From an uncultured cyanobacterium (GTDB lineage: Bacteria > Cyanobacteriota > Cyanobacteriia > Pseudanabaenales > Pseudanabaenaceae): a DNA stretch of 64,000 bases. The position numbers and the translations under genes are program-made. Of this stretch, positions 1-64,000 are shown one piece after another (the first letter of the stretch is position 1; every line of letters begins with the position of its first letter). The notes under the pieces are model-generated. The model did no database searches, had not been told where the DNA came from, and saw only the letters and a list, made by a program, of their open reading frames with translations. Where the stretch lies: NCBI GenBank assembly GCA_963703315.1, contig OY969811.1:3776001-3840000 (forward strand), given 5' to 3'.

Positions 1-1110
1 CAATTATTAGAACCTTTAGCAGGATTTACAGGGGAATTGGTGGTTCTCACGGGAGATTCACCTTTACTCCGTTCTGAAACTATCCAAACCTTGATTGATA
101 GCCATCGTCAACATCAAGCTTCAGCAACGGTACTGACAGCGATTCTGCCTGACCCTACAGGCTATGGTCGCGTATTTTGCGATCGCGATATGAAGATTGA
201 CAAAATTATTGAGCATCGTGACTGTACCCCCGAACAGATTCTGCATCAGCGCGTGAGTACAGGTGTCTACTGTTTTGATTGGCAACAATTAGCTCAGGCT
301 TTGCCAAAACTTACGAATGAGAATTCTCAACAAGAATATTATTTGACCGAGGTTTTTGATTATCTCACTGAAGTTTATGCCAGCGATTTAGAAGATCTCG
401 ACGAAAGCCTTGGTATTAACGATCGCCTTCAGTTAGCCAATGCATATAACATTTTACAAAAAAGAACTAAAGACAAATGGATGCGTGCGGGAGTAACCAT
501 GTTATTACCCGACACGATCACCATTGATGATGAAGTGGAACTTGCGCCCAATGTGATTATTGAGCCAAATTCCCATTTGCGCGGTAATACTAAAGTTGGC
601 TCAGGTTCGACAATTGGTCCTTCTAGTCTCTTGTCGAATAGCATTATTGGAGAGAATACGACTGTGCAGTTTTCGGTAATCGAAGATAGTCAAATTGCGG
701 ATAATTGCCAGATTGGTCCTTTTACGAGAATTCGTGGCGAGTCGGTGGTGGGTAATAAATGTCGCATCGGTAACTTTGTGGAACTCAAAAACACCAAAAT
801 CGGCGATCGCACCAATGCTGCTCATCTCAGTTATTTAGGCAATGCCACCCTCGGAACTCGTGTGAATATTGGTGCAGGTACAATTACCGCTAATTATGAT
901 GGCTTTAAGAAGTATCAAACAATTATTGGCGATCGCACTAAAACAGGTTCTAATTCAGTTCTGGTTGCACCGATTCAAATTGGCGAAAATGTGAATATTG
1001 CCGCAGGTTCGATCATTGTGGAAGATGTGGAGTCTAATGCTTTAGCGATCGCTAGAGCTAAACAGGTGACTAAGCCTGATTACTACGATCAAGAGGGTCG
1101 CAAAAAGTAA
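1..1110 (+). CDS. glmU: Bifunctional UDP-GlcNAc pyrophosphorylase / glucosamine-1-P acetyltransferase (5' end outside window)
   Basis: Frame open from base 1 (QLLEPLAGFTGELVVLTGDSP); GYGR, EYYLT, GINDR, GNFVELK, HLSYLG and GAGTITANYDG motifs; hexapeptide repeats. Confidence 0.97.
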   Translation, partial: QLLEPLAGFTGELVVLTGDSPLLRSETIQTLIDSHRQHQASATVLTAILPDPTGYGRVFCDRDMKIDKIIEHRDCTPEQILHQRVSTGVYCFDWQQLAQALPKLTNENSQQEYYLTEVFDYLTEVYASDLEDLDESLGINDRLQLANAYNILQKRTKDKWMRAGVTMLLPDTITIDDEVELAPNVIIEPNSHLRGNTKVGSGSTIGPSSLLSNSIIGENTTVQFSVIEDSQIADNCQIGPFTRIRGESVVGNKCRIGNFVELKNTKIGDRTNAAHLSYLGNATLGTRVNIGAGTITANYDGFKKYQTIIGDRTKTGSNSVLVAPIQIGENVNIAAGSIIVEDVESNALAIARAKQVTKPDYYDQEGRKK

Positions 1111-1330
1111 CAAAAATTGAGAACTTAGCAACAGTGATAGAGTTGAGGCGGCGATCGCCCTATACAGTTTCATAGTTGTCTTATTTCCAATTCTATCTAA
1201 TTCTATTTTTAACGTGATGTGTAACCAATAAGATCGCGTTGATATATGTAAATGAAAACATCTTTTTGTATCTTTTTTGCTCTAAATAAATATTACCTAA
1301 AAAATCTAGCTAATCTACTTATTTAGATGA

Positions 1331-1479
1331 TTAGGCAGAAAAATTCCGTATAATTATCCTAAAACAGGATCTTAGGCAGAATTTTTCTGTATAGTACGCC
1401 CTATAAGGTGATTAGGCAAAAACTTGACTTTCAGCCTATATTGTCTATAGTCAGATTAGGCAGAATTTTTCCGCCTAAT
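1331..1479 (+). repeat. Four direct repeats TTAGGCA(G/A)AA at 40-44 bp spacing; last copy forms an inverted repeat
   Basis: Copies start at 1331, 1372, 1412 and 1456; ATTAGGCAGAA...TTCCGCCTAAT at 1455-1479. Confidence 0.85.
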
Positions 1480-1491
1480 ACATAGTTATGC
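1473..1491 (+). other. attI-like integron recombination simple site
   Basis: GCCTAAT-ACATA-GTTATGC has the 7-5-7 layout of attI1 (CCCTAAA-ACAAA-GTTRRRY); the core is the exact reverse complement of GCATAAC at 2240-2246. Confidence 0.55.
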
Positions 1492-1525
1492 CCCTCTTAA
1501 ATCAATCAGAAAAGAGATAGAATAG

Positions 1526-2176
1526 ATGAGTATTTATAGTAAGCGAATACCCATTTCTCCTAATTTCTTTTGTGATGGTCATGGTTATGTCCTTACCTCA
1601 TCCAGTTTAGGCGGTAGTGACTTAAATCCCAGTCAGTTTTCGGATCTTGTTTTGAATGGTTCGTCTGACGATATCGCGCCTCTTCTGACTCAAGGGATTT
1701 GTATGCCCGTTCTCTTTGAAAGTGATTGCTCTTTAGATCGCAAAACACTTTTTGTAATCGGGAATTTAACGAGTCAGGAGGAGAACGATTGGCGTGCCCG
1801 ACTTACGTGGAAACTGAACATTCCCTGTGGAAAGTTAATCTTGCTTTGTAGCTGTGTCACTGAAGATGTTGCCCATGCGATTTCTGGAAGACCGTCTAGA
1901 GAAGACTTTATGATTTTCCAAGTCATAGATGTGCCGCCCAATTTATACAAGGTTGATATTTATGCCTATCCATCAAGTCCAACCTTTGTTGAAACCCTTG
2001 ACGATAAAGACTATGAAAGGTATGAAGAAAAAATGCTTGAATTAGATTTAGACGACTATGACAATGAGGGAAACCTAACCTCAGTGGGTTATATCATTTG
2101 CCTCTCACCTCTTAATGCGGAACTTCAGCTACCAGAAACGAGTGATGCATGGCTTGAGAAATTTACTTTTCGTTAG
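1526..2176 (+). CDS. Hypothetical acidic protein, probable gene-cassette ORF
   Basis: 216-aa ORF with no recognised motif, bracketed by GTTATGC and GCATAAC. Confidence 0.75.
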   Translation: MSIYSKRIPISPNFFCDGHGYVLTSSSLGGSDLNPSQFSDLVLNGSSDDIAPLLTQGICMPVLFESDCSLDRKTLFVIGNLTSQEENDWRARLTWKLNIPCGKLILLCSCVTEDVAHAISGRPSREDFMIFQVIDVPPNLYKVDIYAYPSSPTFVETLDDKDYERYEEKMLELDLDDYDNEGNLTSVGYIICLSPLNAELQLPETSDAWLEKFTFR

Positions 2177-2239
2177 GTGCTAATCAGGCGTTGAAGACAT
2201 TGTTGTATTCACGAAAATAAAAGAGTGTATGGGAACGGA

Positions 2240-2400
2240 GCATAACAAATCATTGGAGCGGACGAAACCAAGGTATAGGCGTAGGGTGCGTTAATGAAAT
2301 ATAACGCACCTTTTTAATACAAATTATTTGTGCGTTACGCTCTGCTAACACACGCTACGAGGTTGGTTATGTGTTTCAAATTTCTTGAGTGCGATCGCCG
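2240..2400 (+). mobile_element. Degenerate attC-like site interrupted by a REP doublet
   Basis: GCATAAC-AAATC-ATTGGAGC-GGAC resembles an attC left end; right end is not recognisable beyond the HIP1 site at 2391. Confidence 0.55.
2280..2359. repeat. Inverted pair of GTAG-family REP palindromes (REPIN-like)
   Basis: CGTAGGGTGCGTTA..TAACGCACC at 2280-2310 and an inverted copy TGTGCGTTAC..TAACACACGCTACG at 2329-2359, flanked by AGG on both sides. Confidence 0.75.
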
Positions 2401-2427
2401 ATCTTGTATTGCGATCACTAGCTGATT

Positions 2428-2445
2428 TGTATCTTATAGGATACA
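2428..2445. promoter_or_regulatory. Palindromic operator of the toxin-antitoxin operon
   Basis: TGTATCTTATAGGATACA near-perfect palindrome 8 nt before the toxin ATG, overlapping a TACACT -10-like hexamer. Confidence 0.6.
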
Positions 2446-2453
2446 CTTAAAGA

Positions 2454-2744
2454 ATGATTGAAATCCGCCAGACTGAGATCTACTCTAAATGGTTTAAATC
2501 CTTGCGTGATACACAAGCCCAAGCACGGATCAACATTCGTATTCGTCGCTTATCGATGGGCAATTCAGGCGATGTAAAACCAGTAGGGAAAGGAGTATCA
2601 GAATTGCGTATTGACTATGCCGCAGGCTATCGAGTTTATTTCATACAACGAGGAGCGCAATTAATAATTTTGCTGGCAGGTGGGGACAAACGCACACAAG
2701 ATCAAGATATTAAGACAGCCTTAAACTTAGCCAAAGAACTATAG
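2454..2744 (+). CDS. Type II TA toxin, RelE/ParE superfamily (addiction module killer type)
   Basis: GNSGDVKPVGKGVSELRIDYAAGYRVYF and LLAGGDKRTQDQDI motifs; toxin-first order. Confidence 0.92.
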   Translation: MIEIRQTEIYSKWFKSLRDTQAQARINIRIRRLSMGNSGDVKPVGKGVSELRIDYAAGYRVYFIQRGAQLIILLAGGDKRTQDQDIKTALNLAKEL

Positions 2745-2753
2745 GAGAACTCT

Positions 2754-3038
2754 ATGACTATTCAAACCTATCCTTGGGATGCAGCAGACCACCTAGAAAC
2801 TAAAGAAGATATGGCAGCATATCTAGAAGCAGCACTCGAAGATGGCGATCCTGCTCTAGTGGTAGCAGCATTAGGAGATATTGCCCGATCTAAAGGCATG
2901 ACAAACATTGCCCGTGAAACAGGGCTTGGAAGAGAAAGTCTCTACAAAGCTTTATCTCTCGAAGGTAATCCAGAATTTGCCACTGTTCTAAAAGTTATTC
3001 AAGCTCTGGGTTTACGTTTACGAGCTACATCTGTATGA
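2754..3038 (+). CDS. Addiction module antidote protein (HTH antitoxin)
   Basis: WDAADHL, ALGDIARSKGM and GLGRESLYKALS..GNPEFATV motifs. Confidence 0.92.
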   Translation: MTIQTYPWDAADHLETKEDMAAYLEAALEDGDPALVVAALGDIARSKGMTNIARETGLGRESLYKALSLEGNPEFATVLKVIQALGLRLRATSV

Positions 3039-3248
3039 GACATTCTGCATACAAATGTAGAGTCAGAGCCTTAACTGCCAGACAGATAAGCGAAATAGTT
3101 ACATAAAGAATAGCCGCAGCTTTATGACCATAGCACCAACCTTAGCAAAACAATTACTGTCGAAGAATGGGTTAATCAAATAATGTCTATCCCCTTCTAA
3201 GTAGCTAGTGCGATCGCCAGTCCCGTAGAGTTCATTAAGGAAAAAGCT

Positions 3249-4910
3249 TTAAAAAATCCCCTTCTGGATCTCATCAGCAATAAACTCACTAGCTCTGGCG
3301 GTGATTGCCATTTCCGTTAAGGTGGGACTTTGCCAACCCGAAGAAGCCCAACAAGCACCATCGGTGACGAAAAGATTGGGAGCTTCCCATAATTGGTTAT
3401 GGGCATTCACGACCGAATTAGTGGGTGAAGTTCCCATTCTTGCGCCGCCGACTTCATGGATGTAATAACCAGGGGGAGCCGAAAATGCCATCGTTTCTTC
3501 CATGCGACTGACAAATTCTGAGAATATAGGCACATGGAAGATATCAGTAAGTTTCATATTCTTACCTCCCGCCAGTTTGATGATTGCATCAATTTGGCGA
3601 TGCATATGGTCTAGCATCAGATGTTCATTCTCTGACCATGCACATTCGATATGTGGCACAGGAATTCCCCATGCATCGACGACATCTTTATTTAATTGAA
3701 TGTGATTGTTGTAGCGAGGTAATACTTCCCCATGAGCAATCAGAAACCCAATGGAACCAGATCCCACTTTACGGACAATACTTGGTAAATCAAAACGCTG
3801 TACACCTCCCCAAATACCGTAACCGCGCAAAAACTGCTCCTGTTGCGATTCTAAATTGCAGAAGCAGGGAATGAAAAAACTATCACATCCTGAAAGGTCA
3901 AAGGTTTGAGGTTGCTTAATATTTGGCATGAAGAAGAAAGTAGAAGTGGATACATGATCCATCAGATATCGTCCTAACATTCCCGATGGATTAGTTAATC
4001 CCGCAGGTTGATATTGCTCAGTGGAGTGCAAGAGAATCCGTACTGACTCAATCGTGGAAGCACAGAGAACCACAGTCCGTGCAAACACCTCATGGGTGGT
4101 TTTACTGTTGCGGTCAATAAATGCCACACCACGCGCTTTACGAGTATCTGGATCGAAGATGACATGGCTGACTACGGCATCCGATCGCAAAGTCACATTA
4201 CCCGTCGCGATCGCCGCCTTGAGCGAAGAACCAAGACTAGAATACAATGGCCAGGGTTGCTCTGGAGTCGGGCGATACAGACCAAAGCCCCGTGAAGGAA
4301 TCAGACGGCGATCTGACCATTGACTTTCGACAACTTGCTTTAAATGCAACTCGGCGGGAGTGAGGGGCAATGTGGGCTGATAGTCGCCATCAGGCAGTTG
4401 TGGTAAACCTTCTTGACTACCTCGTACCTGAAAAAACTGCTCCAATTTGCTGTAGTAGGGTGCGAGATCGGCATGAGCGATCGGCCAGTCCTGCTCATGT
4501 CCATCGCGACTCGCCGCCTTAAATTCATAGTCCGACAACCGCAGAGTGATCCCCCCCCAAGTTAAGCTTTTACCTCCCACCTGACGACCACGAATCCAGA
4601 AAAAGGGCTGATCGTCTGGTGTGGTATAGGGATTATCCTTTTCATCAATGAACAAGTCTGGATTAGCCTTCCAGTAACCGGGGTGCATTGATTGGTAGGA
4701 TTGACGTTTGGAAATTGCCAGATTATAAAACCGCTTTGCCATATCCCGCACCTGATGCCCCAGATCAGCTTTGGCATCGGGAGTACGACCTGCTTCTAAG
4801 ACAAGGACTTTCAGACCGCGTTCACTCAATTCTTTGGCAGCGACACCACCATTAGCTCCAGAGCCAACCACGATCGCATCATAAATTTCTGAAGAGGAAT
4901 GGGTACTCAT
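3249..4910 (-). CDS. GMC family FAD oxidoreductase
   Basis: YDAIVVGSGANGG FAD motif, GRQVGGKS, HEVGGARMG, NLFVTDG; ATG at 4910 preferred over TTG at 4922. Confidence 0.92.
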   Translation of the reverse strand: MSTHSSSEIYDAIVVGSGANGGVAAKELSERGLKVLVLEAGRTPDAKADLGHQVRDMAKRFYNLAISKRQSYQSMHPGYWKANPDLFIDEKDNPYTTPDDQPFFWIRGRQVGGKSLTWGGITLRLSDYEFKAASRDGHEQDWPIAHADLAPYYSKLEQFFQVRGSQEGLPQLPDGDYQPTLPLTPAELHLKQVVESQWSDRRLIPSRGFGLYRPTPEQPWPLYSSLGSSLKAAIATGNVTLRSDAVVSHVIFDPDTRKARGVAFIDRNSKTTHEVFARTVVLCASTIESVRILLHSTEQYQPAGLTNPSGMLGRYLMDHVSTSTFFFMPNIKQPQTFDLSGCDSFFIPCFCNLESQQEQFLRGYGIWGGVQRFDLPSIVRKVGSGSIGFLIAHGEVLPRYNNHIQLNKDVVDAWGIPVPHIECAWSENEHLMLDHMHRQIDAIIKLAGGKNMKLTDIFHVPIFSEFVSRMEETMAFSAPPGYYIHEVGGARMGTSPTNSVVNAHNQLWEAPNLFVTDGACWASSGWQSPTLTEMAITARASEFIADEIQKGIF

Positions 4911-5038
4911 CTTTTTTGACAAACCTTAAGCTTTTAGCTATTTGCTTAGCAACTACAGCAATTTAATATCTTGCCTGAAAATGCCCTCAGAATTGCAAGA
5001 TTTTGGCTAAATGTAGCTAAGCGAGTTACGGCGCTTCT

Positions 5039-8000
5039 TTATGCAAATACTTCCTGTTGTTGAGACTCTAAAAACTCACGGATGCGTTTGACTTGAAAAT
5101 CACGGGCGTAGTCTAGGACTTGATTAGCAAAGGGGCTAAAAATGGGATCGGTTTCCTGTAGAAGTATGACCTCATCTTGAATGGCGATAATATCTCCCAT
5201 TTTGGCTAGCTGTATCAACTTCTCTAAGATACAAGTTGGCGGCGCAATTAATGGTTGGGCGATCGCCTCTTGATCTCCAGATTTAGCATTGATTGTGGTG
5301 GTATCAACTATCTCCAAATCTTCGTATTGCCATTCTAAATTGAGTAGCGATCGCATGGTATAGAACAAAGTATCGGGATTGACAGGTTTAGAAATAAAGG
5401 CATTACAGCCTACTTCCAGACTCAAATCACGATCTTGATTGAAGGCACTTGCGGAGATCATAATGATCGCGGTTTTCTGGAACATGGATAACTGGCGTAA
5501 CTGCTTCGTAGTTTCATGTCCATCTAGTTGAGGCATCACCATGTCCAGCAAAATTAAATCTGGCTCAAATATTTGCGCTTGAGTCAGACAATCGTAGCCA
5601 TTGATGGCTTCGGTGACAATAAAGCCGAGGGGGGTCAGCAAATCCCTTAATACCATTCGATTTTCAGTTTTGTCATCCACAATTAAAATCTTACAGCGAT
5701 CGCCTAAATAACCAATAACTGTACGGTTGTCTGGAGGTGAAATACTCGTGGGATGGGGAACTTCTACTAACTCAATTTCAAACCAGAATGTACTACCTTG
5801 ATTTAACGTACTTTCGACCTGTAGTTGCCCACCCATCAGTTCCACAATTTTTTGACAAATGGGTAAGCCTAAACCTGTACCAGACGAGTAACGAGCGCGA
5901 TCGCCTACTTGCTGGAATGGTAAAAAGATATCTTCCAATTTGTCAGGAGCAATGCCCACACCTGTGTCCGCGATCGCAAAACGGACTTTATAATTTTTAC
6001 TAGATTCACAGGGTTGAGCGCTAACTGTCAGAGAGACATTGCCACAATCAGTAAATTTAACCGCATTCCCAAATAGATTAATCAGTACTTGCCGTAGACG
6101 CTTTTCGTCGCCATACATCTTAGTTGGCAATGTTGTTAGCGGTTGATAGATGAGTTCGACATCCTTCACCTTGACTTGCAATCGAAATATATCAGTGATA
6201 CTTTGCAGTAATTTAGGAAGCTCAAATTCATGGGGATTAAGTTCAAGTTTTTTAGCTTCTATTTTAGAAAGATCGAGAATATCGTTAAGTAAGGTCAGCA
6301 GATGTTCACCACTGCGCTGAATGATTTCTAAACCTGAGCGATGCTTGTCAGGATCATAACTGCGTTTGAGGATCTGAGCATAGCCGAGAATACCATTTAA
6401 GGGAGTGCGTAACTCATGGCTCATATTGGCAAGAAATTCGCTCTTCGCACGGTTGGCAGTATCCGCAACTTCCTTCGCTGATTGCAGTTCCTTTTCCGCT
6501 CGTTTGCGATCGGTAATATCTGTACCTACGGATAGAATTTCAATTAATTGACCTTGATCGTCATAAATGGGTTTATTTGACCAAGTTACCCAGACACGCC
6601 GCCCATCTTTACAGATATTCTCATTTTCATTGAGTTGATACTTTTCGGGTGTATGGCAGATTTCGTTAATCATGTTTTGCAAATCTGACCCTGTGACATC
6701 CTGTGCAGAAACAATTGTCTCTAATACCGACTTGCCCAGCACCTCTTCCAATTGATAGCCAAAAAACTTCAATCCATAATCATTTAAGAAGCAAATATGA
6801 CCTTGAGTGTCCCAGCGTAAAATGATGCAGTTAGCAGATTCCACCAGATCGCGATATTTCTTTTCACTCTCTTTAATGCTTTCCTCAATCATTTTGCGAT
6901 CGCTAATATCTTTCAGCGCATAAATAGCAAAGGATTGACCGCCAAATTCAATTAGTTCCGAAGAGATTAGTCCTGTGAGTTTTTTGCCGCTTTTGGTAAC
7001 AAAATTTGCTTCAAAATTGGCAACTCTACCTTCTAATCTCAAAAGCTCGACTACGCGATCGCGGTCTTCCAAGTTAAACCAGAGATGTAAATCTGACGGA
7101 GCCGCACCGATCGCTTCTTCCCGACTATAGCCTGTAATTTCTGACCATTTATCATTAACGTCAATATGCGTAAAGTCTTCTGTGGAAAGTAATGCCATGC
7201 CGTCAGGACTAGAACGAAAAGCTTTCGCAAATTTTTCTTCCGATTCCCGCAAGGCAGCTTCTGTACTCTCATGTTCGAGAATTTCCTGTTGTAATGCTTG
7301 AGTTCGTTCATCTACTTTTTGCATGAGTAAATGAGAATATTCTTCTAATCGATTATGAGATTTTTTCATTTGGCGACTCATCTGATTAAAGGAAGTCGCT
7401 AAGATGGCTAATTCTTTGACCAGACAAGAATATTCAACTTTTTGGTCGAGTTCTCCTTCAGCAATCAGTTGACTGGCTATGCTTAATTGAGTAATTGGAC
7501 GGCTAATCCACCGAGCCGCAATAATTCCAAAGATAGTGGTAAGTCCCAGAGCCAATAGACATAGTAAGGCAGTAGAGCGAGTATTGTCTTTAATCTGCGA
7601 CATAAAGTCAGACTCAGGGACAACAATCACAATTCGCCAACTTAAGCCATAGGCATCATTGAGTTTACTGACTTGCAGAAAGTACTTCTCGCCATGTAAA
7701 TAAACGAAGGATTGCTCGGCAAAATCATTGACATATTTGATCTGCTCTTGCAATCTGAGTGCAGAAACACGGGTTAATTCATCTTGACTTTGGGTTGCCA
7801 AAATGCGTTCCGAACGATCTTCTTTAGTAGCAATCCCCGCATCCAGATTGGAAGTTGCCACGAGTTTTCCTGAAGGTTCAATAATGAAAGTCTGTCCGCG
7901 ATCGCTGACCTTAGTTTTCTGCAAAAAACGATTGATTTCTCCTAACAGAATCGATACGCCCAATACCCCTTGTAGTTCTCCTGTAGAAGCATATAGAGGC

Positions 8001-8647
8001 TTTACGGCGGTGATCGCAGGTTCACTAGTAATAATATCGGTATATACTTCACTCCAAGTATCTTTACGCGCTCGCAGCATGGATTGATACCAGGGACGGT
8101 CATGCAAATCAAAGCTGTTTTTTGCCAAGAGAAGGGTCTGCGGTCTACCCTTCTCATCAGTCATGTAAGTACTGTTGAAGTTATCTACTGCTAGTTTGTC
8201 TTGAATTCGTCGCGCCCCAAAATATTTACCTGATGTGGTTGCCACATAAATATTACTTAGCTGTGGAAATCCTCGCAGTTGTTTCCACAAGTGTCTTTGA
8301 ATTTTTGTTTCATCAATAGTGTCAATTTGTCCGAGGTCGATACTATTGGAATTTAATTGATTAATTGTAGAAGGTAATTCTAAATAGGAATGTAAGCGAA
8401 TTTGGACTTGCTCCGTGACTTTGCTCCGCAGTTGACTGGACAGTTGCTTTACGGCATCACGACCATTCTGAAATGATAGCCAGCCAATCAATCCGACGAT
8501 GCCGAAAGTACTGAGCAAAAACGGCACGATAATCAGTACGCTCAGAGGGATTTTAAAGCCTTTACTATTCATACAAGCGGACTTGTTAACCCCTGCGGCA
8601 GTTGATACGATTGGAGTTGCTTTAGTCGGTGGGGGCGTTATAGTCAT
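5039..8647 (-). CDS. Hybrid sensor histidine kinase (TM-Cache-TM-HAMP-2xPAS-HisKA-HATPase-REC)
   Basis: FLANMSHELRTPLN, NAVKFT, DTGVGI, GTGLGL, ILIVDD and DLILLDMVMP motifs; start may extend to 8671. Confidence 0.93.
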   Translation of the reverse strand: MTITPPPTKATPIVSTAAGVNKSACMNSKGFKIPLSVLIIVPFLLSTFGIVGLIGWLSFQNGRDAVKQLSSQLRSKVTEQVQIRLHSYLELPSTINQLNSNSIDLGQIDTIDETKIQRHLWKQLRGFPQLSNIYVATTSGKYFGARRIQDKLAVDNFNSTYMTDEKGRPQTLLLAKNSFDLHDRPWYQSMLRARKDTWSEVYTDIITSEPAITAVKPLYASTGELQGVLGVSILLGEINRFLQKTKVSDRGQTFIIEPSGKLVATSNLDAGIATKEDRSERILATQSQDELTRVSALRLQEQIKYVNDFAEQSFVYLHGEKYFLQVSKLNDAYGLSWRIVIVVPESDFMSQIKDNTRSTALLCLLALGLTTIFGIIAARWISRPITQLSIASQLIAEGELDQKVEYSCLVKELAILATSFNQMSRQMKKSHNRLEEYSHLLMQKVDERTQALQQEILEHESTEAALRESEEKFAKAFRSSPDGMALLSTEDFTHIDVNDKWSEITGYSREEAIGAAPSDLHLWFNLEDRDRVVELLRLEGRVANFEANFVTKSGKKLTGLISSELIEFGGQSFAIYALKDISDRKMIEESIKESEKKYRDLVESANCIILRWDTQGHICFLNDYGLKFFGYQLEEVLGKSVLETIVSAQDVTGSDLQNMINEICHTPEKYQLNENENICKDGRRVWVTWSNKPIYDDQGQLIEILSVGTDITDRKRAEKELQSAKEVADTANRAKSEFLANMSHELRTPLNGILGYAQILKRSYDPDKHRSGLEIIQRSGEHLLTLLNDILDLSKIEAKKLELNPHEFELPKLLQSITDIFRLQVKVKDVELIYQPLTTLPTKMYGDEKRLRQVLINLFGNAVKFTDCGNVSLTVSAQPCESSKNYKVRFAIADTGVGIAPDKLEDIFLPFQQVGDRARYSSGTGLGLPICQKIVELMGGQLQVESTLNQGSTFWFEIELVEVPHPTSISPPDNRTVIGYLGDRCKILIVDDKTENRMVLRDLLTPLGFIVTEAINGYDCLTQAQIFEPDLILLDMVMPQLDGHETTKQLRQLSMFQKTAIIMISASAFNQDRDLSLEVGCNAFISKPVNPDTLFYTMRSLLNLEWQYEDLEIVDTTTINAKSGDQEAIAQPLIAPPTCILEKLIQLAKMGDIIAIQDEVILLQETDPIFSPFANQVLDYARDFQVKRIREFLESQQQEVFA

Positions 8648-8657
8648 ACTATCTATA

Positions 8658-10187
8658 CTATTCAAACCCAAGTCTTCTTAACGCGAGTCGGCGATTTTTC
8701 CATATTTGAGGTTCTTGAGGTGAAATCTGAATTGCTTGATCGTAGGCAGCGATCGCTTCTTCGAGTAGTCCTAGTCCACTGAGGGCATTACCGCGATTGT
8801 ACCAAGCAAAATGATCATCCTGATTGATCTCCAAAGCCCGATCATGACTAGCGATCGCTTCTTCATACAGTTCCAACTTGCTCAGCACCAAACCGCGATT
8901 ATTCCATGCATAGTAGTCATCGGGACGAATTTCTAGAGCTTTGTCATAGCTGGCGATCGCCTCGGTAAAGTTTCCCCAATGTTCGAGAGCCTTAGCGCGA
9001 CTATACCAAATTTGATGATCACGGGGTTTATACTCTAGGGCGCGATCGTAACTGGCTACAGCTTCACCATATTTACCAATACTTTCAAGGGCGTAGGCAC
9101 GGCTAAACCAACCCTGTACATAGTCTGGTCTTAGGGCTAAGGCTTTCTCACAATAATTAATTGCTTCTTCATACTGCCCCAATACACTACAAACTAAGCC
9201 TTTGCCACCGTAGGAATAATAATAATCAGGCTTATGTTTTAGGGCGATGTTGTAACTATTGATTGCTTCTTCGTAGCGCCCTAGCATACTTAATGAAGTA
9301 CCCAGATTGTGCCACGCCGCATAAAAATCTTCTTTATAGGCGATCGCTTGACGATAGTTTTCGACAGCTTCCTCATGATGATTCGATAAATCTAGAGCAA
9401 CCGCACGGTTATACCAAGCCAAATGGTTATCAGAACGAATTTGCAATGCTAGATCACAATTTGCGATCGCCTCTTGACAACGATTGCCTGCTACTAATAA
9501 ACCGCCCTGCTCTAGCAATAGCTCAATCCGCCGCTCGGAAATTAAAGGCTGGGCATCAATCAGTTTTTGGAGATCGGCATATTTGCGATCGCGCTCCTCT
9601 TCACTGATTTGGGCATAGGCTTCATAACGATCCTCACTCACCCAACGAAAAGCTTCTTGACGCAGCAGTTCCATATCGGTCGGAAACTCAAATACCTCAA
9701 CGGCATCGTTAAAGAATTCGGGAGAGCTATCAATAAAAAACTTGAGCGCAAATAAGGGTAATAAAAATACAAAGCAGATCGGGAAACGCTCTTGGAGTTG
9801 GGATTGAGACAGGATCAGGTGAGCCAGTGGGCGAGGAATCTTATTTAATTTTTCGTTTAATGACGGATTTTCGAGATTATTAATTTTGCTTTCTAGAAAC
9901 TCTTCAATGCCTGTAATAAACACCAGATTTGCATCATGTAAATCTGGCTCATTAACGAACATTTCATAAAAATCAGAAATTGGGCGATCGAGTCTTAATA
10001 CCCTAACCTCTTGACCTGCTGCATCAACCTTTGTCCTCTTAATAATTTGTTCCCCTTCCGCAGGTGAACAACGCACAAACAGCATCCCAAAATTCTGCTT
10101 ATTTTTAAGTAAACCCAATAGATGCTGATATTCTGTCTCTGGATTTTTTAGAGCATCTTTATCCCAAGCGTTTCCAGTGTATTGCAT
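8658..10187 (-). CDS. Tetratricopeptide repeat protein
   Basis: About 8 tandem 34-aa AWYNRG..L..LG.YEEAIASYD.AL repeats in the C-terminal half. Confidence 0.9.
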   Translation of the reverse strand: MQYTGNAWDKDALKNPETEYQHLLGLLKNKQNFGMLFVRCSPAEGEQIIKRTKVDAAGQEVRVLRLDRPISDFYEMFVNEPDLHDANLVFITGIEEFLESKINNLENPSLNEKLNKIPRPLAHLILSQSQLQERFPICFVFLLPLFALKFFIDSSPEFFNDAVEVFEFPTDMELLRQEAFRWVSEDRYEAYAQISEEERDRKYADLQKLIDAQPLISERRIELLLEQGGLLVAGNRCQEAIANCDLALQIRSDNHLAWYNRAVALDLSNHHEEAVENYRQAIAYKEDFYAAWHNLGTSLSMLGRYEEAINSYNIALKHKPDYYYSYGGKGLVCSVLGQYEEAINYCEKALALRPDYVQGWFSRAYALESIGKYGEAVASYDRALEYKPRDHQIWYSRAKALEHWGNFTEAIASYDKALEIRPDDYYAWNNRGLVLSKLELYEEAIASHDRALEINQDDHFAWYNRGNALSGLGLLEEAIAAYDQAIQISPQEPQIWKNRRLALRRLGFE

Positions 10188-10242
10188 GGCTCTCCCATTT
10201 GACTGAATACTCCAGCTAAATCATACCAAAAAAGATTGAAGC

Positions 10243-10299
10243 CTAAAACCAAGAGTAGAGTAGTGGCGCAAAGCACCGCTACTCTACTCTTGGTTTTAG
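10243..10299. repeat. Long intergenic palindrome with GCGC-type core
   Basis: CTAAAACCAAGAGTAGAGTAG...CTACTCTACTCTTGGTTTTAG. Confidence 0.8.
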
Positions 10300-10371
10300 C
10301 TATAACATAGAGATTAGCTCAGGCAAACCCTGCGTTGCTCTATTTGAATAATCAAACGTTAGAAAAAGCTC

Positions 10372-11310
10372 ATGAACGATCGCTTAATTCGCGCCCTCAC
10401 CGCCGACGGCAGAGTCCGTGTCATTGGCGTGAATATCACTCAATCCCTTAATGAAGCGCATCGCCGCCATCAGTTATCGGCATTAGCCACAGCATCCCTT
10501 GGTCGAGCGATGAGTGCCAGCTTACTGCTTACATCGAATATGAAACAAGCTCAAGCCAGAGTAAACGTCAGGGTGGCAGGTGAAGGCGGATTGGGGTTAG
10601 TCTATGCTGATGCTGGTTTTGATGGGACAGTACGTGGCTTTGTCTCCAATCCCCACTTTGAGTTGCCACCCCTTGCTGATGGTCAGCAAAATGTGAGTCA
10701 GGGTATTGGACATACGGGTTTTCTCAAAGTAATGCGTGATGTTGGCTATGGTGAGCCCTATAGCAGCACGGTGGAGTTAATTGCGGGTGACATTGCCAAT
10801 GATGTCGCTTGGTACTTAGCTTCATCTGAGCAAACCTATTCCAAACTCATGCTCACGGAAGTAATTGATCAAGATAATAACGAGTCTCCTGTAAAAGTAG
10901 CCGCAGGACTGTTATTCCAAATTATGCCTAAAGCCACCCTTCGCGCCGCCAAAACTGCCAACCTGTCCCAAGAAGATTTGCTTCTACAACTAGAAGCCAA
11001 AAATGATCCGCAAAAATTTCTTGATTTACTCAACCAAAATCCAGCGATCGCCGATGTGATGACAGAATTATTTGCGGATATGCATCTAGATATCTTGCCG
11101 ATGAGTAAAGATGTGAAATTTCACTGTCCTTGCACCCTTGATCGGATGTTAGCGGCAATGAAAATGTTTGGTGAAGAAGACCTGCGATCGATGATTGCTG
11201 AAGATAAGGGCGCAGAAGCAACTTGTCATTTTTGTGGGGAAGTCTATCAAGCCACCACTGAGCAGTTAAATAGCTTGTTAACCGAACTGCGAGTTGAGGC
11301 AAAAGCTTAA
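10372..11310 (+). CDS. hslO: Hsp33 redox-regulated chaperone
   Basis: N-terminal DRLIRA, YLASSEQT, and C-terminal Zn motif CPC...CHFC. Confidence 0.95.
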   Translation: MNDRLIRALTADGRVRVIGVNITQSLNEAHRRHQLSALATASLGRAMSASLLLTSNMKQAQARVNVRVAGEGGLGLVYADAGFDGTVRGFVSNPHFELPPLADGQQNVSQGIGHTGFLKVMRDVGYGEPYSSTVELIAGDIANDVAWYLASSEQTYSKLMLTEVIDQDNNESPVKVAAGLLFQIMPKATLRAAKTANLSQEDLLLQLEAKNDPQKFLDLLNQNPAIADVMTELFADMHLDILPMSKDVKFHCPCTLDRMLAAMKMFGEEDLRSMIAEDKGAEATCHFCGEVYQATTEQLNSLLTELRVEAKA

Positions 11311-11418
11311 GGGATATTAATATAGAGCGCTTTGCGCTCTACAAATTCTCCAATTGTGGTAACTTCACCTTAAGAAACTCCTCACCCACAATCACAAAAC
11401 TTTTACAGATCAAACTTT

Positions 11419-12294
11419 ATGACAGTTAACGCGCAAATTGGCATCATTGGCGGCAGTGGTCTCTACAAAATGTCTGCCCTGACTAATGTTCAAGAAATTA
11501 ACATTGATACCCCCTTTGGCAAAACCTCCGATGCCTTTATCTATGGCGAACTATCAGGTACACCTGTGCTATTTCTTGCCAGACATGGGCGATTGCACCA
11601 TTTGCTGCCCTCAGAAGTCCCCTATCGTGCCAATATTTATGCGCTAAAAAGTCTTGGTGTGGAGTACATTATCTCTGCCTCAGCCGTCGGTTCTTTACAG
11701 GAATATGCACGTCCCCTTGACATTGTGTTGCCCGATCAGTTTATCGATCGCACGACTCGCCGTACCTCGACATTTTTTGGTGAAGGGATAGTTGCTCACG
11801 TTGCCTTCGGGGAGCCAATTTGCAAATCACTGCTTTCCGTCGTTGCTTCTGCGGCAGAAGGGGTCGATTTAGGGCGCAACAAAGTCCATAAAGGCGGGAT
11901 TTATCTCTGTATGGAAGGACCTGCTTTCTCCACTAAGGCTGAGTCCCTGCTCTATCGCAGTTGGGGCGCTAAGGTAATTGGGATGACTAATCTCACGGAG
12001 GCAAAGCTTGCTCGTGAAGCCGAAATCGCCTATGCCACGATCGCCTTAGTCACCGATTATGACTGTTGGCACGATGATCATGAAAGTGTGACGGTAGATA
12101 TGATCATTCAAAATTTACATAAAAATGCTTTGAATGCTCAAACCGTCATTCAAAATGCGGTAGCTAAAATTGCTGCCAACCCACCGAAGTCAGAAGCCCA
12201 TCATGCTCTGAAGACTTCGATCTTGACGGATTTGAGTAAAGTGTCCGATAGTACTCGCGATCGCTTAAAAGTAATCCTGCAAAAGTATCTTTAA
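11419..12294 (+). CDS. mtnP: S-methyl-5'-thioadenosine phosphorylase
   Basis: [28 protein letters not shown] and VTDYDCW motifs. Confidence 0.95.
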
Positions 12295-12326
12295 ACCATA
12301 GTCTATTGAGGCTTTAAGTAGTAGAG

Positions 12327-12440
12327 ATCAATTTTTGAAAGCGCTGCGAAGCGGCGCTTTCAAAAATTGATTTGGGTTTTAATTCAGCGCAAAGCGCTGT
12401 ATCTAAAAAAGAGCAGCGCTTTGCGCCGCTCTTTTTTTAG
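12327..12440. repeat. Cluster of REP-like GCGC-core hairpins
   Basis: ATCAATTTTTGAAAGCGC..GCGCTTTCAAAAATTGAT, CAGCGCAAAGCGCTG, and AAAAAAGAGCAGCGCTTTGCGCCGCTCTTTTTT. Confidence 0.75.
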
Positions 12441-12513
12441 TTTGTATGTCTTGTGTTATACCTTATGTATTTTTTAGTCTAAGCTACTTCATGTATAGCG
12501 ATCTCTCACAAAA

Positions 12514-13929
12514 ATGCGTAGATACTCGTTTTTACGACTTGGTATTAATATCGGTGCATTTTTACTGCTAGGAATGGGTCTGGTGGTGATATATGGGTGG
12601 TTTATCGGTTCAGTAAGTTTGATTCAGATCCAACCTCAATTTGTGCCAATGCAGTTCAATACAGCTTTAGGATTTGTCCTGATCGGCTTGTCACTTATGG
12701 GATTTATCAATCATCGGCGGAAATTAGTTAAATATCTTGGACTAGTACTAGTCTTATTGGGAGGATTAACCCTAGCCCAACATATATTTGGGGTTAATTT
12801 GGGGATTGATGAGCTATTCATGAAGCATTACATCACGATCTCGACTTCTCAACCTGGTCGGATGGCTCCAAATACAGCTTTAAGCTTTTTACTAAGTGGC
12901 TCGGCAATCTTAACTATGTCCAAACCGAAAATCGGAGTCCATCAGCTTTTGATATGTAGTGTGTTGGGATCTTTAATTATGGGATTAGGAACTGTCGCTT
13001 ACTTTGGGTATTTGTCAAAAGTAGAGACAGCTTACGGTTGGGGCAATCTCACCAAAATGGCGCTCCATACTTCGATTGGGTTCATCGTTGTTGGGTTGCT
13101 CGTAATCATCGCCATCCGACATTTGAGTTGGCGCATCCAGAAAAAAATGTCGTCTTTAGTATTACCGATCACTTCTGGGGTGCTTGGTTTCACAGTTACT
13201 CTTTGTCTATGGCAAGCGCTTTATTCATCGGAACTATATGTCAAGAATCAATATGGCATCAAACCCACAAACTTTGTTGCCGAAGGGATTTTGGTCGTTG
13301 GCGGATTATTTTCGATTGTGATTGTGATCGCGACTTGGTTTGCGATCAGATCCCATGAACAGTTACAGGATTTAAAATTAGCCCAAGCTGAAATTTTAGC
13401 GCTTAATAAACAATTAGAGAAAATATCCTATCTTGACGGTTTGACAGAAATTCCCAATCGTCGCGCCTTTGATATTGCGATCGAAAATGAATTAGGACGC
13501 GCTTCCCGATATCAACATTCTATTGCTTTAATTCTGTTTGATATTGATTATTTCAAGTCCTACAATGACTACTACGGACACCAAATGGGCGATCGCTGTC
13601 TGCAACAAGTTGCACATACGATTAATACAATGGCTAAGCGTAAAACCGATATCGCAGCGCGTTATGGTGGTGAAGAATTTGTTTTATTGTTACCTGATGC
13701 TGCCATCAGCGATGCGACGAGGATTGCAGCAATAACATTACAGGCGATCGCTGATTTACAAATCCCCCACAAATCCTCAAAGGTTAGCGATACAGTCACT
13801 CTCAGTGCAGGCGTTAGTGTTTGTATCCCCAATCAGCACATAACTTCTGAAGAATTAATTTGGGGCGCGGATCAAGCTCTATATGAAGCGAAAGCTCAGG
13901 GGAGAGCGCGTGTTGTCGCAATGACATAA
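12514..13929 (+). CDS. Membrane-bound diguanylate cyclase (GGDEF)
   Basis: Multiple TM helices; DGLTEIPNRR, DIDYFKSYND, RKTD I-site, ARYGGEEF. Confidence 0.93.
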   Translation: MRRYSFLRLGINIGAFLLLGMGLVVIYGWFIGSVSLIQIQPQFVPMQFNTALGFVLIGLSLMGFINHRRKLVKYLGLVLVLLGGLTLAQHIFGVNLGIDELFMKHYITISTSQPGRMAPNTALSFLLSGSAILTMSKPKIGVHQLLICSVLGSLIMGLGTVAYFGYLSKVETAYGWGNLTKMALHTSIGFIVVGLLVIIAIRHLSWRIQKKMSSLVLPITSGVLGFTVTLCLWQALYSSELYVKNQYGIKPTNFVAEGILVVGGLFSIVIVIATWFAIRSHEQLQDLKLAQAEILALNKQLEKISYLDGLTEIPNRRAFDIAIENELGRASRYQHSIALILFDIDYFKSYNDYYGHQMGDRCLQQVAHTINTMAKRKTDIAARYGGEEFVLLLPDAAISDATRIAAITLQAIADLQIPHKSSKVSDTVTLSAGVSVCIPNQHITSEELIWGADQALYEAKAQGRARVVAMT

Positions 13930-13962
13930 CAAAGGCGGTGCAATGCGCCGCCTTTGTTATGT
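13924..13962. terminator. Bidirectional hairpin between convergent genes
   Basis: ACATAACAAAGGCGGTGC-AAT-GCGCCGCCTTTGTTATGT. Confidence 0.65.
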
Positions 13963-14751
13963 TTAAATTTGTGGCTCGATACCAGCCGCCCGTAATTGAG
14001 CAAGTAATGTTTCAACTCGTTGATGCTCTTGATCGGCGCGTTGACTTTCCTGCTCAGCACGTTGACTTTCCTGCTCAGCGCGTTGACTTTCCTGCTCGGC
14101 GCGTTCAGATCCAGAGAGCAATAAATTTCCCTCAGCATCCCACCAACGCAGCCAAGGGAAATCAGAATTTTGATAGCGTCCTTGCCAAATTCCTAGCTCC
14201 ACACCAAGGGATTCAATGGGATAGTGACCGCGTTCATTGGGTTCTACCAATTCAAATTGGTTGCCAACAAAATGATATAAGGCGATCGCCGCTTTTTGGA
14301 CTTCATAAATGCCATAAAAGGCAGGACGAATCACCTGTTCATAAATAAAAAATTTACCTTTCCAAGGTGTTTTGTCTCGCTCTTCTTGACCATTGCCAGA
14401 TACAAACTCCAACACAATCAAAGGCGCAATAAATTCTTGCCACAGCACATAAGATCGTCTTGGCACGCCATTGACCAAACTTGGCGATACATTCGGGACA
14501 TAAAACCAATCTGGAGCTACGGCTCCCTTTTCTGGTGGATCGGTGATGCGCCAATAAATGCCACAATCCTGCCCGATCGCATAGTTCCCATCAGGATGAA
14601 TACTTTGCAAAACTGGAGCAATGGAATCCGTCAAGAGAATACTTTGGGGATGTTCTTGAAAATTTTTCACAAATGTACCATCGGAGTCTGGCAGTTGTGT
14701 ATGGTCTGGAAATGGTACTAGAGCAGGATCTTGATCCACCGTAAAGGTCAT
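13963..14751 (-). CDS. Uma2 family (DUF820) endonuclease-like protein
   Basis: LPDSDG..VKNFQEHPQS, APDWFYVP, VLEFVS, WLRWWD; C-terminal RAEQESQ repeats. Confidence 0.9.
   Translation of the reverse strand: MTFTVDQDPALVPFPDHTQLPDSDGTFVKNFQEHPQSILLTDSIAPVLQSIHPDGNYAIGQDCGIYWRITDPPEKGAVAPDWFYVPNVSPSLVNGVPRRSYVLWQEFIAPLIVLEFVSGNGQEERDKTPWKGKFFIYEQVIRPAFYGIYEVQKAAIALYHFVGNQFELVEPNERGHYPIESLGVELGIWQGRYQNSDFPWLRWWDAEGNLLLSGSERAEQESQRAEQESQRAEQESQRADQEHQRVETLLAQLRAAGIEPQI
14019..14104 (-). repeat. 21-nt tandem repeat encoding RAEQESQ heptads
   Basis: CGTTGACTTTCCTGCTC(A/G)G repeated 3 times plus a degenerate fourth copy. Confidence 0.85.
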
Positions 14752-14859
14752 GGCTTTAGCTCTCAGTAAAGTGTGTAACTTCTTGATTAATTATAGCGAC
14801 ACTACTTCATAAAAAAGGCGGCGCAGTGCGCCGCCTTTTGGGGTTTGCGCCCTAGCTAC

Positions 14860-15897
14860 TTAGTATTTGAGTCCTTTCACAGTCTCGAAAAAGAAACGAG
14901 CGTTATCTTCGGGAGTGTTGGGTAAAATGCCATGTCCGAGGTTCATGATGTGACCCCTGTTACCAGCTTTCTGGACAACTTCCAAAATGCGATCGCGAAT
15001 GTAGCTTTGCTCAGCAAACAGCACACAGGGATCGAGGTTACCTTGAACAGGAACATGACGACCAATGCGATCACGGGCATCAGCAAGATCCACAGTCCAG
15101 TCTACACTGACGATATCCACGCCTGATTTAGGCATCAGGTCAAGGACACCTGCGCTACCGCTAATGTAAAGAATCAATGGAGTATCAGGATATTTTGCCT
15201 TGACTTTATCGACAACCATTTTTTGATAAGGCAGAGCAAAGGTTTTATAGTCAGTTGGGCAAAGATGTCCTGCCCAAGAGTCAAACATCTGCACCACTTG
15301 AGTGCCGCATTCGATCTGGTGGATCACATAAGTGCCGATCATTTCAGCAATCTTGGTCAAAAAGCTATGGATAATCGCTGGCTCTTTGTATGCCAATGCT
15401 TTGATTACCGAATAATCCTTAGAACCCTTACCTTCAACAGAATAGGCGGCTAATGTCCAAGGTGCGCCCACAAAGCCAAGAATAGTCGCTTGATCTTTAA
15501 CTTCTTCTTTGATGGCGGTTAAAATCTTACGGATAAAAGGCACAGCCGTGTCAGGATCAAATTCTGTTAGAGCATCAACTTGGGCTTGAGTCCTGATTGG
15601 AGACTCGATGATAGGACCTCTGCTTTCGATGATGTCAAAGTTAATACCGATACCTGTGAGGGGGGTGAGGATATCGGAAAACATGATCACGCCGTCAGGT
15701 TGGAAAGCCCGAAATGGCTGTAAAGAAATTTCGGCAGCGAGTTCAGGGATTTCTGATCGCTCTCTAAATGTTGGATACTTTTCGCGCAAATCACGATACG
15801 CCTTCATATATCTTCCTGCTTGGCGCATCATCCATACTGGTGGACGATCCAGTACTTCACCTTTTGCCGCCCTGAGCAAGCGATCATTGCCTCCCAT
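14860..15897 (-). CDS. hemE: Uroporphyrinogen decarboxylase
   Basis: [33 protein letters not shown] and NLGHG motifs. Confidence 0.98.
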
Positions 15898-16273
15898 AAT
15901 TAACTCTTTCCTGTGTGTTTAAACTTTTTTATATATTGTGCTTTTGAATTATAGAACGTGACGTACAAGACACCAATGCTTGACTCCGAAAGTAAAGGAG
16001 AGGTCAAGGTCTTTGATTAAGTTTTTTTTAACTTTTTTGATCGCGATCGCATAGTCAAATCCTAGATTTAGCTATCAGTTCATGTCTAGCATCATTGACA
16101 AACTTAGTTTTTATTTAATCTCTGATGATAGCGAGATTACTTGTACTTTCTTTAAGATATGTTATTAATACTTAAGTTAGTAAAATTTAAGGGTTATGGG
16201 GAAAGATGTCTCGTTTCTCCTTGTAGCTCCTAAATTGAAAGTTTTAGCTAACCAATGGCTAGGTTAAATAACT

Positions 16274-16708
16274 GTGATTAATGAAGGGGTAAATTTGACA
16301 AAGGATGCTGATGTAGTAGGCAAGACATCAGAAGATGTAGCAGTACTGGCTACGGAGGCAAAATCGCCTTTGCAAAGGGGAGTCGCGATCGCAGTTACCT
16401 TAATAGCAGTGGTGATCGCGCTTGTGATCTGGCTATTGCGTACACCCGTTGATCCATATACCCAGTCAGTTCTCACTTTGTCAGGTGACCCTGTGCAAGG
16501 ACGTTCGATCTTTGTGATGAATTGTGTGGCTTGTCATGGAGAATGGGCAAATGGCAAAGTCGGTCCTAGTTTGCATGGTGTATCCGATCGCAAGTCCGAT
16601 GCTAAGTTAGTTCAACAGGTTGTAAGCGGCGAAACCCCACCGATGCCTCAGTTTCAACCTAGTCCACAGGATATGGCTGATTTGTTAAGCTATCTCAAAC
16701 AATTATAA
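16274..16708 (+). CDS. cytM: Cytochrome cM
   Basis: TM anchor, DPY..SVL.L.GD, CVACH haem motif, GPSL, TPPMPQFQP; exact start uncertain. Confidence 0.88.
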   Translation: MINEGVNLTKDADVVGKTSEDVAVLATEAKSPLQRGVAIAVTLIAVVIALVIWLLRTPVDPYTQSVLTLSGDPVQGRSIFVMNCVACHGEWANGKVGPSLHGVSDRKSDAKLVQQVVSGETPPMPQFQPSPQDMADLLSYLKQL

Positions 16709-16737
16709 AAAAGCGGCGCATTGCGCCGCTTTTTTAT
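16705..16737. terminator. Bidirectional hairpin containing the stop codons of both cytM and rph
   Basis: ATAAAAAAGCGGCGC-ATT-GCGCCGCTTTTTTAT. Confidence 0.7.
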
Positions 16738-17447
16738 TGTATTTGCAGCAATTCCCCGATTCCTTTTTCGGCAACATCTAACATTTGATCTAGTTGCGAT
16801 CGCGAAAATGTATCCGACTCGCCAGTACCTTGAACCTCAACCAGCTTGCCAGTGCTGTCCATCACCACATTCAGGTCAACACTTACTGCCAAGTCTTCTT
16901 GATAATTTAAGTCCAAAATCGGTTTGCCATCGATTAAACCCACCGAGACTGCGGCGACAGCATTACGGATCGGCGATCGCGTAATTTTTCCTTCAGCAAG
17001 TAGGCGATCGCAAGCTGCCTTTAAAGCTATAAATCCCCCCGTGATTCCACCTGTGCGCGTACCGCCATCCGCTTGCAGTACATCAATATCCACCGTAAAG
17101 GTGTAATTAGCGATCGCAGTCATATCTAGCGCCGCCCGTAAACTCCGCCCAATTAATCTTTGAATTTCTTGAGTACGCCCTGATAGTTTCATAAATTCGC
17201 GTTGTTGACGGGGAATTGTGGATGCAGGCATCATCCGATATTCTGCTGTCAGCCAACCTTGATTACTGCCCGTCAGAAATTTGGGTACACCTTCTTCGAT
17301 GGATACAGTGCAGATCAATTGCGTATCACCAAATTTTGCCAACACAGAACCCGCAGGCGCTTTGGTAAATGGCTGCTGTAATTGCACGGGGCGCAGTTGA
17401 TCCCAAGCTCTCCCATCAGGACGTTGAAAAATCGGCAAATCACTCAT
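16734..17447 (-). CDS. rph: Ribonuclease PH
   Basis: [48 protein letters not shown] at 17447. Confidence 0.97.
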
Positions 17448-17687
17448 GATCACTGTTTGACTGTTTGTAAAATCTATCCAATCATATAGCAAGCACTTGC
17501 TGCTAGCGGCTATACAAAAGGTAAAGATGGCGATGCCATCTTTACCTTTTAACCCTTACTGGGTTTGGTTTTTAATTCACAAAAGTGTTGGCACATTTTT
17601 GTGAACGGGGATTACAGAGCGATCGCTACATAATTTGCAGGAAAAGATAGGCGGTGCTTTGCATCGCCTATCTTTTCCTGATTTTAA

Positions 17688-19334
17688 CTAATGTTGCAAC
17701 AAGGCAGAACGAGGAATTACCCGCATAATCTCTTTGATAGTTGTTACTCCTTGTAAGACCTTCTCGATCGCGGCAACTCGAAAGGACTGAAAATCGATAC
17801 TGCGTAGGTAAAGATCTAGTTGCGTCGATGTACCTTCATAAATAATTTGACGCATCGTGTCATTGATTTCTAATAGCTCAATCACTGCTTCACGGCCCAA
17901 GTAACCCGTATGAAAACATTTAGGACATCCTTTGCCTTGTCTGCATTTTTCCAAATTAACTGTAGATCGGTCTAATCCAATCACTTTCAATTCGGCATCA
18001 CTAGGGACATATACTTCTGCACAGTGTGGACAAACACGGCGAACAAGGCGCTGAGCAATCACCCCTAACAAAGCATCACTAACTAGACTTGAGCCAAGAT
18101 CTTTAAGTCGAGGGATAGCACTAGGTGCATCGTTGGTATGCATAGTGGTCAAAACCAAGTGACCAGTCAACGCCGCCCGAATTGCAGTTTCTGCCGTCTC
18201 ACTATCGCGCACTTCGCCCACCATAATAATGTCGGGATCTTGGCGGAGAATTGAGCGTAATCCTGCGGCAAACGTCATACCTGCGGCTTCATTGACTTGG
18301 GTTTGAGTAATATTTGACAAGACATACTCCACAGGATCTTCGACAGTAGTGACATTGACGCTTTTAGAGGCAATTACTTGCAAACTGGTATAGAGCGTGC
18401 TAGTTTTCCCAGAACCAGTGGGACCAGTAAAAATGATCATTCCCTGTGGTTGATGTAGCCAGCTTTCATAGGTTTGACGTGACTTTTCCGTAAATCCTAG
18501 ATCGGCAATACTCGAAAAGGGATTTTCTTGTGGAAGTAACCGAATTACAATTTTTTCTCCATTAACGCAGGGAAGTGTACTAACACGCATATCTAATCCC
18601 TTAGCATGATGGTCGTCACTAGTATATTTTTCACCAATACGCCCATCTTGGGGAATCCGACTTTTGGCAATATCCATTTCTGCCATCACTTTAAGCGCAA
18701 CAATAATTTTGCGGCTAATTGCTAAAGGTAATACTTGAACATCTCGCAAAATACCATCAACACGAAAGCGAATCCGTAATCCTTCTTTGGTTGGCTCTAG
18801 ATGAATATCGCTAGCACGGCTCTGCAAAGCACTAGTAATTATTGCCTTGATACGACTGATTTGATCTGCTGCTTTGGAGAGATGCATTTCTGCTGTCTCT
18901 GCGATCGCCATTGGGGCAAGTTCATCGGCAAAGGGAATGTCTGTCTCTGATAGAGAAATGAGATCGTTGCGAATATTTTGTTTGAGAAACCATTCTTGAT
19001 AACTCTTTTTCGTAATTGATACGACTTCAACAGTCATGTCCATCAAGTTACTAATCCTCTTGATGTCCAGTTCTGAAATTGTCTCAGGAACCCCAATGAA
19101 AAAACATTTTTGCCATAATAGAAGTGGGATAGCCTTTGGTAATCCTGTCTGGTTACGAGCCTGACGCAAGAAGAGTCCACTCAATTCTGTGTCCAGCAAA
19201 TTAATGTTTACACTTCCATCTAAATTAACAAGTCTAGTGATTGCTTCTTCACATGATATTTTGCCAGTTTTAAGTAATTGCCAAGGGGTTGAGGGAACAA
19301 TAGATAAATTAGGTGTGGGGGATTTAGCTTGCAT
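17688..19334 (-). CDS. GspE/PulE/PilB-family secretion ATPase (paralogue)
   Basis: ASDIHLEP, PQDGR, Walker A GPTGSGKT, LRQDPDIIMVGEVRD, AALTGHLV, CPHC...CPKC; ATG at 19334 or TTG at 19352. Confidence 0.93.
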   Translation of the reverse strand: MQAKSPTPNLSIVPSTPWQLLKTGKISCEEAITRLVNLDGSVNINLLDTELSGLFLRQARNQTGLPKAIPLLLWQKCFFIGVPETISELDIKRISNLMDMTVEVVSITKKSYQEWFLKQNIRNDLISLSETDIPFADELAPMAIAETAEMHLSKAADQISRIKAIITSALQSRASDIHLEPTKEGLRIRFRVDGILRDVQVLPLAISRKIIVALKVMAEMDIAKSRIPQDGRIGEKYTSDDHHAKGLDMRVSTLPCVNGEKIVIRLLPQENPFSSIADLGFTEKSRQTYESWLHQPQGMIIFTGPTGSGKTSTLYTSLQVIASKSVNVTTVEDPVEYVLSNITQTQVNEAAGMTFAAGLRSILRQDPDIIMVGEVRDSETAETAIRAALTGHLVLTTMHTNDAPSAIPRLKDLGSSLVSDALLGVIAQRLVRRVCPHCAEVYVPSDAELKVIGLDRSTVNLEKCRQGKGCPKCFHTGYLGREAVIELLEINDTMRQIIYEGTSTQLDLYLRSIDFQSFRVAAIEKVLQGVTTIKEIMRVIPRSALLQH

Positions 19335-19371
19335 AGTTTCTGATAAGTTCAATATGGTTACTTACTAGATT

Positions 19372-19401
19372 CATTCTGTCGAGTTGATAGGTTCTATGCA
19401 G
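19372..19401 (-). promoter_or_regulatory. Putative alternative-sigma promoter, copy 1
   Basis: Minus strand CTGCATAG-N14-ACAGAATG, about 38 nt upstream of the ATPase ATG. Confidence 0.6.
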
Positions 19402-19502
19402 ACCTTACGAAAAAACTAGCGTCATGCTCATCTAAAATTCGTTATCGCGCCTAGCAAGTAGAAGATGTTTCTACCCATTAACTTGTACTCCTAAAAAAGA
19501 AA

Positions 19503-19558
19503 ATTAGGCAAGTGGTGATGTTTATTGAATTTTCAATAAACATCACCACTTGCCTAAT
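19503..19558. terminator. Perfect 27-bp-arm palindrome downstream of the lectin-peptidase gene
   Basis: ATTAGGCAAGTGGTGATGTTTATTGAA-TT-TTCAATAAACATCACCACTTGCCTAAT. Confidence 0.65.
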
Positions 19559-19626
19559 CTGTGGAGTAACTTGATGTATATAGTTTGGCTGATGAGAAGC
19601 AGCAAACTTTAAGCTTGCTCAGTATC

Positions 19627-20697
19627 CTAAGGACGTGTGAGGGCTTTTCTAAAGTGATCGTTTACACCAACAACATCTGGTAAATCACCAACTCCTATAA
19701 GCTGAAATCCATTAGCTGCTGTCATGGGGACTGAATTAGCATTACATAATGCATTAGGTCGTCCTTCAATATGAATATGAGAATAGCCACCATTAACAGA
19801 ACTTGCGCGGGAAACAACTCCCAATTGCTGACCAGCATTTACTCTTGCTCCATTAGCTACTTGGCGATCCATGTGACCAATCAATAAAGCACGGTTGTTC
19901 CCAATATCTAAACAAACCAAGTCTCTGTCAACATATCGAGCAGTACCAGCGGACGGAGCTAGAACAGGCTGCCCTGCTGATTTACTAGTATTGCCATCAT
20001 AAGCATAACAACCACTGGAACCAAAATCTTTATTAGTGATTGTGAGATCTAAACCAAAAATACTACGTCCTTTATGGCTAATACCATTGTTCTGATATCC
20101 TTGACAAACAAACCAAGTCTGACCACTTTTAAAAGGCAAGAGAATCTGTCCAGGAGGGGGAGGAACTATCGTTCCTCCGTTAATTTTGAACCTCTGATTC
20201 ACACCAGAATTGCATTGCCAGAGAGTGACTGCACCTCCATCATTACGAGTAGGACTGTCAATGCAGAATCGAACATTATTCCTGATCTCAGAAAGTCTAA
20301 TCTGGACATCACCGTTGGACAGGTTTTCAACATTGAAATTTTGGTCAAGATCATTGGCGTTACAGGGATAAACATTGACCTCAGCCCCATTCCATCGACG
20401 ATAGGCATTTAGGCATTTACCAGTGCTGCGCTGACGTAAAAGTTGACCGCCTCTAGCTCCTTGCAATCTATCAAAGTGTTGATCTGCATCATTAAAGTTG
20501 TGTGTCCAAATAGACATTCTTGGATGCCCGTCAATTAGACGGAAGTTACGATTAGTGTTAAGCGCTTTATTGCTATTATTAATGACAAAAGTTTCGGCAG
20601 ATGCAGCAGCACTGAGAATAGTAACTCCAGCGAGGATCGAAAAAGAACTGGCAACTAGTGCTAAACATTGTTTAGGATTCATAATACCTTTAGCCAT
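19627..20697 (-). CDS. Secreted ricin-type beta-trefoil lectin fused to an M23-like peptidase
   Basis: Signal peptide ending ASA; GKCLNA, YPCN..D.DQNF, FCID, WQCN..VNQRF lectin motifs; SH....GLD, VLAPSAG and HIH M23 motifs. Confidence 0.8.
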   Translation of the reverse strand: MAKGIMNPKQCLALVASSFSILAGVTILSAAASAETFVINNSNKALNTNRNFRLIDGHPRMSIWTHNFNDADQHFDRLQGARGGQLLRQRSTGKCLNAYRRWNGAEVNVYPCNANDLDQNFNVENLSNGDVQIRLSEIRNNVRFCIDSPTRNDGGAVTLWQCNSGVNQRFKINGGTIVPPPPGQILLPFKSGQTWFVCQGYQNNGISHKGRSIFGLDLTITNKDFGSSGCYAYDGNTSKSAGQPVLAPSAGTARYVDRDLVCLDIGNNRALLIGHMDRQVANGARVNAGQQLGVVSRASSVNGGYSHIHIEGRPNALCNANSVPMTAANGFQLIGVGDLPDVVGVNDHFRKALTRP

Positions 20698-20771
20698 AAT
20701 GATTAATACCTTGAAGTAGATTGAATTAGTTGAAGCAAAATATTAGAGGTGCGATTTTTGAGAGAAAATTG

Positions 20772-21080
20772 TTAGTTAATCCATCGTAGATTTTGAGCTT
20801 GAGAAGAAGAGATGCAAACTACATTTCCATCTTTCTCTCGACATACGACCTGATCGTTTTGAGTAAGAGTTTGCCATTTAGACCAATCGAAAAAGGTTGG
20901 AATAAAACCGACACTCTTATTTTGAGAGGGGTTTTCAATAAGGTTCCCATTAGCATCAGTAAATACAGATTCATCACCACCTCCAGCCAGAGCTTTTGGG
21001 GTATTGAAAATAATGCTAAGAAATCCAATAGATGATAGAAGTAGTAAACTTCTTTTAAGAGATACTTTGTTTGAGTACAT
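20772..21080 (-). CDS. Small secreted hypothetical protein
   Basis: 102 aa, signal peptide ending ALA, paired Cys (VCR...VCI), AGAGG Shine-Dalgarno upstream. Confidence 0.65.
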   Translation of the reverse strand: MYSNKVSLKRSLLLLSSIGFLSIIFNTPKALAGGGDESVFTDANGNLIENPSQNKSVGFIPTFFDWSKWQTLTQNDQVVCREKDGNVVCISSSQAQNLRWIN

Positions 21081-21239
21081 TCATAGATTCCTCTATATGA
21101 TGGTTAGCAAATTAAATGATTCAATGTTTATGAGTCCTTATTTCAGAACCTACATATTCTTTCTGTAAGGATTGAGAAGCTATACACTGAACTTAAATAT
21201 TTTTTGTTGAGTGGATTTGCTTCATCGCTTACATTTATT

Positions 21240-21269
21240 TCTTCTGTGGAGTTCATGGCACTTATGCAG
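21240..21269 (-). promoter_or_regulatory. Putative alternative-sigma promoter, copy 2
   Basis: Minus strand CTGCATAA-N14-ACAGAAGA upstream of the 21080 and 20697 genes. Confidence 0.6.
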
Positions 21270-21361
21270 CGATTAACTAAAAACTTTTTTTACTTGCTTT
21301 GTGAGTTGACAAAAATAGGAGAGTCTACAACCATTGCAGCCTCTCCTATGGGTTTACTAAT

Positions 21362-21571
21362 TTAGCGGAAGCCCTCAATAATGACCAGAATCAAAACTAG
21401 GCAAATCACTATAAACATGGTGCGCCATAGTCCAATTAAAAAGGTGGGTAATATTTCAATAACGATCGCATAGCCACCAAAAACTGTGGGTAAAATAAGA
21501 GCGATCGCTAGTCCTGCGATCGCAAACATCAGAAACTTAAGTAAATGAGGGACAAAACGCAACATAGACAT
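21362..21571 (-). CDS. Small two-TM membrane protein
   Basis: 69 aa, two hydrophobic helices, GGAG Shine-Dalgarno upstream. Confidence 0.6.
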   Translation of the reverse strand: MSMLRFVPHLLKFLMFAIAGLAIALILPTVFGGYAIVIEILPTFLIGLWRTMFIVICLVLILVIIEGFR

Positions 21572-21613
21572 AACAACTCCACAGATTGCCTGTTCCGATC
21601 CTTACGAGACTTA

Positions 21614-21641
21614 TATTCTGAGAGGTTATGGTTTTATTGCA
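21614..21641 (-). promoter_or_regulatory. Putative alternative-sigma promoter, copy 3
   Basis: Minus strand TGCA-N16-TCAGAATA, 43 nt upstream of the ATG at 21571. Confidence 0.55.
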
Positions 21642-21669
21642 TTGCTGATTGAGGCTAATTTGAACCCTA

Positions 21670-21699
21670 CTGCATAAAAGGCGATCGCTGATCAGAATA
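21670..21699 (+). promoter_or_regulatory. Putative alternative-sigma promoter, copy 4 (autoregulatory position)
   Basis: CTGCATAA-N14-TCAGAATA, about 50 nt upstream of the sigma ORF. Confidence 0.6.
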
Positions 21700-21748
21700 T
21701 GTAGATGTATAGCTAGAGCGATCGCTTGTTAGCTAAAATATTAGTAAT

Positions 21749-23239
21749 ATGCGATCGCTACAGTCAGTCATTTTTGAGCAGGGAAAGCGCATGAGCTTAG
21801 CAAAACGCAGTTTGAGAAAAAAATTTTCAACATTTAAAGGATCGGGATCGGAATGGAGCAGTCCAAATTCAACGCTACTAAAAAATATAGAAAGACTCCT
21901 AAATTTGGAAGACTTTCGTGATGCTAAGGAAGAAACTGTAGCTCTTTATTTCGTAAAGTGCCTGAGTAGTAGCAATGAAAAAGTTGTTGAACTAAGTCGC
22001 CAACACCTAATTGCTTATGCCCAAGAGCATTGCTATCATGCTTGCAAAGAGCTATGCAAGAAATTTAATAAGAACGAAAAAGACGAGATTTTTGAAGATT
22101 GTTTTCAAGCTGGCAATATGGCAATCTGTCAAGTTAATTTCTTTACTAATTACAGACCACAAAGTGGCAATACACTTGGGACTTACATTAGTAACGCAGT
22201 TAAGAAGAAAGCTATTGAAATCTTGACTGGCGGTGGGAATAATGTCAGAAGTAATTGGGGATTATTAGCTATTGTGTCAAAAAAACAAATAAAAGAAATT
22301 TTACCTTTAATCCCAGAAATATCTTCAGGTCGAGAACAGCAAAACTACATTCAAATACACAAATTCTATAAGGAAATTTGCAAACCTTCAAAAACTGGCA
22401 AGAAAAGAGAAAAACCATCTGAACAACAACTTCAAGCAATTTGTGATTGTTTCAATAAAGTTTACCCTCACAAACTACAAACTGAAGAAGCACTAGAAAT
22501 GCTCCGTGATTGTATTGCTGCACTTAGGGAACAACAGAATTTTATTGACTCACGAGGATTAGATGCGCCATTGGGGGGTGAAGATAATAGTACTTTGCTA
22601 ATTGATACTATCTCATACGATAGTGAGCCAAATATTATCGATGAAGGTGATGATTCTTACTTCGGATCAATTCGTGAAGGATTAGTTCAGATTGTTGCAC
22701 AAGACTTAGACTCGTTGGACAATGATAAACAAGGAAAATTCACTTTTTTGCATGGATTTGATTGTACGACAACTGAAGTTGCGAATCTTTATAAAGTAAA
22801 TCAATCAACTATCTCAAGGCTTTATAATCCAATTGTTGAGTCCTGCTTAAATTACAGCAAAACTTTTGTTAGTGATTTTACTGATGACACATTCTTAATT
22901 AAGGCTTTACGTGATTGGCTGAAGCAACATCTTGCATTTATTTACACTAGTTTGCTTTATGAAGTTGTCGATTCACTGGTTATGAGTCAATTGCATAAGA
23001 CAGAAATATCTTTTTTGAATGATTTGAGAGTAACTGGGAGGACGGAGCAATTGGCGCAAAATTTGAATCAATCAACAGAATATATAAATGAGGAAAGGAA
23101 AAGATTAAAAGATGCAATTACAGGACTGGTAGTTAATCATTTAAAAACCAATTTTAATATCCTTGCACCACTTTATCCTGTAGCTCCAAAAATTGATGAA
23201 TTTATCGATAAGTGGATGTGCGATCGCCCTACCAACTAA
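21749..23239 (+). CDS. Divergent sigma-70 family RNA polymerase sigma factor (DUF1822-associated type)
   Basis: Region-2-like HLIAYAQEHCY..EDCFQ, region-3-like LDAPLG, HTH TTTEVANLYKVNQSTISR; alternative start at 21791. Confidence 0.72.
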   Translation: MRSLQSVIFEQGKRMSLAKRSLRKKFSTFKGSGSEWSSPNSTLLKNIERLLNLEDFRDAKEETVALYFVKCLSSSNEKVVELSRQHLIAYAQEHCYHACKELCKKFNKNEKDEIFEDCFQAGNMAICQVNFFTNYRPQSGNTLGTYISNAVKKKAIEILTGGGNNVRSNWGLLAIVSKKQIKEILPLIPEISSGREQQNYIQIHKFYKEICKPSKTGKKREKPSEQQLQAICDCFNKVYPHKLQTEEALEMLRDCIAALREQQNFIDSRGLDAPLGGEDNSTLLIDTISYDSEPNIIDEGDDSYFGSIREGLVQIVAQDLDSLDNDKQGKFTFLHGFDCTTTEVANLYKVNQSTISRLYNPIVESCLNYSKTFVSDFTDDTFLIKALRDWLKQHLAFIYTSLLYEVVDSLVMSQLHKTEISFLNDLRVTGRTEQLAQNLNQSTEYINEERKRLKDAITGLVVNHLKTNFNILAPLYPVAPKIDEFIDKWMCDRPTN

Positions 23240-23283
23240 AACCTAACTTTTTATTTAATTTTATCTAAACAAAACTGAGGTAT

Positions 23284-24744
23284 ATGATGTTAATTCTAAA
23301 AAATGGGCTTGAACTTGAATCTATTCTCGAAGACCAGATATGTTTATCTATTCCTAAAGAATATCAAACAGAAATATGGGATAAACTACAAGGATATTCC
23401 TATCCTACGGCAAAGTGGACAGCTTATCTCAATCGCTTGACTTTAGAGTTTATAATTCCATACTTTAAACAAACCTATGATTGTGAAATAGCACTGGCTC
23501 CAATTCCTAGAAATCCTGATAGTGTTTGGGAATATGTGACAGGCTTTGCGCTGACGATTGACGGTAACCGGGTAATCGTGATTCCTGATGAGACTGATAG
23601 TGATGAGTTTGAGATCCCCTTTGAATGGGTTGATATTCCTTCATGGGCTGGGGAATATTATCTAGCGGTGCAGATCCGTCCTGATAATGGTTGGTTGAGA
23701 GTCTTTGGCTTTACGACACATCAGCAGATTAAACAGAAAGCTGAGTATGACTCTGTGATGAAGACTTACACTTTGTCGCAGGAGCAAATCATTGATGATA
23801 TGGAGGTTTTGTTGACATCATTGGCGATCGCCTCTAACCAAAAAGTAGCAGTCCCCGCACTGACAGTGATCGCCACACCTCAACAGAATCAATATCTGAA
23901 TACTCTTAAACAGCCTAAATTATATTCTCCTCGCCTTGAGCTATCCGCCGAGCATTGGGCAACCGTTGTCAGTGATGATGACTTGCGGGAGAGACTATGG
24001 CAGATGAGAATAATTGAATCATCACGATCGCAGAAAATTGTGCAACAAAAAACAACTTGGCTAAGTCTATTGCGTGAAAAGCAGAAAGTATATGGGGCTT
24101 ACTTTGCTGATGAATTCATGAGAACTAAGGAAGAAATTGCGGCACTATTTAATATTGAACCAGAATTGCAACTTGTAAGGTCAGTAAGACGATCAACGTC
24201 AACTATTGATAACTCAGAGAGAGTTGCAGAATTAATTGCTTGGGATAAATCGGAATCTGATCTAGGTATTAGGCTTGACTTCTTAAAACTCTTAGCAAAA
24301 GTGGGTGAAGGCAGTAATGCAGCAATTGAGTACTTCAGTTCAATACAAGAAAATGAGACAGAGGATCTAACAATTCGCCGTGAGGCTGCAATTTGCTTGA
24401 GTGAGATTGATCCATCTCATCGTAATGCTGGTATCAGGCGGGTACAATTGATCGATATTACTTATCGACTTAAAGATATCAAGCTTTCTTTAGAAGTGAC
24501 GATGATCCCATTTACTCAAGATAGAGCGCACGTTCACTTTCGTTTAACTGCACCAGAAGAAAGTTCTTTGCCAGATGGTCTTGTTTTGGCAGCGATCGAC
24601 CTTGATAGTGATGTAATCTTTGAAGAACATAGTGGAGAATCAGATCCATTTTTGGAGAGAAGTCTTGATGAAGAATATGGTGGATATTTCTACATCAAAA
24701 TAAGTCTTGATGGTGTCAGCGTTCGGTCAGACTTTAGAGTTTAG
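23284..24744 (+). CDS. DUF1822 family protein with HEAT-like insert
   Basis: WTAYLNRL, SVWEYVTG, IPFEWVDIPSWAGEYYLAVQ, GFTTHQQIK; C-terminal LPDGLVL beta domain. Confidence 0.85.
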   Translation: MMLILKNGLELESILEDQICLSIPKEYQTEIWDKLQGYSYPTAKWTAYLNRLTLEFIIPYFKQTYDCEIALAPIPRNPDSVWEYVTGFALTIDGNRVIVIPDETDSDEFEIPFEWVDIPSWAGEYYLAVQIRPDNGWLRVFGFTTHQQIKQKAEYDSVMKTYTLSQEQIIDDMEVLLTSLAIASNQKVAVPALTVIATPQQNQYLNTLKQPKLYSPRLELSAEHWATVVSDDDLRERLWQMRIIESSRSQKIVQQKTTWLSLLREKQKVYGAYFADEFMRTKEEIAALFNIEPELQLVRSVRRSTSTIDNSERVAELIAWDKSESDLGIRLDFLKLLAKVGEGSNAAIEYFSSIQENETEDLTIRREAAICLSEIDPSHRNAGIRRVQLIDITYRLKDIKLSLEVTMIPFTQDRAHVHFRLTAPEESSLPDGLVLAAIDLDSDVIFEEHSGESDPFLERSLDEEYGGYFYIKISLDGVSVRSDFRV

Positions 24745-24753
24745 AGGTGTATT

Positions 24754-27270
24754 ATGAAAAGAATCTTTCAAAGCATATCAACTCTGTGGCAAAAATCTTT
24801 TGCTGGTTCTAGCTCACCATCACAAATTTTTCTAGGTTTGAAGGGTGAAGATGTTTTAGAATCGCCCAAAAATCCAAATGAGACTAAAAGTTTATCAGTT
24901 TCATTGTATGAGGGGCATTCTAGGATTATTGAAGATATTAACTTGCCTATTACAAAAGAGCTTTTGGATGTTATCAAACAATTTCCTACTCTTTTGGAAG
25001 GAAGAAATTCAGGCACTCCTAGAAAAGCTAAATCAACTGAAAACGAACAGACTAGCAGTAAGCAAACTGATGCCAGTAGTTCGTCTGATAAAATTGCTGA
25101 AAGGTTAGAGAATGTGATCAATGAATTAACTACTGGTCACAAGGGATTCAGAATAGTAAGAGATAAAATTCGTGACAAATTAGTTAATAGTCAATTGGCT
25201 TATAGTCTGCCACAACCAGAGTTTTTCATTCAATATAAAGATCCCAATATTGCTCAAATTCCATTCCATAAGTGGGAAATCTTAGAATCATTTGAGATCG
25301 AGCCTGTGTTTAGTGAATTTAATGTTAAACTTTGTGATCATTCTTACAGCAAGAGAAAAAATCCTCGCATCCTGATTGTTTTAGGTAATGCGTACAATCA
25401 TGGACAAGATAATCTTAACTTACAGGCTGATATTGAAGAATGGAAAGCTGATTCTCTACCTAATGTGGATATAACAACTATTACACCTTTGAATTATAAA
25501 GATATCGATTCTCAATTATGGGAAAAGAAATGGGACATTTTATATTTTGCAGGTCACAGTGATACTAAAAATGGTGAAACTCTGATTGAGCTTAATAACG
25601 AATTTAAAATAAGTTTAAAAAAACTGCAAGAGGGTCTAAAGATAGCAGTAAAGAAGGGCTTAAAATTAGCTATTTTCAATTCCTGCGTGAGTTTAGGGGC
25701 AGCAGCCGACCTACATCAAGCTGGTGTGCCAGCAGTTATAGCTATGCGTTATGCGATCCCTGATACTGTTGCTCATACTTTTCTGAAATTCTTCTTGCAA
25801 GAACATTTAAACGGAGGTAAATCGGTTAGTGCGGCAGTACAAAGAGTTAGAAAACGTTTTAAAGGGCTTGAAGATCAAGGTGATAAAACCTATATATTCG
25901 CTAGTTGGTTGCCTGTTGTTTTTCAAATTCCTAGTATTGCAAATCCTCCTAGAACTTCGCTGTTGCCAGTAATTGCCACCTCATTTTTTGTAACTTGCCT
26001 AGTTTTCTTTCTCCATACACAAGGCATATTTCAAGGAGCCGAGCTATCTCTATACGATCACATGATGAACTCTCGACCTGCCGAACCTCTCAATCCCAAT
26101 ATAATATTAGTGAAGCCAACACTAGCTGATCAAGTATGGCAGAAAGAACAAGGTGAACAATTGCAGGGGGATGAATCAATAGGTGATAAACATTTATGGA
26201 AACTACTGGAGAAATTAGATGAAGCGAAACCAAGAGTGATTGGTATGGCTCTTTGGCGAGGGTATTCAAAATCCGTAGATCCTGAGAGTAAAAAAAGAAT
26301 TGATAATAGGTTAGCAAGTACTCAATCGCCAATTTTAGTTTCTAATTGTGCAACTAGAACCAAAAATGATGAGCCAGATCGGCTTCCTCCTGAAACTATC
26401 AAACTTGGTCATCCTCATATTGGATTTACAAATTTTTCCATTGATAGATATTTTGACAATACCCTGAGAAGATTAGTATTGATTAGAAGAGATGATCAGA
26501 GTGCTTGCAGTAAACTCACCAATATTTCTTTCCCATTTCAAATTGTCTTAGACTATCTAGGAATATCATTTCAAGAAGTAATAGATGGATTAAAACCTTT
26601 AGAAGGGAAAGTAAGCATTGAGATGAAAGGTGTTTATCTTTCCAATATTACAACAAAGCAAGGTGGGTATCAAGTTAATCCTTCAGATGAAGGATTATCA
26701 AATCAACTAACAATTCTTTTTAATTACAAAAATCATGATGGTTACAGTCCCGATACAGATTACAACCAAATTTTTTCCTTAAAAGAAATTCTTTCCCTTG
26801 ACAAAGAATCATTGAAAGACATGGTTCACGATAAGATAGTTGTAATTGGTGGTTCTGGAGAAGAATCATTTAATTTCCCTTCCAGTAAGAGCAACATTAA
26901 ATCTATTGCACATTCATATGTTCATATTCAAGCTATTGATTATTTGTTGAGAATTTTTAATTCTAAAGGAGCCAAGATATTAGATATTCTCAAAAATAAT
27001 CTATTTCTTTTTTTGTATAGCTTACTTTATATATCGTTTGTATCAATTATCCTACAAATGATAATTCATAAGTTTGATAAACATCAATTTATTTCTTTGT
27101 CCATAGCAATTTTACTCGCCACGCTTATCATTTTTTATACTCATCAAATTATTTTGGCAAAATTATTATTATGGATTCCCTCTATACCAATACTATGGGG
27201 TATTATAGTCTCCAGTTTTGTTCTATCTTTTTACAAATTTATAAACATCTACTACAATAGAAATAATTAG
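24754..27270 (+). CDS. CHAT (caspase-like) protease - TM - CHASE2 sensor - 3 TM
   Basis: YFAGHS and LAIFNSC (His/Cys dyad), ASWLPV, ELSLYDHMM..RP, PRVIG, DKIVVIG; three C-terminal TM helices. Confidence 0.85.
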   Translation: MKRIFQSISTLWQKSFAGSSSPSQIFLGLKGEDVLESPKNPNETKSLSVSLYEGHSRIIEDINLPITKELLDVIKQFPTLLEGRNSGTPRKAKSTENEQTSSKQTDASSSSDKIAERLENVINELTTGHKGFRIVRDKIRDKLVNSQLAYSLPQPEFFIQYKDPNIAQIPFHKWEILESFEIEPVFSEFNVKLCDHSYSKRKNPRILIVLGNAYNHGQDNLNLQADIEEWKADSLPNVDITTITPLNYKDIDSQLWEKKWDILYFAGHSDTKNGETLIELNNEFKISLKKLQEGLKIAVKKGLKLAIFNSCVSLGAAADLHQAGVPAVIAMRYAIPDTVAHTFLKFFLQEHLNGGKSVSAAVQRVRKRFKGLEDQGDKTYIFASWLPVVFQIPSIANPPRTSLLPVIATSFFVTCLVFFLHTQGIFQGAELSLYDHMMNSRPAEPLNPNIILVKPTLADQVWQKEQGEQLQGDESIGDKHLWKLLEKLDEAKPRVIGMALWRGYSKSVDPESKKRIDNRLASTQSPILVSNCATRTKNDEPDRLPPETIKLGHPHIGFTNFSIDRYFDNTLRRLVLIRRDDQSACSKLTNISFPFQIVLDYLGISFQEVIDGLKPLEGKVSIEMKGVYLSNITTKQGGYQVNPSDEGLSNQLTILFNYKNHDGYSPDTDYNQIFSLKEILSLDKESLKDMVHDKIVVIGGSGEESFNFPSSKSNIKSIAHSYVHIQAIDYLLRIFNSKGAKILDILKNNLFLFLYSLLYISFVSIILQMIIHKFDKHQFISLSIAILLATLIIFYTHQIILAKLLLWIPSIPILWGIIVSSFVLSFYKFINIYYNRNN

Positions 27271-27306
27271 TTATCCTTGACACGAGACTACATCTAAAAT
27301 AATTCT

Positions 27307-28134
27307 ATGGCTAGTAACATTTTCAAATTTCTTACTAAACACCCAACTGCCATCAAAATTCTATGTGTATCGATATACATGATTTTATTCAGTTTTATAC
27401 TAACTAAAGAAGATACTTTTGCAAATAAGAAGACCAAACCTTCACGTAGTCTACCAATTAAGTCAGTCGTATCAGATGGAAGCCAAGGTAGAACAAGAGG
27501 TGAATGCTTGATTATCCCAATCATTCCAATAACCGAAGTATCTATTACTCATTTGTCTAATCCGTTTATTTGGGTGTATGTAGTACCGCCCAAAACAACA
27601 AGTAATAATGAGCGGGCTAAGGTAGATATATTCTATTCTGATTCCAATCAAACTATAGGTTCAGAACCACAGTATATTAATACTAATGAGCCACAGTTCC
27701 TTAGATTCCAGATCCCTATTACCAGAAAGAAAGAACTTCAAAATAAACTGGAAGTAGATAAAGAGTATGATTTCAACATTAGATGTAATGGAGATGGCAA
27801 CTCTATCATTGTAGCAGTTCAGAAAAAGAATAGTAATATTTCGTTTGCTAATCTGCCATTAGATAAGCGCGTAGTAGAATTTAGCAAGCAGACTTGGTGG
27901 GCTGAGACTGTAGATGCTCTGTTTGATAAAGAATTTTTATGTAAAGATAAACCAAACACAGTAGAGCTATTTGATGATCTTGTTCGTAATAAGCTACTAA
28001 TTGAAGATGTATTCAATAAACCAGTTCGAGCAATAGCAGCAAATCCTACTGAAGATGTTGATATTGTGAATATTGATAGGATGGTTAGAACATTCAATGA
28101 AGCCTATTCTAAGAAGATCTGTATCCCAAAGTAA
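27307..28134 (+). CDS. DUF928-like exported protein
   Basis: N-terminal hydrophobic segment; GRTRGEC, PFIWVYV and WWAETVDAL resemble DUF928 motifs; follows the CHASE2 gene. Confidence 0.6.
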   Translation: MASNIFKFLTKHPTAIKILCVSIYMILFSFILTKEDTFANKKTKPSRSLPIKSVVSDGSQGRTRGECLIIPIIPITEVSITHLSNPFIWVYVVPPKTTSNNERAKVDIFYSDSNQTIGSEPQYINTNEPQFLRFQIPITRKKELQNKLEVDKEYDFNIRCNGDGNSIIVAVQKKNSNISFANLPLDKRVVEFSKQTWWAETVDALFDKEFLCKDKPNTVELFDDLVRNKLLIEDVFNKPVRAIAANPTEDVDIVNIDRMVRTFNEAYSKKICIPK

Positions 28135-28192
28135 AGAATATACAAATAAAATCAGGTAGATTACAAGATTTGTGACTACCTAATTTTATTTA

Positions 28193-29461
28193 CTACCAAG
28201 GGTTCCCGATGAGTGTAAAGGCGCTCCACGAAGATGGATGAGATAGCTTTGGATCTTTGGATAGACTAAGGCTAAGTTGCGTATTTTTTAAAGCATTGGC
28301 TTTGATGATTTTAGTATTAAATTTAAGTTCTTGATATAACTTTTCCATAAAAACAGGGGATTCTTTATCTCCTATTTTCCATAAAGTGCCAATTACAGAC
28401 TGTACACCTATTCTTGCAGCTAATCCTGCAAATCCCTGTTCTGATTTGATATTGCCTTGAGCCGTTTGACAAGCACTAAGAACAAGCATAGCTACTGTAG
28501 GATTATTCCAATTAAATTGACGAATCTCATTAAAACTAAATGAACCATTTTTAAAGTATATTTCTCCAATCCCATTTGTCTCATTAAATTTAGCATGAGT
28601 GGCTAGATGAATAAGACCAAATCCAATCGGATTATATAATTTGTCTTTTACTTGCTCAATATCTTGATTTAAATTTTGTTGTGTCATCCATATTTTAGTA
28701 ATCTTGGTTAGCTCTTCTGGAACACCAGGTAACTGCGTTTGTGATATGGGTTTTTCAAATCTAGACGCTCCAATTGCTAGGAGATTTTTATCGTGTATGC
28801 TAGAGAGCCTTGTATCAGTTAAAGATAAGCTTGGCATTACCCCAACGCTGTAATCCGAAATAATATAATTATTCTGTTCATTGATCAAAGCAGCAAATGG
28901 TGTTTGTCGTAATGCATCAGGTAAGACAAGAGTGAGATTATCAATAGCTTGATTTTTTAAAGAATCATATAATGGCTTGATGAGCCATCGGTATAATTGC
29001 TTAGAGGAATCTATATGCTTTGTTTGATTTCTAGGATTGTAGTTAGATATATTTGTTCTGAAATTCTCGACACGATCTTTTAAATCCTTTCTGCGGATAT
29101 ATTGACCAGAATCTTTAACAGGAATATACGCAGGTTTGCCTTTGGCGGTTACTAGGGTTAGTTCTAGAATATCGCAAGAGTCAACGTCTTTAGTAGTTTC
29201 TAGCTTGACTGGTTCAGGATATGGGAGGGTGGAATTAATTGGAGGATTGTAACAAGGATCTTTAGGATCGCGTTGCGCCTTCCGATCGCCCATTCGATCA
29301 GGAAGGAAAGTTACATAGAGTAAAGCAGGATTCACTCCAGTTTCATTTTGCACACGGCGCAAGGTTTCTTGGATTTCTGCAAGTGTCATCACCTTAACTG
29401 GTTTGAGATCGGGAATAGAGTCGCTGAAAAACTTTTCAAACTCTCTGGTGTAAAACTCTTC
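28193..29461 (-). CDS. CHAT domain; C-terminal part of a frameshifted TpsA-CHAT fusion
   Basis: QLYRWLIKP, IHLATHA, LVLSACQTAQG, GTLWKI, WSAFTLIGNPW; frame stays open upstream of the GTG at 29392 (EEFYTREFEKFF...). Confidence 0.85.
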   Translation of the reverse strand, partial: EEFYTREFEKFFSDSIPDLKPVKVMTLAEIQETLRRVQNETGVNPALLYVTFLPDRMGDRKAQRDPKDPCYNPPINSTLPYPEPVKLETTKDVDSCDILELTLVTAKGKPAYIPVKDSGQYIRRKDLKDRVENFRTNISNYNPRNQTKHIDSSKQLYRWLIKPLYDSLKNQAIDNLTLVLPDALRQTPFAALINEQNNYIISDYSVGVMPSLSLTDTRLSSIHDKNLLAIGASRFEKPISQTQLPGVPEELTKITKIWMTQQNLNQDIEQVKDKLYNPIGFGLIHLATHAKFNETNGIGEIYFKNGSFSFNEIRQFNWNNPTVAMLVLSACQTAQGNIKSEQGFAGLAARIGVQSVIGTLWKIGDKESPVFMEKLYQELKFNTKIIKANALKNTQLSLSLSKDPKLSHPSSWSAFTLIGNPW

Positions 29462-32400
29462 GGGGGGAAGGGGGCGCGATCGCCTTCATCTACCCACTGC
29501 ACTCTAGGCGGCTCTTTGAGTGGCTGTGTTGCTAAGAAAATCGTGAAATTTGGGGCGGTGATAATCTGGATATTACCCTGTGTATAGGGACCTGGAAACG
29601 ATCGCGCTGTAAAGATGGTGTTTCCTGCGCCAGTAGTCAGAACTCCATCAGTTCCATTAATCAAGGAGCTAAAGACATTAAAAGGCTCAAACCTTGTGCC
29701 GCCGTCATGACGAATGATAATCACCCCGTCTCCTGCTGTCCCTGCGGTACTGATACTGGCTACCAATCCATTTTGGTCAATGAAAGTACCACTAATCCTA
29801 ACAAACCGATTCGATGTCAGATCGACAGTCCCGCCAACACCTCCAAACCCTTGAGCATTGATCGCCCCAGTGAATATATCTAAGAGAGGATCGAGGAAGA
29901 TATTACCGCCACTGCCTGATAATCCCACAGCACTGAGAGTTCCAGTTGTGATGGAGGTGAGTGCTTGGATGTTGATGTTACCGCCCGATGTGCCATTGAC
30001 ATTGAGATTGCCTGTATTGACGATGCCCTGTGGTGCTAATAGGGTCAGGCTATTCCCAGCCCCCACCGCAGAGGCGAGGTTGATATCTTGAGTGGTGACG
30101 TTGCCTGTGGCTGCGTTGATGGTGAGATTGGCGGCGGTTCCTGCTTGAATGTTGATGGGCGCAACAATATTAATATCGCCATTGAGGGTGCTGAGGGTGG
30201 AAGTACCTGTAATTGTAGTGGGATTGGAGATCTGCAAGCCATTAGTTGTGTTAATGCCGCCTGACATAGAGATATTGCTGGCATTGAGGCTGATGGTAAT
30301 TAGGCGATCGCTTGCTCCAAGTGCGCCATTGAGATTAATGTTGCCAGTACCAGCATCGAGTGTTAATCCAAAGTTATTTCCAGTCAGACTATTAACAGTT
30401 CCATTGGTGCTAATGTCGCCGTTATTGCTATTGATTGCGATGTTTGTGCCAAGTCTTGTATTGCCCGTGAGTGTTAGTGCTTGACCAGTAGTTGTGATAT
30501 CAGCATTGAGATTAATCCCTACTGGAGATATTAAAGTGGCTGAAGTGTTGAATGTGATCGGAGCAGTAACTGAGATACTGCCAACACTAGCATCACCAAT
30601 GGAAAGCATTACACCAGTAATCGAGGCGATCGCAGTTGATGTCAGGTTAAATGAGTTGGAATCTGTACCACCTAAAACGATATTTCGATTTGCTGAACTA
30701 GGTTTTAAGATGAGAGTATTCGTTCCAGTAATCGGTGCGGTTAAATTGATCTGATCAGCAATCGCTGATACAGCATTACCTCCTGCGGCAAGTCCTCCAT
30801 TGAGTGAGATAGTTCCAGTTCCTGCATTGAGGGTTGATGCTGCTGTAGTAGTTAGCAATGAGTTAAGAGTAATATCGCTATTAGCTGTAGTGATATTGCC
30901 TTTCAGGTTTGTGGTTTGGGCGGCTATCGTCACTCCTGTGAGGGGAGTTGTACTTCCAATTGCTCCTTGTAAGTCAACAGTTCCTGTATTGGCGATTATA
31001 TTGAGAATTTTTGCGCCATCAATGGTACTAGTAAAGGTGATATTTCCGCTATTTATCGCACTAGTATTTAGGGTGACTTGAGGTTGGATTTTAGAAGCCA
31101 AAGATGTATCTAAGTTTGGATTTAGCAATGGATCTAGAATAAATTTGCCATCAAAAGTAATATTTCCTCCTGCTATGCCTAAACTAGAACCTGTGACTAT
31201 GGATTGTACAAAAGTAGGATTACTGGAATCTTGAACAAAATAAGCACCGATAGTTCCATTTCTTGCACTTAGAGAAACATCTCCACCTCTACCAGAATAT
31301 GAGCTAGAGTTTAAGTTAAATACGGTGATATTGCCTTCAGAACTAGTGATATTTATATTACTTGCGGTCTGATTGTTGTTATAACTTACATCTGTGGCGA
31401 TGCCTCCTAGTCCAGTAACGATATCTCCTTTTGCTTCTATTCTCACCGTTCCAGAATTACGGATTGCAGTACTTGCTGCTGCTACGCTTTGACTATCAGC
31501 ACCAGCATCTAAGATAGAGTTACCGTTCATCGTGATAGAGCCATTGGGACTCAATAACTCTATATTGCCTGCCCGAAGACTAACGGCTATATCTGTACTT
31601 TGGGGAAAGGTCTCAACCCCACATTTACCTGCTAATGTAGTTGCACAACTAAACAAGATATTTCCATTATTTGCTTTGACAGATACATCTGCTCCATTAC
31701 CAGATTGAGAAAATGCTCTTAATAGACCCTCAACAGTTACACTTCCTGCGGATTCAATGCTAATTTTCCCAGCATTGCCACCCAATACAGAGGCAGGTGT
31801 AGATATAGAGGAGGCGGTTGTATCAATGGATGTTACCGTAATATTTCCTGTTGTAGTCTTGAGACTAAATGCTCCTGAATCTCTGCCTCCAGAAGTCTGT
31901 AAGCCCCCAGAAGTTGCTGAAGCATTGTTTACATTAAGATTGATATTGTCAAAAGCATTAATAGATACTGCTCCCCCCTGACCACTGGCGGATCTGGTAA
32001 ATATGCCTCTGCTATTAGACATATTGATATTTCCGTTCGTACTCGTGATTGTAACATTACCCGAATCCCTACCATTATTAAATTCTAATGCTGTACTTAT
32101 AAACCCAGTTTCTATATTTATGTCATCTCTAGCTGATAAGGTTATTGAGCCTGTGATGCCATCACTACCTGAAGCGGCATTAAGCGCCGCATTATTACGC
32201 ATAAAGATAGAACCATTTTCGCTTTTTATGCTAATATTCCCAGAATTACCAAGACCTGATAAAGGAGCGGCAGCAGCTCCTGGAAAAGTTTCCACACCAC
32301 AAGCTCCTGCGTACAGACTGGTACAATTAAATGAGATATTTCCATTTGCATTGACTAAAACATCGCCACCATTAGCAAAATCAGAAAAAGCACGCAATAG

Positions 32401-34242
32401 AACACTAACTGTAAAATCTCTCTTAGAATCAATTGTGATATTGCCAGCATTCCCACCTCCTAGACCAAGAGAGACAACATCAATTCCTGCTATTGTAATG
32501 TCACCTGCCGTAGTTTTAAGATTGATACTTCCTGCATTACCTTCTGCCCCAAAAGTACGAGCAAGAATAGTACCAGCAGTTATATTTGCTGCTTCTATTG
32601 TAATATTTCTTCCTCTAGCTTGCAAATAGCTATTCGAGGGCATCGAAAAAGTTCCTCCTGCTGCTTTAAAATTTACTAAGCCAGTTCCAGTTTGAAAAGT
32701 TAATACTGGAGAAAGACCTATATTTGACTCAACTAAAGATTCAGTAAGGGGTCCAATCGTAATATTATTGGTTGCTTCAAGAATAATATTTTGGTTTGAA
32801 GCTAATGCTTCAAGTGTTGCTTGGCTAATAGTGATAGTTCCAGAAAGATCGGTTTCAAAAATATCAGGCAAGCCTCCATCTATAACTGGAACACCTGCTG
32901 AATCAAGCACATTATTTGCAATAATAATATTGTCAGGATCGAGCAATAATGTACCTCCTTTTCCGATCGCTGCATTAAGATCGACTTTTCCATCAAAAAC
33001 AAGATTCTGTTTACCTGAAACCTCAACAAAACCACCATCACCAGAAATTGCTCCCCCACGCGCACTAATACTTCCAAAAAACCTCGCCGCATTATCCGCC
33101 CATACAATTACTCTCCCTCCATTACCAGACTGCAACGCATCCGCCTTAATCGTCGAATCTGCACTCACAAAAGTCATCAACGCATTCGGGATTACTCCCT
33201 TACCCTGAAAATCCCCACCAATAAATACCGAGCCACCACCATTCACACCCGAAGCATCGATATTTGCACTCACTAAACCAACGCGATCGCCTAATATCTG
33301 AATCTTAGGCGTAACTTGAGAAGGATTAACCACAGTCGAAGCAACCGACACATTCCCACTCACGATCGCAGTTCCCGCCGTATTCGGAATCACCGTCTGT
33401 GAATTGGTTAATTGCGCTTGCCCCTGACTATTCAGCGATATACCCGAACTACTATCCAGCTTGCCAGTAGTTAACAAACTGGGCAGATCCAAAGCTTTAA
33501 CTGGTAAGTCATTGCCTTGAGCATCCTTTGGTTGTGGAAACTCAAAACTTAACCCCTCCACCCCGACATTTAGCCGCAACCGACCATCAGGTATAGCGAC
33601 AATGCCAACCGAACCATTAGGCGCAGAGATGGTTCCCGTATTCACCACAGTTGACGCGGCAAGAGTTACCGACTTGCCCTCATCAACTGTCAGATTGCCA
33701 GAGTTAACGATCGCAGCAGGATTATTCGGATCAAACTCTAAACCAGTCAGGTTGCCTGTCAGATTGCTGTAATTAGGATTATAAATATCCAGATTGCGAT
33801 CGCCAAACCAAGCAGTTCTCGCTGTCGATGCTGTGAAACTCCCATTAACATTTAGTTGAGCATTATTACCAAAAATGAAACCCGCAGGATTTAACAGATA
33901 TAAATTCGCATTCGAGCCTGTCACCTGAATAGTGCCATTAATCACCGAAGGATCGCCCCCAGTCACCCCACCAAGTATATTCTGCACCTGTGGCAACACT
34001 ACAAAATTAGCCGTTTGACCAGTCTGGACATTAAACCCTTGGAAACTGTGAAAGACATTTGCGCCATTTCCTGACGTAGTTCCGCCCCTAATATCAATCC
34101 GATCTCCATTTGGCAAAACTACCGTTCCCGTTCCGTTATTTGCAGGCACGATCTGCACTTGCGCGATCGCAGGCAAAGCTTGAAAAATTTGTAAAGAAAA
34201 TGCAACAAATAAAACCCGAAGCCCATTCATAGCTAAGCGCAT
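29389..34242 (-). CDS. Filamentous haemagglutinin family TpsA exoprotein (N-terminal part)
   Basis: Signal peptide ending AIA-Q; TPS domain NVFHSF..FNV and NLYLLNPAGFIFG; GGFVEVSG, GTLLLDP; beta-helix repeats. Confidence 0.92.
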   Translation of the reverse strand: MRLAMNGLRVLFVAFSLQIFQALPAIAQVQIVPANNGTGTVVLPNGDRIDIRGGTTSGNGANVFHSFQGFNVQTGQTANFVVLPQVQNILGGVTGGDPSVINGTIQVTGSNANLYLLNPAGFIFGNNAQLNVNGSFTASTARTAWFGDRNLDIYNPNYSNLTGNLTGLEFDPNNPAAIVNSGNLTVDEGKSVTLAASTVVNTGTISAPNGSVGIVAIPDGRLRLNVGVEGLSFEFPQPKDAQGNDLPVKALDLPSLLTTGKLDSSSGISLNSQGQAQLTNSQTVIPNTAGTAIVSGNVSVASTVVNPSQVTPKIQILGDRVGLVSANIDASGVNGGGSVFIGGDFQGKGVIPNALMTFVSADSTIKADALQSGNGGRVIVWADNAARFFGSISARGGAISGDGGFVEVSGKQNLVFDGKVDLNAAIGKGGTLLLDPDNIIIANNVLDSAGVPVIDGGLPDIFETDLSGTITISQATLEALASNQNIILEATNNITIGPLTESLVESNIGLSPVLTFQTGTGLVNFKAAGGTFSMPSNSYLQARGRNITIEAANITAGTILARTFGAEGNAGSINLKTTAGDITIAGIDVVSLGLGGGNAGNITIDSKRDFTVSVLLRAFSDFANGGDVLVNANGNISFNCTSLYAGACGVETFPGAAAAPLSGLGNSGNISIKSENGSIFMRNNAALNAASGSDGITGSITLSARDDINIETGFISTALEFNNGRDSGNVTITSTNGNINMSNSRGIFTRSASGQGGAVSINAFDNINLNVNNASATSGGLQTSGGRDSGAFSLKTTTGNITVTSIDTTASSISTPASVLGGNAGKISIESAGSVTVEGLLRAFSQSGNGADVSVKANNGNILFSCATTLAGKCGVETFPQSTDIAVSLRAGNIELLSPNGSITMNGNSILDAGADSQSVAAASTAIRNSGTVRIEAKGDIVTGLGGIATDVSYNNNQTASNINITSSEGNITVFNLNSSSYSGRGGDVSLSARNGTIGAYFVQDSSNPTFVQSIVTGSSLGIAGGNITFDGKFILDPLLNPNLDTSLASKIQPQVTLNTSAINSGNITFTSTIDGAKILNIIANTGTVDLQGAIGSTTPLTGVTIAAQTTNLKGNITTANSDITLNSLLTTTAASTLNAGTGTISLNGGLAAGGNAVSAIADQINLTAPITGTNTLILKPSSANRNIVLGGTDSNSFNLTSTAIASITGVMLSIGDASVGSISVTAPITFNTSATLISPVGINLNADITTTGQALTLTGNTRLGTNIAINSNNGDISTNGTVNSLTGNNFGLTLDAGTGNINLNGALGASDRLITISLNASNISMSGGINTTNGLQISNPTTITGTSTLSTLNGDINIVAPINIQAGTAANLTINAATGNVTTQDINLASAVGAGNSLTLLAPQGIVNTGNLNVNGTSGGNINIQALTSITTGTLSAVGLSGSGGNIFLDPLLDIFTGAINAQGFGGVGGTVDLTSNRFVRISGTFIDQNGLVASISTAGTAGDGVIIIRHDGGTRFEPFNVFSSLINGTDGVLTTGAGNTIFTARSFPGPYTQGNIQIITAPNFTIFLATQPLKEPPRVQWVDEGDRAPFPPKSFTPESLKSFSATLFPISNQLR

Positions 34243-34447
34243 AGATCCTATCCCTGATTCACTTAAGCCCTAAATTACTCAAAAATCATATAAATCCAGC
34301 TTTTGAACTTAAATCTATATTTTTCTGATTAATTGGCTAGCAATATATAGCAAAAAGGTGTATAAATCACGCACTTACCGACAATTTTTTTGGGATTGTC
34401 AGTTTAAGTCAGTAAAAAGCATTTATCTTAGGGGCGAAAGTCAGTCT

Positions 34448-36154
34448 ATGTTGTTCACTAAGCTTATATCTAAAGCTATATTTAAGATTCATGTATTCGT
34501 GATCACGATTTTTTGTGGCGGGAGTTTGAGTGTTGGAATCACGTCAACGGCGATCGCGCAATCAAACTTAGATCATCCAAAAACAGATAATGAAGCTTTT
34601 ACCATTACTGATGTCATCTTCAGAACTGAAAAAGGCGAAAGTCAAATTTATACAGACTACGATTGGGAACCATATAGGAGAGCAATCCGATGGAAAGATG
34701 ACATGACCAAGGCAAAGATAGATATTATTCTGAATCAACTAATTACCGACCTTTATCTTAATAAAGGGTACATAACCTCTAGAGCCACAATTCAACTAAA
34801 GAACATTTACCTCCCTACAAGGACTGCCACCATAGAAATAATCGAAGGAGGCTTATGCAAAATTAAGTGGGATGAGTCACAACCAACAACACGGTTGAAC
34901 AGAAACTATATTCTTGATCGCATTCAAATTCCTAATACTATTCCCCTCAATATCAACCGACTTGAAGATCAACTCCGACTTTTAAAAAATGATCCCCAAA
35001 TTGAAAATGCTGAGTTCACCATTGAACCAGCCGCAAATGAGCCAAATTGTCAGAACCCACTAATTAAACCAGAAAGAAGTTCCAATATCTTGGTTCGAGT
35101 AAAAGAAGCAAATCCTTTAAGTATTAGTACTTCCATAAATAACTACTCACCACCCAGTGTCGGCGGAGAGCAGATAGGCGTAAATGCTAGTCATCAGAAT
35201 CTTACAGGAATTGGCGATCGCCTTAGTCTTAGCTACAATCGCTCCTTTACAGGTGGCTCTAATATCTATGACTTCAGCTATTCAACACCGATAAACCCCA
35301 TGAATGGCTCTCTCAATTTGCGAACAGCACTTACCCGTAGTACAATTACAGAAGTTCCATTTGATCGGTTTGGCATTGCCGCCAAATCCCAACTCTACGA
35401 AATTCAATATCGCCAACCCTTCATCCGTTCATTCGTTGAAGAATTTGCCCTTTCCTTTGGATTCACCGCCAAAGATGGACAGACATTTTTATTTAACAAT
35501 CTCGCCACTCCCTTTGGCTTTGGAGCGGATGTTAATGGCATCACCCGCACCAGCGTATTCACCTTTGGACAAGACTATCTCAAGCGTGACGAACAAGGAG
35601 CTTGGTTCTTTCAGTCAGCCTTTAAATTAGGAACAGGATTAGTAAATTCCACAATCAATGCTGCCCCTATCCCTGATAGCCGTTTTTTAAATTGGAACCT
35701 TCAAGGTCAGCGCTGGCAAAAAATAAATGACGATAATCTCTTGATCCTCCAAGCCGATCTGCAATTAACACCAGATAGCCTCTTACCATCAGAGCAATTT
35801 ATCGTTGGTGGTGGACAAACCCTCAGAGGCTACCGCCAAAGTGCCAGATCTGGCGACAATGGATTTCGTTTTTCTGCGGAAAATCGAGTCACGCTACAAC
35901 GCAACGGTGCAGGACAACCAACTTTTCAGATTGCACCATTCTTTAATATGGGTTCCGTTTGGAATCGGGACGATAATCCTAATTTTTTAATAGGTCAAAA
36001 CTTTTTAATGAGTCTTGGCACGGGGCTGATTTGGGAACCTTTCAAAAATCTAAATATGCGCTTTGACTATGCAATTCCTATCACAGCGATCGAAGATCGC
36101 AAAAATAATCTCCAAGATCAGGGGCTTAACTTTAGCTTTAACTATAAATTTTAG
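34448..36154 (+). CDS. ShlB/FhaC/HecB family TpsB outer-membrane transporter
   Basis: POTRA YLNKGYITSRA, EQFIVGGGQTLRGY (VRGY-type motif), terminal FNYKF; ATG at 34448 preferred over GTG at 34358. Confidence 0.93.
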   Translation: MLFTKLISKAIFKIHVFVITIFCGGSLSVGITSTAIAQSNLDHPKTDNEAFTITDVIFRTEKGESQIYTDYDWEPYRRAIRWKDDMTKAKIDIILNQLITDLYLNKGYITSRATIQLKNIYLPTRTATIEIIEGGLCKIKWDESQPTTRLNRNYILDRIQIPNTIPLNINRLEDQLRLLKNDPQIENAEFTIEPAANEPNCQNPLIKPERSSNILVRVKEANPLSISTSINNYSPPSVGGEQIGVNASHQNLTGIGDRLSLSYNRSFTGGSNIYDFSYSTPINPMNGSLNLRTALTRSTITEVPFDRFGIAAKSQLYEIQYRQPFIRSFVEEFALSFGFTAKDGQTFLFNNLATPFGFGADVNGITRTSVFTFGQDYLKRDEQGAWFFQSAFKLGTGLVNSTINAAPIPDSRFLNWNLQGQRWQKINDDNLLILQADLQLTPDSLLPSEQFIVGGGQTLRGYRQSARSGDNGFRFSAENRVTLQRNGAGQPTFQIAPFFNMGSVWNRDDNPNFLIGQNFLMSLGTGLIWEPFKNLNMRFDYAIPITAIEDRKNNLQDQGLNFSFNYKF

Positions 36155-36161
36155 AATGTGA

Positions 36162-37673
36162 CTACTTTTTCTTGCCTCCTTTGTCTTTTTTTGATGGAGG
36201 CTCACGATTAAGGGTTGGTAAAACTTGCTCATCAGGTCTTAGTTCAAGCGCCTTGGCAAAGGCAGCGATCGCCTCTTGCTCACGCCCAAGACTTCTTAGT
36301 AATAAGCCCTTTGCACCCCAAGCATCAGCACTTTTGGGATCTAATTTGATTGCTTCTTCTATTTTGGCTAAAGCTTCTTGAGGCTTATTATTACGATTGA
36401 GAATCAATGCTTGAGCAAGCAATTCTTCGATAGATAAAGGCGAAGATGCAGGGCTTGGCGATGCCGTAGCGCTTGGTGTTGGCACTGGCAATGGAGGCGT
36501 AGGCAAAACAACTGGAGGCGTAGGCAAAACAACTGGAGGCGTAGGCAAGACTGGTGGCGTGGGATTATTAGTAAGTTCGGGGGCATTTTTTGCCGACTTA
36601 CCAATGAGCATCATGAGCATTAATAGAAGTAATAGTGCGCCGCCACCAGCAATCCACATCCAAATTGGAAATGTACGAATTGGTGATGATGGGGTAAAGC
36701 CGACAGTGTGGAGTTGACTAGGATGCTCATCTTGAGAATAGGGAGATTGCGGTACAACCTGTGTAGCTGTGATGATCGTTGCGGCATTACTGTTGAGGTT
36801 GCGATTACTCGCATTCAGGACAGTTGGTAATTCATGTTCGGAAATACTGGGCAAAGCGACGATCGCCTCTAGCACCTCTGAAGCAGTTTGATAACGCTGA
36901 CGAAAATCGTAGCGGATCATTTTGTCGAGAATATCCAGAAATTGGGGTGAGTAATTACCCTGTACGCGATCGCGCCACATTAATTCAGCAGTGTCAGGAT
37001 TTTCGGTAAATAGGCGTGGCTCTGCGCCTGTAATTGCTTGGATGCCCATCATCCCCACCGCATAAATGTCGCTACTAAAGCGCGGTTTGCCATTAAGCTG
37101 CTCGATCGGCATATAACCGGGGGAACCGATCGCGATTGTTAGATTTGTATTGCCTTGTGGATCGACAGCAAGACTACCTATTTCCTTCACTGCCCCAAAA
37201 TCGATCAGGACAATCTTGTGATCAGAGTTCCGTCGAATCAAGTTAGCTGGTTTGATATCCCGATGCACCACCCCGCGCTCATGGACATACACTAATATTT
37301 CTAAAACTTCTTTGAGCAAGGCGATCGCTACCACTTCAGGCGATCGCTTACCATTACATACTTCTCCAGTGAGATCCTTGCCATCAGCAAATTCCTGCAC
37401 TAAATAAAATTCTTCGCCTTCTTGAAAGTGAGCGAGCAAACGCGGAATGCGATCGTGAGATCCTAATGAGTAGAGCATCTCTGCTTCTTGATCGAAGAGT
37501 CTCTTGGCAGTTTCCAACACAAAAGGCTCATTTGATATGGGCTTGAGTTGCTTCACCACACAGGTAGGATGTGTCGGCAAATCAATGTCTTCAGCCAGAT
37601 AGGTCTGTCCAAAACCACCACCACCAAGGTGGCTAATAATCTTGTAATGCCCTCTAAGTACTGTGTTTAACAC
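36162..37673 (-). CDS. Ser/Thr protein kinase with TM helix, Pro-rich linker and C-terminal TPRs
   Basis: LGGGGFGQTY, VVKQL, HRDIKPAN, IDFG, SDIYAVG; GTG at 37673 preferred because the longer ORF runs through an intergenic palindrome. Confidence 0.93.
   Translation of the reverse strand: MLNTVLRGHYKIISHLGGGGFGQTYLAEDIDLPTHPTCVVKQLKPISNEPFVLETAKRLFDQEAEMLYSLGSHDRIPRLLAHFQEGEEFYLVQEFADGKDLTGEVCNGKRSPEVVAIALLKEVLEILVYVHERGVVHRDIKPANLIRRNSDHKIVLIDFGAVKEIGSLAVDPQGNTNLTIAIGSPGYMPIEQLNGKPRFSSDIYAVGMMGIQAITGAEPRLFTENPDTAELMWRDRVQGNYSPQFLDILDKMIRYDFRQRYQTASEVLEAIVALPSISEHELPTVLNASNRNLNSNAATIITATQVVPQSPYSQDEHPSQLHTVGFTPSSPIRTFPIWMWIAGGGALLLLLMLMMLIGKSAKNAPELTNNPTPPVLPTPPVVLPTPPVVLPTPPLPVPTPSATASPSPASSPLSIEELLAQALILNRNNKPQEALAKIEEAIKLDPKSADAWGAKGLLLRSLGREQEAIAAFAKALELRPDEQVLPTLNREPPSKKDKGGKKK
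36490..36560 (-). repeat. 21-nt tandem repeat encoding VVLPTPP
   Basis: TGGAGGCGTAGGCAA repeated three times at 21-nt period. Confidence 0.85.
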
Positions 37674-37761
37674 ATTTTTTGCCGTAAATAATCTATAGGT
37701 TATTATCGCAAAGACTAGCTGATTAAACCCCAGCAAAATAAATGATTGTATAGCAGTAAAT

Positions 37762-37814
37762 ATAAAACCCATGTGAGTTACGGTGCTTCGCACCGTAACT
37801 CACATGGGTTTTAT
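37762..37814. repeat. Perfect 25-bp-arm palindrome
   Basis: ATAAAACCCATGTGAGTTACGGTGC-TTC-GCACCGTAACTCACATGGGTTTTAT. Confidence 0.85.
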
Positions 37815-37830
37815 GTCTTAAATTAAGCGA

Positions 37831-38505
37831 TTACAAATATTTTGCCCAAATATCAACCACCTCTTGAGAGCCATACCACTTACCCGATCGCGGTGAATGA
37901 TAGACACCATCGATCGCCATATTCGTAGCTCCATCCAAATACGCAGCTTCAATGGGAATGATTCCATCACCCCATACATCGCCTTGACCAATAGTCAGTT
38001 CATAACTACTATAGGCAAGCCATTTTTTAGGCGTAGATTTTGCGCCTTGTACAGCATTTCCTGCGATACAGATATATTCAATATCATCATAAAAAGCATC
38101 AGGATAATGATCATTGACAAAGCCTAAATTTGGCAATGACCAAGGCTCAAGGCTGCGTTGGGGTGTGCCTAGACAAACTAGTTTGGCAACTTTAGAACGT
38201 GCATTCCACACTTTGTCGTAATAGGGGCGATCGCCTAGATAAATGCGGGAGAGCCATCCCCCTGCGGAATGGGCGATGATATTAACCTTTGATGCACCTG
38301 TTTTGGCTAATTCTTGATTTACGGTTTGGTCAAGTTTTTCTAAGATGGGGGCGATTGATCGCCCGCCAACAGTCGGAACCCAATCCCACCATTTCAAAGG
38401 AACCACCGTTGCTGATAAATTTTTATTTTCTAATTTCTTGGTGATCGGGATGTAGTCAGATGCCCCCGCGAGATAGCCAGCCAGAATAATATTTGGAGTA
38501 GTCAT
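37831..38505 (-). CDS. Alpha/beta hydrolase (esterase/lipase-like)
   Basis: AHSAGG nucleophile elbow, LGTP, GDGIIP, YHSP. Confidence 0.85.
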   Translation of the reverse strand: MTTPNIILAGYLAGASDYIPITKKLENKNLSATVVPLKWWDWVPTVGGRSIAPILEKLDQTVNQELAKTGASKVNIIAHSAGGWLSRIYLGDRPYYDKVWNARSKVAKLVCLGTPQRSLEPWSLPNLGFVNDHYPDAFYDDIEYICIAGNAVQGAKSTPKKWLAYSSYELTIGQGDVWGDGIIPIEAAYLDGATNMAIDGVYHSPRSGKWYGSQEVVDIWAKYL

Positions 38506-38589
38506 ATAAAGCCCAGAATATATAAAGATACTTTACTTCGTGGCAATGTGGAAGCGCACACCTTCGGGGTAGGCTTCCACATTGCTAGA

Positions 38590-38793
38590 TTACTTTTCGT
38601 CAGGACGCTGACTCAGACAACTACCGCCCCGTGCTGCATTGCGAAAGGTTTGCACAACTTCAACGGTATTAATATGACCACAATAGGGACAGTAAACTTG
38701 TTCACCAATTTGTGGCTCAATGTCGGCGCGGCTCCACCATTTATTACAGCGATCGCAATGAAAGTGATACAGAAATTCGAGGGAAACTTTCAT
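38590..38793 (-). CDS. Small zinc-ribbon protein
   Basis: CDRC and CPYC motifs; ATGA overlap with the upstream Uma2 gene. Confidence 0.7.
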   Translation of the reverse strand: MKVSLEFLYHFHCDRCNKWWSRADIEPQIGEQVYCPYCGHINTVEVVQTFRNAARGGSCLSQRPDEK

Positions 38794-39383
38794 AGGCTTG
38801 AGCGAAATGATTGCCGAAATGTCTTTAAGGCTTCAAGAGGTGATGCACTTAGAATACAGCGCTGTAATGTTGCCATGTCGAGATTGGGCAGAAATTTGCT
38901 AGTTGAGGATTTGCGGTACTGGCGATCGCTTTGAGTATCTAGATGATAAATATCAAGCACTCCATCCTCCCATAGCCAAACTTCAGGAACTCCAAGCAAA
39001 TAATATTTTTTTAATTTCTCTGTATTGCCACTGGTCAAAATTACTTCTATGGCTAGATCAGGAATCTTTTTCGGGCTACCAAAGCTATAGGACTCATCGG
39101 GTTGCAAAGAGACTTGTTCTACTTTTTCTTGAGTGGCTTGCCCCATCGGGAAAAACTCAATTTCCATTTCTAGAAAATATAGTTCCAGTAATGCGCCAAT
39201 GATCGTTTTAATTAGCTCATGATCAATTGAAGTGGACACAATCTCTAAAATACCTTCGTAATAGGCTAGACGAATCCCTCGTGAATCAGCAAAACCGCGT
39301 TGAATCAGCTTGAACTGTTCCCATGTAATTAGGGTTTGTTCAATTCGGACTTCGGGCTGTGGTTTAGATTTGGTTAGTAGCAT
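38790..39383 (-). CDS. Uma2 family endonuclease-like protein
   Basis: ITWEQF, RLAYYEGILEI, QPDESY, PDLAIEV, LGVPEVW. Confidence 0.9.
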   Translation of the reverse strand: MLLTKSKPQPEVRIEQTLITWEQFKLIQRGFADSRGIRLAYYEGILEIVSTSIDHELIKTIIGALLELYFLEMEIEFFPMGQATQEKVEQVSLQPDESYSFGSPKKIPDLAIEVILTSGNTEKLKKYYLLGVPEVWLWEDGVLDIYHLDTQSDRQYRKSSTSKFLPNLDMATLQRCILSASPLEALKTFRQSFRSSL

Positions 39384-39427
39384 TTTGATATCCCAACTAA
39401 TTAATTAAAAAGACACTTCGTGTCTTT

Positions 39428-40327
39428 TTAATTAATGGATTCGCGATAGGCGGCATATACGCCTTTGACGTTGTACCAATTTAAGAAAATTCTAGCGATT
39501 TCTAGGGCGAGTTGGGGCTTGCCTTGATTGATTAGCCATTGCAGTAATGGACGTAGCGATCGCTCATTGAGCAAACCACCGAGCGACAAAACGCCCCACA
39601 ACACCACATGAATCCATGTCATTTGGATCATCATCTTCACTTCCCATGTGGGATGTTTTTGATAGAAGACAACACCCATGCGTCCGCGTTGGGCTTCGAC
39701 ATCGACAAGGCGAGGTAATTGCTCAATCGTAAAGGCGGGATGCCAATGGTAACCGACAGCATCAGGACATTTAATTAGTTTTAATCCTAGATTTTTGAGA
39801 CGGACACCTAGTTCTAAATCTTCCCAGCCATATTGACGGAAACTGGTATCAAACTTGCCTGCCTCAATTAACCAATGCTTCGCGATCGCCACATTCCCCG
39901 TCGCAAAAAAAGCATTGGATAGATCGGTAATCTTGATTGGCTCCGAAGTGGGATCTTCAAAATTGCTGGTATTAATCACCCGTCCGTAGGTAAAGGCGCG
40001 ATCGATACCTGCCAGAGCTTTGGCATGGGATGACAAAAATACAGGCGTGACCACCAGATCACTATCAATAAATACAATTGTGTCGCCTTGGGCTACATCG
40101 ATACCTGTATTTCTAGCGATCGCTGCACCCTCATGGTTTTGCTGAAACAGGCGCACATGGGGAAACTCGCTCGTATGGCTTTGCAAAAATTCCACCGTGC
40201 CATCAGTGGAGCCATCATCAACGACCACAATTTCGTAAGGCTGTGTAAAATCTTGAGCTTCCATTGCTTGCAAACATTTTTGCAAGATCGGTAAGCGATT
40301 GTAAGTTGGGATAATAATTGACCACAT
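39428..40327 (-). CDS. GT2 family glycosyltransferase
   Basis: SIIIPTYNR, VVDDGSTD, FIDSD, GWEDLE; start at 40327 or 40336. Confidence 0.92.
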   Translation of the reverse strand: MWSIIIPTYNRLPILQKCLQAMEAQDFTQPYEIVVVDDGSTDGTVEFLQSHTSEFPHVRLFQQNHEGAAIARNTGIDVAQGDTIVFIDSDLVVTPVFLSSHAKALAGIDRAFTYGRVINTSNFEDPTSEPIKITDLSNAFFATGNVAIAKHWLIEAGKFDTSFRQYGWEDLELGVRLKNLGLKLIKCPDAVGYHWHPAFTIEQLPRLVDVEAQRGRMGVVFYQKHPTWEVKMMIQMTWIHVVLWGVLSLGGLLNERSLRPLLQWLINQGKPQLALEIARIFLNWYNVKGVYAAYRESIN

Positions 40328-40370
40328 ACCTCCCATTATAAAAAAATAGGACGCTTTGCGTCCTATTTTT

Positions 40371-42032
40371 TTAATTCCGTGATTGTTGCCAAGATTGCCA
40401 GAGAGTCAGTCCGCCAACATAGCCATAGCTCAAGGCATACAGCACCATAAAGGGCAAGGTGACATATAGTCCTTTGCTGAGTGCCAAGATTGCGGCGATC
40501 GCACTGTAAACACATAGGCAAAGCTCGATCGCGGCAGTGGCATCGAGGGGAATCTTATACGCCTTATTGTCCCAGCGATCGCTCTTGTGCTTAATGTCAA
40601 ACTTCGGTGTGCGGCGGAAATTTGCGCCTGTATTCGACAAACCTGCAAACACTGCCCGACTGTTACTCCAAGAAATGCCTGTACCAAGAACTGCTAATAG
40701 GAAAATCCGACCGAGGCGGCGATGCCAAGATTGAGGATATAAATCACGCTGAGCATGGAAGTATAAAAATGGAGGACCAAAGGTGGCAGGTAGCATAAAG
40801 ATCGACCAAATTCCTTCCAAGGAAACGCGCATGGCGATCGCATTGTCAGGGGTAAGCAACATCAGAGGCACTGATAACAGAACTAAGAGCAGCATCAAAG
40901 GATGTGCCGAATATCCTGTCAAATGCATCGTGGCTTGAAATTTCACAGCCAGACTCAGATCGGCTTGCCAAATTTGAGCAATTAATTTCTTTGCACATTG
41001 AATGCTGCCCTTTGCCCAGCGAAATTGCTGCAATTTAAAGGCGAGCATAGCAACAGGCAATTCCGCAGGCGCAACAATATCGTTGTCGTACACAACTTGC
41101 CAACCCTTGAGTTGAGCGCGATAGCTCAAGTCCATATCTTCCGCTAAGGTGTTGGCGTGCCAACCACCTGCATCAATAATTGCCTGACGATTCCAAATAC
41201 CCGCCGTACCGTTGAAGTTTAAAAAATAGCCATTATTGGAGCGAGCTTGCTGTTCGATCGCAAAATGTCCATCAATGCCCGTTGATTGCAATTTGGTAAG
41301 TAAGGAATATTCCGAATTAACATGTCCCCAACGGGTTTGCACCACTGCAACTTTGGCATCAGGATTATTCACATAATGACGGATCGTATCTTTGAGCCAG
41401 TTAGGAGAAGGAATAAAATCCGCATCAAAAATTGCAATGTAATTTCCCTGCACAAGCGGCATCGCATCTTGCAAAGCCCCTGCTTTAAAGCCAGTACGAT
41501 TGACACGATGAATATATTCAATCCAAAAGCCCTGATGTTGGTACTGTTGGACAGTCTCGCTAAGAATGGCTTGTGTGTCATCAATCGAGTCATCCAATAC
41601 CTGAATTTGCATCCGATCGCGAGGATAGTCGATCTGACAAACGGCATCAACCAAACGGCGCGACACATAGCGCTCATTAAAAATTGGTAGCTGCACGGTC
41701 ACAATCGGCAAATCTTCTAAAGCGATCGCATGATGCTCAGGGGGATCGACAGCCAAAACATAACTAGTAAAACTATTTAGAGGTTTGTCGAGGCGAAATT
41801 GATCGAAGTTATCAAAATTATTGACAGCGATCGCCCCTGAACCTGTTGATGCAGTGGCTTGAACTGTTTGGTATTCTCGCGCAGGACTAAGTTTAGGGAA
41901 AACAAGCTGTTTTCTCTGAGAACGTTGAGGCTTATGGATCATAGTGAGCCAATAAGCATTTAGCCCATACAGTAGTAGCCAAAGTGCTGCCACAGCATTG
42001 AGGGCGGCTAGGATCGATATTAGTATCAGAAT
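40371..42032 (-). CDS. Processive GT2 glycosyltransferase (cellulose synthase-like)
   Basis: VTVQLPIFNE, LDDS, GFKAGAL, FDADF, AEDMD and QQFRW (D,D,D,QxxRW); start is GTG 41993 or ATT 42032. Confidence 0.9.
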   Translation of the reverse strand: MLILISILAALNAVAALWLLLYGLNAYWLTMIHKPQRSQRKQLVFPKLSPAREYQTVQATASTGSGAIAVNNFDNFDQFRLDKPLNSFTSYVLAVDPPEHHAIALEDLPIVTVQLPIFNERYVSRRLVDAVCQIDYPRDRMQIQVLDDSIDDTQAILSETVQQYQHQGFWIEYIHRVNRTGFKAGALQDAMPLVQGNYIAIFDADFIPSPNWLKDTIRHYVNNPDAKVAVVQTRWGHVNSEYSLLTKLQSTGIDGHFAIEQQARSNNGYFLNFNGTAGIWNRQAIIDAGGWHANTLAEDMDLSYRAQLKGWQVVYDNDIVAPAELPVAMLAFKLQQFRWAKGSIQCAKKLIAQIWQADLSLAVKFQATMHLTGYSAHPLMLLLVLLSVPLMLLTPDNAIAMRVSLEGIWSIFMLPATFGPPFLYFHAQRDLYPQSWHRRLGRIFLLAVLGTGISWSNSRAVFAGLSNTGANFRRTPKFDIKHKSDRWDNKAYKIPLDATAAIELCLCVYSAIAAILALSKGLYVTLPFMVLYALSYGYVGGLTLWQSWQQSRN

Positions 42033-42242
42033 GACTCTTGACTCCTTCTTACCACACGAAGCACTAATCTTAAAAATTGGTTAAGCAAGCAAAACTAACA
42101 TACTTAAAGAAAAGCACACTAAGAAATATTACGATGCTTATTCTGTATTTGTAGAAAAATTTACGATTTGCCGCTAAGTATTTATACACCTATCCATAAT
42201 CCCACATCTAAAAAAGAAGGGGCGCAAAGCACCCCTTCTTTT

Positions 42243-42989
42243 TTAGATGTGGGACATTTCCTGTAAGGCGATCGCTGCTGCCTCCTGCTGAGCCGCTTTA
42301 ATACTTTTGCCTTGACCTCTGCCCCAACAGCGATCGTCAAACCAGACTTCGACACAAAATAAGTTACTTCCTTCAGGATTTTCTTCAGAAGTGACATTGC
42401 GGTATTCAGGTAAACGCTTCCAACGTCCTTGCGTCAACTCTTGCAAAGCAACTTTATAATTACCCAAGGCAGGAATAGCCAGTAAAGACTCGGCAAAGCG
42501 ATGCATCTGTGGATCGAGCCATTGACGGATATAGGTTAAGTCACGAGTCGCGATATATAGCGCCGCCATCAGCGCCTCTAACGCATCCGCAAGGAGCGAT
42601 CGCAACGCCTGTGGATCATTTCGCGCTGCATTCGAGACCACTACATATTTTTGCAATTCATAGCTACTGGCGATTTCGGCGAGGGTTTTGTCACTAACTA
42701 AGTGCGATCGCAGCGCCGCTAAGTCCCCCACCGAGCGATCGCCATATCTTTCTTGCAAAAAAAGGCTGACCGATAGCCGTAATACACTGTCACCGACAAA
42801 CTCAAGCTGATCGTTGTTATAGGTAGTTGAAAAACTAGGATGTACCAAAGCCCGATCAATTAATAACCAGTCAAAACCGTGAGATTTAATAGATGGGTTG
42901 ACCCGTTCTAGTTTGGCTGGATCTAGTCCCATTTGTTCTAATAAACGGACTAATTCTCTTTGACGACGCGGATCGATGGTAGATGACAT
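42243..42989 (-). CDS. rnc: Ribonuclease III
   Basis: ALVHPS, NDQLEFVGDSVL, LADALEAL; C-terminal dsRBD NYKVALQE...GKSIKAAQQEAA. Confidence 0.9.
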   Translation of the reverse strand: MSSTIDPRRQRELVRLLEQMGLDPAKLERVNPSIKSHGFDWLLIDRALVHPSFSTTYNNDQLEFVGDSVLRLSVSLFLQERYGDRSVGDLAALRSHLVSDKTLAEIASSYELQKYVVVSNAARNDPQALRSLLADALEALMAALYIATRDLTYIRQWLDPQMHRFAESLLAIPALGNYKVALQELTQGRWKRLPEYRNVTSEENPEGSNLFCVEVWFDDRCWGRGQGKSIKAAQQEAAAIALQEMSHI

Positions 42990-43072
42990 GGGACTTTGCA
43001 GATACTTTTACAGATACTTTTGCAGATACAATTACAGCAACTTCATAAACATGATCGTAGTTCATTGCAACC

Positions 43073-44398
43073 ATGACTAAAAGGTTTTTCTCTACACTTT
43101 GCTTAGCCTTGCTAACAACAGTGACAACGATTTGGATCGTCGCTTGTCAGCCTAACACTACAACCACAAGCACCAGTCCCACAAGTCCCTCTAAAGCCCC
43201 AACGACAACAGGCACAGGTGGTGGCGGAGTTAAGGACACCCTTCGACTAGGTGCATTGCTACCAATTACAGGAGACTTATCCTCAATTGGTGCGCCGATG
43301 ATCAAATCGATTGATTTTCTAGTAGATACTGTCAATAAATGCGGCGGTGTACTTGGTAAGCCCATCACCTATATTAAGGAAGACGATCGCACTGATCCTC
43401 CCGCAGGGGCAGAGGCAATGACGAAACTAGTCAAAATAGATAATGTGGGTGCAGTAGTTGGTTCCTTTGCTAGTAGCGTATCCACAGCAGCGCTAGCGAT
43501 TTCAGTACCGAACAAAGTTGTCCAAATTTCTCCTGGTAGCACCAGCCCCGTCTTTACCGAACGTGCTAAAAAAGGCGAATTTAACGGCTACTGGTATCGC
43601 ACCGCACCGCCTGACACCTATCAAGCACTAGCTCTTGCCAACCTTGCCTATAAAAAAGGCGCTCGCAAAGTTGCCACTCTCGTCATTAACAATGACTATG
43701 GCGTGGGTTTTGAGAAAGCCTTTGTGGATGCCTTTGAGAAACTTGGTGGCACAATTGTTAACAAAAACAAACCTACCCGCTACGATCCCAAAGCAACTAC
43801 CTTTGAAGCTGAGGCTAAAGGCGCATTTGGTAGCAAGCCCGATGCTGTAGCTGCTATTTTATATCCCGACTCTGGTGGTGCGGTGATCAAAGCAGCCTTT
43901 GAACAGGGCTTAACGAAGGACGTGAAAATCCTACTTACTGATGGTGTAAAAACCGAAGACTTCCCAAAATTAATTGGTAATACCCCTGAAGGTAAGTTAA
44001 TCCTCGCTGGGGCGATCGGTACTGTCCCCGGAGCCGATGGTAAATCCTTAGAAACATTTACCAAAGCCTTCAAGGAAAAAACAGGTCAAGAACTCGGTGC
44101 ATTTGTGCCTCATTCATACGATGCGGCGGCTCTAGTGGCGATCGCCGCCGAAGCAGCTAAAGACGCGACGGGTGATGGTATCAAGAGCAAGATCCGTGAA
44201 ATTGCTAATGCCCCCGGTCAAGAAGTCACCGATGTCTGTGAAGCACTCAAGCTAGTCAAAGCAGGTACTGACATTGACTATCAAGGTGCAAGCGGTAATG
44301 TTGATCTTGATGAATATGGCGATGTCAAAGGTAGTTATGACGTATGGGAAGTGCAGCCCGACGGCAAAATTAAAGTAATCGATCGCGTTTCTCCGTAA
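43073..44398 (+). CDS. Branched-chain/neutral amino acid ABC transporter substrate-binding lipoprotein (NatB/LivJ-like)
   Basis: Lipobox IVAC, LGALLPITG, RTAPPD, YDAA, DYQGASG. Confidence 0.9.
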   Translation: MTKRFFSTLCLALLTTVTTIWIVACQPNTTTTSTSPTSPSKAPTTTGTGGGGVKDTLRLGALLPITGDLSSIGAPMIKSIDFLVDTVNKCGGVLGKPITYIKEDDRTDPPAGAEAMTKLVKIDNVGAVVGSFASSVSTAALAISVPNKVVQISPGSTSPVFTERAKKGEFNGYWYRTAPPDTYQALALANLAYKKGARKVATLVINNDYGVGFEKAFVDAFEKLGGTIVNKNKPTRYDPKATTFEAEAKGAFGSKPDAVAAILYPDSGGAVIKAAFEQGLTKDVKILLTDGVKTEDFPKLIGNTPEGKLILAGAIGTVPGADGKSLETFTKAFKEKTGQELGAFVPHSYDAAALVAIAAEAAKDATGDGIKSKIREIANAPGQEVTDVCEALKLVKAGTDIDYQGASGNVDLDEYGDVKGSYDVWEVQPDGKIKVIDRVSP

Positions 44399-44554
44399 AT
44401 AACAAAAATTACAACGCTTTGCACTTTCTTAAAAACCAAAGGAACTTTAAAAAAGCTTGCTTCACAAGCTTTTTTAAAGTTCCGATATTTAGACAAAAAA
44501 TCTGCTAATCTTGCTGTAAAAATCTAGGCATCTACCTAAATATAGAGACTATCT

Positions 44555-44944
44555 ATGGCGATCGAACTCAAAGCTGCTGCTCCGCAAGAAGTTTCCATCT
44601 ATATGCCCTACTATCGAGAGCCAAACAGACGGCAAGCTCTCCCCTATGCAATCTCTTTGTATAAGCAAGGCGAAATTACAGGTGAACGGCATATAGAAGG
44701 AAGCCCTGCTATTTCCTTTATGGCAGTGTGGCGCGTGGCAAACTTACCAGCAGATATCACACTATGTCGGGTCACTTTTGATGGAGACGCTGATATGAGC
44801 TATGAGATCACTCTAGAAAATACTGAATTTGTGGGTTATTTAATTGAAGTTGTTTCTAGTATTCGTGACAAAGGCTATGTTGATTTCCCCCAAATCTTTT
44901 ATAGCAAGTTGTTTCGCTTAAAACTTGCTAGCATGGACGGCTAA
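44555..44944 (+). CDS. ebsA: Type IV pilus / biofilm-suppression protein EbsA
   Basis: IYMPYY..RRQALPYAISLY..G...GER.IEG pattern; 129 aa. Confidence 0.8.
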   Translation: MAIELKAAAPQEVSIYMPYYREPNRRQALPYAISLYKQGEITGERHIEGSPAISFMAVWRVANLPADITLCRVTFDGDADMSYEITLENTEFVGYLIEVVSSIRDKGYVDFPQIFYSKLFRLKLASMDG

Positions 44945-45113
44945 ATTTTTGACATTAAATCTTTACGCTGATTTTTGCAGAATGGCAACCCAAAAAATAT
45001 CAACTAATGTATAATCCTAAGCTCAAATCTTGCTAAAACAAACAAAGTCAGCTAAAGTCCTGATGCAGCTTTTTATAAGGCAAAAGAATAGTCAATTTTA
45101 AGGGGTTTACATT

Positions 45114-45377
45114 GTGTCATATGCCGCCCAACGCCTCGAACATCCAGAGCGACAGTCAGAACCTGTAGCTAAAAAAGTCGATCCAATCATTGTCAGAGCC
45201 GCTAAGCAGATTTATCGCTATTATGCTGATTCCTATGCAGCCCAACTGCCCCGACCTATGGGAATTGCTATTAATCGTATAGATATGACTGGTAAGCTCA
45301 TTTACTCTCAGTTAATTTTGCTACCACAAGAAAGCTTTGTCCCAATGGAATTAATTGAGTTATCTGACTATCATTAA
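45114..45377 (+). CDS. Conserved cyanobacterial hypothetical protein
   Basis: 87 aa with VDP.IVRAA.QIY, RPMGIAI and ILLPQE; AGGGG upstream. Confidence 0.65.
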   Translation: MSYAAQRLEHPERQSEPVAKKVDPIIVRAAKQIYRYYADSYAAQLPRPMGIAINRIDMTGKLIYSQLILLPQESFVPMELIELSDYH

Positions 45378-45601
45378 GGCTATTTCATGCGATCGCTTAA
45401 GAGCCTTTAGCCCAGATCGGTTAATGAAATTTATAAAATGTATAAATGATTTATACAAATTTATACAAAAATAATTGATAAAAAGTTTTTACTTTTAAAA
45501 AGGCTATTCTTAAAAATGATTAAGTAATGTTTTAGTTAGTTATTTGCATTGATTGAAAATTATCAAAACTCTTGTATTTAGATAGTATTTAGGTATCAGT
45601 T

Positions 45602-46039
45602 ATGACGTATACATCAAGCTCTTCAGTATCCGTAACAGCGTCAGTACGTTTCCAGAGCAAGCTCAAGGAGACCAAAAATTTTGGTGATGCTTTGGTAGAG
45701 GTGTTTTCTGACCTTGTGCAGTTAGAAATTGTGACTTGGGTAGCTCATGAAGGTGATACAACCCATAGAGGGGGTAATCGCTTAAAAACAACGATTAACC
45801 TGATCGATGGTGATATTGAAAATGAGTTAGGCGCAGATTTTTTACAAGGATCTCCCTATGCAGAGCTACGGGGCTTTCATGAGTCTCAAGTAGAAAAGGG
45901 AGCCGAGACGATCGCTAATAATCTCAAAACCTTAGTAGATATTGGTCAAAAGGTCACAGGCTTGCTCAAAGGTGAAAGTGAGCCAGAGCTTGAAGATTCC
46001 GTTGATTTCAGTAGCGCCCGCTTCCCTACTCGTGTCTAG
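45602..46039 (+). CDS. Hypothetical protein, related to the next ORF
   Basis: 145 aa; LEIVT..INLIDGDIEN..FHESQVE. Confidence 0.8.
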   Translation: MTYTSSSSVSVTASVRFQSKLKETKNFGDALVEVFSDLVQLEIVTWVAHEGDTTHRGGNRLKTTINLIDGDIENELGADFLQGSPYAELRGFHESQVEKGAETIANNLKTLVDIGQKVTGLLKGESEPELEDSVDFSSARFPTRV

Positions 46040-46069
46040 TCCATTTCGTCCTGTCGCTGAGGAATCTGT

Positions 46070-46942
46070 ATGCGAGATCAGGCTACAAGCAATAAAAACA
46101 ATCCTGCAAATCAAAACAATACTAACAATCGGGTTGCCTCTAGCAGCGAAAAGTCCGTAAATAGACAAGGTTTACAGGTAGTACCCACTCCAAATAGCTC
46201 CACTCCAGTAGCGCCTAAAGAAACCTCTAGTGAAAGTGGTAGCCTTAATAAATTTCGAGAAACTCTTAAGGATATTTTAGAAGAAATAACCGCTTTAGAG
46301 GTAAATACGCTTATTGTTAGCCATATTCCGCTCGCCAGATTTGACGCAAGAGAGTTTTACGCTAATGTGATGCAAAACAATGAAGAGGGATTACAAAATA
46401 TCAAAAAAGCTCTCCTCGAACGCAGTAATAGGCTCAAGAAAAAAGGTGCAGCAGTCTCTCAGACTGAACTAGATCGTTATAATCGCGATTTAGAAATTTA
46501 CAAAAAGGCTGAGCGTAAATTTATTGAGAACAAAAACTCCCAAGATCCCGAAAAGAAGCATCAATTTGCGATCCAGAATGCTTGTTATGAGGAGCTAGCT
46601 CAGAAAATGCTGAAGCTAAATATCGCTAAGGACGAGAATGATCAAGTAATTCCCAATGCCGCAATGATTCGCTATTTCCGTAAGTTATGGGAGTTTGAAC
46701 AGTCAGTTTTAAATGGTGAACTCATTTATGCTCAGACTAAATTTCAACTTGACGGTGACTTGAGCAACCGATTTTTGGATGATTTGTTTGTCCCCAGCAA
46801 AAGTAGAATTGATCCCAAAATGGCAAAGCTGGTTTTTGATTTGCATAATCAAGCGGTCGAGAATGCGGAAAAGCAATGGATGGGATTGATTACGACTTGT
46901 GTCAATCTAGTTAAAGAGTTGATCCCATTCCGAGCCAAATAA
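46070..46942 (+). CDS. Hypothetical protein with coiled-coil insert
   Basis: 290 aa; LEVNT..QTKFQLDGDLSN..LHNQAVE. Confidence 0.8.
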   Translation: MRDQATSNKNNPANQNNTNNRVASSSEKSVNRQGLQVVPTPNSSTPVAPKETSSESGSLNKFRETLKDILEEITALEVNTLIVSHIPLARFDAREFYANVMQNNEEGLQNIKKALLERSNRLKKKGAAVSQTELDRYNRDLEIYKKAERKFIENKNSQDPEKKHQFAIQNACYEELAQKMLKLNIAKDENDQVIPNAAMIRYFRKLWEFEQSVLNGELIYAQTKFQLDGDLSNRFLDDLFVPSKSRIDPKMAKLVFDLHNQAVENAEKQWMGLITTCVNLVKELIPFRAK

Positions 46943-46977
46943 CTAATTCCAGATCTAGGAGCAATTCCTGAATTGCT

Positions 46978-47970
46978 TTGATTGGGGCATGGATCGTAGA
47001 AGAGTTACAAAATGGAGTTCTGGTGGCTACGCCTGATTGGTTGGCTATTGTCGATGATGAAATTAATTTGTGGCTTAACCCAAGAGTGTTATCTCAGATT
47101 GATCGAGATACTCAGGGGTTAGCGGTTGACAATGAGATTATTTATAAAATTAATAGTCAGGAATTATTGCAAGTCCTAGCCTCTAGTGTGGGTATGGCGG
47201 CGCATCGACAAGGGGCGATCGCGATATGGACTTATTACACTGACAAGAAGAAGATAAGTGGACTTGAGGAAAATTCATCATCGAAGCAGCCATCACCAAT
47301 ATTGCGGACATTAATGAATATTGATGGGGATCTTAGCCAGAAAGTTTGTGCTGATATTTTCCAACATCCTCAAGCCGATCGCCTTTTTAAAGTACATAGT
47401 TTTTTGGTCAGTCAAATTTCGCTGCAATTGATTACCGCGATCGAAGATTATATTGAAGAAAAATTACGCCCCTTTTCGATCGCGATCGCCTCTTTTCTAT
47501 TTACGATCACATGGCAAGAACCATTACAAAAAATAGCTAAGCAGTTTAAGGTTCCAGAAACTTTAATTGAGCCTCTCACTAATCAAAGTTTACAGATCGC
47601 AATCGCCGCTCCAATCGTCGTTTTACTGATTTGGTGGATTTCCGCAAAACTAAAGCTATCCTTACCTACAATACCCAGAGTTATTCAAAAATTTGGGGCA
47701 GATTTACTCAAGCTTTTAGAAAGCCAAAATTTTCAAATCGTGGCGATCGCGGTTTTGATCATTTTAGTTTTTTGTGCGATCGCTCTCAAATGGCTAATTC
47801 CACCCAACAGCCCAGTCAATGACTTTGTGATGACAATTCAATCATGGATAGAGCCATATTTACCAATAGCAATTATTAGTTTACGCAAATGGATTATTGG
47901 TACATTAGGCAAAATATTTTTACGTTATCCCATCTTTGTCAAATTGATTTTTGGGCGTTTCGTAAGATGA
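46978..47970 (+). CDS. Hypothetical membrane protein
   Basis: 330 aa with 3-4 C-terminal hydrophobic helices; TTG start uncertain. Confidence 0.72.
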   Translation: MIGAWIVEELQNGVLVATPDWLAIVDDEINLWLNPRVLSQIDRDTQGLAVDNEIIYKINSQELLQVLASSVGMAAHRQGAIAIWTYYTDKKKISGLEENSSSKQPSPILRTLMNIDGDLSQKVCADIFQHPQADRLFKVHSFLVSQISLQLITAIEDYIEEKLRPFSIAIASFLFTITWQEPLQKIAKQFKVPETLIEPLTNQSLQIAIAAPIVVLLIWWISAKLKLSLPTIPRVIQKFGADLLKLLESQNFQIVAIAVLIILVFCAIALKWLIPPNSPVNDFVMTIQSWIEPYLPIAIISLRKWIIGTLGKIFLRYPIFVKLIFGRFVR

Positions 47971-48009
47971 TGGTAGAGAGTTCGCTATGCAAACTTTTAC
48001 GACAAGATC

Positions 48010-49278
48010 ATGAAACAAGTTGAGATTTGGCGATCGCAAGCTGCGGCAACCCTAGGATTTTTGGTTCCTAAGATTGATGGCAATGTCATCAATGACAAGG
48101 ATGGGCTAGTCGATGACCTGATTCGGGTGCTAAATAATTTACCCGCGCGTCTGGATATCCGCCAACCTTATGCAGGAATTTTCCCTGCTGCCGATTTACC
48201 AACTTGGCGCAATCGAGCAGCAGCAACCCTTAAATACATCGTGCCGAAGATTCCTGATGTGGAAGGTAGTGTTTTTGATGGCGCGATCGATGATTTGATT
48301 CGCTTTTTGCGTAATTTGCCCGCCCGTCCCACAGGGCGATCGCCTTATTCAGGACTATTTTCCCCTGCCTCTTTGACTACATGGCGAAAGCTAGCTGCAC
48401 AGACGGTAGTTGCCGAAATCGGTAAAATCATTGATCCCAAATACAATGATGCGGATGACCGAATTGATGACTTAATTCGAGTGATCAGTGGATTGCCCTT
48501 ACGCCCAGTTTTACGCAAGCCCTACGAAGGTCTTTACCAAGCCCCAAACCTGATTGAACATCGTAAATTAGCGGCTCGACGCTTAGATCAATTGATTACC
48601 GAGCTTAAAGATGATTTCAACGCTAAGGATGTCTTGGTAGATAGCACAATTCGGATTTTAAATAATTTGCCGCCGCGCCGCCTTGATCAAGAACCCTACG
48701 CGGGGCTATATCCCCCTGCTCCTGAAGTTAACAATCTCATGACAGCTTCGGGCTTGATTACCCAAGAACAACTCAGCGCGATCGCCCCCTATTCCAAACG
48801 CGATCGCCTTGAAAAGCTGCTACCCCACCTGAATAACACCATGCAGCGTTACGCCATCACCACTCCCTTACGCAAAGCCCATTTCATCGCTCAAGTGGGG
48901 CATGAAAGTGATGGCTTTAATACCAATGTAGAATATGCCTCTGGTGCAGCCTATGAAGGACGTAGAGATCTTGGCAATACTCAAGCAGGTGACGGCGTAA
49001 GATTTAAAGGACGTGGCTTAATCCAAGTCACAGGTAGGGCTAACTATGCTGATTGTGGCAGAGCCTTAGGCGTGGACTTAATTAGCAATCCTCAACGCTT
49101 GGGCGACTATGATCTCGCTTGTCTCAGTGCAGGTTGGTATTGGGACACACGCAAACTCAATGCTGATGCCGATTATGATGACATCCTCACCATTACCAAA
49201 GTTATCAACGGCGGCACAAATGGTTTAGCCGATCGCCAGTCCTATCTGGCTAGAGCTAAGAGAGTTTTTGGGATTTAA
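48010..49278 (+). CDS. GH19 chitinase/endolysin-like protein with four N-terminal 59-aa repeats
   Basis: AHFIAQVGHES, GRGLIQVTGRANY, SAGWYW, INGGTNGLADR. Confidence 0.9.
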   Translation: MKQVEIWRSQAAATLGFLVPKIDGNVINDKDGLVDDLIRVLNNLPARLDIRQPYAGIFPAADLPTWRNRAAATLKYIVPKIPDVEGSVFDGAIDDLIRFLRNLPARPTGRSPYSGLFSPASLTTWRKLAAQTVVAEIGKIIDPKYNDADDRIDDLIRVISGLPLRPVLRKPYEGLYQAPNLIEHRKLAARRLDQLITELKDDFNAKDVLVDSTIRILNNLPPRRLDQEPYAGLYPPAPEVNNLMTASGLITQEQLSAIAPYSKRDRLEKLLPHLNNTMQRYAITTPLRKAHFIAQVGHESDGFNTNVEYASGAAYEGRRDLGNTQAGDGVRFKGRGLIQVTGRANYADCGRALGVDLISNPQRLGDYDLACLSAGWYWDTRKLNADADYDDILTITKVINGGTNGLADRQSYLARAKRVFGI

Positions 49279-49424
49279 CTCAAAACCTGTAGAGTCGCGC
49301 CCCTATGAAGCGTGAATCTACAGGTTTTGTTACACACATAAAGAAGCTAAAACCATGTCCTACAGTGACTTTACTACGCTTGACAAGGTACAAAATGCCT
49401 TCAATAACTAGAGATATTAAAACG

Positions 49425-49769
49425 ATGGATAAATTAAAAATATTGGAAGATTATCGACAAATTATTCGAGCTGTGTTACTTCCCTACACAAAAATCACTT
49501 ATGCCAATGTACCTGTAAGGAATATGGCAGCTTTTGACGATGAATTTGGTCAATACCTGATCATGTCTGAAGGATGGGATGGAAATCGTCATTTACATGG
49601 CTGTCTAATTCATGTGGAGATTATCGCTGATCGTGTATGGGTTCAAAGAGACGGCACTGAGGATGGAGTAACTGATGAGCTAGTAGCGGCTGGAATTGCC
49701 AAGCAAGATATTGTGTTGGGGTTTCAAGAACCATCGGTACGAAAGTATACGGAATTTGCAGTAGCATGA
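49425..49769 (+). CDS. xisI: XisI family protein
   Basis: MDKL..YRQII, GW...R.HGCLIH, WVQRDGTEDG, GIAKQDIVLGF; ATG at 49425. Confidence 0.88.
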   Translation: MDKLKILEDYRQIIRAVLLPYTKITYANVPVRNMAAFDDEFGQYLIMSEGWDGNRHLHGCLIHVEIIADRVWVQRDGTEDGVTDELVAAGIAKQDIVLGFQEPSVRKYTEFAVA

Positions 49770-50347
49770 TCGCCAATCTGGGACTCTGTGGCGCACATCG
49801 CACGGGCAAAACCACACTGGCGATCGCCCTCTCTTCTAATTTAAATATTCCCTTTGTCCGCACCACGACGAGCCAAGTTTTTGCTCAGCTTGGATTAGAT
49901 CCCGCCGAGCCAATGGATTTTACAACAAGGCTATATGTCCAAAATCACGTCTTAGAAGCAGCCGAACAGGTTTGGCAAGATGCATCAACACCATTTATTA
50001 GCGATCGCACTCCTATCGATATGATCGCCTACACCCTCGGTGATATTCAGGGCAAAACTGATGTAGATTTCAACTTACTTAGTCAATATATGGAGCGCTG
50101 TTTTACAAGTACCAACCAATTTTTTCAAAATCTAGCGATTATTCAACCGGGTATCCCACTTGTCTATGAACAGGGTAAAGCCGCATTAAATGCCGCCTAC
50201 ATTGAGCATATTAATGTGTTAGTAGCTGGGCTTTGTAGGGATTCACGTCTCAAGGCTGATATATTCTGCAATCCCAGAGAGGCGATCGCGTTAGAAGTAA
50301 GAATCCTTAATATTTTAGAGCGATTCAAATACCTAAAAATTGGGTAA
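49766..50347 (+). CDS. P-loop NTPase (AAA_28 / nucleotide-kinase-like)
   Basis: GAHRTGKTT Walker A; ISDRTPID. Confidence 0.8.
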   Translation: MIANLGLCGAHRTGKTTLAIALSSNLNIPFVRTTTSQVFAQLGLDPAEPMDFTTRLYVQNHVLEAAEQVWQDASTPFISDRTPIDMIAYTLGDIQGKTDVDFNLLSQYMERCFTSTNQFFQNLAIIQPGIPLVYEQGKAALNAAYIEHINVLVAGLCRDSRLKADIFCNPREAIALEVRILNILERFKYLKIG

Positions 50348-50393
50348 CTTGATCCAAGGACAAGGGGTAAAAGTTAGTCATAGGTACGGGACA

Positions 50394-50957
50394 GTGAACT
50401 GCAAAAATCTAGAAATAATCATAAGTTTATGGCTGCGCGATCGCCGTTTTAGCAAAGCTCAAAGCTTAGATAAGCAAGGTTTTACCCTAATCGAGTTGCT
50501 AGTGGTGATCATTATTATTGGCATTTTGGCAGCGATCGCCCTACCCTCATTTCTTAATCAAGCTAATAAGGCAAGATTTGCGGAAGCAAAGTCATATATT
50601 GGCACAATGAGCCGCCTCCAACAAGTTTATTATCTGGAGAAAATGACCTTTGCTGATGCTATTACTAAGCTAAACTTGGGAGTAAATACGGCTTCAGCTA
50701 ATTTCACTTATTCTGTGGTTACAGGAGATGTTAATGGCAATACTACTCCAGTTCAATTGAACCAAATCGTGACTAATGTTGCAGTACCTTCAGCACCAAG
50801 CTTAAAATCTTTTGTCGGAGTTGTTGGCATACCTGGGGTAGTCAGAATAGATACAGTATTTTGTATTGCAAATTCTCCAAGTATTCCCATCACTCCTGGA
50901 CGATTGGATGCGGCTGCTCAAACGATGAGATGCCCTAATAGTTTTTCTCTCGAATAA
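50394..50957 (+). CDS. Type IV pilin-like protein
   Basis: Prepilin cleavage site QG/FTLIELLVV; GTG at 50394 preferred over TTG at 50340. Confidence 0.9.
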   Translation: MNCKNLEIIISLWLRDRRFSKAQSLDKQGFTLIELLVVIIIIGILAAIALPSFLNQANKARFAEAKSYIGTMSRLQQVYYLEKMTFADAITKLNLGVNTASANFTYSVVTGDVNGNTTPVQLNQIVTNVAVPSAPSLKSFVGVVGIPGVVRIDTVFCIANSPSIPITPGRLDAAAQTMRCPNSFSLE

Positions 50958-50969
50958 AACTAAATTTTA

Positions 50970-51026
50970 CTAAAAGCCAAAAAGTGAGGGTATCACAGTA
51001 TGATACCCTCACTTTTTGGCTTTTAG
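50970..51026. terminator. Perfect 26-bp-arm hairpin between the pilin genes
   Basis: CTAAAAGCCAAAAAGTGAGGGTATCA-CAGTA-TGATACCCTCACTTTTTGGCTTTTAG. Confidence 0.7.
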
Positions 51027-51074
51027 CTATTCAAAAAATTTTTTGTTCTGAATGATATCATCCTGTTTTTTTGT

Positions 51075-51081
51075 GGGTAAG
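51075..51081 (+). promoter_or_regulatory. SigF-type promoter element GGGTAAG
   Basis: Matches the SigF element known from cyanobacterial pilA promoters, 55 nt before the ATG; a similar GGGTAAC at 50342 precedes the first pilin. Confidence 0.6.
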
Positions 51082-51135
51082 TTACTTTCACAACCAAACG
51101 ATAAACGTTCTTGACATACACGGGATTAAAGAATT

Positions 51136-51723
51136 ATGAAATCTGAATTCAAGACTAAGCTCATTCAACACATTCTCAACAAGAAAAATGGTGAAAAAGG
51201 TTTCACCTTGATCGAACTTCTCGTTGTTATCATCATCATCGGTATTCTTGCAGCGATCGCTCTTCCTTCCTTCTTGAACCAAGCATCTAAAGCTCGCCAA
51301 TCTGAAGCCAAAACCTATACTGGTTCAGCAAACCGTTCTCAACAAGCCTACTACCTAGAGAAGCAACAATTTGCTCCTGACCTTCCTGCTTTGGCTCTAG
51401 GTATTGCTGGAACTACAGATAACTATGCATATGCTACTACTGGTTCTAGTAAAGGTGCAACATTGACTAACGCCAATGCCTTTAGCCTTGCTAGCCCAAG
51501 AGCTACAAACCTGAAAGGTTATGTTGGTGCTGTAAGTGTGTCTACTCCTGCTGGTAGTAATGAAGCTACAACTTTAGCCACTTTGGGAGAAGCTTCACTT
51601 GCTTCAGTTAACGGAGGCAACGCTGTTGCGACCAACCTTGCTATCACTGATGCATTTACCATTTCCACTACTCAAGCTCCAGCAGTTGTTACTGGTAACT
51701 CTGGATTTGTTGCGGTTAACTAA
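51136..51723 (+). CDS. pilA: Major type IV pilin
   Basis: MKSEFKTKLIQHIL..EKG/FTLIELLVVIIIIGILAAIALPSFLNQ, SEAK, NRSQQAYY; Ser/Thr-rich body. Confidence 0.92.
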   Translation: MKSEFKTKLIQHILNKKNGEKGFTLIELLVVIIIIGILAAIALPSFLNQASKARQSEAKTYTGSANRSQQAYYLEKQQFAPDLPALALGIAGTTDNYAYATTGSSKGATLTNANAFSLASPRATNLKGYVGAVSVSTPAGSNEATTLATLGEASLASVNGGNAVATNLAITDAFTISTTQAPAVVTGNSGFVAVN

Positions 51724-51863
51724 TAATTTAAAGCTCGATTGTGACTTTGCAGTGTCAAGCTTTAAATTAAAAGCAACTTAAACTAAATAAATAGTTAAGC
51801 TTTAGAAAGAGGGTGGGTAAATTACCTACCCTCTTTTAATATATCTATCTTAAATTTAATTTT

Positions 51864-54800
51864 ATGAGTAATTTCATGAGTGATAAAAATTCTTTGGTTA
51901 AAACAAATAATCTATTAGAATTACAAGAACAAGCCTATAGTCTACTCATAGAAAATAAATATCTTGAAGCTATCCATCTCTACGAGCAAATTATCCACTT
52001 AGAACCTACATCCAAAACTAATTATTGGTATCTAGGGATTTCGCAACTATTACAAGAACAAGAGGATGAAGCTCAGATGACATGGCTACTAGCAATAGAG
52101 GATGGTGAACTAGAGCAAGTTGAGCAGTGGACTGAAGAGCTATGTCAACTTCTAGATCAAGAAGCTCAAAGAAAAGAAAATTTAGAAGCTTTTCAAGAAG
52201 CTATTACCATTCGCTATAGTCTTATTGAGGTCAATCCTTATAGCTTAGCTAATCTTGTCACAATCATTTTACTGGAGACTAAACTCAAGATATTTACATC
52301 AGAGAAATTAGTCAATCTTGGTATTATTGATTTACTAGATTCAGACGAATTTATTCCCATTGAATCAGAACTTTTATTAGATTTACTAATACAAATACTC
52401 ACTTTTACACAACCTGATCCAACAACCCTCAAATTTGTTGAAGATATCTGTCTATGTCATATTCAGCATAAAGCCGAAATCATTGAGCAATTACTTCGTA
52501 TTAGTGGAAACTTTACTAATAACAAGGATTTTGCAATCAAAATATTGGAGATGGGGTTACGAATAGACCCACAGAATGCAGAAATATTTCTATATCTCAT
52601 TGACTTTCATTATCAAGACGATCCTGAAAGGTGTATAAAAATTGCTAGAGAATTCTATAATTTAGCAGTCAATGGTGGTAGAGCGATTGACAAAGTTCTT
52701 GCCAGTCAGTGGCTAATCAAGGCACTTATTTATAACTGTGACAATTGGGAAGAAACTACCAAAATTCATCAAGAATGTAATCAGTACTTCTGGGACTTAG
52801 TTAATAGTGATCCCAATGATTTATCTCTAAAGGAAGCAAATTATTATCTACAGGTTACAGGCTACTACGCACCATATTTTAGCGATCGCCCCCAAGAAGC
52901 TCATACAATTAGACAAGCAGTACGTCAGTTTGCTTATGCAAAAGTTTATGAACTCAAGCAAGAACATATTGAGAATTGTAAAAAGCGCTTAGCAATTAGA
53001 AAGAGAATTCATAATCCTAATCAACCACTCAAAATCGGTTATATGTCTAACTTCTTAAGGAGACATTCTATCGGTTTTTTAGCGCGATGGTTAATTCAGT
53101 ATCATGATCGCGATCGCTTTGAACTATATGGTTATTTAGGCAATTATCAAGAAAATGATGCTCTACAAGTGTGGTTTACTAAACAATTTCATAAGGTCTA
53201 TCATGAGAAATCCTATCATCCCATAGATCTTGCCACTCAAATTCATCAAGATGGCATTGATATCCTCATCGATTTAGATAGTATTACCACTGCTTTTACG
53301 TCTGGAGTTCTAGCTTTTAAGCCTGCCCCTATACAAGTTACATGGTTGGGTTGGGATGCTGTAGGGCAACCAACAGTTGACTATTTTATTGCTGATCCCT
53401 ACGTTTTAGCTGAATCAGCCCAGGAATATTACACTGAAAAAATTTGGCGCTTGCCTAATACCTATCTCGCTGTCGATGGATTTGAGACAATTGCACCAAC
53501 TATTCGTAGAGATTTGCTGAATATTCCTAATGATGCAGTGGTTTATCTCAGTTCTCAATCTGCTATGAAGCGGCATCCCGATACTATTCGTTTGCAAATA
53601 CGAATTATTAAATTAGTTCCTAATAGTTATTTATTACTTAAAGGTTTCGGCAATCTAACTTCCTTAAAGGAATTCTTCTATCAAATTGCTGAATCAGAAG
53701 GTGTAAGTACTGAGCGACTAGTCTTTTTACCCTATGCTAATGGTGAGGCTGAGCATCGTGCTAACTTAACAATTGCTGATGTGGTACTAGATACCTATCC
53801 CTATAATGGTGCTACTCACACAATGGAAACTCTCTGGATGGGAGTACCGATGGTAACTAGAGTTGGCGAACAGTTTGTGGCGCGGAATAGCTATGGCATG
53901 ATGATTAATGCGGGCATTACCGAAGGAATTGCATGGACAGATGAAGAATATGTGCAATGGGGAGTGAAATTAGGTACTGATGCCAATCTCCGTCAGCAAG
54001 TTGCGTGGAAACTCCGTCAAGGTCGCCAAACTGCACCACTTTGGAATTCTCGCAAATTCACTCAGGAAATGGAAAATGCCTATGAGCAAATGTGGGCAAA
54101 ATATTTAGAATCAAACGAAGATATAGAATTAGATCGTGAGAGCGATCGCGCCCTATTTATTGCTGAAGCAGAACTTCAAAATACTCAAGGTATTCAGTTT
54201 GCTCAACAAGATAAACTAGAAGCCTCAATTGCAGCTTTTCAAACTGCTATATCTTTGCATTCTGATTATGCCGATGCTTACTATAACTTGGGCATTGCTC
54301 TAAGTGAAACAGAAGAACTTGACCAAGCCGTAGCCAACTTCCAAACAACTATTGATTTAAATCCAAATAATGCAAATGCTCTATACAATCTCGGCTTAAC
54401 GTTAGTTAAGTTAGGAAAAATAGATGAAGCGATCGCCTTCTACGCTCAAGCCCTTGTTCTTACCCCAGATGATATAGAAATGCATCTTGCATTAGGAAAT
54501 GCCCTATTTGCCCAGAATAAATGGGAATCTGCAATGAAATCATATCAGTTAGCACTGACGATTGATCCTAACTGTGCATCTGTCCATTGCAGTATTGGGG
54601 CAGTTCTTTCTGAGCAAGGATATTTAGAACAGGCAATTTTATCTTTGCAATCAGCACTTGATTTAGATCCCAATGACGCTCAAGCTTATAGTAATCTGGG
54701 TCATGTCTTCAGCAAATCTAATCAAGTTAATGAAGCTGCTGATTGCTATATGAAAGCGTTACAACTTAACCCAGAACTTGGTAATGCTTATTGGAACTTT

Positions 54801-56369
54801 AACAACGATATACTGGCTAATATTGAAAATCCTCTCAACAAGAACTATAAATTGAGACGGCAGCTAGCTGATCAATTTGTTGATACCTGTGGCAAAACAG
54901 ATAAAATCCGATCTCTAGTCAATTTTATTATTAACTACACTTACGCAGGACTTAGCCATGATGTCATACCTCAACTTGAAGATTTAGAAAAATATATCTT
55001 TGATCATAGCGATCGCCTTTCTAATATAGAAGTTCAAGTTCTTTACAACAATTTCTCCTTTATCATTTCTAGCCTAAGAGATGAGCCAGTCCTAAATAGC
55101 CATCTCTTTAAGCTAATTGGTCAACTCTATGTTGAAAAAGTAATTAAGTCTAAACTGGCGATAGATGCTATCGACACGCAACCCCTTAATCCGCAAAAAA
55201 CTAGTTCATCTCTAGAGCCAAAACTGCTAAAAATTGGATTTCTATCACCGAATTTTGGTAGGCATCCTGTAGGTTGGTGTAGCCTTGATGTAATTCGTGA
55301 ATTAAGTAAACTCACACCACATATTTATCTCTATAGTACGGCTGAATTGAAACCCGATGATCGCACCAAATTATTTGAACAAGTAGCGGCAAAGTTTTAT
55401 TGGCATGAAAAAAGTACTCTCACTAAAAATGAGAATACCTTTGAATCTAGGCTCTCGCAGGTTGTTGCCGAAGTATCTCAAGATAATTTAGATGTCTTGA
55501 TAGATTTAGATTCTCTAACAATCCCGATGAATATTCATGTGCTATATCGTCAACTAGCACCCATTTGTATCTCTTGGTTAGGTTTTGACGCACCCTTTGT
55601 TTCTTCTGAAAACTATTGGTTCGGAGACTGGTATACACACCCATCTACATCTGATCAAAATTATATAGAAAAAATAGTCAGATTACCTGACTCTCACATG
55701 GCGATCACGGGCTTTGAATGTGTGCCAATAGATAGAAATAGTCAGCGAGAGCAGTTAGGAATCGCATCAGAACAAGTGGCTTATTTGTTTGCTGCACCAG
55801 GTCGTAAATTTAATCATGACACGGCTAAAGCTTGTATCCAAATTCTCAAAGATGTTCCTAATAGTGTTTTACTGCATAAAGGAACTGGAGATTTAGAAGT
55901 AATTCAATCTATCTATTACAGCGAATGTAATTCTCAAGGAGTTGATTGTAGTCGGGTTAAATTCTTGCCTAGTTATAAAACTGAAGAAGAACATAGATCT
56001 GCTTATTTGATAGCCGATATTTTTCTTGATTCCTATCCATACAATGGTGGCAGTCATAATCTAGAAGCATTATGGTTTGAATTGCCAGTTGTGACTAGAG
56101 TTGGCAATCAGTCCTTTGCAAGAATGGGCTACTCTTTTTTACAGGCTGTTGGCATTAACGAAGGTATTGCTAACAGTTGGGAAGAATATATTGAATGGGC
56201 AGTAAAGTTGGGTATAGATGCAATTTTGAGGAACTCTGTTAAAGAGAGGTTAGTCCGAGCTAAACAAGCTGACACATTATCCCCTCTATGGAATCCTCGT
56301 AAACTAGCAAATGATATGTATGATTTGCTGCAAAACCTATTATTGCAAAATTTATCAACCAAATTATAG
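51864..56369 (+). CDS. SPINDLY/O-GlcNAc transferase family protein with two GT41 catalytic modules and central TPRs
   Basis: Two sets of LKIG(Y/F).S..(R)H..G, D.LIDLDS, WLG.D and LD(T/S)YPYNG..E.LW..P.VTRVG motifs. Confidence 0.9.
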   Translation: MSNFMSDKNSLVKTNNLLELQEQAYSLLIENKYLEAIHLYEQIIHLEPTSKTNYWYLGISQLLQEQEDEAQMTWLLAIEDGELEQVEQWTEELCQLLDQEAQRKENLEAFQEAITIRYSLIEVNPYSLANLVTIILLETKLKIFTSEKLVNLGIIDLLDSDEFIPIESELLLDLLIQILTFTQPDPTTLKFVEDICLCHIQHKAEIIEQLLRISGNFTNNKDFAIKILEMGLRIDPQNAEIFLYLIDFHYQDDPERCIKIAREFYNLAVNGGRAIDKVLASQWLIKALIYNCDNWEETTKIHQECNQYFWDLVNSDPNDLSLKEANYYLQVTGYYAPYFSDRPQEAHTIRQAVRQFAYAKVYELKQEHIENCKKRLAIRKRIHNPNQPLKIGYMSNFLRRHSIGFLARWLIQYHDRDRFELYGYLGNYQENDALQVWFTKQFHKVYHEKSYHPIDLATQIHQDGIDILIDLDSITTAFTSGVLAFKPAPIQVTWLGWDAVGQPTVDYFIADPYVLAESAQEYYTEKIWRLPNTYLAVDGFETIAPTIRRDLLNIPNDAVVYLSSQSAMKRHPDTIRLQIRIIKLVPNSYLLLKGFGNLTSLKEFFYQIAESEGVSTERLVFLPYANGEAEHRANLTIADVVLDTYPYNGATHTMETLWMGVPMVTRVGEQFVARNSYGMMINAGITEGIAWTDEEYVQWGVKLGTDANLRQQVAWKLRQGRQTAPLWNSRKFTQEMENAYEQMWAKYLESNEDIELDRESDRALFIAEAELQNTQGIQFAQQDKLEASIAAFQTAISLHSDYADAYYNLGIALSETEELDQAVANFQTTIDLNPNNANALYNLGLTLVKLGKIDEAIAFYAQALVLTPDDIEMHLALGNALFAQNKWESAMKSYQLALTIDPNCASVHCSIGAVLSEQGYLEQAILSLQSALDLDPNDAQAYSNLGHVFSKSNQVNEAADCYMKALQLNPELGNAYWNFNNDILANIENPLNKNYKLRRQLADQFVDTCGKTDKIRSLVNFIINYTYAGLSHDVIPQLEDLEKYIFDHSDRLSNIEVQVLYNNFSFIISSLRDEPVLNSHLFKLIGQLYVEKVIKSKLAIDAIDTQPLNPQKTSSSLEPKLLKIGFLSPNFGRHPVGWCSLDVIRELSKLTPHIYLYSTAELKPDDRTKLFEQVAAKFYWHEKSTLTKNENTFESRLSQVVAEVSQDNLDVLIDLDSLTIPMNIHVLYRQLAPICISWLGFDAPFVSSENYWFGDWYTHPSTSDQNYIEKIVRLPDSHMAITGFECVPIDRNSQREQLGIASEQVAYLFAAPGRKFNHDTAKACIQILKDVPNSVLLHKGTGDLEVIQSIYYSECNSQGVDCSRVKFLPSYKTEEEHRSAYLIADIFLDSYPYNGGSHNLEALWFELPVVTRVGNQSFARMGYSFLQAVGINEGIANSWEEYIEWAVKLGIDAILRNSVKERLVRAKQADTLSPLWNPRKLANDMYDLLQNLLLQNLSTKL

Positions 56370-56428
56370 AGATTTCCATTTAGGAACAACAAGTGGCTTA
56401 AGCCACTTGTTCATTAGATTGCTAGTTA

Positions 56429-57013
56429 TCATGGATTTCTAATTAAGAAAACTACATCAAATTCATATTCCCAATTGAAGTGACGATAACAAGTGAATTT
56501 ATGAAAGATATTTAGAATATCCTGTAGCTTGAAATCATACAAATGGTATGGATTATAGTGTGTAGTCTTTTTAGAAGGATAAGTCAAGATAACATGATTG
56601 ATATTATTGCGATCGCAAAAATCAGGTAATATGTCTCGATCTTCTATATGCTCAATTGTTTCTACTGAAAATAGCATATCAATTTTTTGATTAGATACCC
56701 ATTCTCCAATATTGACATTAAAGAATTTTGTCTTGCTACTTTCATACTCTTTTTGAGCAAAAGAAATAATATCTGTATTAGTATCTAGACCGATTACAGA
56801 AGTGACATCAGGATTAGTAGACAATAAATAGCTTCCATATCCACAACCACAAGCCGCATCACAAACAACACCCTTAGCAAATTGTCTTAGCAAAGCATAC
56901 CGCTCAACATGTCGTTGTATCCGAATCCTCTGCTCTATTTCTAGCAGTTGATCGCGACCTAAATAAATATGCTGTTCAGCTTTTTTGTCATCATTAGATA
57001 AAGGAGAAGTCAT
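56429..57013 (-). CDS. Class I SAM-dependent methyltransferase
   Basis: HVERY, DAACGCGYG, ETIEHI, NPYH. Confidence 0.85.
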   Translation of the reverse strand: MTSPLSNDDKKAEQHIYLGRDQLLEIEQRIRIQRHVERYALLRQFAKGVVCDAACGCGYGSYLLSTNPDVTSVIGLDTNTDIISFAQKEYESSKTKFFNVNIGEWVSNQKIDMLFSVETIEHIEDRDILPDFCDRNNINHVILTYPSKKTTHYNPYHLYDFKLQDILNIFHKFTCYRHFNWEYEFDVVFLIRNP

Positions 57014-57029
57014 TTATTTTTTAGTATTT

Positions 57030-58115
57030 CTAAACTCTATTTTTCAGTTTACGGATTTCAATATCTTCTAATATACTATTCCAAATTTTATCAAATATAT
57101 GTTCCCAGTTATGATCTCTAAAGACTTGTTCCCTTAAAAGCTTACTACGACTCAAGAGTTCATCTTCTGATAAATTTAAAGCCCATTCAATAATCTTGTG
57201 ATTTTCAACAGGATCATGGGTTAAGTAAATAGCATGAGGACTAGAAAAGCCACTTTCAGGAGTAATCAGTGGAATCAATCCCCTAGCACAATTTTCTAAA
57301 ATGGTTGTAGCCTGTGCATCCATAGTCGCAGTATGAATATAAAAGTCACAGTTTTCGATTATCCAAGCATTAGTTTCAGGGTCATTATTATTAATATTTC
57401 CAAGAAAGTTAAAGAAGAATTTTTCACCTTCTACATCTGTATGTACCATTCCTACAGGTGCTTGAATAGCTGAAGTCGCGACATGCAGAATTGCCTCAAT
57501 ATTTATTAAGCTTTTGCATGTAATATCAAATCCCTTATACGATCCTAGGTGGCTAATATGGAGTATCTGGCGATCGCCAATGTTATTAAAACTCTTTTTA
57601 TAAGCAGAAAAATTTTGAGATGCAACGCCCATATTACAATGAACTAACTTATCTTTTACTGCAAATTGAATGGAATTATCATTTTTAATAAATGTACGCT
57701 CTATCCAAATCTTTCCACATAAGGCAAATATCTTTTTTGATTGTGTGAGTTGAGATTCAAGCCAAGGCATATTGGCTATCCACTCCCTAGGAAATTCAGG
57801 AACCCAAGGTGTTAGGATATATGTATTGGGATGAGATAAAGTATTTGTATATATTGCATTATCGTTAACCCAGTTTCTCAGCAACTTACCTCTGATTGGA
57901 TCTTGCAACCCGTTGCTGCCATCCCAAGTGAGATGCCCTAATAAAATATCATCAGGATTATCAGTTACTCTCCCAGCTAACCAACTCGATTGGTGGAAGG
58001 TAGTTTTTTTACCTAGATAATATTCCGCCCATTTCGCAATTTCTAAGTTACTCATCTCATAACTAGAGTAACTATTTTCATGTAATTGATAACCGCACCA
58101 CAAAAAATGTAGCAT
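57030..58115 (-). CDS. Putative GT4/GT-B glycosyltransferase
   Basis: SYKGFD, CDFYIHTA..DAQATTILE..ARG, C-terminal HNWE. Confidence 0.65.
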   Translation of the reverse strand: MLHFLWCGYQLHENSYSSYEMSNLEIAKWAEYYLGKKTTFHQSSWLAGRVTDNPDDILLGHLTWDGSNGLQDPIRGKLLRNWVNDNAIYTNTLSHPNTYILTPWVPEFPREWIANMPWLESQLTQSKKIFALCGKIWIERTFIKNDNSIQFAVKDKLVHCNMGVASQNFSAYKKSFNNIGDRQILHISHLGSYKGFDITCKSLINIEAILHVATSAIQAPVGMVHTDVEGEKFFFNFLGNINNNDPETNAWIIENCDFYIHTATMDAQATTILENCARGLIPLITPESGFSSPHAIYLTHDPVENHKIIEWALNLSEDELLSRSKLLREQVFRDHNWEHIFDKIWNSILEDIEIRKLKNRV

Positions 58116-58368
58116 TAGAATATAGTTTCTTTTTCTAGAGTGTTACTTGTTAGAGTATAGCCATGCTTATACTAAGACTTACGGAAAATAAGTAGATTAC
58201 ATTGCTAATATTATAGTTATGACTTAAGCAAAAGCAACTCACAACCTTTGTTTTAGCCTAGAGGTAGTTCATGAATTGCCAGTACATTTTGACATCTTGT
58301 GTAAGTCTTAATAGTATGACACATCTATAAACTATATTCAAAAAATTAAATTAAACCTAAATACAACT

Positions 58369-58887
58369 ATGAAACTACATATTGGTGGTCAAGAAGTTCA
58401 TCCTGATTGGAAAATTTTCGATGTTGAGAAGCGTCCTGAAGTTGATTATATTGGTAATGCTTCGGATTTAGGTCAATTTGAAGATGAGTCAATTGAGGCT
58501 ATTTATGCCAGTCATGTGCTTGAGCATTTTTATTATGGAATTGATAATGAGCTAGCTTTTACATTAGCTGAGTGGCATCGAGTTCTGAAACAGGACGGAC
58601 AGTTGATGATTAGTGTGCCTGATCTTAGAACTTTATGTTGGCTCTATGCTAAACCTGAAATAGGCATTCAAGAACGTTTTGGCATTATGAGAATGATGTT
58701 TGGTGGTCAGGTTAATCAATATGATGTTCATAAGGTGGGATTTGATTATGATCTTTTGTGTTACTACTTAGCAGAAGTTGGATTTACCGAATGCCAGAGA
58801 GTATCTGAGTTTAATTTATTCAAAGACTGTAGTACGTTACACGTATTTGGCAATCCAATTAGTCTTAATGTAGTTGCAACTAAATAA
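58369..58887 (+). CDS. Methyltransferase domain protein (type 11-like)
   Basis: MKLHIGG, IYASHVLEHF, EWHRVLK..G.LMISVPD. Confidence 0.85.
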   Translation: MKLHIGGQEVHPDWKIFDVEKRPEVDYIGNASDLGQFEDESIEAIYASHVLEHFYYGIDNELAFTLAEWHRVLKQDGQLMISVPDLRTLCWLYAKPEIGIQERFGIMRMMFGGQVNQYDVHKVGFDYDLLCYYLAEVGFTECQRVSEFNLFKDCSTLHVFGNPISLNVVATK

Positions 58888-58962
58888 TCCGTACTCTGCT
58901 GAGTAAAGCATTTAGAACTCAGCCATAAAAAAGCATCGCGATGCGATGCTTTTTTATGGTTG

Positions 58963-61332
58963 TTATTTTTGTTTGAGAACTAGTAAGGTGATGTCGTCAT
59001 AAATTTTTTGTGTGCCAATATGCGATCGCAAATCTTCTATAACTGCTTGACGAATATTGATGGCTGAGGCATCAACATTTTGACGAATTACTTCACACAG
59101 ACGATCTACACCATATAGTTGTCGTAATTCATTCTCAGCCTCAGTAATACCGTCTGTATAAAGTACCATGACATCACCAGAGTCTAAATCAATTTGTTTT
59201 TGAGATAGAAACTCAGAAATTTCTTCCTCTAGACCAATCGGAAAACCAAGGTCAATTGTATCAAATCGCTCTAGAAATCCATTTTTACGCACCACGATTA
59301 GTTCTTCATGCTGACCACTCAAAGTCAGTTTGCCATGCTCATAATCAATTAGGGATAAAGTCAGGTTCTTGTCTGAAGCCATTCTCTGGACGTTACCATA
59401 AATTGTGCGATTCAATGTATCTAAGAAACGGACAGGATCATTTTCTTCATTTTGCAGCAATGTCCGTACAGCAGTTTGTACCATGATCATCAACATTCCA
59501 CTTTCTAGACCATGCCCTGTGACATCGCCAATCCCTATTTTGATCCGACCATTTTGTTGCAGCACATCGTAATAATCACCACCTACTTCTGCCGCAGGTT
59601 CCATAAATCCTGCAATATCCAATCCTACAATTTCTAAAAGTTCTTTATCCTTAGGCAAGATCATCTGCTGGAGTTTACGAGTTACCTCTAACTCACTACT
59701 CATTCGCAGATTTTCTTGTTTAAGTTGCTTGTTGAGTGCCAAGATCTTTTGATTAGCTTCTTCTAGGGCAAGTTCAGCAGCCTTGCGCTGACTAATATCT
59801 TCAACAGTTCCTTCGTAATAGATTATTCTGCCTTGGTGATCCCGAATGGCACGTACATTCTCACTAATCCAGATGATGGTGCGATCGCGTTTATAAACTT
59901 GCGACTCAAATCCAGTAATAGTGTCATTGTGTTCCATTAGTGCCAGAAACTGCTGACGGCGATCGCGCTCAACATAGATATCAGTCTGGATATCAAAGAC
60001 TTGCTCCAACATTTGCTCTACAGAATCATAGCCATAAATTTTTGCAAGGGCAGGATTAACACTAAGATACTTGCCATCAATGGTCGTTTGAAAGATGCCA
60101 TCTACCGAATTTTCAAAAATACCACGATATTTTTCTTCGGATTCCCTCAGGGCGATCGCAATGCTATTAAAAGATCCTACAACCATCGATAGCTCATCTT
60201 TACTATCCAGCTTGATCGATATTGCTCCGTTGGTAGTCATTTGTTTAGCGGCGATGTCTAATTGATGCACAGTTCGCATCACTGACAAATAGAATCCAAA
60301 AAACAAATAAACAATAGTGATAAAAATAATCGCGACAAATACCAAGATAAATTCTTTGCGATCCTTGAAACTTTGAATGCGATAAACTAACAAGTCATCA
60401 AGGCGATCGATAATTTGTTGCCAGAGGATAAAACTATCTTCTAGAGTACTTTCCATCTCTTGTTGATAAAAGCTGCTAGTAAAAGCCAATTTATTTTCTA
60501 ACTTTACTAGCTCACTAGTATAAGCACTAAACTCACTCACACTGACAAACAAGTTGCGGAGAGGAATACTCAAAGAATTACGCAAATTTTCACGAGGATT
60601 ATTGTTAAAAGCACGTTCTAGATTTGTTGATAGCTCTTGATTGTAAGCATTCAGTAAACTAACTAATGATATTAGTGAGACTTTATTTTGCTCACTAACT
60701 TCCTTTTTAAATACAACCTCTGCTTCTACTTGCATAACCTTATGCAATAACTTTTGCATTTCTGGTAACTTGAGAGCAACAGCATCCATCAGATAGTAAG
60801 TATCTAAATCTGGATCAAGAATTAAATTTGAGTCATCAATTATATGTAGTCGCAATTGATCAAGTTTTTCTAGTAACAAATCATGATTACGAAACTCTAA
60901 AAACTGTTTACTCTCTAACAAACCCTGCCATAAAGATTTAATATCGTTCAGCTTTTCTCCTGTTTGTAAAATTTCACCTAATCGTTGATCGACGTTGGCG
61001 AGCTTTGTAAAGCTTTGGTCGATCTTATTTTGTAAATCTAATAATTTTGCTTGTGGCGGAGGCGATTGACCTAAACTCTGAGCATTCTTATAAAATTGAC
61101 GCTGCAACAGCAACTGTCTACGGGGAATATCTTGCCATAGTTGATTGAGAGGGCGGAGATAGGTGCTGCCATAGAGTTCTTTTTGCGTAAAATTTATACG
61201 GCTATTAAGCTCTGATATCAGTAGATTCATCACTAGTGCTAGTGGCAAAATGAATAGCAAACTGATCAGAAAAAATTTCTGGGGATATTTCAGGCGATTC
61301 ATAAGGGCGATCGCTGGTTTAAATAGCGCCAT
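58963..61332 (-). CDS. Membrane SpoIIE/PP2C family phosphatase (sensor-HAMP-PAS-PP2C)
   Basis: Two TMs, DSNLILDPDLD sensor motif, PAS, EVGGDYYD, GDVTGHG, LYTDGITEA, DDITL. Confidence 0.92.
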   Translation of the reverse strand: MALFKPAIALMNRLKYPQKFFLISLLFILPLALVMNLLISELNSRINFTQKELYGSTYLRPLNQLWQDIPRRQLLLQRQFYKNAQSLGQSPPPQAKLLDLQNKIDQSFTKLANVDQRLGEILQTGEKLNDIKSLWQGLLESKQFLEFRNHDLLLEKLDQLRLHIIDDSNLILDPDLDTYYLMDAVALKLPEMQKLLHKVMQVEAEVVFKKEVSEQNKVSLISLVSLLNAYNQELSTNLERAFNNNPRENLRNSLSIPLRNLFVSVSEFSAYTSELVKLENKLAFTSSFYQQEMESTLEDSFILWQQIIDRLDDLLVYRIQSFKDRKEFILVFVAIIFITIVYLFFGFYLSVMRTVHQLDIAAKQMTTNGAISIKLDSKDELSMVVGSFNSIAIALRESEEKYRGIFENSVDGIFQTTIDGKYLSVNPALAKIYGYDSVEQMLEQVFDIQTDIYVERDRRQQFLALMEHNDTITGFESQVYKRDRTIIWISENVRAIRDHQGRIIYYEGTVEDISQRKAAELALEEANQKILALNKQLKQENLRMSSELEVTRKLQQMILPKDKELLEIVGLDIAGFMEPAAEVGGDYYDVLQQNGRIKIGIGDVTGHGLESGMLMIMVQTAVRTLLQNEENDPVRFLDTLNRTIYGNVQRMASDKNLTLSLIDYEHGKLTLSGQHEELIVVRKNGFLERFDTIDLGFPIGLEEEISEFLSQKQIDLDSGDVMVLYTDGITEAENELRQLYGVDRLCEVIRQNVDASAINIRQAVIEDLRSHIGTQKIYDDITLLVLKQK

Positions 61333-61751
61333 ATTTTATGTGCTTACGATAATTTCTTAGGCTATTTCTTGTCATATCGCAAATTCCTGTATTTTAGCGA
61401 TTTTTTTGCGATAACTGCGATAACTATGTTGCGCTAATTATGTATTAACTGTAATGAGCCATCTTCAATGAGCCATCTTCAAGTTAAAGCATCCAACCAA
61501 AAGAGAGCTGTGGTGCTTTAAATAAGTAGGCTTAAAACCCTAAAAGCTGTGGCGATCGCTGCACGCCATAGCTTTTAGGATTTTAGTTGTTTTGCCCTAG
61601 CATAAACTGTCTAAGCCTACAAAATATTTATGTTTGGTTATAAGAGTTTTTTGGGCATTCTAGTTACAGATTATTTGATAAAGGTCAGTGAAATAAAACC
61701 TATTTAGATCAAGCGATGTAGCAATCTCAATTATGTAGGGAACTTAATTAA

Positions 61752-61799
61752 AGCCTAGACCGTCATAATAAGTTAAATTTAGGTTAAGATTAGGTTAAC
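61752..61799 (-). promoter_or_regulatory. Pho box (SphR/PhoB site, three repeats) with -10-like TAGGCT
   Basis: Minus strand GTTAACCT-AAT-CTTAACCT-AAA-TTTAACTT-N12-TAGGCT; 11-bp period. Confidence 0.7.
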
Positions 61800-61943
61800 T
61801 AAACTTGTCCATGCCTATCAAAATCAAAATAGCTGCCAAAAAAGGTCATGTAATTCGCACTAATGTGCCGTCTCGCCTTTCAGGATTTTAAGGCTACCTA
61901 AAATTTAGTCACCCTGAGTCTCTATCTTTAAGGAGGGAAAATC

Positions 61944-62165
61944 GTGTCCACTACCTCAAAAGTTATGTTTCCCCAGTCTCGTTACTACGGGAAATTCACG
62001 CCAGAGAACTTGATGTTTAACGCGAACTTACAGGAGTTCGCCCATCGGGTCAGTATCATCTGTGCTTTAGAAACTGGTGGTAAGCTTTCCTCCCAAGAAG
62101 CCCACTCTCAAATTGCTGAGTTATGGCAACAGCTAGATCAATCTAAACAGAAACTCGCAATATAA
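61944..62165 (+). CDS. Conserved small cyanobacterial protein
   Basis: YYGKFTPENLMFNANLQEFA..ETGGKLS; AAGGAGG Shine-Dalgarno before the GTG. Confidence 0.85.
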   Translation: MSTTSKVMFPQSRYYGKFTPENLMFNANLQEFAHRVSIICALETGGKLSSQEAHSQIAELWQQLDQSKQKLAI

Positions 62166-62343
62166 AAGAAGGCGGCGCATTGTGCCGCCCGCCTTCTCTC
62201 ATTACATAAAACCAGAAGACGAGTGGCGGCGCTTCGCGCCGTCACTCGCTTTTTGGGTACTAGCTACAGCTATACAATGTATGGATTTGGCAACAATTAG
62301 CTAATTTTTAGTTTAAATTTCGCGCTTAGTGCTAATCTTGTTA

Positions 62344-62441
62344 GTGGCTCGGATCTATGCGATCTTAACGCCCGAATCGTGTCAGGGTCGGAAGACAGCA
62401 GCACTAAGGGATGCTTAGGATAGGCGTAGTACCCGGGCTAC
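62344..62441 (+). ncRNA. ffs: Signal recognition particle RNA (4.5S)
   Basis: Domain IV motif TCAGGGTC-GGAA-GACAGCAGC; terminal helix GTGGCTCGG/CCGGGCTAC followed by a T-run. Confidence 0.93.
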
Positions 62442-62476
62442 TTTTTTAGGTTTAGAAATCGGTTGAGGAGAGATCC

Positions 62477-63676
62477 ATGGGTCGGGCGAAAAAAGTCGTA
62501 CTTGCGTATTCGGGCGGCGTTGATACATCTGTTTGCATTCCTTATCTGAAGCAAGAATGGGGTGTTGAAGAAGTCATTACCCTTGCAGCAGACCTCGGAC
62601 AAGGCGATGAATTAGCACCGATTAAACAGAAGGCTCTAGATTCAGGAGCATCGGTTTCTCTAGTTAGAGATGTCACTAAAGAATTTGTTACAGACTATGC
62701 TTTCCCTGCGATTAAAGCAAATGCCCTGTATGAAAATCGCTATCCACTAACTACAGCTCTAGCACGTCCTCTGATTGCCAAAATCTTAGTAGAAGCTGCC
62801 GAAGAATATGGAGCGGATGCCGTAGCTCATGGATGTACAGGCAAGGGCAACGACCAAGTGAGATTTGATGTGTCGATCGCTGCACTTAACCCTGACATTA
62901 AAGTATTAGCTCCTGCCCGTGAATGGGGTATGAGTCGTGAAGAAACGATCGCCTACGGTGAAAAGTTTGGTATCCCTTCACCTGTCAAGAAATCTTCTCC
63001 CTTCAGCATTGACCGTAACTTGCTCGGACGCAGCATTGAAGCGGGTCCCCTTGAAGATGCTTGGAATGAGCCACCTGAAGAAATTTATGACTTCACTAAG
63101 GCAATTTCGGACACTCCTGATCAGCCTACCTATACGGAAATTGGCTTTGAGAAAGGTCTTCCTGTATCGCTAGATGGTCAAGCCCTTGAGCCAGTAGAAT
63201 TGATTACCCAACTCAATGCGATCGCTGGCGGTAATGGCTATGGACGCATCGATATGGTCGAAAATCGTCTTGTGGGGATCAAGTCCCGCGAGATCTATGA
63301 AGCACCTGCGATGTTGGTGTTGATCCATGCTCACCGAGATCTCGAAAGCCTTGCATTGCCTTCTGACCTCGCCCAGTACAAGCGCAGTGTCGAAGAAACC
63401 TACGGCAAGATCATTTACAACGGCTTGTGGTACAGCCCCCTTAAAACTGCCCTTGATGCTTTTATCGATAAGAGTCAAGAACGAGTCACAGGCGTAGTTC
63501 GTGTCAAGTTCCATAAGGGCAATGCTACTATTGTCGGTCGTAAATCGGTGAACTCCCTCTACGATGAAGAGCTAGCCACCTACACCAGCGCTGACCAGTT
63601 CGACCATAAAGCGGCTGAAGGCTTTATCTATGTCTGGGGTCTACCAATCCGTGTATGGGCGCAGAAAAACAGATAA
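62477..63676 (+). CDS. argG: Argininosuccinate synthase
   Basis: [38 protein letters not shown]. Confidence 0.98.
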
Positions 63677-63711
63677 ACTAAAAAGGAGCGCTAAGCGCTC
63701 CTTTTTAGTTT
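63675..63711 (+). terminator. Hairpin terminator after argG
   Basis: AAACTAAAAAGGAGCGC-TAA-GCGCTCCTTTTTAGTTT. Confidence 0.7.
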
Positions 63712-63723
63712 GTTGAGCAATAT

Positions 63724-64000
63724 ATGTCAAGAGTCCCTTTACCCGAAGAGCGCATTCTGTTTAAAGGTCATCCTGCTGTGATTGGTAGTGTGACTAGGTT
63801 GCTAATTTCCGTGTTTACTTTAGGGCTTGGGGCGGTTTGGTTTTGGCTAAAATCGATTAATACACAGTATTTAATTACTTCGCAACGGATTGTGATCGAA
63901 ACTGGCATCTTTTCCAGAGAGATCGAAACCCTAGAAATTTATCAAGTCGATGACATTCAGCTAGACAAACCATTAAATCAGCGTCTTATGGGAACTGGCA
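63724..64000 (+). CDS. Bacterial PH domain (bPH_2-like) membrane protein, 3' end outside window
   Basis: Read manually (absent from ORF track): MSRVPLPEERILFKGHP..TM..YLITSQRIVIETGIFSREIETLEIYQVDDI..NQRLMGTG. Confidence 0.8.
   Translation, partial: MSRVPLPEERILFKGHPAVIGSVTRLLISVFTLGLGAVWFWLKSINTQYLITSQRIVIETGIFSREIETLEIYQVDDIQLDKPLNQRLMGTG

Follow-up and report, generated by a model that had tools for sequence, protein, structure and literature searches.

The closest described counterpart of the locus analyzed here is a neighborhood of caspase-CHASE2, ECF sigma factor and DUF1822 genes, described computationally by Kaur, Iyer, Burroughs and Aravind in 2021 (PMC8195603). Section 9 of that paper proposes an autopeptidase activation that ends in sigma-driven transcription, and the original prediction was thus mistaken in stating that no mechanism had been described; its overall interpretation gained from anti-sigma binding predicted by a structural model and from a promoter-like motif shared with neighboring genes. 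Section 9 contains no anti-sigma role, promoter or regulon, and DUF928 is absent from the main text and supplement 3. As these parts of the paper describe the EACC2-caspase neighborhoods, the window (the whole stretch of 64,000 nucleotides analyzed) shares with them a three-gene core in which sigma and DUF1822 genes adjoin a caspase-fold protein with a variable C-terminal sensor, here CHASE2 and transmembrane (TM) helices. It differs in that the N-domain of the window protease is degenerate, and in that DUF1822, labeled there as a TPR protein, is modeled here as a nuclease fold with a HEAT insert and an Ig-like domain and has no TPR match in Pfam.

In the literature searched, with subscription papers and most supplements outside its scope, we found no experimental study of the core gene set and no paper that brings the CHAT domain, CHASE2 and cyanobacteria together. 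The sigma family is large and DUF1822 is widespread, yet DUF1822 occurs in two and DUF928 in one of the papers searched. For testing, the island in the window offers a model of how sigma and its predicted anti-sigma meet, candidates for the cut site and the promoter, and three target units.

The island, its sigma factor and DUF1822

The island extends from pilB (left end, 17688) to the TpsB gene (right end, 36154), flanked by rph and a kinase gene. Since these flanks directly adjoin in 23 of the 28 congener loci compared, the interval is an insertion. Only the copies in G000, G203 and G178 were compared, scans of related loci having given no others, and kin were never taken as independent in any count. 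The predicted genes are real and lie at the positions and on the strands given in the original prediction, with Pfam matches above cut-off to T2SSE, Ricin_B, M23, DUF1822, CHAT, CHASE2, a second CHAT, TPS and ShlB, and the tight operon of sigma, DUF1822, CHAT-TM-CHASE2 and DUF928 genes has intergenic gaps of 44, 9 and 36 bp. Cas, SAVED and CARF families are missing from the 23 proteins scanned between 5039 and 46039 of the window, and a link to type III CRISPR, which marks CRISPR-associated protease-sigma systems, is not seen in that interval. A hydrophobic 69-aa ORF (21362..21571, minus strand), overlooked in the original prediction, belongs to no family found, and its DNA is conserved in G203 and G178. 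As the best explanation of the island we favor a mobile, self-contained, protease-gated sigma switch, with a probability of roughly 0.5.

The operon begins with a divergent sigma-70-family factor of 482 aa (21791..23239, plus strand; the ORF opens at 21749). A Pfam scan yields no sigma match for it, and TIGR02937 scores 42.8 against a cut-off of 42.9. Its model comprises sigma-2 (44-150), a SANT/Myb-like insert (150-252), a flexible linker, sigma-4 (285-357) and a helical tail. The best 50 Foldseek matches are all RNA-polymerase or sigma entries (E from 8e-4), and structural comparison gives Z 8.8 for sigma-2 (rmsd 3.0, 96 aligned) and Z 7.1 for sigma-4 (rmsd 2.4, 65 aligned). With both folds present, together with region 2.2-2.4 and helix-turn-helix motifs and the conserved residues D103, F105, Q106, Q338 and R343, the modeled protein is a member of the sigma-70 family by fold, and is predicted to bind core RNA polymerase and to start transcription. 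ECF (group 4) sigma factors consist of sigma-2 and sigma-4 only, with a short linker between them. The island protein falls outside that group, having about 135 residues, the SANT/Myb-like domain included, between these domains and a tail of 120 residues. Its family forms 808 clusters at 50% identity (E up to 1e-30), and the recognition helix of sigma-4 is the most conserved helix.

The second gene (23284..24744, plus strand; Pfam DUF1822) encodes the predicted anti-sigma. The protein is divided into a restriction-endonuclease-like domain (18-186), a helical bundle, a disordered RSVRRS loop (298-303), a HEAT insert (306-380) and an Ig-like C-domain (383-485); in the model, for which Foldseek returned no clear match, the HEAT-like insert consists of four helices, and a beta-sandwich is also seen. 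Compared with four nucleases, the N-domain reaches Z 7.7-8.3 over 113-140 residues, values near the common background that indicate a moderate likeness to the PD-(D/E)xK fold (I-Ssp6803I: Z 8.3, rmsd 3.2, 117 aligned; DpnI: Z 7.7, rmsd 3.8, 140 aligned). No conserved Asp or Lys was found on the core strands in 96 DUF1822 rows, with motif placement judged by eye; the columns there hold Ala (58% at column 88) and hydrophobic residues and Pro (96-100). Without conserved catalytic residues the domain does not qualify as an active nuclease of this class.

DUF1822 matches occur in 98 of the 151 phylum genomes searched. Gene neighborhoods place 62 of 119 DUF1822 genes behind a long sigma gene and 50 behind a short sigma-4-like gene, the latter by a profile built from these upstream genes themselves; Pfam Sigma70_r4_2 matches only 6 of 44 short genes, all under cut-off. 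Downstream, a CHAT gene follows in 74 cases and a trypsin or C14 protease in four, with no protease in 41 of the 119 by the next-gene tally. Two long DUF1822-like proteins of family f24 have no Pfam match, their loci ending before the C-termini or downstream genes. In G025 a DUF1822-type N-domain is fused to a zf-HC2 zinc anti-sigma motif (25.5, cut-off 22.2). The profile match between the two stops short of the zinc motif and does not establish homology of the helical bundle to anti-sigma domains; the gene upstream of locus L233 has only a weak sigma-4 match.

In co-folding, sigma with DUF1822 scored 0.78, while none of three controls rose above 0.00. This mark was attained by 116 of 157 solved pairs and by 2 of 215 mismatched ones; with own alignments these counts are only roughly valid. 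The runs share at least 98% of their contacts, and partner pLDDT is at least 83. The modeled interface takes in Q338, S342 and R343 of sigma-4, burying the recognition helix, and includes 11 basic and 6 acidic residues on the sigma side, 4 and 11 on the DUF1822 side. Against the complex, conservation of the sigma interface is not raised (15 and 18 of 58 residues, versus 148 and 147 of 424 elsewhere), although identity on the DUF1822 side is 74-92%. The model supports binding and occlusion of the promoter-reading surfaces in the manner of an anti-sigma, the role that the original prediction had proposed, and with the zf-HC2 fusion it makes us consider it quite likely that DUF1822 is an anti-sigma whose catalytically dead, nuclease-fold N-domain would clamp sigma-4 and the SANT-like insert. 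This modeled complex, with such a fold as the binding domain, is new here.

DUF1822 might instead be a DNA-binding co-activator or chaperone of sigma that sets its nuclease fold on promoter DNA, with the protease ending the response or cutting other targets. Its resemblance to DNA-binding nucleases would fit, as would an N-domain that stays 74-92% identical among island copies while sigma drifts to 37%, as if its partner were invariant. Burial of the recognition helix against an acidic surface in the model and the zf-HC2 fusion speak against such a role, which we judge very unlikely.

The receptor protease and the exported components

Next in the operon is the receptor protease (24754..27270, plus strand), with a degenerate N-domain, a CHAT domain (H268/C311), one TM helix, CHASE2 and three further TM helices. 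Hydropathy shows a helix at 402-420 and three more at 753-823 but no N-terminal signal, which places CHAT inside the cell and CHASE2 outside, in agreement with the original prediction. The predicted His-Cys dyad of CHAT (clan CD) proteases is present here and in the 399-aa CHAT ORF of the exported arm (H266/C308), being retained in 74 of the 75 CHATs adjacent to DUF1822 and in 65 of 69 homologues. For the EACC2 domain expected before the caspase, our own profile of 49 N-domains gives E-values of 8.4 for the window, 0.004 for G203 and 1e-5 for G178; the window domain is 28-38% identical to its counterparts in these two genomes.

An Arg motif in the DUF1822 linker recurs in 68 of 110 proteins by pattern count, compared with 25 in shuffles (maximum 38), and among the loops of the model the linker is the least ordered. 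We propose this conserved Arg-Ser motif, new here, as a candidate cut site, and it is plausible that the cytoplasmic CHAT cleaves DUF1822. The variable C-terminal half of DUF1822 would dock on the cytoplasmic face of the receptor. A periplasmic signal at CHASE2 would activate CHAT, and CHAT would cut after Arg in the linker, so that the N-fragment is degraded and sigma freed. For the steps from this signal to the freed sigma we see about even odds.

CHAT could also cut a loop of its own N-domain and thereby release a tethered DUF1822-sigma pair, DUF1822 being no substrate. Autoproteolysis of this kind is what section 9 of PMC8195603 proposes, self-cleavage of DdvA is raised in the relevant part of PMC11506125, and the N-domain loop contains a partly conserved Arg (R56% and R59% in two columns of 54 rows). 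The enriched motif in the disordered DUF1822 linker and the replacement of CHAT by unrelated proteases (trypsin, C14) argue against it, and we consider it unlikely relative to cleavage of DUF1822.

The operon ends with an exported DUF928 protein (27307..28134, plus strand; Pfam score 29.4, cut-off 26 bits) that has a conserved G-x-x-R-G-x-C motif (R64, C67). DUF928 lies downstream of 30 of 49 CHAT-CHASE2 genes and of none of 25 other CHATs. At loci chosen around DUF1822, 35 of 40 DUF928 genes are at most two genes from CHASE2 and 13 of 40 are near a TPS gene; a TPS gene is near only 14 of the 49 CHASE2-type loci. DUF928 may be a partner of CHASE2 and would probably be processed by the CHAT exported with TpsA; we propose this input arm only tentatively. 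The order from surface cue through DUF928 to CHASE2, drawn from co-occurrence, is the weakest part of the earlier reading.

The TpsA-CHAT gene (28193..34242, minus strand) was deposited as two ORFs, with TpsA (29389-34242) and CHAT (28193-29392) in different frames, probably due to a one-base assembly error near 29461. A 2493-nt short-read contig from run X1, possibly the source sample and so not independent, has one base more in the homopolymer behind 29461 (0 mismatches, 1 gap), and a contig of another strain from run X3 has one base more at 29464. These contigs, and the fused proteins of G178 (1969 aa) and G203 (1768 aa), make a single gene, with a product of about 2016 aa by arithmetic, most likely right; a programmed frameshift or a pseudogene was rejected on the evidence of the extra base. 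The TpsB (ShlB/FhaC) transporter identified by Pfam (34358..36154, plus strand) completes, with the TPS-domain exoprotein, a two-partner secretion system.

C-terminal caspase domains act as toxins in other lineages according to the relevant part of PMC3482391, and TpsA-CHAT could be a polymorphic toxin delivered on contact, against which DUF928 confers immunity, both being unrelated to the sigma operon. Divergence between congeners (51-54% identity for the CHAT tip, 27-34% for DUF928) is in keeping with that. The tip is nevertheless CHAT in all three island copies, with no swapped toxin; at other loci it is encoded next to a TPS gene as a protein of its own, with a signal-like N-terminus; and DUF928 genes lie near CHASE2 more often than near a TPS gene, which together leave the toxin reading highly improbable.

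The input arm can be extended to a trans-envelope cascade of two caspases with Toll/Spaetzle-like logic. The CHAT at the TpsA end would stay periplasmic and, upon contact or damage, cut DUF928 at its conserved Arg to yield the ligand of CHASE2; the inner CHAT would then cut the nuclease-fold anti-sigma, and the freed sigma would arm the secretion of wall hydrolases that carry a lectin tag. In the same slots, strain-specific alleles of sigma, receptor and DUF928 occur (27-40% identity), which on this reading would form private channels. We regard the cascade as improbable; if true, it would name a new anti-sigma class and a ligand for CHASE2.

A promoter-like motif shared by the island units

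The entire genome of 4.57 Mb contains three copies of the sequence CTGCATA-N16-CAGAA, each oriented toward an island unit, and the exact motif precedes no gene outside the island. One copy (21670..21697, plus strand) lies 94 bp before the sigma start, is also present in G203 and G178, and is a candidate autoregulatory promoter of the sigma operon. The second (21242..21269, minus strand) lies 162 bp before the gene for a 102-aa exported protein (20772..21080, minus strand), which is 68% identical in G203 and has no known family in the family scans. Behind it is an exported ricin-B lectin with an M23 peptidase (19627..20697, minus strand), a slot filled in G203 by ricin, B-lectin and CHAP. The third copy (19374..19401, minus strand), kept in G203 and G169, is separated from the lectin-M23 gene by a terminator-like hairpin (19507..19554, minus strand) and lies 40 bp before the ATG of the PilB/GspE-like accessory secretion ATPase (17688..19352, minus strand; Pfam T2SSE), the third paralogue in the genome and a predicted regulon member.

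The chance value for the motif in the window is 0.01, with the -10 half of the motif read off the island itself; chance alone would give about 0.8 copies in each genome, and at least one is present in 26 of 47 congeners. TGCATA precedes 30 of 67 long sigmas versus 92 of 676 other genes, and the own site of a sigma recurs before 23 of 509 neighbors versus 464 of 50574 controls. We found no single -10 consensus across the sigma family, and the motif is absent before TpsA and TpsB. From sequence, then, the motif supports the proposed regulon, which is new here, and chance adjacency of the pilB, lectin and small-protein genes was dropped given the insertion edges and the shared motif. It is likely that sigma reads the motif and turns on its own operon, the small exported protein, the lectin-tagged peptidoglycan hydrolase and the accessory PilB ATPase.

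The motif might be read by another, core regulator, with the pilB/lectin unit an independent mobile module that merely shares the island. That module occurs without the cassette in five other places, and G178 has the six-gene cassette but, within 20 kb, none of the pilB, lectin and small-protein genes. In addition, G169 keeps the pilB site with no detectable long sigma, G164 has a copy of the small-gene site, and neither has a DUF1822 match. The G169 contig, from an assembly that is 96% complete, is however only 6.3 kb long, four pilB copies (72-74% identity) read with their flanks have no motif, and the motif's restriction to the island in this genome also favors reading by the island sigma; a core regulator seems to us a poor bet.

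Comparison with known protease-sigma systems

If true, the switch would represent an anti-sigma fold and a cyanobacterial alternative-sigma pathway that are both new, and a case outside CRISPR of caspase-like signaling from the cell envelope. The following likenesses refer to the relevant parts of each paper. HetF-PatU3 of Anabaena (PMC9457339) likewise relies on a cyanobacterial CHAT anchored in the membrane, which cleaves a regulator behind an Arg (R117-S118); this system differs in a periplasmic TPR and the lack of CHASE2, PatU3 is not described there as an anti-sigma, and the HetF model scores 25 in the island against a cut-off of 1200. In DdvA-DdvS of Myxococcus (PMC11506125), CHAT and a sigma/anti-sigma pair likewise form an envelope-spanning switch that controls an island, with the CHAT periplasmic, part of the anti-sigma and incomplete in its site, whereas the window CHAT is cytoplasmic, separate and intact.

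Csx29-Csx30-CASP-sigma of type III-E CRISPR (PMC10028731, which makes no mention of DUF1822) shares a CHAT protease, anti-sigma binding through an N-domain and three sigma motifs in its own locus; unlike the island receptor, its protease is an RNA-triggered, soluble TPR-CHAT. CalpL-CalpT-CalpS (bioRxiv 10.1101/2024.05.08.593097), likened here by description, uses a Lon protease and cA4 from CRISPR, in contrast to a CHAT gated by periplasmic CHASE2, another nuclease fold and no CRISPR link in the island. Its two-domain anti-sigma has a MazF-like, nuclease/toxin-like N-domain, and, as proposed for the island, a dedicated protease cuts a poorly structured region of the anti-sigma, the fragment is degraded and sigma is released.

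Gene content and limits of the island

The source genome of the window is complete, and all genes named in the original prediction are present with Pfam support. The sigma factor is borderline by sequence (42.8 against a cut-off of 42.9 bits) and clear by structure, with RNA-polymerase or sigma entries making up the best 50 Foldseek matches of its model. This model comprises sigma-2 (residues 44-150), a SANT/Myb-like insert (150-252) and sigma-4 (285-357), a predicted architecture that is not that of an ECF sigma. The His/Cys dyads of both CHAT domains are intact, and the proposed topology, with one CHAT in the cytoplasm under an extracytoplasmic CHASE2 sensor and the other on a secreted adhesin, is compatible with hydropathy. 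The predicted single TpsA-CHAT gene does not hold for the deposited sequence, in which TpsA and its CHAT occupy different frames. However, a contig from short-read run X1, which may be the source sample, is identical except for one extra base in the homopolymer behind 29461, a second strain carries an additional base three positions from that site, and two congeners carry the fused protein; because of these sequences, we read the split as a probable assembly error. The divergent promoter region also contains a very hydrophobic 69-aa open reading frame (21362-21571, minus strand) that has no Pfam match, and its DNA is conserved in G203 and G178, two congeners with copies of the island.

The interval is an island. 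Across 48 genomes of the genus, rph matched 45 times; we cut 30 of these loci, and 28 were left after setting aside the source genome (G000) and G203. In 23 of the 28, rph directly adjoins the kinase gene that here lies behind TpsB; two of the rest stop at a contig edge and three carry other genes. G203 harbors the island in the same slot, along with pilB, a lectin-hydrolase and the small gene. In G178, these last three do not accompany the six genes for signalling and secretion, which lie at another location. Between G000 and G203, identity is 95% for backbone genes, 92% for pilB and 81% for TpsB, in contrast to 37% for sigma, 40% for CHAT-CHASE2 and 32% for DUF928. DUF1822 is 78-88% identical over its first 200 residues and 22-52% beyond residue 250. 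The four-gene operon has a GC content of 35%, compared with 42% for the genome. Since two loci, L225 (G178:C3) and L227 (G158:C314), hold other gene sets upstream of rph, this slot may be an insertion hotspot.

DUF1822 as a predicted anti-sigma factor

The original prediction had a CHAT protease cleave DUF1822, an anti-sigma factor, and so release sigma. Co-folding predicted the sigma-DUF1822 interaction with a score of 0.78 (best of three controls, 0.00), a mark reached by 116 of 157 solved pairs and two of 215 mismatched pairs, although these counts are only rough with our own alignments. Contact agreement between runs was at least 98% and partner pLDDT at least 83. In the modelled complex, the DUF1822 N-domain lies over the sigma-4 recognition helix as well as the insert and the end of sigma-2, across an interface of opposite charge on its two sides; structure comparisons found no solved complex like it. 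Counting against an anti-sigma role, the sigma interface residues are conserved no more than others. Genome G025 has, at two loci (L233:670-1905 and L234:1480-2598), a homologue of this N-domain (hhalign probability 87-89%) joined to an HxxxCxxC zinc anti-sigma motif, neither protein with a predicted membrane helix. The DUF1822 model itself (pLDDT 89) has an N-domain resembling PD-(D/E)xK nucleases at moderate Z (I-Ssp6803I 8.3, Hjc 8.0, DpnI 7.7, D212 7.7), with no conserved catalytic Asp or Lys in its core strands, plus a HEAT-like insert and an Ig-like C-domain.

The DUF1822 linker offers a candidate cut site: a pattern of the small/hydrophobic-Arg-Ser/Gly type occurs in 68 of 110 proteins, compared with 25 in shuffles. 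Here it reads RSVRRS, in the least ordered loop of the model, and one Arg is invariant among 13 close relatives. The cyanobacterial CHAT protein HetF is reported to cut between R117 and S118 of its substrate (PMC9457339), and in CalpT (10.1101/2024.05.08.593097) and Csx30 (PMC10028731) cleavage past the N-domain that binds sigma triggers, or is proposed to trigger, degradation and release. In DUF928, an Arg kept in 93% of 45 rows lies within a Gly-rich stretch that follows the signal peptide, and on this basis an outer step of the cascade acting there can be speculated. Judging from gene content, the TPS/CHAT/DUF928/CHASE2 arm is modular, because the genome holds another such set without the inner CHAT or DUF1822. 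Outside the window, TPS/CHAT/DUF928 clusters lie at about 1255300-1263200, 2684500-2698900 and 2900700-2905100 of G000:C1, one with CHASE2 and none with DUF1822, in a genome with about 15 CHAT, 8 TPS and 5 TpsB genes.

A promoter-like motif and its putative targets

TGCATA occurs upstream of 30 of 67 long sigma genes compared with 92 of 676 other genes. Its extended form, CTGCATA-N16-CAGAA, precedes the sigma operon, the small-protein/lectin-M23 unit and pilB, with differing spacers. These are exactly the three copies in the genome, and allowing one mismatch adds none in the window. A perfect 20-bp inverted repeat at 19507-19554, conserved in G203, forms a terminator-like hairpin between the lectin gene and the pilB site. 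All three sites are retained in G203 and the sigma site in G178. Chance would yield about 0.8 copies per genome and other spacers give 0-4; for two neighbours to match sigma's own site, the chance estimated post hoc is about 1e-6. The proposal that sigma switches on its neighbours gains from the motif that they share with the sigma operon, but is weakened by G169, which keeps the pilB site with no detected sigma, and by the 26 of 47 congeners with at least one copy. Beyond the window, a one-mismatch copy at G000:C1:4557148 (plus strand) precedes a gene of at least 2630 aa with a metallopeptidase-like HExxH motif, a possible distant regulon member.

At five other places, the pilB paralogue was found without the cassette and together with small exported proteins and secreted hydrolases (CHAP, M23 or NlpC/P60); because of this distribution the pilB unit is taken to be mobile on its own, and here it appears wired to the island sigma. 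At five loci (L190 G169:C56, L191 G203:C5, L192 G211:C2, L193 G176:C16, L194 G171:C89), an accessory PilB/GspE ATPase recurs with CHAP-SH3, M23-ricin or NlpC/P60 hydrolases and exported proteins of 99-117 aa, which may form an export module dedicated to wall hydrolases. Three adjoin a WCX-domain gene, a Csx3-like gene and CRISPR-like repeats, the last judged by eye.

DUF1822 neighbourhoods and known systems

DUF1822 matches occur in 98 of the 151 genomes searched in the phylum, roughly half of these matches being weak, and in 22 of 48 genus genomes; the closest named homologues are from Pseudanabaena. Around matches from the tops of the lists we examined 120 regions, each at most 20 kb long, a biased set that includes kin. 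Among 119 DUF1822 genes of at least 280 aa, 62 are preceded by a long sigma, 50 by a short sigma-4-like gene and seven by neither. A CHAT gene follows directly in 74, with CHASE2 in 49. DUF928 comes next after CHAT-CHASE2 in 30 of 49 cases and after other CHATs in 0 of 25, with Pfam confirming DUF928 in 29 of 38 submitted proteins. TPS genes are nearby in 14 of 49 CHASE2-type loci versus 6 of 70 others, and a trypsin or C14 protease fills the protease slot in four. The lengths of sigma and DUF1822 are correlated (Spearman 0.70, n = 113). As for the sigma insert and a helical segment of DUF1822, 44 pairs have both, 45 have neither and 24 have just one of the two. PilB, M23 and the small gene lie near 1, 0 and 0 of the 119 genes (G203 being outside the tally), and the putative target genes are therefore local, not universal.

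Of 57 relatives with small genomes in the phylum, 49 have a single weak DUF1822 match (family f24); in the nine examined (L229-L232, L235-L239), this match forms the N-terminal part of an open frame of 935-1244 aa. Twelve loci (L050-L056, L058, L059, L063, L066, L067) carry a conserved pair of sigma (~390 aa) and DUF1822 (~385 aa) without an adjacent protease gene; because those inspected retain the linker Arg motif (GARS), the sequences suggest a trans-acting protease.

The gene set is real, and the putative system that it encodes is of a kind known computationally. Contrary to the original statement that no mechanism had been described, the core genes and the proteolysis-to-sigma idea are already in Kaur et al. 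2021. We found no experimental study in the literature searched, and the main text of the ECF reclassification, as far as available (PMC7826278), does not mention DUF1822 or CHAT. New here are the modelled anti-sigma interface and DUF1822 fold, the island limits, the allele divergence, the candidate cut site and a defined promoter-like motif with three putative targets. The island system probably works similarly to CalpL-CalpT-CalpS, without CRISPR.

Follow-up and report, generated by a model that had tools for sequence, protein, structure and literature searches.

The window analysed here, a stretch of 64,000 nucleotides, belongs to a closed genome of 4.57 Mb (G000) whose relatives and gene content are cyanobacterial. 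It carries the operon of a sigma-like gene and, on the other strand, a series of genes that are likely targets of the sigma:

21791..23239, + strand: divergent sigma-70-family protein of 482 aa (ATG at 21791; ORF open from 21749)
23284..24744, + strand: DUF1822 protein, soluble, candidate anti-sigma (PF08852, E 9e-62; hydrophobic segment absent)
24754..27270, + strand: predicted sensor protease with the order CHAT (caspase-like), TM, CHASE2, 3 TM (Pfam)
27307..28134, + strand: DUF928 protein with a hydrophobic segment at the N-terminus
21362..21571, − strand: small membrane protein of 69 aa, likely target (81-90% identical in G021 and G028)
20772..21080, − strand: protein of 102 aa, likely target (signal-peptide-like start read by eye; 67% identical in G021)
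19627..20697, − strand: exported protein with a ricin-B-type lectin and an M23 peptidase, likely target (Pfam)
17688..19352, − strand: PilB/GspE-family ATPase, accessory paralogue, likely target (two further copies in the genome, at 61% and 52%)

The His and Cys motifs of the CHAT-CHASE2 protein are intact (FAGHS at 265, FNSC at 308), and its TM segments are at 401, 748, 776 and 799. No Pfam family matched the 102-aa protein. The slot of the lectin-M23 gene is occupied by a lectin-CHAP gene in G021 and by an M23-SH3 gene in G012. Right of the DUF928 gene, the gene of a TPS-domain protein converges with the operon, as does a CHAT ORF; ShlB and kinase genes lie farther on. The annotated stretch showed no cas gene. 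The sigma and the DUF1822 protein of this locus are the only ones of their type found in G000.

The sigma-locus protein belongs to the sigma-70 family, its TIGR02937 score being 43.0 bits against a cut-off of 42.9, a margin of 0.1 bit. All 67 aligned members of its family match TIGR02937 (E≤0.001), while Pfam region 4 is recognised in 42/67 and region 2 in 10/67; with the family profile, both region 2 and region 4 gave matches to FliA and SigA chains. An AlphaFold model (pLDDT 87, pTM 0.49) places sigma-2 at about residues 47-147 and sigma-4 at about residues 290-357. Additions are predicted at the N-terminus, inside the protein and at the C-terminus; they include about 140 mostly helical residues between 147 and 290 and a tail of 120 residues. 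The fold matches sigma-2 with Z scores of 8.7-9.2 (rmsd 2.6-3.0 Å, 93-104 residues aligned) and region 4 of sigmaE with an rmsd of 3.0 Å over 67 columns; whole-chain scores are modest, the best Z being 9.8. The strict definition of ECF (group 4) sigmas places sigma-2 and sigma-4 less than 50 aa apart (quoted in PMC11119718), and with about 140 residues between the domains this sigma falls outside it. A bipartite motif ahead of the gene itself, which is another mark of ECF sigmas, is found at 21670-21699.

This motif occurs in five copies in the window:

21670..21699, + strand: copy 1, CTGCATAA-N14-TCAGAATA, likely autoregulatory promoter (predicted) of the sigma operon; the highest-ranked match in the genome
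21614..21641, − strand: copy 2, TGCAATAA..TCAGAATA, ahead of the 69-aa membrane ORF
21240..21269, − strand: copy 3, CTGCATAA-N14-ACAGAAGA, ahead of the 102-aa ORF and the lectin-M23 gene
21159..21186, − strand: copy 4, weak, TGTATAG..ACAGAAAG, in tandem with copy 3
19372..19401, − strand: copy 5, CTGCATAG-N14-ACAGAATG, ahead of the PilB-like ATPase gene

A preliminary description of this DNA had claimed four copies around the sigma gene, and their coordinates and strands all proved exact; the weaker copy that it put at about 21159-21186 is also present, on the minus strand. It had further stated that each copy faces a downstream start. For every copy a start codon does lie 20-160 nt ahead on the same strand: 92 nt from copy 1 to the sigma ATG at 21791, 43 nt from copy 2 to the 69-aa membrane ORF, 160 and 79 nt from copies 3 and 4 to the 102-aa ORF, and 20 nt from copy 5 to the TTG start of the PilB-like gene. 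The motif is non-palindromic, strand-polarised and spaced like -35/-10 elements. Of the spacers, said to be unrelated in sequence and conserved in length, the constant length (16-17 nt) was borne out, while the sequences turned out to be weakly alike, with a mean identity of 36% over six sites, that is, the five window copies and a distant site ahead of an RTX gene. CAGAA is invariant across these six, and a single C of the spacer, 5 nt before CAGAA, is common to 6/6. No copy was present in the TPS/ShlB divergent region of the window, which was also scanned.

How far the motif exceeds chance, a check proposed along with these claims, depends on its form. The loose pattern is moderately rare, with four occurrences in the window against a mean of 0.94 in shuffles, four being reached in 1/100. 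The strict form CTGCATA-N16-CAGAA is far beyond chance: it has three copies in 4.57 Mb, 3/3 of them inside 2.3 kb at the sigma locus, where 0.0004 would be expected per 2.4 kb. Given one defining copy, the chance of two further strict copies is about 1e-7, a value uncorrected for the free choice of motif. Genome-wide, TGCA..CAGAA pairs showed no favoured spacing. Pattern counts over the genus (46/48 genomes) were rejected as evidence because 23/32 of the exact matches examined fall inside ORFs.

We also built a weight matrix from 12 sites of other genomes, 7/12 of them in relatives of the same genus, and ran it over the whole genome. The three strong window sites took ranks 1, 2 and 4, and the 4.57 Mb yielded no more than four strong intergenic sites. 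The site at rank 3 (G000:4557146) is located about 110 nt ahead of a gene for a protein of more than 2600 aa that combines RTX repeats with a zinc motif of the M10 type, a giant RTX metalloprotease. It is kept in G028, where it occurs twice in tandem, and in G052, and is missing in G058, G031 and G045. The regulon suggested earlier as local would therefore not be purely local, since this sixth site is 760 kb distant.

Full-length relatives of the sigma were detected in 2/47 other genomes of the genus and in three genomes of other genera of the same family; a pattern-based locus search with the single protein had returned one weak match, which was unrelated. G021 retains all five motif copies. 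In G028 both boxes of copies 1 and 3 are retained despite insertions of 86 nt and about 150 nt, the spacer of copy 3 being 2 nt shorter; copy 2 keeps its first box and has CCAGAATA as the second, and copy 4 likewise has one altered box. Both boxes of copy 3 are kept in G049 too, copy 4 reads TGCA..ACAGAA in G021 and G049, and copy 5 is kept in G021 and G029 and has a CTGAA form in G012. The latter genome belongs to another genus and its sigma is 21-23% identical. Its layout is that of the window locus: an M23 gene, a small-protein gene and pilB are set opposite the sigma gene, and three copies of TGCATAAA..CTGAA stand before the sigma gene, the M23 gene and pilB. The CTGAA form also precedes the sigma gene in G003 and at a second locus of G012.

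The window sigma is 34-37% identical to its G021 and G028 orthologues, in every region of the protein, compared with 58-62% for DUF1822 and 92% for pilB. Sigmas this divergent have the second box unchanged, so the box does not follow from overall divergence. In G029, G049 and G052 (genomes 91-99% complete, in 60-750 contigs) the family profile detected no such sigma, yet these genomes carry motif copies, ahead of a pilB-like gene in G029, as two boxes in G049 and at the distant gene in G052. The G049 locus looks like a remnant, with pilB fragmented and ShlB immediately adjoining; G029 and G052 are draft genomes.

DUF1822 is present in 98/151 genomes sampled across the phylum, with up to 11 per genome. 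As training loci we used 100 DUF1822 loci from those listed for the 151 genomes, plus 7 found earlier. A sigma-like ORF lies upstream in 97/107 (56 long, 41 short), and the 10/107 without one were dropped. A CHAT-like gene follows DUF1822 in at least 31/55 long and 33/40 short loci. Clades were taken from a quick tree, in which the window clade has no settled place, and the boxes of the clades were first read by eye. In the non-coding DNA of related loci TGCATAR is constant and is followed at a near-constant distance by a clade-specific second box: CAGAA, CTGAA, CAGGAA, TACCCAT, CGATA, TCGTA or CCTAT, plus AGAAT at a shorter spacing. Paralogous loci within G129 differ in this box (TCGTA, CCTAT, GGAAT), and G205 has ACCCA.

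TGCATAR lies within -400..+10 of the start of 35/56 long sigmas, 20 of them in sense orientation; some of the antisense matches overlap the sigma ATG. The background is 11% (4.8% sense) among 3781 ORFs of G000 and 4/99 among distal genes. Near the short DUF1822-linked sigmas TGCATAR was found at 9/41, and three loci of this kind (L123, L124, L129) have 3-4 copies of a CCCTGATA-type box. An objective rule, by which a site must lie 30-400 nt before an ORF on the same strand, gave 44 sites in 29/56 long loci and none in the remaining 27/56. Most family members conserve the sigma-4 helix Q-x-x-(V/I)-S-R; five training loci with Q-P-T-(V/I)-x-R, which has Pro at the second position, have no TGCATAR site and represent at most 2-3 independent events. 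A word pair from de novo enrichment, TGCA-N18-TGAA (17/56), was dropped because for the most part it reflected the coding start M-Q-P-R-Q..I-I-E and was thus an artefact.

We compared how often pairs of sites share a 5-mer in the second-box window and in the spacer. Within the same locus the counts were 12 vs 3 of 24 pairs, the 12 coming from four loci of which two are orthologous. Between loci they were 14 vs 5 of 52 (sigmas at least 50% identical), 23 vs 6 of 55 (35-50%), 8 vs 2 of 84 (28-35%) and 39 vs 11 of 731 (below 28%), over a background of 1.9% for second box and spacer alike. Sharing of the second box thus runs from 42-50% (same locus or 35-50% identity) through 27% (at least 50%) down to 5% (below 28%), and is about 3-4 times that of the spacer in every identity class, related loci not being independent. 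An unfiltered within-locus test did not separate the second box from the spacer (3.93 vs 3.87), and part of the likeness is therefore due to local duplication; without five repeat-like or close-kin loci, those within-locus values were reached by 96 and 23 of 2000 shuffles.

The pattern was then examined at 64 held-out loci from new genomes, after removal of four class-level loci whose genomes had been used before and of sites that overlap the sigma start codon. A box on the divergent strand was present in 19/64 loci, against a shuffle mean of 3.1 and a maximum of 8 in 300. A sense-strand box, ahead of the sigma gene, was present in only 1/64, and 41/64 loci had no site in 400 nt. When starts were called from ORFs, both members of about 550 aa had a sense site and 0/62 members of about 400 aa had one. 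The second box was predicted blind with two correct of only three loci where this was applicable. Downstream of such sites at other loci (n=18) lie five RTX units, one subtilase, one peptidoglycan-binding protein, one Nif11-type leader, one DUF928 protein and nine units without a family.

The divergent-strand enrichment, together with sense sites confined to the long members, indicates that the first box would be a property of the whole family, and self-activation a property of its longer clades, the window sigma included. The autoregulation proposed earlier therefore fits sigmas of about 480-600 aa like this one and does not extend to most relatives of about 400 aa.

The motif precedes four neighbouring units and recurs beside related sigma genes, which makes it a likely promoter for the sigma. 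Its polarity, its spacing, its conservation among orthologues and its clade-varying second box all favour the view, already put forward in the preliminary description, that it is the recognition sequence of the adjacent sigma. On this sequence evidence TGCATA[A/G] (-35) and [A/T]CAGAA (-10) would form the promoter of that sigma, feeding back positively on its own gene and serving a regulon of six sites whose products would be mostly exported, together with an accessory pilus/secretion ATPase; we give this reading a probability of roughly 0.8.

Some other sigma (SigF, SigG, SigJ, a HetZ-like protein or another ECF) might read the promoter, the adjacent sigma-like gene being merely one of its targets. 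This would suit the copies remaining in three genomes without a detected cognate sigma (G029, G049, G052), as well as the TGCATAR sites and the repeated CCCTGATA-type boxes beside short sigmas. A core sigma would be expected to have a genome-wide regulon, whereas strong intergenic sites number only four in 4.57 Mb and exact matches across the genus lie mostly within ORFs. Moreover, the second box varies among paralogous loci of a single genome (G129), and the promoters scanned here contain neither the J-box (GGGaAtacT, PMC6495340) nor the TCCGGA of HetZ (PMC13342950). We consider this explanation unlikely.

As a second alternative, the motif could serve a DNA-binding regulator, whether an activator or a repressor, as its operator and not be a core promoter; the sigma-like protein might itself be such a regulator, acting without polymerase. 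Its narrow passage of the sigma-70 cut-off, its large insertions and its modest whole-chain score would agree with that. However, the motif is polarised towards starts, is not palindromic and has a fixed spacing, one copy ends just 20 nt before a start codon, and sigma-2 and sigma-4 folds are both present in the predicted model; an operator is decidedly improbable. The copies could also be relics of a duplicated promoter region or a small repeat, with no sigma-specific meaning, given that spacers are more similar within loci than between them and that copies occur in tandem (3 and 4 in the window, the distant site in G028). Yet the boxes are invariant while the spacers are only 36% alike, another genus has the same layout with a different second box, and the enrichment at held-out loci is strand-specific, and we regard such an origin as very improbable.

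If the motif is the promoter of the adjacent sigma, the sigma would drive expression of the operon that encodes it, of three divergent units and, far away, of an RTX-metalloprotease gene. Sigma-4 would read the constant first box through the conserved Q-x-x-(V/I)-S-R helix, and the clade-specific second box would be read by a variable region, which may be sigma-2 or the insertions, as in HetZ. DUF1822 would hold back the sigma for as long as the membrane CHAT-CHASE2 protease had not sensed an outside signal and cleaved it. Positive feedback would then induce exported cell-wall hydrolases, lectins and RTX proteins together with a dedicated PilB-type motor. Going by the parallel with CASP-sigma/Csx30/Csx29 and by what Kaur et al. 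proposed, we put the chances at about even that DUF1822 is an anti-sigma from which CHAT-CHASE2 frees the sigma by cleavage upon an outside signal. The predicted outputs may point to antagonism or envelope defence.

More tentatively, and with the odds somewhat against it, the locus may represent a large cyanobacterial family of protease-gated, insertion-bearing sigmas that share a -35 of TGCATAR and are insulated from each other by swapped -10 boxes. Where a cell has several paralogues, each would fire its private exported hydrolases, RTX proteins and peptide precursors on the signal of its own caspase-like membrane sensor, a modular outside-in promoter code for antagonism or defence to which a PilB-type motor is added here.

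TGCATAA was absent from the available start-site table supplements of PMC4143802 and PMC3610870. The promoter file of PMC6495340 has eight occurrences, none convincingly placed as a -35. DUF1822 and CHAT are absent from the main texts of PMC7826278 and PMC11119718. The literature searched, with subscription journals outside its coverage, yielded no description of the motif and no experiment on the sigma-DUF1822-caspase cassette. The cassette is common, and a defined putative promoter makes it testable with reporters. The motif also names candidate outputs, namely exported peptidoglycan hydrolases, lectins, an RTX metalloprotease and an accessory PilB. The natural series of -10 variants offers a route to how insertion-bearing cyanobacterial sigmas such as HetZ choose promoters, and orthogonal sigma/promoter pairs for cyanobacterial engineering could result.

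Classical ECF sigma/anti-sigma pairs (RpoE-RseA, DdvS-DdvA) have an autoregulatory bipartite promoter, a small regulon and an adjacent inhibitor gene. Like RpoE-RseA, the window locus has a bipartite promoter (predicted) of its own operon, a small regulon and a neighbouring candidate inhibitor gene. It departs from these pairs in a sigma more than twice the usual ECF length, in a soluble candidate inhibitor and in a protease that is a membrane protein in its own right.

Kaur et al. (2021, eLife, PMC8195603) catalogued computationally the EACC2-caspase neighbourhoods in which an ECF sigma and DUF1822 occur, and propose protease activation and a transcriptional output. The window operon resembles them in joining a sigma, DUF1822 and a caspase-like (CHAT) sensor with catalytic His and Cys, and is likened to them by these genes. 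The portion of the paper available gives no promoter, regulon or experiment, whereas the window locus has a motif, candidate targets and a clade-variable second box. The type of cassette is thus already catalogued; what is added here is the pattern of a constant -35 and a variable -10 (both predicted), the held-out strand test, the distant RTX target and the PilB target.

CASP-sigma with Csx30 and Csx29 of type III-E CRISPR responds to an RNA-guided complex (Strecker et al. 2022, PMC10028731). The window locus shares with it a CHAT protease, a candidate anti-sigma and an ECF-like sigma. A further likeness is the distribution of motif sites, with three copies at the home locus and a single strong one in the rest of the genome. 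The window locus differs in that the sensor is a membrane CHASE2 protein and that no cas gene accompanies it in the annotated stretch.

The J-box of the SigJ regulon is an extended -10 (PMC6495340). None of the seven upstream regions scanned has a full J-box; two copies are preceded by GGGTAG/GGGTAA hexamers, at distances of 76 and 183 nt. With sigma-HetZ/PatU3 of Anabaena 7120, as described by Hu et al. (2026, PNAS, PMC13342950), the window sigma shares the character of a 400-500-aa cyanobacterial ECF-like sigma, insertions at both termini and internally, boxes separated by 16-17 bp and a co-transcribed putative anti-sigma. The insertion layout of the model resembles HetZ, and no HetZ entry was among the matches listed in profile and fold searches. 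HetZ goes with the boxes TCCGGA/TGnA and 546 ChIP peaks, whereas the window sigma goes with TGCATAR/CAGAA and about six sites; TCCGGA was found in none of the seven upstream regions. None of the putative promoters scanned fits a J-box reading, and the cassette, which would work like an ECF system yet departs from strict ECF spacing, combines a HetZ-like layout with a different predicted promoter.

Compared with the orthologous loci of the same-genus genomes G021 and G028, the sigma protein (21791-23239, plus strand) was 34-37% identical, the DUF1822 protein 58-62%, the membrane ORF 81-90% and pilB 92%. The divergence of the sigma was spread evenly over the whole protein, and the CHAT-CHASE2 (36-38%) and DUF928 (29-30%) proteins were as diverged as the sigma. 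The sigma operon also has a low G+C content (35% versus 41%). Together with the uneven divergence, this composition suggests module swapping or diversifying selection. In family f24, which belongs to a different class of the same phylum, 49 of 57 small (1.6-2.3 Mb) genomes each had one weak DUF1822 match.

Judged from its reading frames, the exported TPS-CHAT gene of the window is split, since its counterparts in G021 and G028 are each a single protein of 1768-1969 aa. The split may reflect a real lesion or an assembly error.

28193-34242, minus strand, TPS-domain ORF (1617 aa) and CHAT ORF (399 aa) in different frames, with a 4-nt overlap near 29390

The gene slot behind the two-box motif holds cell-wall hydrolases of interchanging architecture: lectin-M23, lectin-CHAP, M23-SH3 and M23-lectin.

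Window 19627-20697, hydrolase-slot gene
L010:5598-7031, hydrolase-slot gene
L011:5416-6249, hydrolase-slot gene
L207:893-1993, hydrolase-slot gene

L207 (G029:C56) and L209 (G049:C43) are orphan target clusters with intact boxes, for which a sigma cassette was sought and not found; the pilB of G049 is broken into two pieces. A type IV pilin-like ORF (GFTLIELL motif; G000:C1:3827136-3827723, window about 51136-51723, plus strand) is located some 32 kb away from the gene for the PilB paralogue, and a genome-wide weight-matrix scan linked it to the two-box motif only through a low-scoring coding match. A distant site in the same genome (L206) precedes a giant metalloprotease ORF, homologues of which occur in 5 of 47 genus genomes, two of them with the motif.

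G000:C1:4557146-4565174, giant RTX/M10 metalloprotease ORF, motif upstream, still open at the contig end

Sites of this kind were also found at sigma loci of other genomes. Within one clade of sigmas of about 390 aa (L074-L079, L083), the divergent promoter has a first box that shares bases with the sigma's own ATG, on the opposite strand, and that is directed at a conserved 263-aa exported protein, 73-89 nt away, which matched no Pfam family. Three to four near-identical TGCATAAA..CCCTGATA copies lie upstream of short (about 250-aa) DUF1822-linked sigmas at L123, L124 and L129; those of L123 stand before a 1190-aa RTX protein. At two further loci, TCGTA-type sites precede short peptide-precursor-like ORFs, hinting that sigmas of this type may control RiPP clusters.

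L084:4368-4532, short peptide-precursor-like ORF
L088:5531-5833, short peptide-precursor-like ORF

One of the pair is a Nif11 leader according to Pfam. The other, of 55 aa, presumably resembles type II lanthipeptide precursors.
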